Source: Methanobacteriota archaeon
GTDB taxonomy: Archaea; Thermoplasmatota; Poseidoniia; Poseidoniales; Poseidoniaceae
Length of the DNA: 37,500 nt
Direction: 5' to 3'
NCBI GenBank assembly: GCA_018666575.1
Contig: JABIYX010000018.1
Location: 1 to 37,500 of the forward strand
Shown: in pieces, positions 1 to 37,500 of the stretch
Layout of the letters: each line of letters opens with the position of its first letter
How positions within the stretch are numbered: the stretch's first letter is position 1
Notes under the pieces: generated by a model
Databases searched by the model: none
The model's input: the letters and a program-made list of their open reading frames with translations, nothing else
What the model was told of the DNA's origin: nothing
Position numbers and translations under genes: made by a program

Positions 1-627
1 GCAAGATCTTACAACAACATGGGGTATTTGTACCGCAGAAAGAATGACAAAAGCAAGGCGTTAGCCGCATATTCGGAAGTAGAAGCAATTCTATCAAATG
101 ATCAATCCCTCCTTGGAGCGCAAATCATTCTTGGCAGAGCCTTGCTCGATTTGGGAGAAGTTGACCGTGCGAGAAAGCATGCATTTGAAGCATTTGAGAG
201 AACTGACGAGGGTGATGACCTTCTTCTACACGCCCGTGCTCAAGCCCTTCTGGGTCGTTATCATGCGAAGATGAATGATTCAGAAACCTCACTGCATCAT
301 TATTCTGAATCATTAAATGTCATGTCTGATGCCGGCGACCCTGTTTCTTTAGTTGAAATTACAATTTTACTTGGAGAGGTTCTCGAAGACAGCGGGCGAA
401 GTGAAGATGCTCTGGAGCGATATCGAGAGGCTCTCATTATTGCAGAAGCCAATGACTTGAGAATGCAAATTGGTGAATTACTTTCAAAACTTGGTGGCGT
501 TGCTCCAGATCGGCAACGTCGAATGGAGTATTTGCAACGTGCGTTGGCTGTCTTCCGTGAATTAGGTGCTAGAACACGTATGCGAGAAGTACAGGCTCAA
601 GTTCATGCTGCTGTTATGGGCCGCTAG
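1..627 (+). CDS. TPR-like helical repeat protein, probably 5'-truncated by the window edge
   Basis: Frame 1 is open from nt 1 (first ATG at 19) to TAG 625-627. The translation consists of A/L/Y/R-rich helical units (ALAAYSEVEAIL, ARAQALLGRYHAKM, ALERYREALIIAE, YLQRALAVFRELG) typical of tetratricopeptide-like solenoids. No catalytic motif seen. Confidence 0.55.
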   Translation, partial: ARSYNNMGYLYRRKNDKSKALAAYSEVEAILSNDQSLLGAQIILGRALLDLGEVDRARKHAFEAFERTDEGDDLLLHARAQALLGRYHAKMNDSETSLHHYSESLNVMSDAGDPVSLVEITILLGEVLEDSGRSEDALERYREALIIAEANDLRMQIGELLSKLGGVAPDRQRRMEYLQRALAVFRELGARTRMREVQAQVHAAVMGR

Positions 628-1094
628 AACATTGGACGGTCCAATTCCAGAGTGATTGTTCCTTCATGATGGACCACCCAGATGTACTCGACGCCAGCAA
701 GTTCGACCATACCAGAGTGCGGTGCTCCACCTGTGCCAGAGAGTGAACGTTCAGTGTCAAGTTCCCCCCCTCCGTCATACAAAATCAACCTGGTATCAGT
801 TAGTTCGAGGGTAAATTGAGATTCATCAGCTTCAGTTGCTCGCCAGTAAACTCGCTCTGCATATGATGTATTGTCGATTCGACTTGCAGTATCAGTTCGC
901 TCAATTGCAGAAGCAAGATCGTTCATGTTTGCATCGATTGCTTCCTCGTTCCATCGTTCACGAGTTGCAGTTTCGATATCATAAATCCAAAGACTGAACA
1001 TAGTGAGGAGTAATACTCCCAATAAAAATGTGAATACATATCCAAGTTCAGTTGCTGCTGCTTCAGTTCTGCGTTGAATCTGTGATTGTCTCAA
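624..1094 (-). CDS. Small class-III-signal (type IV pilin-like) protein, third gene of the pilin-like trio
   Basis: 156-aa ORF. TTG start (1094-1092) lies 4 nt after a perfect SD GGAGGTGA (1106-1099) and overlaps the TGA of the upstream gene (TTGA), which indicates translational coupling. The N-terminus is a charged segment plus a hydrophobic helix (RRTEAAATELGYVFTFLLGVLLLTMFSLWI). The rest has no domain I recognise. Contains a G7 run (764-770, coding DGGGE). Confidence 0.55.
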   Translation of the reverse strand: MRQSQIQRRTEAAATELGYVFTFLLGVLLLTMFSLWIYDIETATRERWNEEAIDANMNDLASAIERTDTASRIDNTSYAERVYWRATEADESQFTLELTDTRLILYDGGGELDTERSLSGTGGAPHSGMVELAGVEYIWVVHHEGTITLELDRPMF

Positions 1095-3280
1095 GCAATC
1101 ACCTCCGCTACATAGGCGTCAAGGGATGAAATCTGCAGAGAGAATTGAATGGGCTCTCCTGCAGTATGCCAAATTGCTTCTGAAGTCCCGTAACCTGGAT
1201 CTGGAACCCAACCCACATAATCGGTTAACAAGTCAAGTCGACCAGGATATATTGTCCAATCAAGACTTGATTCTAGGCCATCTGTTGATGCGAGAGCAAT
1301 CGCTTCACCATAGGGGTCTGCCCATCCTCTACGAACCTCATAGGCGATGTCACTTGCAAGGCTTGTTCTCTTTGAGAGTGTTACCTCCATCAAGAGTTTT
1401 CCACTTCCAACTGCAGAGTCAGAGGTTGGGTGGAGCGATGGAATCGTTGCTGCAAAACGAGGGCCTGGACCTCCACGATCTGATGGAGATACAATCACGG
1501 TGGGATTATATTCGGGATGATTTGTCACAACAGCCCCTCCAGTCATAGCAACTTCCATTCCTGTTATCGATGATTCAAAGGCGTAGGTGAATCGAGAAAT
1601 TTGCATAATCCAAGCACTGCCTATTGGTGTATATGGCTCCTCAATGACCATGCCATACATTTCCATGTGGACACTCGCAGGATAGGCCCCTGTTTGCCAT
1701 GCTGTTTGCATGTCGATGATACTACGTCCACCCATACTTTCCCAAGGCATCTTCAAATCTACCCATCCAGAAGCGGTAACACCAACCTCAACACATCTTC
1801 TTTCACCATCATGCATGGCTTGAATCAAACCATTCGTTCCATTTGTGGCAGTGATGTACATGCCGTATCCTTCGGTTGTGTTGAGGTACACGTTCTCATT
1901 GTCAAGAGTCATTTCAATTGTAGTGTCTTGATTAAGAAGAGTGTTATTTGTTGCTAAGTTTGAGGCATTGAAAAGGGTCTGATGTCCGTTGGCTCGAAGT
2001 TCAAGATCGAGGTTCTCTGTTGTAATGACGTGGAATTTCTTACCAGATTCCATGCCTGTATCAACTGCGCCGAGATGGAACGCACCGTTCGCTTCAGAGT
2101 CGCTCTGCCATTGAATTCCTACAGGCAAATCAGATGATATTGAAGCGGCTCCATCGATTCCAGATGGGGGCCATTGAACCTGGCCAGAACTCATCCCTGG
2201 AAGAGTGATGCCATTCCCTCTCCATGTAGCAGTAGCAGGTGCAATGTTTGGATTTGTTAGAACAATGTGTCCCGGTTGAGATGGCGGTATGAATGATGTG
2301 CCGTGGAGGGTACCTGTCGTACTCTTCCAAGCGGTTGCTCCTTCTAATCCATTTAATGAGAGCATAAGTTGTGCATCTGCGGTTGTTGTGAGGTGAATAA
2401 CTTGAGGGGAGTCTAATGTCAAAGACTTTGACCAAGATGTTTCAACATTGATCAATTCTGACGGAACTGCAACTTCAGTAAAAGAACCGAATTCTCCGTT
2501 CCCGTTTACCATGATGAGTTCATCTGAAACAATGTTCAATTCCACTGTTCCTTGAGGCAAAGGTAAAGCCCATGAACGACCCTTTCCGTTTGCACCTGCG
2601 TCACTTGCATGTATTTCAGTCGAGCCAGTGTTGTTTTTCATCCAGTATACTTCAAGTTCCTGAGTGGATACAATTTTGAAATCATCTCCATTAAGATCCC
2701 ACTGCGTGACGTCATCCACAAATAATTTCGCTGTTTGAACAACAACTTGACCTTGCAGCAAATCGATCTCAATCGGTCCTAGTGGGAAACTTAGTCCCGG
2801 CTTGGTTGTGAGTATCACGGTGTTGGCCCATGATGGTGCTGTGTAATGGAACGGCCGGTCAGGGCCGAGACGCATGTCTGAGAAACAGACAGAAGTGGTT
2901 GTCGATTCAGGGTGACGCAATTGGAGTTCATCATCAAAGTCGATCACGTTTCGAATTCTAAAGGAATGATCTTCTTCCCATGTTGACGAATACCACATCC
3001 CAGTACGCACCGCATCCCACTCGAGGGATCCGTCGACAGGGACAAATTCTTGTGTCACCATGTCACCTGGCATGCCTTGTTCTGCTAAGGTGGTTGTTTG
3101 TTGGTTGAATTGTGTCATCTGAGCCGCCATATCATGACGCTCAATACTTCCTTCTAATTCCTCGATCACCGGTATCATTGTAACCATCATGATGCTGATG
3201 ATTGAGAGGACTCCTCCAAACAAAAGGACTGTAGCGATTGCGGCGGAGACCGCTTCTTCGTTACGCTGTAATTCGTTCAC
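1091..3280 (-). CDS. Large (729 aa) protein with a pilin-like N-terminal helix; putative pilus-associated adhesin or minor pilin
   Basis: GTG start (3280-3278) lies 4 nt after SD GGTGGTGA (3292-3285) and overlaps the upstream TGA (GTGA). The N-terminus MNELQRNEEA/VSAAIATVLLFGGVLSIISIMMVTMI resembles a class III signal plus pilin helix. The remainder is T/S/N/G-rich with no further TM segment and no recognisable catalytic motif. Confidence 0.55.
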   Translation of the reverse strand: MNELQRNEEAVSAAIATVLLFGGVLSIISIMMVTMIPVIEELEGSIERHDMAAQMTQFNQQTTTLAEQGMPGDMVTQEFVPVDGSLEWDAVRTGMWYSSTWEEDHSFRIRNVIDFDDELQLRHPESTTTSVCFSDMRLGPDRPFHYTAPSWANTVILTTKPGLSFPLGPIEIDLLQGQVVVQTAKLFVDDVTQWDLNGDDFKIVSTQELEVYWMKNNTGSTEIHASDAGANGKGRSWALPLPQGTVELNIVSDELIMVNGNGEFGSFTEVAVPSELINVETSWSKSLTLDSPQVIHLTTTADAQLMLSLNGLEGATAWKSTTGTLHGTSFIPPSQPGHIVLTNPNIAPATATWRGNGITLPGMSSGQVQWPPSGIDGAASISSDLPVGIQWQSDSEANGAFHLGAVDTGMESGKKFHVITTENLDLELRANGHQTLFNASNLATNNTLLNQDTTIEMTLDNENVYLNTTEGYGMYITATNGTNGLIQAMHDGERRCVEVGVTASGWVDLKMPWESMGGRSIIDMQTAWQTGAYPASVHMEMYGMVIEEPYTPIGSAWIMQISRFTYAFESSITGMEVAMTGGAVVTNHPEYNPTVIVSPSDRGGPGPRFAATIPSLHPTSDSAVGSGKLLMEVTLSKRTSLASDIAYEVRRGWADPYGEAIALASTDGLESSLDWTIYPGRLDLLTDYVGWVPDPGYGTSEAIWHTAGEPIQFSLQISSLDAYVAEVIA

Positions 3281-4317
3281 CCGTTCACCACCATCCGGCG
3301 AACGTCGATTTCTAAGGAGAGGGCTAAGTCTTGTGTTTCAACTGTGAATCCATCAATTCCACTTGCTCTTTGATACGGTGAAATACCAACGAATTCATCA
3401 AGTGTACCCGATGCTCGGTTGAGAGTATAATCTGTGAGCCAAATTTCGTGATACTGAGGGTCGACAATGGAATGGAGGGTGTTTTTCACAACGACTCTCA
3501 AATTGTATGCCTCTCCAGTGAAAAGCTGAATTGGGCCTGTTGATTCAACCTTGAATCCAACATTGGGCCCGTTGCCTAAAGACTCGCTGAGTTGAACATC
3601 GGTAAGGACCATCGAGAGTCGTGTTGTGCCATCGACAAGCGTGTCTAGGCGAAGACGAGGTGCTTTTTCTATTTCCCAAGATGTGCTTGGATCTTTGGAG
3701 ATACGGGCATCGTTAATCAATACGATCTGGTTGAGTCCGCCATCAATATTGGTGCTAATACTCAGACCTGATAACACAAAGCGAGCCCATCGATGAACGT
3801 GAGTACCGCCTTCGTTGTACATGTCTACGATAAGGTGGGAGTCGCTGGTCAAATTATGTTCAATGACAGTAAACTCAAAACTAGATTGAACGTCAAAGGT
3901 AATTGAATTCGTAGGGTTTGTAATCACAACTGAAGTAACGGATTCATTGATCGATAAGAAACGGATTGAACTGCTGTTTATTTCTTCTACCTGAACCACT
4001 TCATAGGGTGTTAAATCAGCTGATAGCACCCATTCCTCAACCAATTGAACTGGATTGATTGAAGAGGCTTGCAATGAAAGTGCTTGGCGAGTTCCGGTGC
4101 CATTAGGGGCATCTCCTACGACGTCAAGTCGGTCTTCAATACGGTCTGCGATGTTGTTCGCACTGTTCCAGTTTGTATTGTCGTGAAAGGCTACAAGGTA
4201 TGGGTTCAGGAATACGAATACGCCACCCATGATGCTAACGACCATTGCCAACATCATGATGACGCCGAGAATTTCACTCACTGCTTTTTCTTCATCATTT
4301 CGCTCTCGTCGCTGCAT
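3277..4317 (-). CDS. Archaeal type IV pilin N-terminal domain protein (first gene of the pilin-like trio)
   Basis: The longest ORF begins at GTG 4338. In-frame ATG 4317-4315 lies 5 nt after GAGGGGGGG (4331-4323, SD-like), so I call that start. The N-terminus MQRRERNDEEKA/VSEILGVIMMLAMVVSIMGGVFVFL matches the archaeal pilin N-terminal consensus (..R[GA]VSPVIGVILMVAITV.., PF07790/DUF1628 type), with K at -2 and A at -1 of the putative prepilin peptidase site. The roughly 300-aa mature part has no recognisable domain. Confidence 0.65.
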   Translation of the reverse strand: MQRRERNDEEKAVSEILGVIMMLAMVVSIMGGVFVFLNPYLVAFHDNTNWNSANNIADRIEDRLDVVGDAPNGTGTRQALSLQASSINPVQLVEEWVLSADLTPYEVVQVEEINSSSIRFLSINESVTSVVITNPTNSITFDVQSSFEFTVIEHNLTSDSHLIVDMYNEGGTHVHRWARFVLSGLSISTNIDGGLNQIVLINDARISKDPSTSWEIEKAPRLRLDTLVDGTTRLSMVLTDVQLSESLGNGPNVGFKVESTGPIQLFTGEAYNLRVVVKNTLHSIVDPQYHEIWLTDYTLNRASGTLDEFVGISPYQRASGIDGFTVETQDLALSLEIDVRRMVVNG

Positions 4318-4384
4318 CCATTCCCCCCCTCTTGTCACTTGAGCATCTCGCCTGCATTTAGGGATTGACCTGCTGTTTATTGAT

Positions 4385-5284
4385 TCATAGCAATTCCCTT
4401 GCTATTCTTTGGATTGCGTTTGTTGCAAAACCATCTCCATCTCGACGGCCTATGAAATGCGAAAAGTGAGGCCCATCTTGTGCAGAGATGTTTATGTCGC
4501 CTTCAAACACCTCATCAATTTCAAACAGAACAGTGGACTCTGCTAGATGTGGTGCATTATTCATTTCCGAAAGGTGTGTTAGGGTAATGCTCCTTGTTTG
4601 ATCAGTACACACCTCTTTCAAGAATTGGCCTGTTTGTTCATTGGACAAGTGCCCTCCTCTTCCAGAAATTCGATCTTTCAATGAACGGGGGTACGGTCCA
4701 TTGAGTAATCTATTGGAATCATAGTTCGCTTCTACAGCTATGTGCTGGCAGCCATGAACATGATGAACAAGTTCATCAGTCCAAGAACCGAGATCTGTGA
4801 TAATCGCTGTTCTTTCTCCTCCATGGCTGGCTACAAAGGCCACATTTTCTGCACCCGAATGAGGAACGGGGACGGGGAGTAACGATGTGCCGTGGGAGAA
4901 TTGCAGCACATCAAGGGATTCGAAATGATGCGTGAATTCTGGTAACAATCCGAGTTCTTGGGATGTACGATGATTCGCATGAACCGGGACTCCCCAGCGC
5001 TTCTGTGCGATGAGTGCACCGCCCCCATGGTCACCGTGGTGATGGGTTATGACGATGGCTTCCAAATCATTCGGACTAACGTCGAGAAGTTTCAATCGCT
5101 TTTCTAATTGCACGCCACTGAACCCTTGATCGACAAGGATGTGGGATGATTCAGTACTTAGAAGAGTGGCATTGCCACGACTTCCAGTGCCAAGGTGCGT
5201 AATTGACAGACCCATCCCAATCAATTTCATGGGATAGCAGGCGGATATTGAATACACCGATTGATTTGTTCCAAAAGTACACAT
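4385..5284 (-). CDS. MBL-fold metallo-hydrolase (COG1235, PhnP/YycJ-like)
   Basis: HxHxDH zinc motif ITHHHGDHGGG. N-terminal ITHLGTGSRGNATLL and ILVDQG strands are typical of this family. No signal peptide. The homologous core begins at MKLIGMG, so ATG 5230-5228 is an alternative start. A 67-nt gap to the pilin-like gene downstream suggests co-transcription. Confidence 0.8.
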   Translation of the reverse strand: MCTFGTNQSVYSISACYPMKLIGMGLSITHLGTGSRGNATLLSTESSHILVDQGFSGVQLEKRLKLLDVSPNDLEAIVITHHHGDHGGGALIAQKRWGVPVHANHRTSQELGLLPEFTHHFESLDVLQFSHGTSLLPVPVPHSGAENVAFVASHGGERTAIITDLGSWTDELVHHVHGCQHIAVEANYDSNRLLNGPYPRSLKDRISGRGGHLSNEQTGQFLKEVCTDQTRSITLTHLSEMNNAPHLAESTVLFEIDEVFEGDINISAQDGPHFSHFIGRRDGDGFATNAIQRIARELL

Positions 5285-5332
5285 TTCAGAACAGAAGAAA
5301 TCGCTTCACTGTATGAACAACGCTCCATCATT

Positions 5333-5340
5333 CCTATAAG
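5333..5340. promoter_or_regulatory. Possible shared TATA-like element (CCTATAAG) in a divergent promoter region
   Basis: This is the only TATA-like motif in the 5285-5388 spacer. It lies about 50 nt from TTG 5389 on the plus strand and about 50 nt from ATG 5284 on the minus strand. That spacing fits an archaeal TATA box at about -26 plus a short SD-containing leader. Motif match by eye only. Confidence 0.2.
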
Positions 5341-5388
5341 CATGGAGAAGAGGACAAATAATGCGGCGTTAGTCGCTTAGGTGTTTTT

Positions 5389-8300
5389 TTGCGACGAAGT
5401 CAGACAACCTTACTCTCCACTCTCGCAGTAATCGCAGGGCTCCTCTTCATGTCTCAGTTCCCTACGATTTCTCCTGTTTCCAATATTTACCCCGATGACA
5501 CGACTGGTGAAAAACCACCCACTACGGACACCGACGGAGACGGGATTCCCGATGTGCATGAGAATATTTTCGAAGAATGGTTGAACTTCAGCGCAGTTGA
5601 TGGTAGATTCATTTCTATGGAAGGGATGGATAAAGACGATGCTTCTGATGCTAATTTTGATACAGACCGAGATGGTCTGAATAATACTGAAGAATACTGT
5701 TGGCCATATCCTGCAAACTGTAACGATCCTGGTTTCTCCAGAGGCTTAACAGGACTTTTGGATGAAAACGGTGATCGGTTGTATCTTGACCCACGTGTAT
5801 CCGATACTGATGGTGATGGAATGCCCGATGGATTCGAAGCTGCTATGTGTGCTCGAGCCGGTGGTTTTGATATTGTCACACTTAGATACATTTGTCCATA
5901 TTTTGATCCTCTCAACGGCAGCGATTTGACAGATGACCCTGATGAAGATGGTTTTGACGTGAACAGGGACGGATTTATTTCAGTTGCAGAACAGTACACC
6001 TCTCCAGAAGAATATCGCTATGGTTCACCAAGCAATTTCACCACTGAACTAGATGGGCTATGGTGCGCTGCAACCCTCCCTCAAGGAGCAGTCATAACAC
6101 AATGGCCGTACATTAACACTGGAATCAATGCCTCCTTCCAGAACATTCTTCCAGCGTGTACGACCAATGCAACATCTGTTGGCGGCGAAGACCTATGGCT
6201 TGGAACCGACCCTCTACTCGAGGATTCTGACAGATACAGTTGGGATGGGTTTTCTGTTCGCCCCCTCTATCCTTCGTTTGGAGATGGTATGCCTGATGGA
6301 TGGGAAGTACACTTCGGTCTCGATCCATTAAATCGTTCCAATGCTCTTCTTGATATTGATCTCGATGGGTGGGACGTAAATCGTGATGGTGTGGTTTCTG
6401 TTGATGTTAGCCGCACGGAAACTGCGTTAGCGTTGGGGGAGTCATTGTCGAATCTTGAAGAATTTTACATACACAATGACGAAGGGAACACGGTAATGTC
6501 TGGATTGAAAGAAGTTCAGATTGGGTTGAATGATTCTTCTTACTTTAGCTATCCACTCACGTTCAATGCAGTCGAAGACAGCATGGCCATAATGCACCAT
6601 GATGTGCGAAGTATTCTCGTAGAGGATTCAACCACATACGTTCTCACACGATACGGGATGACTGTACTTGATTATGAACTTGGGATAACTCAAGATTACT
6701 GGTTCCCTCAAGGTTTTACAGGCTATGAAGCAATCTTTGTTGAATCTGATTCTGGCCCCCACTCCTTGGCCATTGCAACTTCCCATGGAATGCATGTTGC
6801 AGCGATTCAAGTTGATGGATTTTTGGAGCCGATTGACTCTTGGTCGTCAAGTGAGGCTATCCCTCTTTTCGCATTGGCACAACTTGCTATTGATGGGTCC
6901 TCCCAGCAAATTATTGCTCTTGGGGCGAATGGAGACGGAGCTGTATACGAAGTGACTACAGGTGGTTTGATTTCACAAACGTTCGATCTTGGAATTAATC
7001 TCAAGGCAAGCCTTTCAGAATCCCAGGTTACCGTTACCGAGCTTACCCATGGAACCGTTCCAGGCGGCGGACTTGTGCTTTATGTCGGAACCGAGCGTGG
7101 TTTGATGACTCTTGAATCTGCAACGGGAAGAGATGAGGCGACACCTTCGTGGAGATTCTTTTTCGATCCTAATCCTTCATTGATTCCTAACCGTATCGAT
7201 GATCTTCGTACACTAAACCTCGGTGCTAGCGGCAATCCTGCTGAAGTTCAAGCGTTGTACCTTGACGGGCCAAATGAACAAAATCCTACTGTCTTGTGGA
7301 TTGGAACTCCTTCAGGTTTGCATCGACTCAATTTAGAAATCAATGACATGACTTTTGGTGGACTGCTTGAACATCCTGGCGGAGATGCTGATGAACTTTC
7401 GAAAACCAATAATATCCATTCAATTCTTCCAACTGGAGATGAAATCATCGTAGGTTCATCCGCAGGACTATGGATTCTTGCTGGAAATCATCTCGATGTG
7501 TATGGTCTTCAGACGCAATCCAAACTTCCAGGCGAACTTGCTGCTCTTGCTACACTCGAAAAGAATGGTGAGACATACATACTCGCAGGGGCTGCTCCTG
7601 GTCGCTATGCTAACCTCGAATTGATCGATCCAGGGGCAAATGATTCCGATAGTGATGGTATTCCAGATGGATGGGAAATTGCCTACGGCTTAGATCCAAC
7701 GGATCCATGGGATGCCTTGTTGGATGGAGACGTTGATGGTCTTGATTTAAATCAAGATGGTTCCCTTGACAGATTATGGACCAATCTTGAAGAGTATCGT
7801 TTCATCGCTCGTTCTGAAGATGGCTACAACTCGACGCTTCCAAACCAAAGTGACTCAGACCTCGACGGTCTGCTCGATGGTTCAGAATACTTCGGTTATT
7901 TCCTTGAAGAGACTAATTTTGACTGCTATTACAACCCTCAATTAATCTACAGTTGTGATGAAACACTTGGTGAGCAAGCTCGAACACTCTACACTGCCTC
8001 TAATGCTCTTGATATCGGTACAGACCCAACTGTTTTGGATACCGATGGCGATGGTATGCCAGATGGTTGGGAGATTGAACATCGTCGCTGGATTGGAAAT
8101 TCTTACAATGGGGGCAACAATTGGTCACTCGACCCAACTCGATCTGAGGATGCAGGTTGGGATGCAGATCAAGATGGTCTTGCTAACGTTTGTGAATATC
8201 AATGGTCATTAGTCCGCCTTGCAGGACTGGCAGGAGATCTCTTTGAAGACTATGGTGAAAGTCCTGAATCAGTAGCAACATGGTCAATTCCAGATCCCAA

Positions 8301-11130
8301 TCTCTACGACTCAGACGGTGATAGTTTACCAGATGGTTGGGAAGCAGACAGTCAATGTACATGGTCTCCGCTCCGTGTGGGCGTAAACCCAATGAACGGT
8401 TCGGACGCTTTTGAGAACCCAGACGGTGACGGTTACGACGTCAATAAGAATGGTATTTTGGAACCGAGTGAGATGTTTGTGAACTATCTTGAGTATCATA
8501 TCTCAACCGACCTGTTTTTGAATAATCAAACGCTCTCTGGAATCGAATTACCAAACGGTTTCCAAACAGACTTGTTCAACAACATCAGTGATCTTGGCCT
8601 CCCAGAAGCAAACTTTGCAGAACGAGCGAGTGGTGCAATCCTTGCAGCACAAATCGCTCTTGAAAAGGGTTCATGCGACCCATTTAAGGCTGATACTGAC
8701 GAAGACGGTATGCCAGACGGGTGGGAGATTTGGTTTGCTCGTTGGAACGTACTCGATGACGATTGGACCCTCAACCCAATCCAACCAAGTGACCGATGGC
8801 TCGATGCAGATGATGACGGAATGACAAATTGGGAAGAATATAACTTAATTGACTCCTCCCTTTCTGAAACAAATGCAAATCGTTCGTCTCCGCAGTGGTT
8901 TGTAACAACACTTGGTTCCGCATATGCCTTCCAGCAATGGCCTTCTGCTGCCACAACACAATCTTTTGGAGCATTCATCAGCGAAGACCAATACAACCTT
9001 ACTGGCCCAACTGGTGATCCAAATAATGTCGATACTGACGGAGACGGCATCATTGATGGACTGGAACTCCTCTTTACTGCATGGAATCTCTCGGCTCAAA
9101 CTTGGACGCTAAACCCAGTTGTTTCTGGAGATGGTACATTCGATAGTGATAATGATGGTTTGGTTGATTTGCAAGAGTTTGCACTAGCTACCTCAAACCC
9201 AGAAAACGGTATCTCAGCTCCAGTTGATGCACCTTTGATGCATCTTGATGGGGATGTTCAACAACCGACAAAGAAAGCACAACGTGTGTTCCAAATACTG
9301 ATTTCAAAGGATTCTCGCGGCAAGCGCCTTCTCGACGATTTCAATGCTTGGCAGTCTGGAGAGCCTCCAAACGTATTCATATCCCTCTTGCTCGGAATGA
9401 CCGATCCAACAAATCCAGATACAGATGACGACGGCATGTATGATGGATTTGAATACTGGTTCACATCATGGGATTTGGATGAAAATCGTTGGGGCTTAAA
9501 TCCGCTCATTGAAACTGATGTGAACCTCGATTCTGATGACGATAGCTATGATTGTAACAGGGACGGAACCATCGACCTTGACGAACGTTTCTCGAACTTG
9601 CGGGAATGGGAATCACGTACATGGGGTAAATACCTCAATCGAAGTTCTGTACCTGCATCTGTTGGAATTGTAGACTTTGGTGAAGATGCTATGAATGCAT
9701 ACGCTGAGGAACAGGGCCTTACTCTACTTCAGGCACGACAATCCCTTATTGATGATTTCAAGGCCAAAGGGCCAGAATCGGTAAGCCGAATGAATATGAT
9801 CAACACATACAATGAGAACAACTTCAATCGAACTCTTGTCGGTGTTGCGGACCCTACTCACCCTGATTCAGATTCAGATGGGATACCTGATGGCTGGGAA
9901 TATTGTTACGCACTCTATGGCATGGATAATCCAACTACAGAGGACCATTGGGCTTCAAACCCATTGAATCCTTGGGATGTTAACTATGACGGAGATTCAG
10001 ATGGGTGGTATGGCCGTACTGCTTTCGATGTACCTGCGACTCAAGGTGAATGGGAGCTGCGAACATTTACGCCTTCTTCTCAAGTCATACAACCAGGTAT
10101 CGGCTCTCTTCCGTTTACAAATTGGATGGAATGGGATAACGAAACTCGGCCTGACCTCAATGATAGCGATGGTGATTCAGAAGCGTATGTGACAACACTT
10201 AGCAATGGTCAGGTAATTGAACACTACAAAGATTTCAACCTTACAGACGGTCGTGAGGTCTTCAAATACGGTACTAATCCAGACGATAATGATACTGACG
10301 GCGATATGATCCCTGATTGGTACGAATACGCCAAGGCATGGAATGAAACGAATGATAACTATTCGTCATATCTTCAAATAAGAGTTGTCTGGATCGATCC
10401 TGCTACTGGTGGAGCGTGTGATACATCGACGAATTCTTGCCTCCCTCTATCTCTTGATGCAGGAACATTGCAACGGCCAGATCTTGATTTCACATGGTTT
10501 ACGATGGATCCGCGTGATGCAGTTGATGCGAACTTTGATCCAGACCAAGACGGGAATTGGGATTGTTCCGGAGCTGGATGCGCATACGAACCTTACACGA
10601 ATTTCCAAGAGTATTTTGCAATTACCACAGAGTCTCTTTCTAGCCCGAATGCAGTCCGATTATCTGGTTTAACATTCGAAGGTCAAATTGTCCAGGAAGG
10701 TTGGCAACTTCGTTCGGTTTTGCTTGGTGTAGGCCAATGGGACGAAGGAGTGAGAAATTACCTCAAGATGGATAAATCTCAGAGCAATGATTTCAGATAT
10801 GCATATCTTGTTGATGACAATGACGTTGAATTCCTTGTTCAGGATTCTACGAATCATGTTGTTCATTGTGCAGGAAACCTGACGGATTCTTGGGAGATCT
10901 ATTACACAGGGGCACCGAACACAGCTCCAGTACGTTCCGTAGGAGAGCACGAGTATGGTTGGTACCTTTTGGATTACAATAATGATCACGTTGCAGAAGG
11001 AACCGACCCTATGAAATGGGATACGGATGGTGATTGGATGGTGGACTGGTTCGAAGTTAATGACGACGAACAGGACGGAAGCCGGGGTGAAAGTTCCCCA
11101 ATCCGGTATGATTCACGTCAAACAACTTAG
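5389..11130 (+). CDS. Giant (1913 aa) secreted, highly acidic Ca-binding protein: TSP3 repeat arrays flanking a putative beta-propeller
   Basis: TTG start 5389 lies 5 nt after SD AGGTG (5379-5383). N-terminal signal or anchor is LLSTLAVIAGLLFMSQF. I count about 25 D-x-D-x-D-G-x-x-D-x-x-E motifs by eye, several degenerate (DTDGDGIPDVHE, DTDGDGMPDGFE, DSDSDGIPDGWE, DTDEDGMPDGWE and others). The central region carries G-[TS]-x-x-G-L blade motifs. No C-terminal TM segment. Confidence 0.85.
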   Translation: MRRSQTTLLSTLAVIAGLLFMSQFPTISPVSNIYPDDTTGEKPPTTDTDGDGIPDVHENIFEEWLNFSAVDGRFISMEGMDKDDASDANFDTDRDGLNNTEEYCWPYPANCNDPGFSRGLTGLLDENGDRLYLDPRVSDTDGDGMPDGFEAAMCARAGGFDIVTLRYICPYFDPLNGSDLTDDPDEDGFDVNRDGFISVAEQYTSPEEYRYGSPSNFTTELDGLWCAATLPQGAVITQWPYINTGINASFQNILPACTTNATSVGGEDLWLGTDPLLEDSDRYSWDGFSVRPLYPSFGDGMPDGWEVHFGLDPLNRSNALLDIDLDGWDVNRDGVVSVDVSRTETALALGESLSNLEEFYIHNDEGNTVMSGLKEVQIGLNDSSYFSYPLTFNAVEDSMAIMHHDVRSILVEDSTTYVLTRYGMTVLDYELGITQDYWFPQGFTGYEAIFVESDSGPHSLAIATSHGMHVAAIQVDGFLEPIDSWSSSEAIPLFALAQLAIDGSSQQIIALGANGDGAVYEVTTGGLISQTFDLGINLKASLSESQVTVTELTHGTVPGGGLVLYVGTERGLMTLESATGRDEATPSWRFFFDPNPSLIPNRIDDLRTLNLGASGNPAEVQALYLDGPNEQNPTVLWIGTPSGLHRLNLEINDMTFGGLLEHPGGDADELSKTNNIHSILPTGDEIIVGSSAGLWILAGNHLDVYGLQTQSKLPGELAALATLEKNGETYILAGAAPGRYANLELIDPGANDSDSDGIPDGWEIAYGLDPTDPWDALLDGDVDGLDLNQDGSLDRLWTNLEEYRFIARSEDGYNSTLPNQSDSDLDGLLDGSEYFGYFLEETNFDCYYNPQLIYSCDETLGEQARTLYTASNALDIGTDPTVLDTDGDGMPDGWEIEHRRWIGNSYNGGNNWSLDPTRSEDAGWDADQDGLANVCEYQWSLVRLAGLAGDLFEDYGESPESVATWSIPDPNLYDSDGDSLPDGWEADSQCTWSPLRVGVNPMNGSDAFENPDGDGYDVNKNGILEPSEMFVNYLEYHISTDLFLNNQTLSGIELPNGFQTDLFNNISDLGLPEANFAERASGAILAAQIALEKGSCDPFKADTDEDGMPDGWEIWFARWNVLDDDWTLNPIQPSDRWLDADDDGMTNWEEYNLIDSSLSETNANRSSPQWFVTTLGSAYAFQQWPSAATTQSFGAFISEDQYNLTGPTGDPNNVDTDGDGIIDGLELLFTAWNLSAQTWTLNPVVSGDGTFDSDNDGLVDLQEFALATSNPENGISAPVDAPLMHLDGDVQQPTKKAQRVFQILISKDSRGKRLLDDFNAWQSGEPPNVFISLLLGMTDPTNPDTDDDGMYDGFEYWFTSWDLDENRWGLNPLIETDVNLDSDDDSYDCNRDGTIDLDERFSNLREWESRTWGKYLNRSSVPASVGIVDFGEDAMNAYAEEQGLTLLQARQSLIDDFKAKGPESVSRMNMINTYNENNFNRTLVGVADPTHPDSDSDGIPDGWEYCYALYGMDNPTTEDHWASNPLNPWDVNYDGDSDGWYGRTAFDVPATQGEWELRTFTPSSQVIQPGIGSLPFTNWMEWDNETRPDLNDSDGDSEAYVTTLSNGQVIEHYKDFNLTDGREVFKYGTNPDDNDTDGDMIPDWYEYAKAWNETNDNYSSYLQIRVVWIDPATGGACDTSTNSCLPLSLDAGTLQRPDLDFTWFTMDPRDAVDANFDPDQDGNWDCSGAGCAYEPYTNFQEYFAITTESLSSPNAVRLSGLTFEGQIVQEGWQLRSVLLGVGQWDEGVRNYLKMDKSQSNDFRYAYLVDDNDVEFLVQDSTNHVVHCAGNLTDSWEIYYTGAPNTAPVRSVGEHEYGWYLLDYNNDHVAEGTDPMKWDTDGDWMVDWFEVNDDEQDGSRGESSPIRYDSRQTT
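5527..6405 (+). repeat. N-terminal array of thrombospondin type-3-like Ca-binding repeats (protein-level repeat)
   Basis: DTDGDGIPD, DTDRDGLNN, DTDGDGMPD, DPDEDGFDVNRDG, GDGMPDGWE and DIDLDGWDVNRDG motifs read in the translated frame. Confidence 0.7.
6640..7620 (+). other. Putative beta-propeller domain (two-component-regulator-propeller/Reg_prop-like blades) inside the giant protein
   Basis: Recurrent motifs IATSHGMHVAAI, VLYVGTERGLMTLES, VLWIGTPSGLHRLNL, IIVGSSAGLWILAG and LAGAAPGRYANLE resemble the lWIGTxxGLxr signature of PF07494-type propeller blades. No profile search was possible. Confidence 0.4.
7639..11055 (+). repeat. C-terminal array of bipartite TSP3-like modules
   Basis: The repeated module is [D-x-D-x-DG-(I/M)PDGWE]-[W-rich linker ..W.LNP..]-[D-x-D-x-DG....EY]. 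Examples are DTDEDGMPDGWEIWFARWNVLDDDWTLNPIQPSDRWLDADDDGMTNWEEY and DTDGDGIIDGLELLFTAWNLSAQTWTLNPVVSGDGTFDSDNDGLVDLQEF. The last motif is DTDGDWMVDWFE. Confidence 0.7.
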
Positions 11131-11179
11131 TGACACGGAATGGAACGCTTGATAATCTTCCAAGTTCTGCATGTAACCG

Positions 11180-14100
11180 ATGAGTGCGAACTTTGTCTCC
11201 CGGCGAACCGTAGCGGCCCTGCTTCTTTCTCTATTTATGGGGATGAGCATGTCTCCATTCAGTGAACTCTGGATTGAAAATGCTGAAGCTGCTGAAGTGT
11301 CACGTCACACATACGAATTTAGTGATGGTACCACGGAATATATCGCTCTCTATCAAGGTGGTAATGCGGATAGTGGAGCGAAAATTTCTCTTCCAAAAGG
11401 TGCTGAAGTAACCGACGTGCAAATGACACTTTCAGGGGCATCTGCCACGGGTTGGTCATCAATTCCAACAACAACTCGGGATCATTGGGTTGCTGGAGAA
11501 GCATCCAATACGGACAATAAGAGCTCAGACCTGACCCTGGCTATGGCAAATGTTAGTCAATCATTCAATCCACACAGCATGGATGAAGATACCAATCCAT
11601 CAAGCACTGCTTGGTTAGATAACGGTACCTATGCAGTTCGACAACCTCACACATCAAACTCCACTGATGCTCTCTTTTCTCAACAGCGCAAGTTGACGCC
11701 TAACTCCTTGAACGCACAAGGGCAAGGCGCTGTTCTTCGTCATCACGATTGGTTGTATCTTTCAACATGGTCTTCTACTTCATTCCACAACATTGTCCAC
11801 CGGTTGTATCCTAACAACGGTACGCGAGAGAGCATCATTACGCTAGATCAAAATGGATGCACCCTCCCTTCAAAGCACTCCTCCTCCTATTATGGCCAAT
11901 ACGGTTTTAGAGATTGGGTCGTAACCGATGATGAACGACTCTTTGCTGTTCTATCAGGGTACAAATACATCCACAGTTCAACAGCTAATACGCTTTATCA
12001 CCGTGTTCTAGAGTTTGATATTTCCAATGAAAATGAATGGACCTGCATAAATTCATACCAACCGCAAGGTAATGGAGATTATACTGGAATCACCTATGAT
12101 CCTGTTGAAGATAAAATTTGGATTTTACACAACCAAAATCGGCGAATACAATCCTATGAACTCGACGATAGCGGGAATCTTGAACGTAGTGATGAGCACT
12201 TTACCTTCCAAACTTCCACCTCTTCAATATGGCAGTGTGGTGTAAGCAATCAACAAGCACGTGGTTTGGAAATGAATGAAACACATTTCTTCATGCGATG
12301 TCAAGACGGTCAATATTACAATGACAGAGATCAACTCGAAGCATGGGGCCGTTCTGGAACTGCAACTGCTTTGATTCCTGAGAACTCTGTTCGAAGTATC
12401 TCCTCTCTTGGCTATGGCCTCTTTTACGATGGGCAGCGATTCTTAACTGTGGATTCAGGATATTCCACATGGTCTAGTACACCTTCATATCACGAATTTG
12501 GTACGAGTTGGACATACAAAACTACGCCTGCGCCAGGGACAACCACATGGCTTGGACCTGTTATCGACACCCCCGAAGACGTTTTGTCAGTGAATATGGA
12601 AACTCTATGGTCAGCTGCTTCAATTGGTGACCGTGTTGACTATTGGGTTTCTGCAGACAATGGTACTCATTGGGTTGCTGTCGAATCCAATACAACAGTT
12701 CATTTCCAGCATCCTGGAACAGAACTCGTTTGGAAAGCAACACTTATTGGTTCAACCGCAGTTTCATGGTGGGTCGATTTAGAATACTCGACTGAATATG
12801 AAACAAGCGGGACGTGGATTTCTCCTCCGAAGCCTACTGGGACGAAGGTTGGCAAAGTCCGTCCTCAATGGACAGCCTCTCAAACTCCAGTAACGTCCAT
12901 CACCGTTCAAGTTTCAAATGACGATGGAACCACATGGCAATCTGCAGAGAACATGGTGGAGACAAGTTTCTCAACGGATGGAGCAGGTAACATACTGCGC
13001 TATGCCGTATCAATGACGACAACAGATCCTTACATTACACCTGTTTTAGACAATCTAGAACTTTTCTACGAGGAAGGTTATCCTGACAAACCAAAAATTG
13101 ACGTTGGATACGATGGCGTCTTCGATTGGAAGAGTATTCTTTTCCTCAATGAATCCTCAATCGATGTAAGCGATGATTCGGTTGTTGGCGTGGATGTTGA
13201 ATTCCAACCTACGCTTGTTGATGCGTTCAATGATTTCATACCAGACAACGGTGATGGGTTTGTCGAAGTACCACTTGCAATTAAAGCTCAAACTTCTGGG
13301 CGTGTGAAAATTACAAACATCGATGTGTCCTACAAGATGAATACACATGCAATCAATGCAGTTTTCGAAGGTGCCATGGCTGCACCTGACGGGATTGCAC
13401 GAAATATGATCATCAAAGTAGCACACGGTGATGAGGTAAATTACGTGACTGAAGTAATTGCTGAACTCAACAATTCAAATGGTCAAAACCCATCTTTCAA
13501 ATGGGCTCAAGGCGACACTTGTTCAACTCTGGATGACGCTGATGGAATCGTACATTTTGATGTCTCAAATTGTTCATCTTCAATTGATAATAATGATGTT
13601 CGAACCATTCGAATCCCAGTTACTGTTGACTGGTCTTGGGATGATGAACAATCAACTGAGGCTATTTTGACAGTCAAAGATTCCTTTGGTACAGCGGTTA
13701 ATAAATGGGATACAGAGAACATGAAACTTCGTGTTGAAAACGATATCCAACTCGATGGATTACAAGTCTTCGACGAAGATGGGCGGCAATTGTTTACTCA
13801 AGATTGGGTGCGTGGAGGGCAAAATATTTCCTTCCTTGGATTAATCCATTTTGAATCCTCTCAACTTTCACCATTGGCAGGCGAGTTTGAACTCCGTGTC
13901 CTTGGACAAAATGTGACTTTCGATGGTGATGCGATCGGACAACCAGTCATTCTTGCTCAGGAATCGAATCCAAGTTTTGGGTCTTACAATTTGACCTTTG
14001 AATCACCAATTGAATCTGCACCGGGCGGGATGATTTTCTATGTTCAAGCCGTTAATCTTCCAAATGGATCCGATTACTCAAATCCTGGATACAACACGAT

Positions 14101-16564
14101 CCGTCTGATTCTTGATGGAAATTCTCCTTTGGTTGTTGGCACAACTCCGTTTGATGGACAAGAGCGCCATATTGGACCTCCTGCTCCTGGTGGGCAGAGT
14201 GTTACAGTTAACATTCAAGACAGCGTTGACCCTCCAACACAAATAACGCTCCATTACTGGATTGGATGTAAATCAACAGTTTCTTTGGGTTGCCATGATT
14301 TCAACTTTGATGGATTGCCCCAAGAAGATGAATACACAGAGAAGACGTTTTCATCTCCTGAAACCATCGCTGGTGGGCTGAATATTTTTAACGGTCTCAT
14401 TGATGATTCAATGTTAACACATGGTCAACAAGTTTCATTCTTCGTCACTGGTAAGGATGGGCAAAATAACCAGGTTGCTATGGGAGGCGGTCCTGTCTGC
14501 CCACCTTCTCCTCAAATCTGTGGCTACGCTCCAGGCCAAGTAATGCCTAGTTGGGATGCAGACCTGGCCACTTACAAAATACGTCAAGAATTCGAACCTG
14601 AAGTCGATTTGACCAATTCAAGTATTGTTGGTCATGATGATGAAGATCCACTCCATCCTGGTATTATGTACACTGCACAAGTTGTTCTTTCAGATCGCAA
14701 CGGCTGGGACGATATTCAATTTGTTCAATTTGCATTAGGACAAGACATCAGCGATGACGACACATCAATCTTCATCCAACTCCAAGAAGATGAAAATGGA
14801 ATGCCAAAGGCTCACCTTGAATCAGGTGGTGAATTCATTGCTGTATCGAATTTGTACTCAGAAATCTCGACCTTTGAAGGAAACGCAAGTCAACTATTGA
14901 TACGTGCGAGATTCCAATTGACTTGGTCTTTCCCTGAATCCTTTGATACCAATGGAGAGACACTTTTCGTTCCTGTGCTACGCGTTACCGATAAACCGTG
15001 TAATGACGGTGAAGAAACGCCTTGTTTCACTCAAATTTCAGGTCTCGGCAATGACGCCTGGAGTCTTGATAATGATTTCAGATTTGATACTGAAGCAGGG
15101 CACATCAAAGCAGTAGAACTCCGTGATGGAACCAACCATTACAACGATGAAGTCGAAGAAACTCTGATTGGGTCCGGACAGGCTTTACGTGTTTCAGGAC
15201 GTGTTTTGTTTAGTGAAGACGAGACTCCAGCACCTCCTGGTGCATTCGATGTAGTCTTTGGAGACTTCGACCATTCATGGAAGACTTCGCCCCGTTCGAA
15301 TGGTGAATTTAGTCTCGATCTCTTGGTGCCTCCTGTGAATAGTGGTCATCTTGACCTTCGATTACAACTTGCTGATCTACCTGGGCTGGCCATGGATGAA
15401 ACAGACCCATTGCCACGTGTTAGATTGGCTGTTGATAGTTCGAACCCGACAATTCAGACAGTCATGATAAACGAGGTTCCTGCAGGTTCACCGATATCCA
15501 TCGGTGAAGCAGACTCTCTGCTTGTAATGCTTGAAACAGTTGATGATAACGGATTTGATTTCGATAGGCCAGCAGTTCTTCACTACAGAATACGTGCTGG
15601 TGAAGCTGAGATCTCGAGGGGAGCGTCCGCTCTTCCAGAAACCCTTCCATTCGGAGATCAATTCTTCTGGACTGGAAACATTGACCTCACCGACATGGGT
15701 GCTACAACGCTCTTACCATCGTATGTCGTTGATATCTGGGTTTCAGGTTCTGATGCGTCTGGAAATCCATTTGAAACTCTAAACAATAACATAGATGATC
15801 CATTTGCATCATGGCCTCTAGCTCTCCTTGGACCAAGTGTTTCGTTCGATAACGAAGGAACGTCGATCCAATGGAGTAATCCAAGCCCAGTGCAAGGTTC
15901 ATCTTCTGAACTCGACATCATTGTCGCTAACGAAGGTGGTAAAGGTGAACTTTCGTTCATTCTCCAACGACTTGTTGAAGGTGGAAACTGGAACGCAGAA
16001 TCCAACACAACAATTCCTGTTGCTGCAGGACTTAGTGCCTCCGTTTCCTTGCCTGTGATAGCAGAAGTCGCTCCTGGAGAATCACAAGAATACCGTTTAC
16101 TTGTCACAGTTGATGGAGTCGAAATGGATCGAATGACCGTTGATCCATTGATTGTCAAGAAGGATACTGTTCGAGATGGTGATGCTTTAGCAGAGCAAGC
16201 TGGTGAGAGTCAGTTTGCAATCTTCATGTACATCGTTGCCATTGGTTCTCTATCCGCTTTCTTGTGGATGCTTGTCATGTATCGTAAGATGAAATACGGA
16301 GATGAGGAATTTGAATCTGATCAAACAGATGTTGTTGTCGAAGAGATGGAAATGAAGATTGTACCTCAAATTGCGATTCCTCCTGTTCCACAACCAATTC
16401 CACAGCCGACTGCAACAGTTCCAACACCGAATTCAGCGGGTGCAACTAATGGTGATGACAATCGCGGTATTGCCCCTCTCCCGCCAACTGGTTTGCCTGC
16501 TGGATGGACGCAAGAGCAGTGGAATCATTTCGGATGGCAATATGTCGATTCACTCACAAAGTGA
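11180..16564 (+). CDS. Giant (1794 aa) type-I membrane-anchored surface protein with Asp-box motifs and a Pro/Trp-rich cytoplasmic tail
   Basis: Signal peptide is RRTVAALLLSLFMGMSMSPFSELWIENAEA. Two S-x-D-x-G-x-[TH]-W Asp-box/BNR-like motifs: SADNGTHW (12650-12673) and SNDDGTTW (12914-12937). A CARDB-like strand (LDIIVANEGGKGELSF) sits near the C-terminus. A single TM (FAIFMYIVAIGSLSAFLWMLVMY, about 16214-16282) is followed by RKMK and a roughly 95-aa tail (IPPVPQPIPQP...LPAGWTQEQWNHFGWQY). It starts 49 nt after the preceding giant gene. Confidence 0.8.
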   Translation: MSANFVSRRTVAALLLSLFMGMSMSPFSELWIENAEAAEVSRHTYEFSDGTTEYIALYQGGNADSGAKISLPKGAEVTDVQMTLSGASATGWSSIPTTTRDHWVAGEASNTDNKSSDLTLAMANVSQSFNPHSMDEDTNPSSTAWLDNGTYAVRQPHTSNSTDALFSQQRKLTPNSLNAQGQGAVLRHHDWLYLSTWSSTSFHNIVHRLYPNNGTRESIITLDQNGCTLPSKHSSSYYGQYGFRDWVVTDDERLFAVLSGYKYIHSSTANTLYHRVLEFDISNENEWTCINSYQPQGNGDYTGITYDPVEDKIWILHNQNRRIQSYELDDSGNLERSDEHFTFQTSTSSIWQCGVSNQQARGLEMNETHFFMRCQDGQYYNDRDQLEAWGRSGTATALIPENSVRSISSLGYGLFYDGQRFLTVDSGYSTWSSTPSYHEFGTSWTYKTTPAPGTTTWLGPVIDTPEDVLSVNMETLWSAASIGDRVDYWVSADNGTHWVAVESNTTVHFQHPGTELVWKATLIGSTAVSWWVDLEYSTEYETSGTWISPPKPTGTKVGKVRPQWTASQTPVTSITVQVSNDDGTTWQSAENMVETSFSTDGAGNILRYAVSMTTTDPYITPVLDNLELFYEEGYPDKPKIDVGYDGVFDWKSILFLNESSIDVSDDSVVGVDVEFQPTLVDAFNDFIPDNGDGFVEVPLAIKAQTSGRVKITNIDVSYKMNTHAINAVFEGAMAAPDGIARNMIIKVAHGDEVNYVTEVIAELNNSNGQNPSFKWAQGDTCSTLDDADGIVHFDVSNCSSSIDNNDVRTIRIPVTVDWSWDDEQSTEAILTVKDSFGTAVNKWDTENMKLRVENDIQLDGLQVFDEDGRQLFTQDWVRGGQNISFLGLIHFESSQLSPLAGEFELRVLGQNVTFDGDAIGQPVILAQESNPSFGSYNLTFESPIESAPGGMIFYVQAVNLPNGSDYSNPGYNTIRLILDGNSPLVVGTTPFDGQERHIGPPAPGGQSVTVNIQDSVDPPTQITLHYWIGCKSTVSLGCHDFNFDGLPQEDEYTEKTFSSPETIAGGLNIFNGLIDDSMLTHGQQVSFFVTGKDGQNNQVAMGGGPVCPPSPQICGYAPGQVMPSWDADLATYKIRQEFEPEVDLTNSSIVGHDDEDPLHPGIMYTAQVVLSDRNGWDDIQFVQFALGQDISDDDTSIFIQLQEDENGMPKAHLESGGEFIAVSNLYSEISTFEGNASQLLIRARFQLTWSFPESFDTNGETLFVPVLRVTDKPCNDGEETPCFTQISGLGNDAWSLDNDFRFDTEAGHIKAVELRDGTNHYNDEVEETLIGSGQALRVSGRVLFSEDETPAPPGAFDVVFGDFDHSWKTSPRSNGEFSLDLLVPPVNSGHLDLRLQLADLPGLAMDETDPLPRVRLAVDSSNPTIQTVMINEVPAGSPISIGEADSLLVMLETVDDNGFDFDRPAVLHYRIRAGEAEISRGASALPETLPFGDQFFWTGNIDLTDMGATTLLPSYVVDIWVSGSDASGNPFETLNNNIDDPFASWPLALLGPSVSFDNEGTSIQWSNPSPVQGSSSELDIIVANEGGKGELSFILQRLVEGGNWNAESNTTIPVAAGLSASVSLPVIAEVAPGESQEYRLLVTVDGVEMDRMTVDPLIVKKDTVRDGDALAEQAGESQFAIFMYIVAIGSLSAFLWMLVMYRKMKYGDEEFESDQTDVVVEEMEMKIVPQIAIPPVPQPIPQPTATVPTPNSAGATNGDDNRGIAPLPPTGLPAGWTQEQWNHFGWQYVDSLTK

Positions 16565-16573
16565 GGCATTAGT

Positions 16574-17014
16574 ATGTCAGAATCGGATGCCATGGTGACG
16601 CTGCAAGAGCGTATGGTGAATTTAATTGGACAACTCACAATGCCTGTAGTTGAAGTTGCTCTTGTTCTACAGCATCACATTCATGGAATGATGGCTTCAT
16701 TAACGGAACATGCGACTCAAACTGGAGGGAAAATCAATCAGAGGGTTGCTAATGCTTGGCCAATCGTTTCTCCTGATGATAGCATCGACTCACAAATCTC
16801 ATTTGACGTTGAGAAAGTTCTGAAAATTGTTGATCAAGATCGAATGGATATTTTGTCGACACTTATACGAGTTACACTTATCGAAACTGAAATGAATCTT
16901 ATTGAAGGAATACTTGCTTTACGATCTTGGGAACAATTGGTTCGTCAGCAACTTGCAGATGCCAATGGGCCTGGCCAACTCTTCTCTCCAATCGATTTGC
17001 CAGAGGAATGGTGA
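16574..17014 (+). CDS. Hypothetical small acidic cytoplasmic protein (146 aa)
   Basis: ATG lies 9 nt after the stop of the upstream gene and is preceded by GTGAGG (SD-like). No signal peptide or TM segment. Predicted helical with no recognisable motif. Its position indicates co-transcription with the giant genes. Confidence 0.55.
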   Translation: MSESDAMVTLQERMVNLIGQLTMPVVEVALVLQHHIHGMMASLTEHATQTGGKINQRVANAWPIVSPDDSIDSQISFDVEKVLKIVDQDRMDILSTLIRVTLIETEMNLIEGILALRSWEQLVRQQLADANGPGQLFSPIDLPEEW

Positions 17015-17038
17015 TTTAGTGATATTCAAAAATAACCT

Positions 17039-17845
17039 ATGGTTGGGGATACTATGAGCAAACAATCAATGCTCGGCATTCTCCTAGCATCTCTCCTTGT
17101 GACCGTTCCCATGGCAGGGTGTATTGATGAGATCTCCGATGTGCTGAATGGAGAATCATGGGGTCAAGTTGGAGGTTTGACACTTGCTTGCTTACGCAGT
17201 GACACGTACTCGAAAATGGTTGTAGAAATTGATTATGCTCCAGGATATGCCCCAGAGAGTAGCACAGTTTCATTACTCAAGCAACGACTTGAACAGGTCT
17301 GCGATAAACCAGATGGTATTTCCATGAGCTTGAATGAATATACCTTTGATGAGACTTCTTCTTGGGACGCAAATTTAGTACGTACTGTTGGGCATGATAC
17401 AATGGATGATTCTCCACTAAGCGGTTCTACTCTTCGATGGCATGTCATCATGCCGCAAGGGAGTTATTCAGACGATAGTGTCCTTGGAGTCGCAGTGGAC
17501 GCTTCTACGATCGCATTGTTTGGTGATTCAATTGATGATGCTAATGGATTGTTCAATCGTCCATCATCAGAAGAAGTTGAAAACAGTGTTATGATTCATG
17601 AATTTGGCCACCTTCTTGGGCTTGTTAATCTCGTATACACGTCGCCAGCAGATCACGAGGATGCAGAACATCCGGGTCATTCCAATAACGAGGATTCAGT
17701 CATGTACTGGGCAGTAGAGTCTCAAAGCCTTGGGGCGTTTTTTTCTGGTGATTTGCCAAGTGAATTTGATTCTGATGATTTAGCAGATTTAGAAGGAATG
17801 AAGTCTGGTGAGATTTCAACCAGCGATCAATTATGGCGTCCTTAA
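17039..17845 (+). CDS. Zinc metalloprotease, metzincin-like, predicted lipoprotein
   Basis: HEFGH (17597-17611) sits within SVMIHEFGHLLGLVN. It is followed by HEDAEHPGH and a candidate Met-turn SVMYW. The N-terminus LLASLLVTVPMAG/CIDE has a lipobox-like Cys. Alternative start ATG 17054 is preceded by GGGGA. Confidence 0.7.
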   Translation: MVGDTMSKQSMLGILLASLLVTVPMAGCIDEISDVLNGESWGQVGGLTLACLRSDTYSKMVVEIDYAPGYAPESSTVSLLKQRLEQVCDKPDGISMSLNEYTFDETSSWDANLVRTVGHDTMDDSPLSGSTLRWHVIMPQGSYSDDSVLGVAVDASTIALFGDSIDDANGLFNRPSSEEVENSVMIHEFGHLLGLVNLVYTSPADHEDAEHPGHSNNEDSVMYWAVESQSLGAFFSGDLPSEFDSDDLADLEGMKSGEISTSDQLWRP

Positions 17846-18156
17846 TTCTTCTTTGAATTCGACACAATAATCGTAGCATCTCTCCAGGCATCATAAATTG
17901 ACCATAGCCAGAGCGGTATGTAGAGGACGATGGTAAGTGCTAATGGAATCTGGAGTAACGTCCAATCAAATGCTCTTCGATGCTTTCGATTGAAGTGTTG
18001 TCCGAGGAAGAGTCCAGGGATTGCTGCAAGTAGGGCTGCGAAGATAGGTCGAAATGCCCCCCACATGCCAACGCCAAGGAATATTTCTCTCCAAATCTCG
18101 CGAACCATGCGTAATGGTGCAAGTTTGGATTGAGTTGTTGAACTCATAGGCCTCAT
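17842..18156 (-). CDS. Small membrane protein (2 TM), unknown function
   Basis: 104-aa ORF with two hydrophobic segments. The pattern AIPGLFLGQHFNRKHRRA ... LWLWSIYDAWRDA resembles small PGLGQxYxG...DAxxxA membrane proteins. Its stop overlaps the convergent metalloprotease stop (TTAA 17842-17845). No functional inference. Confidence 0.45.
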   Translation of the reverse strand: MRPMSSTTQSKLAPLRMVREIWREIFLGVGMWGAFRPIFAALLAAIPGLFLGQHFNRKHRRAFDWTLLQIPLALTIVLYIPLWLWSIYDAWRDATIIVSNSKKN

Positions 18157-18235
18157 GCCTTGGAGGAAGCATTGGTTTGTGAATCTGTTGCCAACTTTGC
18201 ATCATAATCAAGAACATTCGATGCTACGCCTAGCC

Positions 18236-19222
18236 ATGCCGAGAGTCTTGCTTACAGGGTTCACTCCATTTGGAGATCATGTTGAGAACATCTCAGAAAA
18301 ACTCGTCAACTCAATGCCAACGGTTCTTCCAATCAAGAATCCATTTGGACCAGGAGGCAGTGAAATCTCAGTTGAAAAGAAAATACTCTCTGTAGATGTT
18401 GCCGGATCGACTTGGACAAGTGAGGAACTTGAATCGAGGGAGTGGGATGCTATTCTCCATCTCGGTCTTTGCGGAGAATGTACAGAACCAAGAATTGAAC
18501 TCCGTGCTCAAGATTCCTTGAACATGAAGATTCCTGATAATTCTGGCCGGCAAATTGCTCATACGGCCATAAGTGGGAGGGGGGATTTGAAGACTCCAGT
18601 TCAAGTTAAGCGATGGGACATCCCTTCTTGGAAAATTCGTCCAACACTTTCGAGTGATGCAGGAAGTTACATCTGTAACGAGACGTATTATCGAACCCTT
18701 AATGCCTTGCAAGTCTCTGAAGTCGATGTTCCATGTCTGTTTCTCCATCTTCCTGATTCGTCCCATCTTTCCGTCTCTGATGGAATTCAATTGATTCGCG
18801 ATGTCATTTCCCACATGCTCTATCGGCCTTCAATCCAAGTGGCTGCAGGAGTATTTCATTCAGAAACGCAATTTTTGGCTATGCAACGGTCTGATTCTGA
18901 GCCAGGTTCTGGGAAATGGGAATTCCCAGGAGGCAGTGTGGAATCAAACGAATCTCCAGAAGAGGCTGTGATTCGTGAATTAAAGGAAGAATTGGGAGTT
19001 GCCTCTGAAATCAACAAAAAGTTAGGTCTTTGGTCGTTTACTTACCCATTCCTACATGTTGAATTACACGTGTTTCTCGTATCGACAGAAGATTCTCTGG
19101 ATTCATTGACACTTTCAGTTCACAAATCGATGCAATGGGTTAACTCAGAAGATGCAAGTAGACTCGATTGGCTGGAAGCGGATCTCCCTATCGTCGAACA
19201 TCTCCAAGGCTTAGGTTACTGA
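18236..19222 (+). CDS. Fusion protein: pyroglutamyl peptidase I (peptidase C15) N-terminal domain plus Nudix (MutT-like) hydrolase C-terminal domain
   Basis: The Pcp part has RVLLTGFTPFG, HLGLCGE..RIELRAQD..IPDNSG, DAGSYICNETYY (catalytic Cys context) and FLHLPD (catalytic His context), which aligns with Pyrococcus Pcp as I recall it. The Nudix part has GKWEFPGG plus a perfect Nudix box GSVESNESPEEAVIRELKEELGV (about 18932-19000). It is one uninterrupted frame. The longest ORF starts at 18155 and ATG 18221 is also possible. MPRVLLTGF (18236) matches canonical Pcp N-termini. Confidence 0.8.
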   Translation: MPRVLLTGFTPFGDHVENISEKLVNSMPTVLPIKNPFGPGGSEISVEKKILSVDVAGSTWTSEELESREWDAILHLGLCGECTEPRIELRAQDSLNMKIPDNSGRQIAHTAISGRGDLKTPVQVKRWDIPSWKIRPTLSSDAGSYICNETYYRTLNALQVSEVDVPCLFLHLPDSSHLSVSDGIQLIRDVISHMLYRPSIQVAAGVFHSETQFLAMQRSDSEPGSGKWEFPGGSVESNESPEEAVIRELKEELGVASEINKKLGLWSFTYPFLHVELHVFLVSTEDSLDSLTLSVHKSMQWVNSEDASRLDWLEADLPIVEHLQGLGY

Positions 19223-19728
19223 TGCCAAGTGGACGCTTCTCCGTCTTGAAGCATAGCCAAATCGTCATTTAATTGGCGAGGGACCTCTTGACGACCATTG
19301 TGCCAAGTAACAGCCTCTATCCAATCTCCAAGCCCAGGACCCTCCAGATGTATAGTGATACATCCCCCTAGTGGGATTTCTTCGTATGTGAATGCGATTT
19401 TATTTGCAAAAGCTGCAAGTCTTGATATTGAAAATACGGTTGTATTTCCATCGAGTTTCTTAGCCATAGCATCCATTGCTGTGTCAAGTATCGCTTGTTG
19501 ACGTATTTGCGAGAGGAAGGTCTCAAGGGATAAATTAAGACATTCGATACGAATATTTTGTTTGGAAGGAAAAGAATCATTTTCAATTGGGTCAAATGTC
19601 GCTTCTGGAAAGAGATTAATCACAGCTTCTGAGATTTTTGAACCATCATCTCCAGGTTTCAGAATGGTTGTTAACGTAGCCACGATACCTTCATCTCTGC
19701 CATTGTACGCTAATGGTTTGATGTCCAT
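19216..19728 (-). CDS. UPF0201/COG1931-like predicted RNA-binding protein
   Basis: 170-aa ORF. LKPGDDGSKISEAVINLFPEA and IRQQAILDTA resemble the conserved (T/P)ED..KV..A..N(L/I)FP and R.Q.I.D.AR motifs of archaeal UPF0201 proteins as I remember them. Assignment from memory, not from a search. Confidence 0.4.
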   Translation of the reverse strand: MDIKPLAYNGRDEGIVATLTTILKPGDDGSKISEAVINLFPEATFDPIENDSFPSKQNIRIECLNLSLETFLSQIRQQAILDTAMDAMAKKLDGNTTVFSISRLAAFANKIAFTYEEIPLGGCITIHLEGPGLGDWIEAVTWHNGRQEVPRQLNDDLAMLQDGEASTWHQ

Positions 19729-19805
19729 GCGTCAATGGATGCATAAACCGCTTTTCAACCTACTTCTAAGGTGAAGAGTCAAAACTACATCTTCGATGTC
19801 GGGGT

Positions 19806-20831
19806 ATGGCGGCTGCAACTATCCCATGGTTAGCGACCGTTATTCCAGTTCTCAATGAGGAACATCATATCGAGAATTGTCTTTCTTCGTTGGTTTCCCA
19901 AACACTTGCTTCAAATGAGCACATGGTGGTGGTAGTTGATGGAGGTTCCACCGATTCAACCGTTGCTATAGTCAATGAAATGATCACGAAATCACAGGAA
20001 GTCAATGGCCCTGAAATTATTTTGCTGAACAATAAAGACCGTTTTGTTCCGCAAGCGAGGAATATGGCTCTCAATTTTCTCCCATCTGAAATAACTCACG
20101 TCCTTGAATATAACGGGCATATCAAATCTGAGCCAGACCATTTACTCCGTTTGAAATCTGAGTGGGGACGCATTGCTAAACGACATCCCTCCATGGCTGC
20201 CTTAGGATGTAAGGTGGTTGGCAGTTCTCAAAAGAATACAATCGTTGAATCCTTTATTGATGAAACCCTACAAAACCCTCTCGGTGGTGGGCCTGGCCAA
20301 TTTTCAACGTTTACTAAAGAAGGTGAGACAAATACACCTGCCTTTGCTCTTCACTTACGGAGTGCTTTGGAGCAAGTTGGTGGATGGGATGAGCAGTTTA
20401 TCACAAGCCAAGATAGTGACTTGAGTATGCGACTGATAAAAGAAGGATTTTCACTTTATCGAACGCCCGAAATCTCTGTAGAAATGCGTAGAAGAACATC
20501 GCTTAGTTCGTGGTATCTCATGAGCCACCGTTACGGTTTCTGGAGAACAAAAGTGTTGCTGAAGCATCCTTCAAGAATTGTCTTGAGGGAATTACTTCCT
20601 CTTCTAGGTGCCTTGTTTACGATAGGACTCTTTGTCGTCAATCCAGGTTTGGGAATTTTCCCATTACTGACTTATGGTTTGGTTCTCTTTTTGTCAGGTC
20701 TTTACTCTACAAGAAAAGGACTCCTACACCTCATCGGAGTTCCACTTTGCCTCTTCATTCTCCATATTGGTTTCACACTAGGTCTGTTAGATGGCTGTGT
20801 TCGAAAGGGACGAGCCCCTCGAGATCGATGA
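19806..20831 (+). CDS. Family 2 glycosyltransferase with C-terminal TM segments
   Basis: The N-terminal signature is VIPVLNEEHHIENCLSSLVSQT ... VVVVDGGSTDSTVAIV. A later acidic motif is SQDSDLSMRL. Hydrophobic C-terminal helices are LLPLLGALFTIGLFVV and LLTYGLVLFLSGL. Confidence 0.8.
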   Translation: MAAATIPWLATVIPVLNEEHHIENCLSSLVSQTLASNEHMVVVVDGGSTDSTVAIVNEMITKSQEVNGPEIILLNNKDRFVPQARNMALNFLPSEITHVLEYNGHIKSEPDHLLRLKSEWGRIAKRHPSMAALGCKVVGSSQKNTIVESFIDETLQNPLGGGPGQFSTFTKEGETNTPAFALHLRSALEQVGGWDEQFITSQDSDLSMRLIKEGFSLYRTPEISVEMRRRTSLSSWYLMSHRYGFWRTKVLLKHPSRIVLRELLPLLGALFTIGLFVVNPGLGIFPLLTYGLVLFLSGLYSTRKGLLHLIGVPLCLFILHIGFTLGLLDGCVRKGRAPRDR

Positions 20832-20876
20832 ACAACGATAGAGAATACATAAGAAGCAACGTCCTGAGTTGATGAT

Positions 20877-21815
20877 ATGACGACAAGGAAATCGACGGCC
20901 GTTGGGTTGTTTCTTTTGCCCCTTTTTGTCATGGCAAGTCTACAAGTTGTTGTCGAACCATTAGGAGATATTCTTGCCCTCAGTTGGATTTATTTTTGCA
21001 TCTGGTACGGCTTTGGTGCCTTTATTGGTTTTATTTTATTCAAACGTACACAGGTTACAAAAGATCATGAATATCGACGATTTGAAGTCATGAAAAAGAT
21101 GAAAAATGTTTACGAAGCTGAAGCAAAGGGTGTCTGGGAGAAAGATGTTCAATTAAGTTCAGACGTCACTCTGGACAAAGATAAACTCAATTCAACAATA
21201 GGAACCTTCGACAGAGAGGCTCCAGAATTACAGGTGAAAGAGGACGAAGATTCCGAAGTCCGTCTACTAAGCGAACAAGGTTTTGTCCAAAAAGCATCAA
21301 ATCGTTTGACAGGGAAATCCGACTTTGATGGAGAAGAAATCGACTCGACAGTAGGGTCTGTTCGAAAGAAAAGTTGGATGGACGGAGTAATCGACAGCAT
21401 TTACGGCTTATTCGGCAGAGACGTTGAATCAGAGCGTGAGCAAAAGAGAATGCAACGACTGAACTCAAACGCTCAACAATCTCCTGTTCTTGCTCAACGC
21501 CCAGTTGCACCGATTCAAAAGGTCAAGGAATCTTCTGAGACGAAGTCCAATACCTTGGACACAATGACCTCCATGAGCGATGATGGTGGAGTAATAAGTT
21601 CAACAGATTCCAAGCACAAAGAGGTCCCTGCTCTGCAAACAGTCCCAAGTCAATCAATTGAATCAATGGCTATGCTCGGAACTGCTCAATCTCCTGTTCA
21701 ATCTCCTGCTCAAATGCAATCTTCTATTACCGCCTCTGGATGTTCTGGTTGCGGGTTTACTAACCCTCCTGGGGAGCGTTATTGCCAATCTTGCGGAACG
21801 ACTCTCTCGTCCTAA
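20877..21815 (+). CDS. Membrane protein (2 N-terminal TM) with a low-complexity cytoplasmic region and a C-terminal zinc ribbon
   Basis: TM segments are AVGLFLLPLFVMASLQVVV and LSWIYFCIWYGFGAFIGFILF. The middle is charged and S/Q-rich. The C-terminus CSGCGFTNPPGERYCQSCGTTL has the CxxC...CxxC zinc-ribbon pattern. Confidence 0.6.
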   Translation: MTTRKSTAVGLFLLPLFVMASLQVVVEPLGDILALSWIYFCIWYGFGAFIGFILFKRTQVTKDHEYRRFEVMKKMKNVYEAEAKGVWEKDVQLSSDVTLDKDKLNSTIGTFDREAPELQVKEDEDSEVRLLSEQGFVQKASNRLTGKSDFDGEEIDSTVGSVRKKSWMDGVIDSIYGLFGRDVESEREQKRMQRLNSNAQQSPVLAQRPVAPIQKVKESSETKSNTLDTMTSMSDDGGVISSTDSKHKEVPALQTVPSQSIESMAMLGTAQSPVQSPAQMQSSITASGCSGCGFTNPPGERYCQSCGTTLSS

Positions 21816-21867
21816 ACACATCGTGGGGTTTTAGTGGGTGGTCGCAGCCCGTTAGGTTGGTGGCACT

Positions 21868-23001
21868 TTGAACGACAAGCGAGACTACTACGAAGTGCTT
21901 GACGTGGAGCGTTCTGCAACTGAGAAGGACCTCAAGAATTCATTCAGAAGGCTCGCACGAAAGTATCACCCTGATCGAAGCGAAGAAGAGGACGCTGAGA
22001 ACAAATTCAAAGAAATTCAAGAAGCCTATGCAGTGCTTTCTGATTCAGAAAAGCGAGCGCATTACGATCGATTCGGACATGATTCGCCTGCAGGAAATCC
22101 CTTTGGAGGATTTTCTGGTGGTGGATTTAACATCAATCTTGAAGACCTCCTTGGAGGCGATTTCTTCTCTGGATTCTTTGGAGGCGGAGGAGGCGGCGGA
22201 CGCAGGAGAGAACGAAGAGGTTCTGACATTCTCGTACGACATAGCATCGATATGGCAACAGTCATTTCTGGAAGCGATGAATCCATAGAACTTGATTTGC
22301 CAAGTGAATGTCTTGTTTGCAGCGGTACTGGTGCCAAAGGTGGAAGCACAACCACATGTAATTCATGCCAGGGGCAAGGAAGAGTGCGTGTTCGTCAACA
22401 AATTGGTCCATTCGTCAACGAAGTTGTTCAAGACTGTCGCGAGTGTTCCGGTGTTGGTTCAACAATCGACTCAAAGTGTGTAGACTGTTCTGGGCTTGGT
22501 CATAAAATTGAATCCAAGACCATTCGGTTTACTGTACCTCCTGGCTCAGAAGATGGGACTCGTCTTCGATTACGTGGACAAGGTCAGCCTGCTGAACGTG
22601 GTCAAGGAAAAAGCGGTGACCTCCTTGTTGAAATTGAGGTACTTACTCATCCATGGTTTGAACGAAATGGTTCAGATTTGATTATGTCACTTCCTCTTGG
22701 TTATCCAGACCTCGTTCTTGGGACTACGATTACCCTTGACCACATTGACGGCAAAAAATTGGATATTGTCATACCTGCAAAGTCATCTGCTGGCCACACA
22801 CTTGAAATCAAGAAGCGTGGGTTGCCACGATTGAGACGAAGCGGCAGAGGGGATGTCATTGTTCTTCTCAAGTTGCATATGCCGAAATCAATTTCTAAAG
22901 CAGAGAAGAAACAGCTCAAAGCAATGGGAGAGGGCCTAAACCCAGAAGATCAATTGCAAACGATTCTTGATGATGCAGCAGATCGCCGTGTCAATGGTTG
23001 A
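21868..23001 (+). CDS. dnaJ: Molecular chaperone DnaJ (type I Hsp40)
   Basis: TTG start lies 4 nt after SD GGTGG (21859-21863). J domain: DYYEVLDVERSATEKDLKNSFRRLARKYHPDR. G/F-rich linker follows. Four CxxCxGxG zinc-finger motifs: CLVCSGTG, CNSCQGQG, CRECSGVG, CVDCSGLG. No dnaK or grpE is adjacent. Confidence 0.9.
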   Translation: MNDKRDYYEVLDVERSATEKDLKNSFRRLARKYHPDRSEEEDAENKFKEIQEAYAVLSDSEKRAHYDRFGHDSPAGNPFGGFSGGGFNINLEDLLGGDFFSGFFGGGGGGGRRRERRGSDILVRHSIDMATVISGSDESIELDLPSECLVCSGTGAKGGSTTTCNSCQGQGRVRVRQQIGPFVNEVVQDCRECSGVGSTIDSKCVDCSGLGHKIESKTIRFTVPPGSEDGTRLRLRGQGQPAERGQGKSGDLLVEIEVLTHPWFERNGSDLIMSLPLGYPDLVLGTTITLDHIDGKKLDIVIPAKSSAGHTLEIKKRGLPRLRRSGRGDVIVLLKLHMPKSISKAEKKQLKAMGEGLNPEDQLQTILDDAADRRVNG

Positions 23002-25224
23002 TTACTCCTCTTCAGAAGAGCGAGAAAGCGTTGTAGGTATTCGCATTCCCCTTGGTTTACCATCAACATGACCATTCAATTCAATATCAACCTGATTTCC
23101 ATCGCCTGCAAGTTCAACGGTTAAGAAAATCATTGTTCCTTTTGCAATAGTATCAACGAATATTTCCTCGCCTTGGTGAAGTAATCGAGGTTCTACGTTG
23201 GTGACATTCCAAGGGCTTCCATGGGGTGCATCAAATCTGAATGCAGAGACTTCCCATGTTTCATCAGGCGTATGCAGGCCGACCAATAAGGGCCAATTCT
23301 CTGGATTCTTAGCCAGACGTTGATCGAGTTTCCAAATGGCCAAGGATGTTCCTTGTGTAGAGTATGTTCTGTCAGGGACTCCCCATGATTCACACGCTGA
23401 CTGCCATGGAAGTGTTGCGACAGCCTCGAGAGATTTAACAAGAGTTTTCCGAGTCTGTTTTGGAGTCTCTATGCCGCTATCAAGTAACTCGCTGAGAATT
23501 TTCAAGCGTTCTCGAACCGCTCCTAGACGTCGTCCTTCGGAGCGGGTTGAACGGATTTTGTAGAACAGATACGCTGCTGGTAAAATCATCGTGATTCCTA
23601 GAATCCAACGAATAGCCGAACCCCAGAGTTTAGCCTCATCAGATGGAGGGAACCAAGGTTCTTCACCTTCTTCAGTTGTTACCTTAGTCGTGGTTATTGT
23701 ATAGGTCAAACTTTGCAGATCATTACTCCATGTTTGATTGGTGAGGATATTTTCATTTTGGTGTGCGAATTCAATCAAGTGCATCCCAGGGCCTACACTG
23801 AGGTAAACATCCCCTTCATTTGATAGAGGATCAAACTCAATCAGATATTCGGATTTAGTTTCAAAGGTTTCTTGATCGAGCTCCCAGACATTTACCTTCA
23901 AGTCTTGATCACTGGTACGAATGACGATGTGTACTCGGTGCAATGAGTCCACCCATCCATCAACGGATAGGAGGTATACATCGTTCTGGTCCATAGCAGC
24001 CAATGTCAAACTCCCTTCGAAGTTGGCAGTGTTTTCACTGACTAATATTGGCCAACCTTCAATTGTTTCAGGTTCCGTTGGCGAGAAACTGGGTGCATCC
24101 ATAGTGAGGTTCCCATCTGAAAACGATTCAATGGAAACATCAACCCAATGGACATTTGAAGTAATTTTTAACATGGCCATTGTGGAGTTGGGATAAGCAT
24201 AGATGCGTTCAACGGTATTTTTGTTGATCTCAATTTCCGGCATTGGGATCCAATTGGTTCCGATCTTTACTGTTAATGTCGCTTTGATATCTTCAACCAT
24301 AGGTGCAAGTTTCACAAAATTTGTTTCTTTGAAACTGAAGGCTGATTGTGAATGCATGTGGCCTATTTGAGTAAATGTAAACGTCCCATCATCCACTTGT
24401 TGCGTCAGATATTTTGAATGAATTGAGCGCTGAATTGCATAAGCAGATTGAGCAGCAGTTGTAGATATCTTAACAATTAATCTGCCGTCTTCAAGAATCT
24501 CAATGTATTCTGTTGATGTTAAGAGGTCAGGGTTTGTACCTGTTGCAGACTCAATAACCAACGGTAACGAGGTCTCAACTGTTGCATTTTGGAAGAAGAA
24601 ATCAAATCGGATTTGATCAGATGTATGATGTAGTTTCAGTTCTATGAGGTCGCCTTCGAGGGCTTCGATTCCCCAAAATTCCGGAGATTCTGAACGTACC
24701 ATGCCCGATTCAAACCAATCGGATGAAAACGCACCAGCTGAAATCGTATTCAAGTTGCCGCGATGGACATCAATGCATTCCGAAGAAGATGTGCATCGCC
24801 CTTTGGTATCAACATCAAACGTATTTTCTGGGGCAGGGCGTTGGGATGGATGCTGTAAGTCTGGTGCAACGAGTATAGATGTCGTAATTGTTTCAAATTC
24901 CTGTGTTGTGATGGAAATATATGCCAAACCAGTCCCTGAGGCAACAGTTGTTGCTATGGTTGTAGAGGTCGTGGTTGAACCGTTTTCTTCGATTGAAACT
25001 GAGCAGAAATCACAACCAACTGCAACTGAAATGACATCACCTTCAGATACGGGTTCGCTAAAATCGTAGCTTATACCGGCGTCTAATGTGATCATTTGCA
25101 CCCTCTCATCGATGGTGAAAACAGTCGCTGAATCATCTGCAAGTGTGTTTACAGGCAATTGGCAAAGCATGAGCACTGCTAATAGAAACAGACCGGTTCG
25201 ATGCCGTGTAGTCATGCCTCCCAT
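23002..25224 (-). CDS. Single-pass surface protein (740 aa): signal peptide, about 510-aa ectodomain, TM, about 190-aa cytoplasmic domain
   Basis: Signal: RTGLFLLAVLMLCQLPVNTLADD. TM: AIRWILGITMILPAAYLFYKI, followed by RSTRSEGRR (positive-inside). The cytoplasmic part looks globular (..WGVPDRTYSTQGTSLAIWKLD..FRFDAPHGSPWNV..). No recognisable domain. Its stop abuts the dnaJ stop. Confidence 0.65.
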   Translation of the reverse strand: MGGMTTRHRTGLFLLAVLMLCQLPVNTLADDSATVFTIDERVQMITLDAGISYDFSEPVSEGDVISVAVGCDFCSVSIEENGSTTTSTTIATTVASGTGLAYISITTQEFETITTSILVAPDLQHPSQRPAPENTFDVDTKGRCTSSSECIDVHRGNLNTISAGAFSSDWFESGMVRSESPEFWGIEALEGDLIELKLHHTSDQIRFDFFFQNATVETSLPLVIESATGTNPDLLTSTEYIEILEDGRLIVKISTTAAQSAYAIQRSIHSKYLTQQVDDGTFTFTQIGHMHSQSAFSFKETNFVKLAPMVEDIKATLTVKIGTNWIPMPEIEINKNTVERIYAYPNSTMAMLKITSNVHWVDVSIESFSDGNLTMDAPSFSPTEPETIEGWPILVSENTANFEGSLTLAAMDQNDVYLLSVDGWVDSLHRVHIVIRTSDQDLKVNVWELDQETFETKSEYLIEFDPLSNEGDVYLSVGPGMHLIEFAHQNENILTNQTWSNDLQSLTYTITTTKVTTEEGEEPWFPPSDEAKLWGSAIRWILGITMILPAAYLFYKIRSTRSEGRRLGAVRERLKILSELLDSGIETPKQTRKTLVKSLEAVATLPWQSACESWGVPDRTYSTQGTSLAIWKLDQRLAKNPENWPLLVGLHTPDETWEVSAFRFDAPHGSPWNVTNVEPRLLHQGEEIFVDTIAKGTMIFLTVELAGDGNQVDIELNGHVDGKPRGMRIPTTLSRSSEEE

Positions 25225-25256
25225 GAATTACGGTCTTGCACCTACTCTTTCAACAC

Positions 25257-25268
25257 TTTCTTTTTTAT
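25257..25268. promoter_or_regulatory. AT-rich TATA-like tract (TTTCTTTTTTAT) in a divergent promoter region
   Basis: It lies about 45 nt upstream of ATG 25309 (arcS, SD GGAGGG at 25300-25305) and about 40 nt upstream of ATG 25224 on the other strand. It is the only strongly AT-rich element in the 84-nt spacer. By-eye motif call. Confidence 0.25.
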
Positions 25269-25308
25269 GAGTAACACCCTTCAAGAAGCAGAGTACTCAG
25301 GAGGGACT

Positions 25309-27078
25309 ATGGCGGAAGGTCTAGGACGTACAGTCTTGCATCGCTCACGTTTTGCCAGAATCTGGGGTCTTGGGAACAGAAGTGCTCCTGTTGCTCATAC
25401 TCCGTGTTTGATATCTGCTTCAAACGATCCAGAGGAGTTGCTAAGCATTGCACCGTTCCGTTCAAGCCAAACTCGAACCATCCCTGCGAAATTAACGATA
25501 GACACGGTGCATTGTCTTACGCCGCCAAATTTTGACGTTCCAGGTCCTGTTTTCGAAGCATCAATAGGGCACGTTTTACCACCTTCTTTAGACGAAGCGA
25601 ATGCTGGTGAGTCGGCAGATTCAGGCTCGGTTTTACCACTCTCTTGGCAACGGTTACATCATGACCCTTCCCTTCTGGTTGAGGATCTGAAGCCGCATAT
25701 TGTCGTTCTCGTCGATGCTGTTCAACTCGCTGCACAATCTGGGAAGTTGGTTCAAGCGATTAATGTCATTAAAAATAAATTTCCGGGGGCTCTACTCTGG
25801 ACTCCTGGGTTAGGTGGCCCCGATAATGCAGCAGTTCTCGCTTGGTTCGGTGTTGATATCTTTGATTTCTCACGTGCAGGTTTTGCCGTGGCCTCTGGAC
25901 ACCTTCTCACGGCTTTTGGTCCACGTGTACCATTGGATGGCGAGGAATGCTCATCTTCAGTTGCGGTAACTCATTACGATCAATCTCTACGCTCAGTTCG
26001 TTCAGCAATCGCATCAGGCACACTTCGTACACTTGCTGAACAACAGAGTTTGAACAGCCCGAAACTGGTTGAGCATATGCGGTTCTTCGATAAGTTGGTG
26101 AACGAATCGAATAATGTCATGCGCATTCATCCCCTAGGTGTCGACCGAATCGATTATTTGAGCACAACCAGTCATCAAGATTCCTCTGTTGGGCAATGGG
26201 TTGATTTCATTTCGAATCAGTATCAAGTCCCAGAAAAGTTAGACAATGTTCTGGTTCTGCTTCCTTGTTCAGCAAGAAAGCCATATCGATTGTCAAAGTC
26301 TCACCGTAAGTTCATACAAGCCCTTGGGACAAATGCTTGCCATGAAGTCATGGTCACATCACCCCTCGGCCTCGTTCCAAGAGATCTTGAGGATGTCTGG
26401 CCTGCCGCATTTTATGATATCCCTGTGACTGGTGATTGGTCTCGTGATGAACTTCATAGGATCAATTCGATGGTTCGAAACCTTGTTGTTCGGCACAATT
26501 ACGAATGCATCATTAATCACAGCGGGATGGACTTGGAAATTGAAGGATTTGATATCATCGACACAAGACAAGGGGAGAGTTCAGGCTCAAGAAATGCTCT
26601 GCAACGCTTGACTGACGCAGTTCAAACTGCAAAGGAAGAACTCCGTATCCATAGAAGAAAAGGAGAGCGAGTAAACCTTGATCGTTTCATGAGCATATCC
26701 CGTTACCTTCACAAGTCAGATGAATGGCTCAATGATTGCAAAGTCCGCGGTAAACCTCCCCGTTGGAAGATTGAGCGAGATGGGAAGCAGATTGCTCTTT
26801 GGTCATTTGAAAGAGCAGGTTTTTCGTTCAGTAAGGAGGCGGTGAAATATCTTGATTCATGCTCGGCACTTCCCCGTGTTCATCTTGTTGATGACGTGAA
26901 ATGGAAGGGTGATTTACATTATGGAATCGTTAAATCGTTTGAATCAGGAATCCGAATGGGACAAGATCTAATTGTCATGCAAAATGATGTTGCTATCGGT
27001 CTTGCCAGAAGTATTGCACCTGGTTGGGAATGGTCAGGAACTCCTGGTCGTTTGGCAAAAATGCATCAACGAATTTAG
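25309..27078 (+). CDS. arcS: Archaeosine synthase ArcS-like protein (TGT-like N-domain, DUF5591 core, C-terminal PUA)
   Basis: VLVLLPCSARKPYRLSKSHRKF and VTSPLGLVPRDLEDVWPAAFYDIPVTGDW match the PCxxxKPY/SPLGLVPRELE signatures of the ArcS/DUF5591 core. The C-terminal part (..GIRMGQDLIVMQNDVAIGLARS..GRLAKMHQ) looks like a PUA domain. I chose start 25309 because of the SD. The longest ORF (25201) would overlap the divergent gene and the promoter tract. Confidence 0.6.
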   Translation: MAEGLGRTVLHRSRFARIWGLGNRSAPVAHTPCLISASNDPEELLSIAPFRSSQTRTIPAKLTIDTVHCLTPPNFDVPGPVFEASIGHVLPPSLDEANAGESADSGSVLPLSWQRLHHDPSLLVEDLKPHIVVLVDAVQLAAQSGKLVQAINVIKNKFPGALLWTPGLGGPDNAAVLAWFGVDIFDFSRAGFAVASGHLLTAFGPRVPLDGEECSSSVAVTHYDQSLRSVRSAIASGTLRTLAEQQSLNSPKLVEHMRFFDKLVNESNNVMRIHPLGVDRIDYLSTTSHQDSSVGQWVDFISNQYQVPEKLDNVLVLLPCSARKPYRLSKSHRKFIQALGTNACHEVMVTSPLGLVPRDLEDVWPAAFYDIPVTGDWSRDELHRINSMVRNLVVRHNYECIINHSGMDLEIEGFDIIDTRQGESSGSRNALQRLTDAVQTAKEELRIHRRKGERVNLDRFMSISRYLHKSDEWLNDCKVRGKPPRWKIERDGKQIALWSFERAGFSFSKEAVKYLDSCSALPRVHLVDDVKWKGDLHYGIVKSFESGIRMGQDLIVMQNDVAIGLARSIAPGWEWSGTPGRLAKMHQRI

Positions 27079-27140
27079 GTTCATCCAGCGATGCGATTAA
27101 GAAGGGAGAGCAAGTCGCAAGGCTGCTCGGAGTAGTTGAT

Positions 27141-27596
27141 ATGGCACGTATGTACGCATCTAAGAGAGGAAAAAGTGGCTCATCGAAGCCTTACATGACC
27201 GAAGCTCCAGAATGGTCGAACAAAGACGCTAAGGAGATTGAGTCCCTCATTCTTCAATATTCCAAGGATGGAATGTCCACTGCTCAAATCGGCACAATTC
27301 TACGTGATAAGCACGCAGTTCCAAATGTTCGATTAGTCCTCGGAAAGCGCATCGGTGCAGTTCTCAGTGAGAACGGCGAAAGCGGTACATATCCAGAGGA
27401 TTTGATGAATCTCATGCGACAAGCTGTCGCCATTATTGAACATCTCACAACAAACAGCAGAGACCTTCACAACAAGCGTTCGCTTGAACTCACTGAGGCT
27501 AAGATTCGCAGACTTGGAAACTACTACAAGGCTGAAGGTCGATTAGAATCAAACTGGCGCTACAAGCGTGACCAACTCCGACTCATCGTCGAGTGA
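27141..27596 (+). CDS. rps15: 30S ribosomal protein uS15 (archaeal S15P / eukaryotic S13e type)
   Basis: 151 aa from MARMYASKRGKSGSSKPY. The C-terminal HLTTNSRDLHNKRSLELTEAKIRRLGNYYKAEGRLESNWRYKRDQL closely parallels eS13 (HL..N.KD...K..L.L.ES+IHRLARYYK....LP.NWKYE). The longer ORF from 27024 adds a non-homologous extension that overlaps arcS. Confidence 0.9.
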   Translation: MARMYASKRGKSGSSKPYMTEAPEWSNKDAKEIESLILQYSKDGMSTAQIGTILRDKHAVPNVRLVLGKRIGAVLSENGESGTYPEDLMNLMRQAVAIIEHLTTNSRDLHNKRSLELTEAKIRRLGNYYKAEGRLESNWRYKRDQLRLIVE

Positions 27597-27643
27597 TTGG
27601 GAGCATTCATGTGTAACGGGGTTGAGGCCCTGTTGGGTCAGGC

Positions 27644-28546
27644 ATGCACGATTTACTTCAAGCACCATTTCTTTCTCCATTGAAAGATGATCTTGTCAAA
27701 GCATCTCAATTCATTTCGAATGGCCCCTTGATTCTTGCAACCTCTGCAGATTTGGAAGGACTTCTTGCTCTTGGCTTCCTTGAAGCAGCTCTTCTTGATG
27801 CCGGAATTTCGTATTCACGACGGTTTATTCAACCGATGCGTCACATCCCTCGGGATGAGCAAAATATTGTTCCAGAGTTCAATGGAACAAAAATGGTATT
27901 TATTGATTCGTTCGCAAAAACTGAATTAAGCGATTCTGAACATATTCTCATTCTAAAACCAACAGAAGTTGAAGTACAATTTCCTCATTCTGAACAGAAA
28001 AGAAGGGGAACTGTCGATGCGGTCGTACAATCCTCTGCTCTTGCATCAATGATTTCGCCAAATGGGGCAAAAACCTCGAGTTTCCGTTCTTATCTCGGTG
28101 CAGGTCAGTGGCTTATGGAGGGACTCGATACCACGATAGATCCAATCCACACCTTGGTGAGGGATTTTCTTAGAGACGAAGGGACGATTCAGGTTCTCCC
28201 ACTCCCTGAAATAGCTCACCCGTGTATTGATATGATCCCAGGGCTCTCGGAGAGGCGATTGAAGAAACTCAGTACACTATGGGCTGATATGAACGCCAAT
28301 CAGCGTTCTCAAGCGTTGTCAGAATTCAGTCTGCCTGCTTTATCGGCGGAAGGAATATCAACAGCTCGATTTGAAGAGTTGATGTGGAAACGAATGATCA
28401 TTCCAGGTCAAGGAAAAGATTTGGCTTCGATTCTTTATCTCTTGCAAAAACAGTGGCCTGAAACGAAAGATGAATCCATTCTATTTGCAAGCCGTTTGCT
28501 CGATTCATGGCTTCGAACAGGCCACCTTGTTGAAGCGACGGATTGA
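27644..28546 (+). CDS. Hypothetical protein; possible degenerate DHH-family (RecJ/Cdc45/GAN-like) domain
   Basis: 300-aa ORF 47 nt downstream of rps15. The N-terminal LILATSADLEGLLALGFLEAALLDAG resembles DHH motif I (..H.DADGl.Saail...L). VFIDSF could be motif II. No DHH tripeptide is present (ILILKPTE lies at the expected place). The call is also supported by position: from memory, RecJ/GAN genes sit next to rps15 in Thermococcales. Confidence 0.3.
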   Translation: MHDLLQAPFLSPLKDDLVKASQFISNGPLILATSADLEGLLALGFLEAALLDAGISYSRRFIQPMRHIPRDEQNIVPEFNGTKMVFIDSFAKTELSDSEHILILKPTEVEVQFPHSEQKRRGTVDAVVQSSALASMISPNGAKTSSFRSYLGAGQWLMEGLDTTIDPIHTLVRDFLRDEGTIQVLPLPEIAHPCIDMIPGLSERRLKKLSTLWADMNANQRSQALSEFSLPALSAEGISTARFEELMWKRMIIPGQGKDLASILYLLQKQWPETKDESILFASRLLDSWLRTGHLVEATD

Positions 28547-28571
28547 AACATCATGAGAAGGTGGCATTGTT

Positions 28572-28922
28572 ATGGCGATTGAAAGACTGTTAACTGGAAG
28601 TATACGCGAACGTGTACAAGACTTGATGTCAACAGAGGACCTGATAATCGAATCCTTCAAGGACATCGTAAAGGACGAATTAAAACTCCACATACGAAGT
28701 AAAATCGAAGAAGATCCGGATCTACATGCCGAAATTAGGGAAGCCGTTTCCTATTATTTCCAACAAAAAGCGCGTTCAGTCTATGCTGAACTGAAAGCAA
28801 CAAGAGCAGCGACTCGTTTGGGTCTTCGCCTCCTTCCTGACGAACTTCAAGGGGAAGTCGGAGAGGCACTTATTGGTCTGTTCGAAAAAGAACTTGGAAC
28901 ACTCTTGGATAAGGCTCTTTGA
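28572..28922 (+). CDS. Hypothetical small helical protein (116 aa)
   Basis: ATG lies 9 nt after AGGTGG. The charged, helical sequence has no TM segment and no recognisable motif. A 25-nt gap after the upstream gene suggests the same operon. Confidence 0.5.
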   Translation: MAIERLLTGSIRERVQDLMSTEDLIIESFKDIVKDELKLHIRSKIEEDPDLHAEIREAVSYYFQQKARSVYAELKATRAATRLGLRLLPDELQGEVGEALIGLFEKELGTLLDKAL

Positions 28923-29000
28923 AACAAAAAACGAGCCATATCTTCACAGACGAGCGTTGATGTTATACGCTGGTTATGCGGCCAGAGATATGGGGATAGA

Positions 29001-31043
29001 ATGCAAAGACAAGCAGTACTCATACTGAGTTGCTTTCTTTTCGCAATAATTTTACCTTCAAATCAATTGATAGACCACTCATCAGCAGAAGAGGCTATCG
29101 ATTGTTGTGATTCCGTTCAAGCGGATTTGTATCTTCTTGGCTCAGATAGTGCATCGATTTTGAGTCCGTTCGAAGATTTACTCACTGAAACAGCATCATC
29201 AGTAACCATTGAATCTGCATTGACCGCACCAGAACAGATTGAAAAATGGTCACTTCCATCTGCATGGTCCGGAGTCATACCTGAAGGTACTTGGTCTCTT
29301 GAAATGTATTATGTAGTAAGTGAAGCAGGTGGAGCAAATTTGAATTTATCTGCAACAGTAACTGTCGGTGGTTCAACATTTACTGGCTATCTTGATCCTG
29401 GGTCGAGTTTTGTATCTGGCAGTGGAACGTTGACAATTGACATTCCGGTTGAAAGTGTTACTGTAAGCGGCACATCAGAGGTATCTGTCACATTAAGTGC
29501 CCGCACAGTTGTGTTTAGTGTACCAGATGGTCCAGGTGCCACCATTGAATTTTTTTGGGGAAGTGAAGACAAAGATTCGAAACTATCTGCAGACTTACCG
29601 CTTCTTGACTTGAGTTTAGATGAACCAGTTGTTGAAGGAAATCTCGTTTACTTTGGTTTGCGCATTGATTCCCCATTTGGCATGGAGGCTCTCGTATTTT
29701 CCAATTCCATTTCATTAACTGTTAATGGAGTCCTGCTTGTTGGCGACCCTACTGAAGTTACTGAGGGTGATTCTATTCTCGTTATATGGACTTGGGATAC
29801 GGCTTCAGGCGGTGTTGAAACCGTTGATGTATCATCCGAATATACTCTTCAACCAAGTGTGAAACTAACTGTCTCTTCTACATTTGAGGTCGAAACATTT
29901 GACAGCAATGGCGATGGGGGCGGATATTACCCCCTTAACGAGCCACTGAGATCGAGTGGTAGAGGTTCGCCTTTGAGTATAAAAATGGATTTAGAACTTA
30001 CAACTGAGGATAATGGGCTGCGCTTGTCACGGTCAACCACACTCCAGATAGGAGGGGAAATGGCCTTTTGGATGCGATGGGGAATGGATCACATCGGGGA
30101 TGAAGCGATACCTATGACAACGGTGTTGAAGAATTTCCCAGCAGGAGGGGTCTCGGATGATGAGCGTGGAAGTCGATTTATCGAAAGTGTCGAAGTCAAT
30201 CAGTTTGAAGGATTTATGGGGTCCTATTTCACAACGTATTTCCAAGATGGCTTGGGCATTGAATCTGAGGAACTTCTTGGAGACCTTTCAGACTCAGATA
30301 CGTTTGCGATTACATTAGACTTGTTGGGTGAAGAGCGTGTTACAAATGCACCTCTAACCCTTCGCATTGATAGTATAACGCCTCTTGAAAATGGTGCATC
30401 ATACAAACTCATTCGCTCTTTCTTTACTTCACAAACTACGCCCTTGTGGTCAAGTTACGATTTGGCAATTTCGGGTTCCACATCACTCATGTCTTCATTC
30501 ACAATTGTAGATCTTGACTCCTCGGATTTACTCGAGGTTGACCACCTTCGGTTTCCGTGGGGAGAGATGGTTACGATTCGCGGAGATGGATTGACAAAAT
30601 CTGATGATTTTTCAATTAACACCGTCCCAACGACTTCTCCATTGCATTCGCCTCTTACCTTGACACTCATCGTTATTGTAATCTTGGCGGGTGGACTTTT
30701 ACTTGGTTTTAAGATGGTTCGCCAGAGGAATCGGTATCCATTGCTTATTGAAACAATCCTCATCCCCTTAGTTTTCCTCATGCATTTCTTTGCTTACCCG
30801 CCTTTGTTTGTACTTTCGTCAAGCAGTGGTGTCGTCTTGGTATGGTTGGCAACGGCCCTTGTATCTCCGAAGAAGTTGAATGGTGTTGGAAATGATACAC
30901 CCACAAAAGCTCCAAACATTGTTACCTCTTTTCCAACAATTAATTGCCCGCAATGTGGTGTTGCCAACCCCGTTACCTCAACTGAACGCCCGATTCGTTT
31001 GGCATGTACTGGATGTGAACGAATAATCAAGATTGTTGCATGA
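29001..31043 (+). CDS. Surface protein (680 aa): signal peptide, large ectodomain, 3 TM segments, C-terminal cytoplasmic zinc ribbon
   Basis: Signal: AVLILSCFLFAIILPSNQ. The roughly 530-aa T/S/V-rich ectodomain is probably beta-rich. TM segments: LTLTLIVIVILAGGLLLGF, LIETILIPLVFLMHFFAYPPLFVL, GVVLVWLATALV. The terminal CPQCGVANPV...CTGCERIIKI has the CxxC..CxxC pattern. Confidence 0.65.
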   Translation: MQRQAVLILSCFLFAIILPSNQLIDHSSAEEAIDCCDSVQADLYLLGSDSASILSPFEDLLTETASSVTIESALTAPEQIEKWSLPSAWSGVIPEGTWSLEMYYVVSEAGGANLNLSATVTVGGSTFTGYLDPGSSFVSGSGTLTIDIPVESVTVSGTSEVSVTLSARTVVFSVPDGPGATIEFFWGSEDKDSKLSADLPLLDLSLDEPVVEGNLVYFGLRIDSPFGMEALVFSNSISLTVNGVLLVGDPTEVTEGDSILVIWTWDTASGGVETVDVSSEYTLQPSVKLTVSSTFEVETFDSNGDGGGYYPLNEPLRSSGRGSPLSIKMDLELTTEDNGLRLSRSTTLQIGGEMAFWMRWGMDHIGDEAIPMTTVLKNFPAGGVSDDERGSRFIESVEVNQFEGFMGSYFTTYFQDGLGIESEELLGDLSDSDTFAITLDLLGEERVTNAPLTLRIDSITPLENGASYKLIRSFFTSQTTPLWSSYDLAISGSTSLMSSFTIVDLDSSDLLEVDHLRFPWGEMVTIRGDGLTKSDDFSINTVPTTSPLHSPLTLTLIVIVILAGGLLLGFKMVRQRNRYPLLIETILIPLVFLMHFFAYPPLFVLSSSSGVVLVWLATALVSPKKLNGVGNDTPTKAPNIVTSFPTINCPQCGVANPVTSTERPIRLACTGCERIIKIVA

Positions 31044-31082
31044 TGTCAAAACTATCATGAACATCAACCTACAGCCTGCTAC

Positions 31083-31499
31083 ATGAGCGAAACAGTAGCA
31101 GACCTCGTCCTTGATGATGAACACGTAACAATCGGATTAGAAGACTCCTTGGTTGAGGGTTGTAAAAGGCTCGTAAGCATACCTTCAGGAATTCTTGTAG
31201 TCCTTGATGATGATGATCAAGTTAAGGGGGTTATCGGACAACGACAGATGCTCAAAGCAATTGGAAATGGAATTGATGTTTCCGAAACTACCTGTAAGGA
31301 AGTTATGGAAATGGATGTTCTCAAAGTCCCTCTCACTGAGTTAATTGCTGATGTAATTAAATCTGTAAATGAACGCATGCCGCAAGCAGTTGTTGCTGTT
31401 AATGAAAATGGTGCTTTCGAGGGTTATTTTTCTCCAGAAGATTATCGTCAAGCGCAGTCAATCCTCTCTGCGAACCCTTCACTTGGAACTCTTGAATGA
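31083..31499 (+). CDS. CBS-domain pair protein
   Basis: 138 aa with two CBS-like units (ILVVLDDDDQVKGVIGQRQMLKAI and AVVAVNENGAFEGYFSPEDY). No other domain. Confidence 0.7.
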   Translation: MSETVADLVLDDEHVTIGLEDSLVEGCKRLVSIPSGILVVLDDDDQVKGVIGQRQMLKAIGNGIDVSETTCKEVMEMDVLKVPLTELIADVIKSVNERMPQAVVAVNENGAFEGYFSPEDYRQAQSILSANPSLGTLE

Positions 31500-31503
31500 G
31501 ATT

Positions 31504-33249
31504 TTACTCATGCATGAGTAGGAAGTCATCCTTTCGAATAATTGCATACCCTATGCGCTCGAGTTGAACGATTGTTCCAATCGGGTAATTGTGATGTTCT
31601 ACGCGACCTTTGATGTGCTCGATATTCTCTTGAAGTGGAAGAGTCAGTATTGCTTCTGTAGATGATTCGGCTGAAACCCAGTGAATAATCGATCGTTTAT
31701 CACTTCGTGATATGGAACCCAATTGTCCACCCTCGTCGATGTCCGCGAACTCCTTCAATCGATATGTTGGATTGTTGGCATCTTCTTGTTCAATCATTAT
31801 CTGATTATTCCGCATAGATATGATTCTCTTCCCCATGGCATCATGATTTGGATGGACTGGAATCTTGATATCGTCAGGAATGTCTCCATGGATGCTTACT
31901 GTCACAGGACTGCGGACAAAAGATAGACGTGGGGCATCATCGTCAATCCCCTTCGTATTGTGTGAGAAAAGTGTCGCTAAAGGAACAGATATGTCCTTCT
32001 GTGTGACGCCTAGTTCAATCCAGAAATTGCGTAGAGCCTCAGGTTGAATACCTCGTAATTTCAGTCCTTGAAGCGTAGGGAGTCTTGGATCATCCCAACC
32101 CGTATATTCTCCATTCTCTATCGATGCTCGCATCTTGGAGGTGGAAAAGCCACCCCATTCGTGAACTTTCACTCGTCCCCAGTAAATGGTTTCTGGATAA
32201 TTCCATCCAAAGTGTTGGTAAAGCAATGTCTGCTTTCTTGTGGAATCCATGAGATCTTTTCCACGGACAATATGGGTTACTCCTTGGAGTTGATCTTCTA
32301 CTGCACTTTGGAAATCTAATAACGGCCACACTCGATATTTGGAACCGATTCCTGGTCTTGGATGTGGGTTCTTTTCTGTATCCTGTATTCTCAAAGCTGG
32401 CCAATCTCGTAGTGCTGGATTTTTCAGTTCCATATCTGTCTTGACTCGAACCACAGCATCGCCTGGATTGTATGTGCCATCGAGCATCATGTTCCATCCC
32501 TCTACATTCAAATCTACGGATTTATCTCGACAAGGACAGTCTTGTTTTGTTTCACGGAATGTACGAAAATCTTCAGCAGGACATTGGCATATGTATCCAA
32601 ATCCTTCACTTAACATACGTTCAGCATGTTCATAATACAACGGAATTCGATCACTCGCTATGACGATACGATCTGCTGGACGCCCTAGAAGCCATTCAAC
32701 TTCCTTTGGTATGATGTCGTATGCATCCAACATTGGAGGTTTGACTGTGGTGTCAGTATCATCGAATCTAAGAATAAGTGTTCCTTTGTGTTCATGAGCA
32801 TATGTGCCGTTGATGACAACGCCACGAGCATGACCAAATGACAATGGCCCATTTGGATTAGGTGCAAATCGAAGAACAATATCCTTCCCTTCAGTATCTT
32901 TCAGTTCAGGTAATCCTTCTCTTCTTTCTTGCTTTTGTCTACCTTCAAGCAGATGGGGTGCTTCTTCTTTTAGCAGGGATTCGACGTGTTCTAATCCATT
33001 TTCTTGAGCAAGCGCATTGGCTTTTGCAACTGATTGAGCAACTAAGGGGCTAATCTGTCCTCCATGTTGACGCAAATCAGCACGTGTGCTCATGATACGG
33101 CCAATGACGGAGCCTGCGGCACCTTTTCCATCATATTCGAAAGCATTTTGCAATGAGAGATGCCAAATTAGGTTCTGAGTCTCTGCATCTGGTGACCACG
33201 ACATGAACTGGCCTAACGCCATTGCCTCATGAACTCGTTGCTTCATCAT
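31504..33249 (-). CDS. gltX: Glutamyl-tRNA synthetase, archaeal/eukaryotic (GlxRS) type
   Basis: RFAPNPNGPLSFGHARG is a HIGH-region variant. Also present: ILRFDDTD, VWPLLDFQSAVEDQLQGVTHIVRGKDL and FSTSKMRAS (KMSKS-like). The archaeal N-terminal helical extension is present (LQNAFEYDGKGAAGSVIGRIM). Starts at 33249, 33246 or 33222 are all possible. The longest overlaps the rnhB stop by 23 nt. Confidence 0.9.
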   Translation of the reverse strand: MMKQRVHEAMALGQFMSWSPDAETQNLIWHLSLQNAFEYDGKGAAGSVIGRIMSTRADLRQHGGQISPLVAQSVAKANALAQENGLEHVESLLKEEAPHLLEGRQKQERREGLPELKDTEGKDIVLRFAPNPNGPLSFGHARGVVINGTYAHEHKGTLILRFDDTDTTVKPPMLDAYDIIPKEVEWLLGRPADRIVIASDRIPLYYEHAERMLSEGFGYICQCPAEDFRTFRETKQDCPCRDKSVDLNVEGWNMMLDGTYNPGDAVVRVKTDMELKNPALRDWPALRIQDTEKNPHPRPGIGSKYRVWPLLDFQSAVEDQLQGVTHIVRGKDLMDSTRKQTLLYQHFGWNYPETIYWGRVKVHEWGGFSTSKMRASIENGEYTGWDDPRLPTLQGLKLRGIQPEALRNFWIELGVTQKDISVPLATLFSHNTKGIDDDAPRLSFVRSPVTVSIHGDIPDDIKIPVHPNHDAMGKRIISMRNNQIMIEQEDANNPTYRLKEFADIDEGGQLGSISRSDKRSIIHWVSAESSTEAILTLPLQENIEHIKGRVEHHNYPIGTIVQLERIGYAIIRKDDFLLMHE

Positions 33250-33967
33250 GCTTGGAAAACAATGTTGGTCCAGAAAGTTCTCTTCTCGGCAATGGTGTTG
33301 AATAGTTCTTCAACCAAAATCGCTCAACAGTAGCCCAAGACCAACGTATGTCATTGTGAATACCAGACTCTTTGATCAGGTCAGGCAATGCTCTCACAGT
33401 GTTTGGATCGGATGGGTAACCGCTTCCAACAGGTTTGCCAAGTTCCCTCGATATTCGCTCAATCTCCATATCTCGGACGACCTTTGCGAGGATCGATGCA
33501 CCTCCAACAATTCTGTGATTTGTGTCCGCTTTATGTTCTGCAACTATCGTCGTTTCTTGCCATGGCCAATTGTTCAGTCGTTCGGAGATTCGATTCCTAA
33601 ATCGTTCTTCGTTCACGTCACAAGCGTCGAGTAAAATATCGAGATGCTGAGCAAATGATTGATGATGACGATTGAGGATGGATGCGAAAAGGTCGACTTC
33701 TAATATGTTTAGACCCTTACCATATACTGCCGTATCAATTCGATTTGGTTGACAAATTATTGTGTCAACATACCATCCTCTCTCTTTGGCTTGTTGATTT
33801 AACCATTCGAAGTGAAGGTTGCGTTTTGCATGTGTAAGATATTTTGAATCATCGATATTCTGTTCTTCTAACATATGTTCATCTTCTTTTGGGATGGAAA
33901 GAAGACCGACAACGAGTGGTCCCAAAACGGGTCCCCTTCCTGCCTCATCTACACCGACTAGACGCAT
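33227..33967 (-). CDS. rnhB: Ribonuclease HII
   Basis: MRLVGVDEAGRGPVLGPLVVG carries the DEAGRG active-site motif. Also present: DDSKYLT, ADTNHRIVGGASILAKV and GSGYPSD, all canonical RNase HII motifs. Confidence 0.9.
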   Translation of the reverse strand: MRLVGVDEAGRGPVLGPLVVGLLSIPKEDEHMLEEQNIDDSKYLTHAKRNLHFEWLNQQAKERGWYVDTIICQPNRIDTAVYGKGLNILEVDLFASILNRHHQSFAQHLDILLDACDVNEERFRNRISERLNNWPWQETTIVAEHKADTNHRIVGGASILAKVVRDMEIERISRELGKPVGSGYPSDPNTVRALPDLIKESGIHNDIRWSWATVERFWLKNYSTPLPRRELSGPTLFSKHDEATSS

Positions 33968-33976
33968 CTTATCACC

Positions 33977-36406
33977 TCATAGATCGAACTCATCAGATTG
34001 CGTAGGCTTGGGTGATGATGGAGCTCTTACCATCTGACTCTTTGACATCAAGTTCTGTGTATCATGTCGAACCGTTCGTTCAGCTACAGGTTGTGAAAGT
34101 GGGAGGTTTTGATTTTCGTTATGTTGTCTCGCAATACCTTCTGATTGTATTGCCGATGCAAGTTCATCAATCTGTGATTTCTGTGCTTCTAATGCGTGAT
34201 GATCAAGAACAGTTGTCGCTACGTTACGAACGTCTTCTGGAAGTGGTTGTAATGCTTGAGATGGTGCTTTTGATGAGGCTTTGAATACAGCCTTAAATTG
34301 CTCAGAGGATACTTGTGGACTTTCAACGACCTTCAATTCTGTTGAGTCTTTACGTTCAAATTTTTGCAGCCAATCCCCTTCTTCCACTGGTTTTTTTTCT
34401 TCAAAATTTTGTTGAAGATGTTCTAATTCTTTTCGTTGAATACGATCACGAACTGCTTTGTTCAGCACAACAGAAGCGATTGCAACTGCCGCAATAACCA
34501 GCCACCAACCCATGAATATCTCCATTACATCAGCAGTAAATTCAGAAAATGAGTATGAGTCTCCTTCTTGTTCTGTTTTCCAACTTTCTCCCAAGAAAGC
34601 ATGTTCTATCGTGTAAATGAATTCTGTTTCAGGATCGTATATCGACCGAATAACAATGTCAAGAACAAGCGTTCCATTGGTGATTTGATTATCTGGTACA
34701 TCCGCAGTGCCTCGCAATATAAAATCCGAATCTCTTGGCAAACCATCGATTTCAAAGGTACGTGGATTCTCAACTCCATCTTCAATAATAGCGCCCTCCG
34801 GAGGATTGAATCCCATTTCCGTTGAATGTGAAGAACGAAGCAGAACGATGAGCCCATCATTGAGATTTCCACTATTTCTTAGTCGCATAGAGAAACTCAA
34901 CGTGTCGGTTGAATCCACTTCGTAGTCAGCATCTATGAATGACCAATTTACATTTGGTCCGACAAGAACATCAACTTCGTAAGTTTTCACTTCCAGCCCC
35001 TCATCGAACTTCATTTGGAAAATGACTGTTCCTTGGGTATATGCGGTTGCATTTTCATCTACCGTAATTTGGATGACATTCTGTGTCAATGCTCCAAATC
35101 TTGGTACAGTGATTCGCTCTATGGGTACGTCTACAGACGAGACAAATTCTGGAATTGAAAGTACCTGTATCAAGAATTGATCTTCAAAATTCCCTTTGTT
35201 TTCAAGTTCCAGAGTTGCAAAACAAGAATCTCCTGGCTGAAGATACAAACAATCGGTGGGCTGAATATTCTCTTCGACACTTCGAATCCAATCGATCTCG
35301 GTTTGAGCAGTCTCTTGAACACTACGGAATGGGAAATTCGTTGGCTGAATAAATAAATCAACCGCTAGAGTTCCACTTGTCTGAGGAGGGGCTTCAACTC
35401 CTATCTGAATGGTTCGAGTTTCGTTTGGAAACAAATAAACATCTTCAAATGCATTGAAAAGAGCAACTGTCCAACCATCAATTGTCAATCTATCAGCCTT
35501 TTCGAGTTGTTTCGTAACTCCATCAATAACAACATCTCCAAGCATCATTGAAATCGTATCTGGTGTATTGCCGGTATTGCGTACAATCACCTCAATTCGG
35601 TCGTTTCCACCTGGATCTAGACTTACATTGGTTTCAACAGCATCAATCGATACGTTCCTAAAAGCAGTAATCTCAAGAGAGAATTGCCAAGAGATGGTGG
35701 CATAATCGAGGCCAGAGGTCCCAATCAAAGTGAATGTTGGACCTTCATAAGCAAGTGGAGCTCCATCAATTACCAAAGGGGCCTCGACCCAAATCCGAAC
35801 AAAATCTACTGAATCTGGCAAAAGTGTAAGCGTTGAGGAATCACCAGTTACTTCGTCCATACTCCATCCCCAATTCCAACTTGAAGTTGTTTGAACGCTG
35901 AAAGTTACATCATCTGGAAGTGATGCATTGCTGGTAATATTAGTCGCAAGGTTTGTTGTAATACCTGGGTCGATCACAAACGTAGATAATTGGATGTTTC
36001 CAAACTTGATTGCTGAAGGTGCAGTAACTTCCAATGATTCATTTGAATATACGATTGTATTATCTGAAAGATCTATGATCGATATCTCTAATGTTTGGTT
36101 TCCATATGATGTTGATTGCGGGAGTGTCATAGTCCAAATGAATCGGTTTGATTCACCTGAATTGAATACAATTTCTTGGCCATCCCCCGAAAAAGTTGAT
36201 TGGAGGCCAAATTGCAATTGAAGTTTTAGTGTGGTCGTCTCTTCTCCAAGATACTCTACGTCTGCAAATTGTTGTACGGTGTCTCCAGGATATGCAATGT
36301 AATTCTCCATTGGAGTAATTTCTATACGTGCATCAGAATCTGCTGTGGCCACGAATGGCATGGTCAGTATGAACAATAGCGTGAACGCAATGCGTTTGTT
36401 GTTCAT
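33977..36406 (-). CDS. Surface protein with repeated CARDB/NEW3-like domains, a C-terminal TM anchor and a roughly 190-aa cytoplasmic tail
   Basis: Signal peptide from ATG 36406 is MNNKRIAFTLLFILTMPFVATADS. The longest ORF from 36520 adds a non-signal extension. Recurrent x-V/L-x-N-x-G-N-x-x-D strands (IEVIVRNTGNTPDTI, TLELENKGNFEDQFL, SMRLRNSGNLNDGLI) are typical of CARDB/COG1470-type archaeal envelope proteins. TM: FMGWWLVIAAVAIASVVLN. The tail is charged and low-complexity. It ends 9 nt before rnhB. Confidence 0.7.
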   Translation of the reverse strand: MNNKRIAFTLLFILTMPFVATADSDARIEITPMENYIAYPGDTVQQFADVEYLGEETTTLKLQLQFGLQSTFSGDGQEIVFNSGESNRFIWTMTLPQSTSYGNQTLEISIIDLSDNTIVYSNESLEVTAPSAIKFGNIQLSTFVIDPGITTNLATNITSNASLPDDVTFSVQTTSSWNWGWSMDEVTGDSSTLTLLPDSVDFVRIWVEAPLVIDGAPLAYEGPTFTLIGTSGLDYATISWQFSLEITAFRNVSIDAVETNVSLDPGGNDRIEVIVRNTGNTPDTISMMLGDVVIDGVTKQLEKADRLTIDGWTVALFNAFEDVYLFPNETRTIQIGVEAPPQTSGTLAVDLFIQPTNFPFRSVQETAQTEIDWIRSVEENIQPTDCLYLQPGDSCFATLELENKGNFEDQFLIQVLSIPEFVSSVDVPIERITVPRFGALTQNVIQITVDENATAYTQGTVIFQMKFDEGLEVKTYEVDVLVGPNVNWSFIDADYEVDSTDTLSFSMRLRNSGNLNDGLIVLLRSSHSTEMGFNPPEGAIIEDGVENPRTFEIDGLPRDSDFILRGTADVPDNQITNGTLVLDIVIRSIYDPETEFIYTIEHAFLGESWKTEQEGDSYSFSEFTADVMEIFMGWWLVIAAVAIASVVLNKAVRDRIQRKELEHLQQNFEEKKPVEEGDWLQKFERKDSTELKVVESPQVSSEQFKAVFKASSKAPSQALQPLPEDVRNVATTVLDHHALEAQKSQIDELASAIQSEGIARQHNENQNLPLSQPVAERTVRHDTQNLMSKSQMVRAPSSPKPTQSDEFDL

Positions 36407-36539
36407 GGCTGTGCTATGACCTATGGGATTTGAAGCCCACGGCATGATGTTCACATTAATTCCAAAGTAATATGAAGCGAAAATGGTTGGGTAATTCATG
36501 CCTCCTTTCTGGCCTTTCAAACGTTCGAAAAAAAATTCT

Positions 36540-36866
36540 ATGGAACTTGATGAAGTTGCTCCAGAAGCAATCGTTTATCGTAAGAATGAAGAGGTTCATA
36601 CAGAAAAACACGCTCAATCAATCGAAAGAAATGAGGAAGCATACAAGGATGCACTTGCTCTTTTTGGGAATGGTGATACAACTGTCACAGCATCAGAGAA
36701 TGTAGCAGATGATTACGATGGGGTCACTGACGGCAGTTTGCCTCAAGAAGAGTCTCAATGGGTTCATCATACAGATGGCTATCATTACAAGAAAAATGCA
36801 GACGGAACCTTTCTTCCAACAGCCCATGTGAAGCAAGAAGATGGTTCCTATGTACCTTATTCCTAG
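36540..36866 (+). CDS. Hypothetical small acidic protein
   Basis: 108 aa from MELDEVAPEAIVY. The longest ORF from 36498 would begin inside the upstream extension (36407-36520) of the divergent longest ORF, a stretch I treat as non-coding promoter space. No TM segment and no recognisable motif. Its stop overlaps the SRAP stop (CTAG). Confidence 0.4.
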   Translation: MELDEVAPEAIVYRKNEEVHTEKHAQSIERNEEAYKDALALFGNGDTTVTASENVADDYDGVTDGSLPQEESQWVHHTDGYHYKKNADGTFLPTAHVKQEDGSYVPYS

Positions 36867-37492
36867 TCAAACAATGTCCGAATTGGCAGAGTCAGGCCTA
36901 CGCCTTGGGCTGTTGTTGCATTCACCTTTCTGTCAACTGGATGGAGTCCAATTTGCGATTGACTGGATTCAAATGTAGCAGATTTAAGCCATTGACTCAT
37001 AGAGTTTTCAGGGATGATGACTGGCATTCTATCATGAATATGAGAAATGTATTCACTTGAAGATGTTGTCAGAATGCAAAAACTTCGCTTTGTGACAGTA
37101 TCGTCGGACCAGTCATCATAAATCCCTGCCAAAAATATTGTGGGTTCATCTTTCGAATAGTGATAAAATGGTATCTTCCCACGAGGTGTGGTTTTCCATT
37201 CATACCAGCCATTTATCGGGATCAGGCACCGCTTATTTTGAAAAGAATCCCTGAACATAGGTTTCTCTGATACCGATTCTATCCTTGCATTAATCGGTTC
37301 CATTGAGCTCATTTTACTCCATGAAGGACGGAATCCCCATCGCATAGGTTTGATGTTCAGTGTATTTTTTTCCATCAACAAACATGGAACTTCATCTTGG
37401 GGTGATATGTTGTAATTGGGTTCAATTTCAGGTATGTCGATGAGAAGTGATTCCGGCCAATGCTCTCCATTGAAAGCAAAGCGGCCGCACAT
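36863..37492 (-). CDS. SOS-response-associated peptidase (SRAP/YedK/HMCES family; abasic-site DNA-protein crosslink)
   Basis: The N-terminal MCGRF supplies catalytic Cys2. Also present: INARIESV, RCLIPINGWYEWK and HDRMPVII, all family signatures. Confidence 0.85.
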   Translation of the reverse strand: MCGRFAFNGEHWPESLLIDIPEIEPNYNISPQDEVPCLLMEKNTLNIKPMRWGFRPSWSKMSSMEPINARIESVSEKPMFRDSFQNKRCLIPINGWYEWKTTPRGKIPFYHYSKDEPTIFLAGIYDDWSDDTVTKRSFCILTTSSSEYISHIHDRMPVIIPENSMSQWLKSATFESSQSQIGLHPVDRKVNATTAQGVGLTLPIRTLFD

Positions 37493-37500
37493 ATCAACAC

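Follow-up and report, generated by a model that had tools for sequence, protein, structure and literature searches.

The divergent gene locus investigated in this study is contained in a window of 37,500 nucleotides from a member of the Poseidoniales (Marine Group II). We regard it, with slightly better than even confidence, as a lineage-specific mosaic of separable surface-adhesion genes, which includes a motor-less, minor-pilin-like trio that would use machinery encoded elsewhere. Its eight open reading frames constitute genuine genes rather than chance products, since their proteins are conserved in the genomes of about 28 species of Poseidoniales and on about 80 contigs from metagenomes, although in public sources these proteins are all 'hypothetical' and devoid of a described function. 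A first-pass annotation had largely recognized the identity of the components, a pilin-like trio, a TSP3 giant, a membrane-anchored giant, a lipoprotein with a zincin motif and an MBL hydrolase, and had combined them into a single eight-gene surface module. Whereas the components have persisted in our analysis, their integration into one module has not in the form proposed, in light of the separability of its parts, their different promoter-like elements and a collinearity that extends across the window.

Organization and conservation of the locus

The eight reading frames were found where they had initially been placed, at 624-1094, 1091-3280, 3277-4338 and 4385-5284 on the minus strand and at 5389-11130, 11180-16564, 16574-17014 and 17039-17845 on the plus strand, with the described gaps of 49, 9 and 24 nt in the plus-strand unit and start/stop overlaps of 4 nt within the minus-strand trio. 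The spacer between both units, originally defined as 104 nt (5285-5388), has to be extended to about 158 nt (5231-5388), because the alignment of orthologues sets the start of the MBL hydrolase at about 5230. It was confirmed by a Kyte-Doolittle scan that the trio, both giants and the lipoprotein have a hydrophobic segment at the N-terminus. In agreement with the earlier account, no S-layer, PGF-CTERM or pilus and archaellum ATPase or platform family was matched in the window, nor was any found within 10 kb to its left. Exported giants without Pfam families are frequent in the surrounding genome region, and the clustering of exported products is thus weaker evidence than it appears. The neighbourhood further contains a giant with an STT3/AglB domain and another with a beta-helix, an S8 peptidase, a GT2 protein with transmembrane segments and several additional exported proteins of unknown function.

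The expectation that the eight genes would co-occur in the same order in relatives holds for the order and, in most MGIIa genomes, for the full set, but the parts are separable. Moreover, the conserved order is uninformative with respect to selection for a cluster, since the entire 37-kb window is collinear in relatives, out to DnaJ and ArcTGT. The giant G1 was found in every lineage examined, and together with the small protein c146 it is universal, whereas the second giant G2 is variably absent: the loci L023, L109, L139 and L152 have kept all parts except G2. In an MGIIb lineage (L025-27, L029), the MBL gene still faces the sequence G1-c146-m104, an arrangement that leaves no space for the trio, G2 or the lipoprotein mz268; the absence of the trio was checked within 10 kb on either side of the MBL gene. 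The trio is always accompanied by mz268: MGIIa, MGIIb.10 (UBA251) and the L150/L152 clades have both, and L025-29 has neither, a co-distribution that rests on a small number of independent evolutionary events. The proposal that G1 would be held by the membrane-anchored G2 is contradicted by this distribution: G1 is retained without G2 in several lineages, and in L025-29 also without the pilins, and thus cannot depend on either of them.

The trio and G1 are preceded by separate conserved elements that resemble promoters. The motif GGTCAATCCCTAAATG (4355..4370, minus strand), of which the window contains a single exact copy, is located upstream of the trio and is conserved directly after the MBL stop codon in most orthologous loci. 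With this motif between them, the MBL gene cannot be regarded merely as the first gene of an operon with the pilins. The element GAACAACGCTCCATCATTCCTATAAG (5315..5340, plus strand), about 50 nt upstream of G1, is kept in MGIIa and in L025 and L029, two loci of MGIIb type that lack the trio, and probably constitutes the G1 promoter with an upstream box.

The pilin-like trio and its relatives

The trio consists of pil346 (3277..4317), pil729 (1091..3280) and pil156 (624..1094), all on the minus strand, with pil156, a protein of 156 aa, as its last gene. The pilin N-domain protein pil346, whose longest reading frame extends to 4338, has a length of 346 aa from a conserved ATG at 4317, in front of which lies a G-rich, SD-like stretch. 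The set is invariably complete and invariably located after the MBL gene, even at 30% identity. The class III (prepilin-type) signal motifs of all three proteins have the same form as the sites of Haloferax PilA, (D/R/K/E)A↓VS with a hydrophobic helix after it. In Haloferax volcanii PilA1-6, the processing sites are listed as DA↓VS and RA↓VS. In pil346 the site reads (K/D/R)(A/G)↓VSE in 20/25 orthologues, as in the DAVS/RAVS of H. volcanii PilA; in pil729 it reads (E/D)A↓VSA in 18/23, and pil156 orthologues share the leader E(A/G)↓AATELGY(V/I)FTFLLG ahead of their helix. Throughout the trio, position -1 is Ala or Gly in every orthologue except one, position -2 is K/R/D/E in 20/25, 18/23 and 16/21 orthologues, and the 20 residues after the site are strongly hydrophobic.

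Profile searches point in the same direction. Orthologues of pil346, which is named 'flagellin-like protein' by JGI, match Pilin_N (9/9) and DUF7289 (8/9, best E = 1.8e-6), and its top PDB profile matches are archaeal pilins; DUF7266 is matched by 2/7 orthologues of pil156 (best E = 1.1e-7). The Pfam and NCBIfam pilin matches of the window's own proteins are below curated cut-offs and confined to the N-terminal helix. Similarly, in the matches to the haloarchaeal families DUF7289 and DUF7266, to which pil346 and pil156 are most closely related within Pfam, the coverage ends after about 70 of 238 profile positions, and for the window proteins these matches are below threshold; both are uncharacterised, and we found no mention of them in the literature. 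In pil729, a protein of 729 aa, the class III-type signal and helix precede a body of multiple beta-sandwiches. Its AlphaFold2 model (pLDDT 87.8, pTM 0.85) contains a helix of 65 residues (4-68) and is all-beta thereafter. A Foldseek search with this model returned jelly-roll matches of low TM-score, with neither a PDB relative nor a pilin-like match, and the family is narrow, with 111 matches among 1.84e9 representatives.

The closest known counterparts of the trio are the adhesion pilins PilA1-6 of H. volcanii and other FlaFind-positive PibD substrates (archaeal type IV pilin-like proteins, Pilin_N), with which it shares a short charged leader, the (D/R)A↓VS site, the H-domain and the N-terminal helix. 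Like the trio, which has no motor nearby, the PilA1-6 genes are located away from the biosynthesis genes pilB and pilC, a precedent for pilins unlinked to their motors. In contrast to PilA1-6, which they exceed 2 to 5 times in size, the trio proteins have beta bodies without detectable relative, their Pfam scores remain below cut-off, and they always form a fixed, overlapping set of putative pilins. In bacteria, minor pilins and pseudopilins form tip complexes with adhesins, as exemplified by GspI/J/K and by FimU-PilVWX plus PilY1. The locus may be comparable to these bacterial assemblies, in that unequal pilin-like subunits are encoded together next to surface proteins that are very large and either bind calcium or are rich in Ig domains; it differs in the lack of an ATPase, platform and peptidase and in giants that have been inherited without the trio in some lineages. 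The same theme is described for archaeal TFF loci, with adhesins that are PilY-like or Ig-rich (bioRxiv 10.64898/2026.04.22.720090). The earlier statement that no archaeal system of this composition has been described holds for the details, but these loci already provide examples of pilin sets with large, Ig-rich, adhesin-like neighbours.

A candidate for the missing machinery is suggested by the archaellum. According to published tables, its genes flaB/H/I/J are present in all MGIIa and in a few MGIIb subclades, with FlaK at a frequency of 0.90 in MGIIa and 0.16 in MGIIb genomes. In these tables, every genome with the trio has archaellum genes (7/7, versus 0/1 for genomes without it), a correlation based on a small number of independent evolutionary events and on data for one trio-less genome only. 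Archaellum components are listed for the trio-positive SAT95, UBA124, UBA486, TMED99, SP3054, SP67 (via UBA85) and UBA251 (MGIIb.10), whereas the trio-less UBA439 does not appear in the same table (Tully 2019).

Giant proteins and their neighbours

G1 (5389..11130, plus strand) is a secreted, very acidic protein of 1913 aa and predicted to bind calcium, with 14 DxDxDGxxD motifs, 27 sequons and a net charge of -254. Its TTG start at 5389 is upheld by the sequence MRRSQTTLL, present in all orthologues, and by the NCBI call of equal length; a later ATG proposed by one gene caller was rejected, as it would remove the signal peptide. The absence of any further hydrophobic segment was confirmed by the Kyte-Doolittle scan. 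As for its description as a TSP3/propeller giant, the TSP3 part is supported by a TSP3_bac match of the N-terminal fragment above cut-off (Pfam, 32.5 bits), while the proposed propeller is reduced to a weak internal repeat in the centre. This central beta-rich region (385-748) shows 21-28% identity to L025, compared to 40-55% in the rest of the protein, and its fast evolution makes it the likely ligand-binding part; the C-terminal motif SPIRYDSRxT is conserved. Its repeated DxDxDGxxD motifs and its nature as a secreted protein of an adhesion-associated type relate G1 to the bacterial TSP3-repeat adhesins CglD and MtsD of Myxococcus, from which it is distinguished by central and C-terminal regions without known family and, with respect to CglD, by a score of 50 bits against a cut-off of 400 and the lack of a VWA domain. 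By its TSP3 repeats, it is also a candidate match for the KO-based 'thrombospondin genes' reported for MGII (Rinke et al., 2019).

G2 (11180..16564, plus strand) is a type I membrane protein of 1794 aa, whose ectodomain is composed of tandem Ig/FN3/MG-like beta-sandwiches. The hydropathy scan bears out its anchoring by a C-terminal transmembrane segment (1677-1701), followed by a conserved cytoplasmic tail of about 90 aa. No match was obtained by sequence in Pfam or the PDB, and no homologue was found outside Poseidoniales. In a moderately confident AlphaFold2 model of residues 1-1200 (pLDDT 66), the N-terminal hydrophobic segment forms a helix (8-20) and the remainder is all-beta, with Foldseek matches to RPTPmu, mastigoneme, alpha2-macroglobulin and Bap. 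It is absent in L025-29, in addition to the four loci named above.

The lipoprotein mz268 (17039..17845, plus strand) comprises 268 aa, or 263 aa from its probable true start at 17054. It contains an invariant lipobox-like (A/S)GC and the motifs HE(F/A)GHLLGLVN, DHED..H and SVMYW. As an exported lipoprotein with HExxHxxG, further downstream a cluster of acidic residues and His, and a Met within SVMYW, it resembles metzincins (M10 matrixins, M7 snapalysin-like), but it lacks the canonical third zinc ligand, with an invariant Asn at this position (HExxHxxGxxN). Peptidase_M10 was matched at the motif by 4/4 orthologues; these matches are all below cut-off and within 15 residues, and there was no significant family or PDB match.

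The 146-aa cytoplasmic protein c146 (16574..17014, plus strand) is the core partner of G1 and comes after G1, or else after G2, in all lineages, even where the trio is absent, with the conserved motifs DRMDI, LRxWE and SPGxLFSPL and no match in Pfam or PDB searches. The cytoplasmic MBL-fold metallo-hydrolase (4385..5230, minus strand; 281 aa, also by the NCBI call) is identified by a Lactamase_B match of 50 bits and the motif HHHGDH and is publicly named MBL hydrolase or PhnP-like phosphodiesterase. It adjoins G1 even in loci without the trio, and its functional membership in the surface-gene set is doubtful. Similarly uncertain is that of m104 (17842..18156, minus strand), a small convergent membrane protein with 2-3 hydrophobic segments, which is kept in all lineages; in loci of MGIIa and of MGIIb type, its neighbour is c146 or mz268.

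Competing explanations and a proposed mechanism

The integrated appendage initially envisaged, with a pilin-like stalk or anchor, a calcium-stiffened G1 held by G2 and a lipoprotein that serves as protease in maturation or shedding, would account for the tight adjacency, divergent layout and short gaps of the genes, for the complete set in most MGIIa genomes and contigs and for the frequent pairing of pilins with giant adhesins in archaeal TFF loci, and the invariant C-terminal motif of G1 and the cytoplasmic tail of G2 could serve as docking sites. We nevertheless consider it unlikely, since at least five lineages or loci have G1 but no G2, and L025-29 has G1 with none of G2, trio and mz268, so that the retention and function of G1 cannot require them; the differing promoter-like elements and the 37-kb collinearity argue in the same direction. 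The trio might instead consist of bitopic proteins that retain an uncleaved N-terminal helix, like ArlF/ArlG (FlaF/FlaG), and act as fixed envelope scaffold or anchor rather than as filament or tip. Sizes of 346 and 729 aa, far above those of typical pilins, a pilin resemblance limited to the N-terminal helix, the lack of a nearby motor, a -2 residue other than K/R/D/E in 20-25% of orthologues and the JGI name 'FlaG/FlaF family flagellin' on one distant orthologue would all be compatible with such a role. It is rendered improbable by the short charged leaders, by a small -1 residue and a VS(E/A) motif that match experimentally listed PibD substrates and by the co-distribution with archaellum and FlaK.

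We attach equally little credence to the giants being general S-layer-like or glycocalyx proteins within a larger envelope and N-glycosylation island, whose neighbours are linked by export alone. The universal presence of the huge, acidic and sequon-rich G1 in the order and the adjacent STT3/AglB-domain, S8, beta-helix and GT2 proteins would fit this assignment, and our literature search revealed no known S-layer protein for MGII. However, we detected no S-layer-type domain or anchor, the fast-evolving centre of G1 suits a binding or exposed domain, TSP3 repeats like those of G1 typically occur in adhesins and matrix proteins, and G2 is dispensable.

In the mosaic that we favour, the ancient core of both families would be G1, always followed by c146 and facing the MBL hydrolase across a conserved promoter region. 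To this core, a translationally coupled trio would be added under its own promoter-like element, with no assembly ATPase, platform or peptidase nearby. The archaellum-type prepilin peptidase (FlaK/ArlK) would cleave the trio after the conserved (K/R/D/E)(A/G) site, and machinery encoded elsewhere would insert or assemble it into a minor-pilin-like tip or short pseudopilus complex displaying the large beta-sandwich body of pil729. The co-travelling mz268 may process or shed surface proteins, and G2, as a membrane-anchored string of Ig-like domains, would provide an optional extra adhesin. Collectively, and with any contact between them putative, these parts probably mediate the attachment of the organism to particles, algae or other cells.

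Gene content and genomic setting

The analyzed DNA belongs to a metagenome scaffold of 79 kb from Candidatus Poseidoniales (Marine Group II, MGII) of the MGIIa/Poseidoniaceae type. Outside the locus, the window encodes archaeal housekeeping proteins (ArcTGT-type DUF5591, S15 with S13_N, GluRS, RNase HII and DnaJ), and it contains no tRNA genes. The eight open reading frames of the first-pass annotation were all found at their assigned positions, and conservation of their protein products extends to about 28 species-representative genomes and about 80 contigs from metagenomes. Alignments of orthologues have refined their boundaries. The MBL-fold hydrolase (MBL, 4385-5230, minus strand) starts such that it comprises 281 aa, and the divergent spacer, initially placed at 5285-5388, thus extends from 5231 to 5388. 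The same alignments define a length of 346 aa for the pilin-like protein pil346, suggest that the lipoprotein mz268 (17039-17845, plus strand) probably comprises 263 aa, and uphold the TTG start of the giant protein G1 at 5389, where the sequence MRRSQTTLL is conserved.

In public sources, all of these proteins are named 'hypothetical protein' except for pil346 ('flagellin-like protein', JGI) and MBL ('MBL fold metallo-hydrolase / phosphoribosyl 1,2-cyclic phosphodiesterase'). MBL is a Lactamase_B protein (PF00753, 50.1 bits; PF12706, 50.7 bits) carrying the HxHxDH signature as HHHGDH, with weak matches to PhnP-like and Apyc1-like subfamilies. When all eight proteins were compared with Pfam, NCBIfam and PDB by sequence or profile, a direct family assignment did not succeed for the second giant protein G2, the small protein c146 and the pilin-like proteins pil156 and pil729, which lack significant matches; mz268 and pil346 show matches at the level of motifs only.

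The locus resides in a neighborhood that is generally rich in envelope genes, and exported proteins without a family are common in the genome. At the left edge, a presumed 202-aa TPR reading frame (1-627, plus strand), which is cut by the window boundary and open from position 1, is the C-terminal end of an AAA_16-TPR protein of the STAND/MalT-like type with 837-840 aa (L154:10468-12981 in the same genome), whose gene is oriented convergently to the trio side in every lineage, including those lacking the trio. Further left (L154:12998-20471) follow a 1446-aa giant with weak matches to Beta_helix and Big_7, a 401-aa S8 peptidase and a 3163-aa protein with an STT3 (AglB oligosaccharyltransferase) domain, an unusual size for an STT3 protein; this order is kept in divergent clades, including L150 and L152. 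On the right, a pyroglutamyl peptidase (Peptidase_C15)-NUDIX fusion of 333-355 aa (18155-19222, plus strand) has a conserved position in both MGII families. Also on the right are a membrane GT2 and three more exported proteins without Pfam family. Window proteins that carry a signal peptide, transmembrane segments or both and lack a Pfam family comprise 740 aa (23002-25224, minus strand), 680 aa with a C-terminal zinc ribbon (29001-31043, plus strand) and 847 aa (33977-36520, minus strand), and a membrane protein of 312 aa contains a double zinc ribbon (20877-21815, plus strand).

The pilin-like trio

The three pilin-like proteins are encoded on the minus strand by pil346 (3277-4317), pil729 (1091-3280) and pil156 (624-1094), whose 4-nt overlaps suggest translational coupling. 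At the N-terminus of their products, a short charged leader is followed by a small residue, the sequence VSE, VSA or AATE and a strongly hydrophobic stretch of 20 residues with a mean hydropathy of 1.9-2.5 at positions +4 to +23. The residue at -1 is Ala or Gly in all orthologues except for a single Ser, that at -2 is Lys, Arg, Asp or Glu in most of them (20/25 for pil346, 18/23 for pil729 and 16/21 for pil156), and 1-3 Lys or Arg are found within the 14 residues preceding the site. The trio thus carries the pair (K/R/D/E)(G/A) of class III leaders directly before the hydrophobic domain, with a motif identical to the sites given for the adhesion pilins of Haloferax volcanii, which have been studied by experiment and are listed with processing between DA and VS for PilA1 and PilA3 and between RA and VS for PilA4-6 (PMC4371748).

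These features are complemented by the AlphaFold2 model of pil729, which was predicted with confidence (pLDDT 87.8, pTM 0.85) and where a helix of 65 residues (4-68), containing the hydrophobic domain of about 20 residues, precedes an all-beta body. In a Foldseek search, this model retrieved only jelly-roll and beta-sandwich matches of low TM-score (TMq <= 0.12) and no global relative; such generic matches do not warrant the transfer of a function. With 111 matches in 1.84 billion representatives, of which about 13 are full length, this is a very narrow family.

Family searches point weakly in the same direction. For pil346, the highest-ranking profile matches to solved structures are archaeal pilins, restricted to the helix. 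The protein of the window scores below the cut-off for Pilin_N (PF07790; 18.7 vs 25.2 bits) and TIGR02537 (18.9 vs 20), and Pilin_N is matched by 9/9 orthologues (E <= 0.1, best 1.9e-4), with no such match for pil729 or pil156. Similarly, the haloarchaeal DUF7289 is matched by eight of nine pil346 orthologues (best E = 1.8e-6) and DUF7266 by orthologues of pil156 (best E = 1.1e-7). The scores of the window proteins (16-20 vs 27 bits), which cover profile positions 2-72 of 238, indicate related N-terminal modules short of a full-length family match. Our search of the literature found nothing on DUF7289, DUF7266 or MGII pilins. Paralogy within the trio was considered and discarded, as pil346 and pil729 resemble each other only over the first 45 residues in hhalign, which detects no similarity between pil346 and pil156.

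Across loci L003-L022, pil346 and pil729 evolve faster than adjacent genes of the same genome pairs, with, for example, 68-71% identity vs 83-90% for MBL, G1, G2 and the TPR protein. Such divergence would be expected if surface-exposed proteins are under pressure to diversify. An identical 156-aa protein is found in record ERZ23491652 on a '140-Mb contig', where a Phage_capsid_2 gene and unrelated genes of bacterial appearance surround it. The record was most likely concatenated or is chimeric, and would thus not represent another genomic context for pil156.

Giant proteins, small partner and lipoprotein

The plus strand encodes two giant proteins with distinct properties. G1 (5389-11130, 1913 aa) carries a Sec-type N-terminal signal and no further hydrophobic segment, and it is strongly acidic (net charge about -254) with 27 N-glycosylation sequons. 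It contains 14 calcium-binding motifs of the form DxDxDGxxD and thus TSP3-type calcium-binding repeats, as also reflected in the match of its N-terminal fragment to TSP3_bac (PF18884; 32.5 bits at a cut-off of 25, 22.6 for the whole protein). The similarity to CglD (50.4 bits, equivalog cut-off 400) and MtsD (33, cut-off 800) is far below the equivalog level and confined to the repeat regions. The motif-free center (about 385-748), for which no Pfam match was found, is the fastest-evolving part of the protein. Its internal repeats, which would amount to four to eight blade units in a possible PilY1-like beta-propeller, are weak, with a comparison of its halves by hhalign yielding a probability of 30% (E = 5.6e-4) and a recurring lWvGT.sGl motif. 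'Thrombospondin genes', to which that of G1 may belong, have been reported to be widespread in Poseidoniales and tied to adhesion (Rinke et al. 2019).

G2 (11180-16564, 1794 aa) has a signal peptide, a C-terminal transmembrane segment (1677-1701) and a conserved tail of 90 aa. It has no match in Pfam or by PDB sequence search, and its homologues are confined to Poseidoniales. A model of residues 1-1200, of moderate confidence, is all-beta, and Foldseek relates it to generic Ig/FN3/MG-like arrays (RPTPmu, mastigoneme Mst1, alpha2-macroglobulin, Bap and Cpe0147). Both giants end in conserved sequences. The last 11 residues of G1 (11095-11127), SPIRYDSRQTT in this protein, follow the nearly invariant polar pattern SPIRYDSRxT(T), which is kept in MGIIb-type genomes, whereas the cytoplasmic tail of G2 (16481-16561) contains the conserved PPxGLPxGWTxEQWxHxGWQY with the invariant core PPxGLPxGWTxxQWxxxGxxY. 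The two look like candidate docking motifs. The polar end of G1 and the tail following the transmembrane segment of G2 both differ from the PGF-CTERM pattern, and Pfam and NCBIfam searches identified neither an archaeal S-layer domain nor a PGF-CTERM-archaeosortase signal among the window proteins; our literature search on the MGII S-layer and on metaproteomics found nothing. Among the pangenome clusters strongly enriched in MGIIa, several bear spurious eukaryotic KO names, including protocadherin Fat (0.83 vs 0.17), cadherin 23 (0.79 vs 0) and calmodulin (0.97 vs 0.22; Tully 2019 Supplementary Data 10), and it may be that G2, G1 or another giant of the region is represented by some of them.

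The small protein c146 (16574-17014, plus strand), without detected relative in Pfam, NCBIfam and PDB searches, always follows G1 or G2 and contains the conserved motifs DRMDI, LRxWE and a C-terminal SPGxLFSPL(E/D)..(W/F). The lipoprotein mz268 had been described as metzincin-like. It carries a lipobox-like (A/S)GC, the HExxH core within the invariant HE(F/A)GHLLGLVN, the sequence SVMYW as a possible Met-turn and a DHED..H cluster, whereas the third ligand of the canonical HExxHxxGxx(H/D) site is replaced by an invariant Asn and the match to Peptidase_M10 is below the cut-off (18.3 vs 24 bits, over 15 residues), as also found at the motif in 4/4 orthologues. No PDB relative was detected. The substitution of the third ligand thus defines mz268 as zincin-like rather than as a proven metzincin, and since core and possible Met-turn are present, it plausibly works like a zincin.

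A mosaic locus and its possible relation to the archaellum

The first-pass annotation proposed that the eight genes form a single surface appendage or adhesion module. Their order is indeed kept across MGIIa, but the whole window is collinear out to DnaJ and ArcTGT, and conserved order alone thus reflects collinearity, which rules it out as evidence for a module. Presence and absence of genes instead split the locus. Loci L025-27 and L029, among them that of UBA439, which was assigned to MGIIb (Tully 2019), are arranged as TPR, then MBL diverging from G1 and c146, and then the small membrane protein m104 (17842-18156, minus strand in the window), which leaves no space where the trio, G2 or mz268 could lie. 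Only G2 is absent from L023, L109, L139 and the deep L152 clade, which retain the trio, G1, c146 and mz268, with c146 and mz268 directly following G1 as in a natural deletion series, and all are found in the L150 clade and typical MGIIa. G1 and c146, with MBL adjoining, thus constitute an ancient core, G2 is optional, and the trio and mz268 come and go jointly. The G2-less lineages contradict the proposed role of G2 as holder of G1. The two strands also carry distinct upstream elements: the conserved promoter-like motif GGTCAATNCCTAAATG (4355-4370, minus strand), located between the MBL stop and the trio start, does not recur upstream of G1, which excludes it as a regulatory motif common to both strands, and G1 has its own conserved element GAACAnnGCTCCATCAnnnTnnTAAG (5315-5340, plus strand), which is kept even in trio-less genomes. 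The proteins are, as claimed, surface, adhesin-like and pilin-like, but they form a mosaic instead of a demonstrated eight-gene machine.

As noted initially, the window contains no motor gene for a pilus or archaellum. Genes for an assembly ATPase, a platform protein and a prepilin peptidase, whose co-location defines a type IV filament (TFF) locus, were found neither in its 37.5 kb nor in the 10 kb to its left in the same genome, nor in any of the orthologous loci. The trio does not reside beside a motor in distant relatives either, since even at about 30% identity it remains a trio directly after MBL and facing G1. Archaeal precedents exist for pilin genes located apart from their motors and for pilin sets adjoining large Ig-rich or PilY-like adhesins (bioRxiv 10.64898/2026.04.22.720090). 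According to published surveys, flaB/H/I/J and additional flaI/flaJ/tadC-type genes are found in all MGIIa and in only few MGIIb subclades, and FlaK in a fraction of 0.90 of MGIIa vs 0.16 of MGIIb genomes. When matching our loci to the MAGs in the tables of Tully 2019, we found archaellum components, with flaI and flaJ, in all seven trio-positive MAGs with data (SAT95, UBA124, UBA486, TMED99, SP3054, SP67, counted through its representative UBA85, and UBA251, an MGIIb.10 genome), and the genomes listed with any archaellum component do not include UBA439, the MGIIb genome lacking the trio. This distribution fits a dependence of the trio on an archaellum-type peptidase or assembly system, in a sample that is small and confounded by phylogeny.

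We consider it somewhat probable that the locus combines four elements, consisting of a universal calcium-binding giant and the small protein that partners it, a giant with an Ig array that is optional, a motor-less trio resembling minor pilins and, accompanying the trio, a lipoprotein with zincin motif. The trio would use FlaK and TFF machinery encoded elsewhere and all four elements would serve attachment, where we infer that the proteins are processed and assembled, mediate adhesion and contact one another. A more specific proposal, which we regard as improbable, views the trio and mz268 as an undescribed accessory module without its own motor, belonging to the MGII archaellum or TFF system. 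Here, the three proteins would be cut by FlaK and assembled by ArlI/ArlJ-type components into a heterotrimeric cap or short pseudopilus. This structure would expose the multi-beta-sandwich subunit of 729 aa and provide a docking site for the calcium-binding giant or giants, turning the archaellum apparatus of these chemotaxis-less archaea into an adhesion organelle. The four-element locus is akin to known archaeal sets of pilin and adhesin genes, with the families of pil729, G2, c146 and mz268 being lineage-specific and uncharacterized.

Marine Group II comprises the most abundant archaea of surface ocean water, which are uncultured. Published genomics has proposed their attachment to particles and algae via archaella and 'thrombospondin' proteins, and it names no adhesins or accessory pilins. 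The locus provides concrete candidates for this surface in the universal calcium-binding giant with its fast-evolving center, the optional Ig-array giant and the lineage-specific trio of pilin-like proteins of very large size, which has so far been distributed in parallel with archaellum genes. A role as virus receptors is plausible for these proteins as well. If the link between trio and archaellum is true, a role of the MGII archaellum as adhesion organ would be testable by existing metatranscriptomes, metaproteomes and heterologous processing assays, and if it fails, the region would still offer a useful map of uncharacterized MGII envelope proteins.

What the first reader, a model, noticed from the sequence alone, without database searches (positions are those of the whole stretch)
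624..4338. Orphan, translationally coupled trio of class-III-signal (type IV pilin-like) proteins, including a 729-aa 'giant pilin'
Three consecutive minus-strand ORFs each begin with a short charged segment followed by a 20-25 aa hydrophobic helix: ..DEEKA/VSEILGVIMMLAMVVSIMGGVFVFL, ..RNEEA/VSAAIATVLLFGGVLSIISIMMVTMI and ..RRTEAAATELGYVFTFLLGVLLL. The first is a good match to the archaeal pilin N-terminal consensus. The genes overlap as GTGA (3277-3280) and TTGA (1091-1094). Each start has a strong SD (GAGGGGGGG, GGTGGTGA, GGAGGTGA), which implies stoichiometric co-translation. Two of the three mature regions (about 300 and 700 aa; the third is about 125 aa) are much larger than ordinary structural pilins, and none resembles anything I recognise. 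No PilB/FlaI ATPase, PilC/FlaJ platform or PibD/FlaK/EppA peptidase is in the window. The trio could be a minor-pilin or tip-adhesin complex, a pseudopilus, or a bindosome-like assembly served by machinery encoded elsewhere.
Basis: partly seen in the sequence, partly recalled or inferred. Interest (0 to 1): 0.7.

Follow-up and report, generated by a model that had tools for sequence, protein, structure and literature searches.

The report
Conserved pilin-like gene trio in marine archaea
Three overlapping genes in a Marine Group II (Poseidoniales) archaeon encode type IV pilin-like surface proteins, one very large, that are kept together across the whole order but sit apart from any pilus motor; they are most likely a minor-pilin or tip-adhesin set of a known kind of archaeal pilus.

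Summary
Three minus-strand ORFs (P1 3277-4317/4338, P2 1091-3280, P3 624-1094) overlap by 4 bp. Each follows an SD-like site and starts with a charged stretch, an A/G cleavage-type residue and a 20+ residue hydrophobic helix.

A FlaFind-like rule picks exactly these three of the 42 window ORFs of at least 100 aa. The window is Poseidoniaceae (MGIIa). The order MBL hydrolase -> P1 -> P2 -> P3 <- wHTH-AAA16-TPR regulator is kept in every sufficiently long locus of about 100 examined. At least 218 GTDB species genomes encode a P1 relative.

AlphaFold models show a 60-residue N-terminal helix followed by all-beta domains, the pilin shape, and no solved fold matches globally. Pfam matches (DUF7289, Pilin_N, DUF7266) are below threshold in the window, but some relatives pass.

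The key result is a distant full-length P1 homolog (hhalign probability 96%). It lies in the gene order P1-like, DUF7289-like, DUF7266, PilB ATPase, TadC, TadC.

So the trio is the pilin set of a euryarchaeal type IV pilus, unlinked here from its motor, an arrangement already known in archaea. I did not test whether Poseidoniales carry the motor or peptidase elsewhere. I rate it a new member of a known kind, of moderate interest.

The parts
3277..4317 (-). P1, a 346-aa type IV pilin-like protein (the ORF is open to the GTG at 4338). Predicted cleavage is MQRRERNDEEKA|VSEILGV... A helix spans residues 5-68, followed by tandem Ig-like beta-sandwiches.
   Evidence: Full-length homology to the first gene of a PilB/TadC locus is shown.
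1091..3280 (-). P2, a 729-aa 'giant' pilin-like protein. Predicted cleavage is MNELQRNEEA|VSAAIATVLLFGG... A helix spans residues 7-67, followed by about 650 residues of all-beta domains. The N-helix and the C-terminal 560-720 are highly conserved and the middle is variable.
624..1094 (-). P3, a 156-aa small pilin-like protein. Predicted cleavage is MRQSQIQRRTEA|AATELGYVFTFLLGVLLL. It is the most conserved of the three and is weakly DUF7266-like.
4282..4317 (-). Charged leader of the P1 class III-type signal, up to the predicted A|V cleavage site.
   Evidence: The -1 residue is A or G in all 84 aligned homologs.
3277..3280 (-). GTGA overlap of the P1 stop and the P2 start.
   Evidence: A 4-bp overlap occurs in 65 of 67 distinct loci.
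1091..1094 (-). TTGA overlap of the P2 stop and the P3 start.
   Evidence: A 4-bp overlap occurs in 61 of 67 distinct loci.
4355..4370 (-). Conserved 16-nt element GGTCAATCCCTAAATG upstream of P1. It is possibly a BRE/TATA promoter or a regulator binding site.
   Evidence: The pattern GGTSAAYNNCTAAATG occurs exactly once per locus, always just upstream of P1, in 80 fetched loci. The window has no other exact copy.
4385..5284 (-). MBL-fold hydrolase, the conserved upstream neighbour on the same strand. A functional link to the trio is unproven.
1..627 (+). 3' part of a convergent 837-aa wHTH-AAA_16-TPR (STAND, MalT-like) putative regulator. Its stop overlaps the P3 stop, and it is a conserved neighbour.

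Best explanation
What it is: the trio is the pilin set of a euryarchaeal ('clade 2', PilB/TadC-type) type IV pilus. In Poseidoniales it has become separated from the motor genes.

Inferred mechanism:
1. The three precursors insert into the membrane.
2. A PibD/FlaK-type prepilin peptidase cuts after the conserved A/G (KA|VS in P1, EA|VS in P2, EA|AA in P3).
3. The hydrophobic N-terminal helices are then bundled by a secretion ATPase and TadC platform encoded elsewhere.

Why a minor-pilin or tip complex: the three genes are translationally coupled, P2 and P3 often use weak GTG or TTG starts, and two of the three are far larger than filament subunits. They therefore most likely form a low-copy complex of roughly 1:1:1. 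That complex would be a priming or tip (minor-pilin) complex whose variable beta-rich P1 and P2 domains act as the exposed adhesin. It would not be the bulk filament.

Shown: the signal-type motifs and their conservation, the coupling, the order-wide synteny, the predicted fold, and homology of P1 to a gene in a PilB-TadC-TadC operon.

Inferred: cleavage, assembly, the tip or adhesin role, and the identity of the motor.
For: - Motif and specificity: only the trio matches the FlaFind-like rule in the window.
- N-termini: they are nearly invariant over relatives of 40-100% identity, and the -1 position is restricted to A or G.
- Closest solved sequences: for the P1 profile these are archaeal pilins, Natrinema PilA2 (8gi2) and a Pilin_N protein (8fj5). 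The match is to the N-terminus only, at E about 0.1.
- Predicted fold: AF2 gives P1 a pLDDT of 85 and P2 a pLDDT of 78, each with a helix of about 60 residues plus beta domains.
- Family links: relatives pass Pfam thresholds for Pilin_N and DUF7289. Many orthologs carry precomputed PF23960 hits.
- Link to a motor: locus L097 has the order P1-like (hhalign 96%, E 2.8e-9, 319 columns), a DUF7289/Pilin_N-like 378-aa gene, DUF7266, T2SSE ATPase, then two T2SSF genes.
- Motif sharing: the N-terminal motifs of P2 and P3 match the second and third L097 genes specifically, R-D-x-E-A-V-[SA]-x-x-V-A-T and A-x-x-E-[LI]-G-Y. DUF7266 is the most frequent weak hit among P3 orthologs, in 10 of 26.
- Coupling: 4-bp overlaps and SD-like sites are conserved, and P3 starts with TTG or GTG in 31 of the 61 loci with the 4-bp P2/P3 overlap.
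- Interfaces: P2 conservation runs opposite to pLDDT (r = -0.65). The invariant N-helix and C-terminal 560-720 are poorly modelled as a monomer, as expected for partner interfaces, while the middle is variable and confidently folded, as expected for an exposed surface.
- Literature: clade-2 archaeal T4P have large (250-550 aa) all-beta FlaFind-positive minor pilins and often use pilins encoded in trans (PMC4858521). All MGIIa genomes carry an archaellum operon with FlaI and FlaJ (PMC6461757).
Against: - The window proteins themselves miss the curated thresholds: Pilin_N 18.7 against 25.2 bits, TIGR02537 18.9 against 20, DUF7289 20 and 16 against 27, and no DUF7266 hit for P3.
- The link to a motor rests on one outgroup locus family (L097/L098).
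- P2 and P3 resemble their L097 counterparts only at the N-terminus and by position.
- No ATPase, platform or peptidase was seen in about 57 kb around the trio or in the +-10 kb flanks of any related locus. I could not scan a whole Poseidoniales genome.
- No major pilin has been identified.
- At 729 aa, P2 exceeds the 250-550 aa range described for arCOG02911-type minor pilins.
Confidence: 0.6

Rival explanations
1. The trio builds its own complete filament. P3, whose mature form is about 144 aa (the size of a structural pilin), would be the major subunit. P1 and P2 would be minor or decorating subunits, and the whole would be assembled by a motor encoded in trans.
For: P3 is of pilin size and is the most conserved of the three, at 57-68% identity between clades against 40-50% for P1 and P2. 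No other pilin candidate is present in the window. In L097, further small proteins follow the motor genes.
Against: P3 is the last gene of a coupled operon and starts with TTG or GTG in about half of species. That does not suit a subunit needed in thousands of copies. Major archaeal pilins are usually stand-alone or first genes (PMC4858521, PMC4371748).
Confidence: 0.18
2. The N-terminal helices are uncleaved signal anchors. The trio would be a membrane-anchored surface complex (adhesin, receptor or envelope organiser) that descends from pilins but no longer depends on a pilus motor.
For: No motor is linked to the trio in any Poseidoniales locus. The trio lies in a conserved island of giant surface proteins, an S8 protease and an STT3/AglB-containing protein.
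Against: The cleavage-type motif is kept with A or G only at -1 across the order, and the helix is nearly invariant. That is more constraint than a simple anchor needs. A P1 homolog lies inside a PilB/TadC operon.
Confidence: 0.14
3. The proteins are archaellum accessory components, as the JGI names 'flagellin-like' and 'FlaG/FlaF family' suggest. They would be stator-like or minor archaellin-like parts of the MGII archaellum.
For: Some orthologs carry those names in JGI. All MGIIa genomes have an archaellum operon, proposed to serve adhesion (PMC6461757). P1 comes close to TIGR02537, at 18.9 against 20 bits.
Against: No archaellin or FlaF/FlaG family appears in the Pfam or NCBIfam scans beyond the shared N-terminal domain. 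The only motor-linked homolog sits beside a PilB3-like ATPase and two TadC genes, not in an arl operon with FlaH. The trio is never adjacent to arl genes in about 100 loci.
Confidence: 0.06
4. The flanking MBL hydrolase and STAND-TPR NTPase form an Avs1-like antiviral system, and the trio is part of it or is cargo.
For: The MBL protein gives weak Avs1a and Apyc1-type hits. The STAND protein gives weak nSTAND6 and PDC hits.
Against: All of these hits are far below threshold and cover only generic motif regions. The block is fixed, core-genome-like synteny across an order, with neighbours 64-98% identical, which is unlike a mobile defence island. The STAND protein has an N-terminal HTH typical of MalT-like regulators.
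Confidence: 0.02

Closest known systems
Pilin sets of euryarchaeal clade-2 type IV pili, e.g. the Haloferax volcanii PilB4-type locus and the arCOG02911 'signature minor pilin' (Makarova, Koonin and Albers 2016, PMC4858521)
   Same: The proteins are FlaFind-type class III signal proteins. They are large all-beta (Ig-like) pilin-like proteins with several distinct pilin genes in a row. A homolog locus has one ATPase plus two TadC genes, and pilin sets can be encoded in trans of the motor.
   Different: In Poseidoniales the set is always unlinked from any motor. P2 (729 aa) is larger than the 250-550 aa range described. The globular parts of P1 and P2 have almost no relatives outside the order: only 111 hits among 1.84 billion representatives for P1. 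arCOG membership could not be tested here.
Pfam DUF7289 (PF23960), DUF7266 (PF23928) and Pilin_N (PF07790)
   Same: The first roughly 70 residues of P1 and P2 align to the start of DUF7289 and Pilin_N. The N-terminus and position of P3 correspond to a bona fide DUF7266 gene in L097.
   Different: The window proteins score below all gathering thresholds. The similarity is confined to the N-terminal helix region.
Bacterial minor-pilin priming or tip complexes (T2SS GspI-GspJ-GspK; T4P FimU-PilVWX with PilY1). This comparison rests on my own knowledge and on PMC4371748 and PMC4858521.
   Same: These are co-expressed sets of several pilin-like proteins, one much larger than a structural pilin. They are proposed to cap the fibre and to carry adhesive function.
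   Different: This is an analogy only. No sequence or fold homology was detected, and the machinery is from a different domain of life.
Methanococcus maripaludis Epd pili and H. volcanii PilA1-6 (PMC4371748)
   Same: Pilin genes are located away from the pilB/pilC genes that assemble them. Minor pilins are needed for piliation.
   Different: Those pilins are small, and the systems have been characterised experimentally. There is no sequence relationship beyond the signal region.

Membership tests
Archaeal type IV pilin-like proteins (class III signal peptide substrates) | A short charged leader, a [KRDE][GA] cleavage motif and at least 20 hydrophobic residues near the N-terminus (FlaFind-type rule) | tested here: met
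   All three match, and no other window ORF of at least 100 aa among the 42 does. The -1 residue is A or G throughout the orthologs.
Archaeal type IV pilin-like proteins (class III signal peptide substrates) | A match to Pilin_N (PF07790) or TIGR02537 at the curated threshold | tested here: not met
   P1 scores 18.7 against 25.2 bits and 18.9 against 20 bits. P2 and P3 have no hit. The ortholog P0482 passes Pilin_N at 28.2 bits.
Archaeal type IV pilin-like proteins (class III signal peptide substrates) | A long N-terminal alpha-helix followed by a beta-sandwich head | tested here: met
   AF2 gives P1 a helix at 5-68 plus beta domains (pLDDT 85.4). It gives P2 a helix at 7-67 plus beta domains (pLDDT 77.7). 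These are predictions only. P3 was not modelled.
Archaeal type IV pilin-like proteins (class III signal peptide substrates) | Cleavage by a PibD/FlaK/EppA prepilin peptidase present in the same genome | not testable with these tools
   No A24 peptidase lies in the window or its flanks.
Archaeal type IV pilin-like proteins (class III signal peptide substrates) | Genomic or functional association with a PilB-type ATPase and a TadC/PilC platform | tested here: inconclusive
   The association is absent from all Poseidoniales loci within +-10 kb. It is present for the distant P1 homolog in L097: T2SSE at 99 bits and two T2SSF genes.
DUF7289 (PF23960) | A Pfam score of at least 27 bits | tested here: not met
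   P1 scores 20.0 and P2 scores 16.1, both at the N-terminus only. Many orthologs have precomputed PF23960 hits, and the distant relative P0543 scores 39.1 bits.
DUF7266 (PF23928), for P3 | A Pfam score of at least 27.6 bits | tested here: not met
   The window P3 has no hit. Ten of 26 orthologs give weak hits, the best at E = 0.006. The third gene of L097, in the same position, scores 33.1 bits. hhalign between them aligns only 27 N-terminal columns.
Archaellum accessory proteins ArlF/ArlG (FlaF/FlaG) | A match to archaellin or FlaF/FlaG family models beyond the N-terminal helix, and location in an arl operon | tested here: not met
   Neither Pfam nor NCBIfam reports such a family at E <= 1. 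No arl genes are nearby in any locus.
Avs1-like (AVAST type 1) defence system | Avs1a MBL and Avs1b STAND proteins matching PADLOC or NCBIfam models | tested here: not met
   Avs1a scores 17-21 bits against a cutoff of 420. Only generic TPR and P-loop hits were found.

The most novel reading that the evidence does not exclude
Poseidoniales may have no dedicated PilB/TadC pilus motor. In that case the trio could be a tip or adhesin complex mounted on the archaellum filament by ArlI/ArlJ. That would explain why MGII keep archaella without chemotaxis genes and appear to use them for attachment. Alternatively, the trio could be a pilin-derived surface complex that has become independent of any motor. 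[quoted passage not shown]
Probability: 0.15. Interest if true: 0.7.

Novelty: new member of a known kind. Interest (0 to 1): 0.4.

Why it matters
Marine Group II archaea are the most abundant archaea in surface seawater and are uncultured, and how they attach to particles and phytoplankton is inferred only from an archaellum operon and thrombospondin-like genes (PMC6461757). This trio is a second, order-wide conserved candidate for surface attachment. Its variable, exposed, very large P2 could equally be a virus receptor. In the papers I could search it is not described for MGII, and public annotation calls it hypothetical. It gives concrete targets for metaproteomics, cryo-ET and heterologous expression. 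It also extends the known archaeal pattern of pilin sets that evolve and move independently of their motors.

Tried and rejected
- **Fold searches:** Foldseek of both AF2 models against the PDB gave only generic Ig, jelly-roll and cupin partial matches, with query-normalised TM-score (TMq) below 0.2. No fold assignment followed.
- **Sequence searches against the PDB:** the P2 and P3 profiles found nothing meaningful.
- **P1 versus P2:** hhalign shows they share only the N-terminal 43 columns, so P2 is not an expanded P1 paralog.
- **Plasmid search:** tblastn of the DUF7289-positive relative P0543 against plasmids, run to find an annotated haloarchaeal context, gave no match.
- **Metagenome scan:** a scan with the L097 PilB returned one locus (L102). 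It has PilB and a fused TadC but no pilin genes, so it gave no second example of the trio-motor link.
- **Upstream MBL genes:** the one in Poseidoniales and the one in L097 are not orthologous, so that shared feature is a coincidence.
- **Defence hypothesis:** PADLOC gave only generic matches.
- **N-glycosylation sequons:** their density in the trio is no higher than expected.
- **Cluster look-ups:** these did not reveal whether the divergent clades are MGIIb, or what organism L097 comes from.
- **Literature:** searches for DUF7289, and for MGII with pilin, pilus or preflagellin peptidase, found no description of this operon.
- **Contig walking:** walking 10 kb to the right of the window found no pilus machinery.
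Full report
**Observation**

The three minus-strand ORFs are present as described: P1 at 3277-4338, P2 at 1091-3280 and P3 at 624-1094.
- The sequence shows the GTGA (3280-3277) and TTGA (1094-1091) stop/start overlaps.
- It also shows the three purine-rich SD-like sites.
- The G-rich site lies 5 nt before the ATG at 4317. Gene callers on ten identical metagenome contigs use that ATG, giving 346 aa, so it is the likelier P1 start.
- Callers often start P3 at an internal ATG (125 aa), which would remove the hydrophobic helix. The upstream segment is nearly invariant in orthologs, and the internal Met is replaced by Ile in one clade.
- A start codon overlapping the P2 stop by 4 bp is present in 61 of 67 distinct loci. 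The 156-aa form is therefore right.

A FlaFind-like rule finds exactly these three proteins among the 42 window ORFs of at least 100 aa. The rule requires [KRDE][GA][ALIFQMVED][ILMVTAS] within the first 60 residues, followed by 20 residues of mean hydropathy of at least 1.6.

**Organism and context**

- Eukaryote/archaeal-type ribosomal protein S13/S15, an archaeosine-type DUF5591 protein and the source names of homologs place the window in Candidatus Poseidoniaceae, Marine Group II a.
- The window and the 10 kb on each side contain no T2SSE ATPase, T2SSF platform or A24 peptidase.
- The neighbours are:
  - an MBL-fold hydrolase upstream on the same strand;
  - two divergent giant surface proteins;
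  - downstream, a convergent 837-aa protein with a weak HTH, AAA_16 and TPR domains (a MalT-like STAND regulator);
  - a 1446-aa beta-helix protein with an ordinary Sec signal;
  - an S8 protease;
  - a 3163-aa STT3-containing protein.

**Conservation**

- P2 has 394 homologs and P1 has 151 in the 5.8-billion-protein index. All are unnamed or called 'hypothetical', 'flagellin-like' or 'FlaG/FlaF family', and all come from Poseidoniales or marine metagenomes.
- A scan of one genome per GTDB species found a P1 relative in 218 species. The best 80 are Poseidoniales where their titles allow assignment; two titles name bacterial bins.
- In the 96 loci scanned by tblastn, the order MBL -> P1 -> P2 -> P3 <- STAND holds wherever enough sequence is present. 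P1 identity in these loci ranges from 100% down to 40%.
- The same order holds in the most divergent Poseidoniales-type locus, L099.
- The 4-bp overlaps and the GGAGGTG-like sites are conserved.
- The N-termini are the most conserved parts. The consensus is ..[AG]|VSE[VI]LGV[IV]M[ML]LAMV.. in P1..R[DN]E[ED]A|VSAA[VI]ATVLLFGGV.. in P2 and ..[AG]|A[AT]TELGY[IV]FTFLLGV.. in P3. The residue before the bar is only ever A or G. That restriction is the signature of a prepilin-peptidase site (PMC4371748).

**Family and structure**

- Curated models are missed in the window:
  - P1 scores 20 bits on DUF7289 (cutoff 27), 18.7 on Pilin_N (cutoff 25.2) and 18.9 on TIGR02537 (cutoff 20).
  - P2 scores 16 bits on DUF7289.
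  - P3 has no hit.
- Relatives pass. Many P1 and P2 orthologs carry precomputed PF23960 hits, P0482 passes Pilin_N at 28.2 bits and P0543 passes DUF7289 at 39.1 bits.
- The best PDB sequence matches of the P1 profile are two archaeal pilins, at the N-terminus only and at E about 0.1.
- AlphaFold2 with family alignments gives P1 a pLDDT of 85.4. It shows a helix at 5-68 followed by tandem beta-sandwiches.
- It gives P2 a pLDDT of 77.7, with a helix at 7-67 followed by about 650 residues of beta structure.
- Foldseek finds no global PDB match for either model. It finds only Ig-like, jelly-roll and cupin fragments with query-normalised TM-score (TMq) below 0.2.
- P1 and P2 share only the N-terminal 43 columns.
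- In P2, conservation runs opposite to model confidence (r = -0.65). The N-helix and residues 560-720 are nearly invariant but poorly modelled as a monomer, while the middle is variable and confidently folded. I read this as conserved partner interfaces plus an exposed, fast-evolving surface.

**The decisive link**

- An exhaustive HMMER search with the P1 profile against 1.84 billion cluster representatives returned only 111 proteins. Almost all are the same family or fragments of it. The P1 globular part is therefore nearly confined to this order.
- Two outliers have canonical archaeal pilin N-termini.
- One of them, P0553/P0571, lies on a 26-kb contig (L097). Its gene order is:
  - the P1-like 392-aa gene;
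  - a 378-aa gene (DUF7289 at 22.9 bits and Pilin_N at 22.3 bits, both sub-threshold);
  - a 171-aa DUF7266 gene (33.1 bits, above threshold);
  - an ATPase with T2SSE (99 bits) and weak PilB3_N and PilB3_C matches;
  - two T2SSF (TadC) genes;
  - two small proteins and a 911-aa CarboxypepD_reg protein.
- hhalign of the P1 family against the 392-aa protein gives 96% probability and E = 2.8e-9 over 319 columns, which is full-length homology.
- P2 and P3 resemble the second and third genes only at the N-terminus. Their lineage-specific motifs match in the same order: RDxEAV[SA]xxVAT.. for P2 and AxxE[LI]GY.. for P3.
- DUF7266 is the most frequent weak Pfam hit among P3 orthologs, in 10 of 26.
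- This layout matches the euryarchaeal clade-2 type IV pili of Makarova et al. Those systems have several distinct pilins, including a large all-beta FlaFind-positive minor pilin (arCOG02911, 250-550 aa), often two TadC genes, and pilin sets that can work in trans with ATPase/TadC modules (PMC4858521).

**Mechanism I commit to**

The trio is a type IV pilin set. After cleavage by a prepilin peptidase, its helices are bundled by a motor encoded elsewhere.

Three features favour a low-copy complex of roughly 1:1:1 rather than the bulk filament:
- tight translational coupling;
- weak start codons (P3 starts with TTG or GTG in 31 of the 61 loci with the 4-bp overlap);
- two subunits far larger than structural pilins.

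The complex would be a priming or tip (minor-pilin) complex with P1 and P2 as the exposed adhesive part. Cleavage, assembly, the tip position and the motor are all inferred. My confidence that these are pilin-type proteins descended from a T4P pilin set is about 0.85. For the full mechanism it is about 0.6.

**Rivals**

- P3 could be the major subunit of a filament of its own (0.18).
- The trio could be an uncleaved, motor-independent surface complex (0.14).
- The proteins could be archaellum accessories, as some JGI names suggest. No archaellin or FlaF/FlaG model matches, and the motor-linked homolog is in a PilB/TadC operon rather than an arl operon (0.06).
- The flanking MBL and STAND genes could form an Avs1-like defence system. 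PADLOC and NCBIfam give only generic hits far below threshold, and the block behaves as core genome (0.02).

**Main gap**

Published work says all MGIIa genomes carry an archaellum operon with FlaI, FlaJ and FlaH (PMC6461757). It also says that archaellum-bearing archaea have at least one further T4P (PMC4858521). Neither statement was checked here for this lineage. The motor link rests on one outgroup locus family, and a metagenome scan with its ATPase found only one further locus, which has no pilins.

**Novelty and verdict**

- The kind is known. Archaeal class III signal, type IV pilin-like proteins are established, as are DUF7289/DUF7266-type N-termini, clade-2 pilin sets, and pilins encoded away from their motor.
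- Four things are new:
  - the order-wide, fixed, motor-less arrangement in the most abundant planktonic archaea;
  - the 729-aa size of P2;
  - globular domains with no detectable relatives or solved fold matches;
  - the fact that this operon is not described for MGII in the papers I could search.
- I rate it a new member of a known kind, with interest 0.4.

Noticed in passing
window 4355-4370 (-), and the same position upstream of P1 in 80 fetched loci: A 16-nt element, GGTSAAYNNCTAAATG, occurs exactly once per roughly 20-kb locus, always between the MBL stop and P1. It persists where P1 proteins are only 40-50% identical. In some clades its ATG is annotated as the P1 start (MIPK...), but in the window's clade that ATG is out of frame with P1. 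It is therefore conserved as DNA and could be a BRE/TATA promoter or a regulator site. In the window, translation from that ATG would give a 20-codon upstream ORF overlapping the P1 start.
   Followed up: partly
window 1091-3280 (P2 residues 11-50 and 560-720): The most conserved parts of P2 are the least confidently modelled by AlphaFold, and the variable middle is modelled best (r = -0.65 between block conservation and pLDDT). The low-pLDDT segments 599-625 and 664-689 contain runs of invariant residues (for example D-R-x-G-P-G-P-R-F-A and Y-x-G-W-V-P-D-P), which suggests partner-induced folding.
   Followed up: partly
window 624-627, and L001 12654-12657: The stop codons of P3 and of the convergent wHTH-AAA_16-TPR (STAND) gene overlap (CTAG). 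This tail-to-tail packing is kept in most related loci. The STAND protein has an N-terminal HTH and could be the regulator of the trio.
   Followed up: partly
L097 13008-17081: An uncultured archaeon has a compact type IV pilus operon with a 721-aa PilB. That protein has a long lysine-rich low-complexity N-terminus (KKGKKG repeats) and a C-terminal zinc ribbon, and is followed by two TadC genes. The organism could not be identified.
   Followed up: partly
window 5389-11130 and 11180-16564 (+): Two adjacent giant acidic proteins (1913 and 1794 aa) diverge from the MBL-trio block. The first has many DxDxDG (thrombospondin type 3-like) repeats and 27 N-glycosylation sequons against about 17 expected. 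The second has an N-terminal signal and a C-terminal membrane anchor. They are conserved neighbours of the trio, and together with the beta-helix protein, the S8 protease and the STT3 giant to the left they form a cell-surface island.
   Followed up: no
window 18155-19222 (+): A single ORF fuses a pyroglutamyl peptidase (Peptidase_C15) domain to a NUDIX hydrolase domain. The same fusion is present in a distant Poseidoniales locus (L014).
   Followed up: no
L051, L054, L066 and L073, between the MBL stop and the 16-nt element: Some clades have a perfect G+C-rich hairpin (CACCCCCCTATGGGGGGGTG) right after the MBL gene. This suggests that MBL and the trio are separate transcription units there. 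The window's clade lacks it.
   Followed up: no
L012 and L013 (long-read assemblies), P2 region: P2 is split into two or three ORFs in these polished nanopore contigs, although the identical P1 and neighbours are intact in L011. These are probably homopolymer assembly errors rather than pseudogenes.
   Followed up: no
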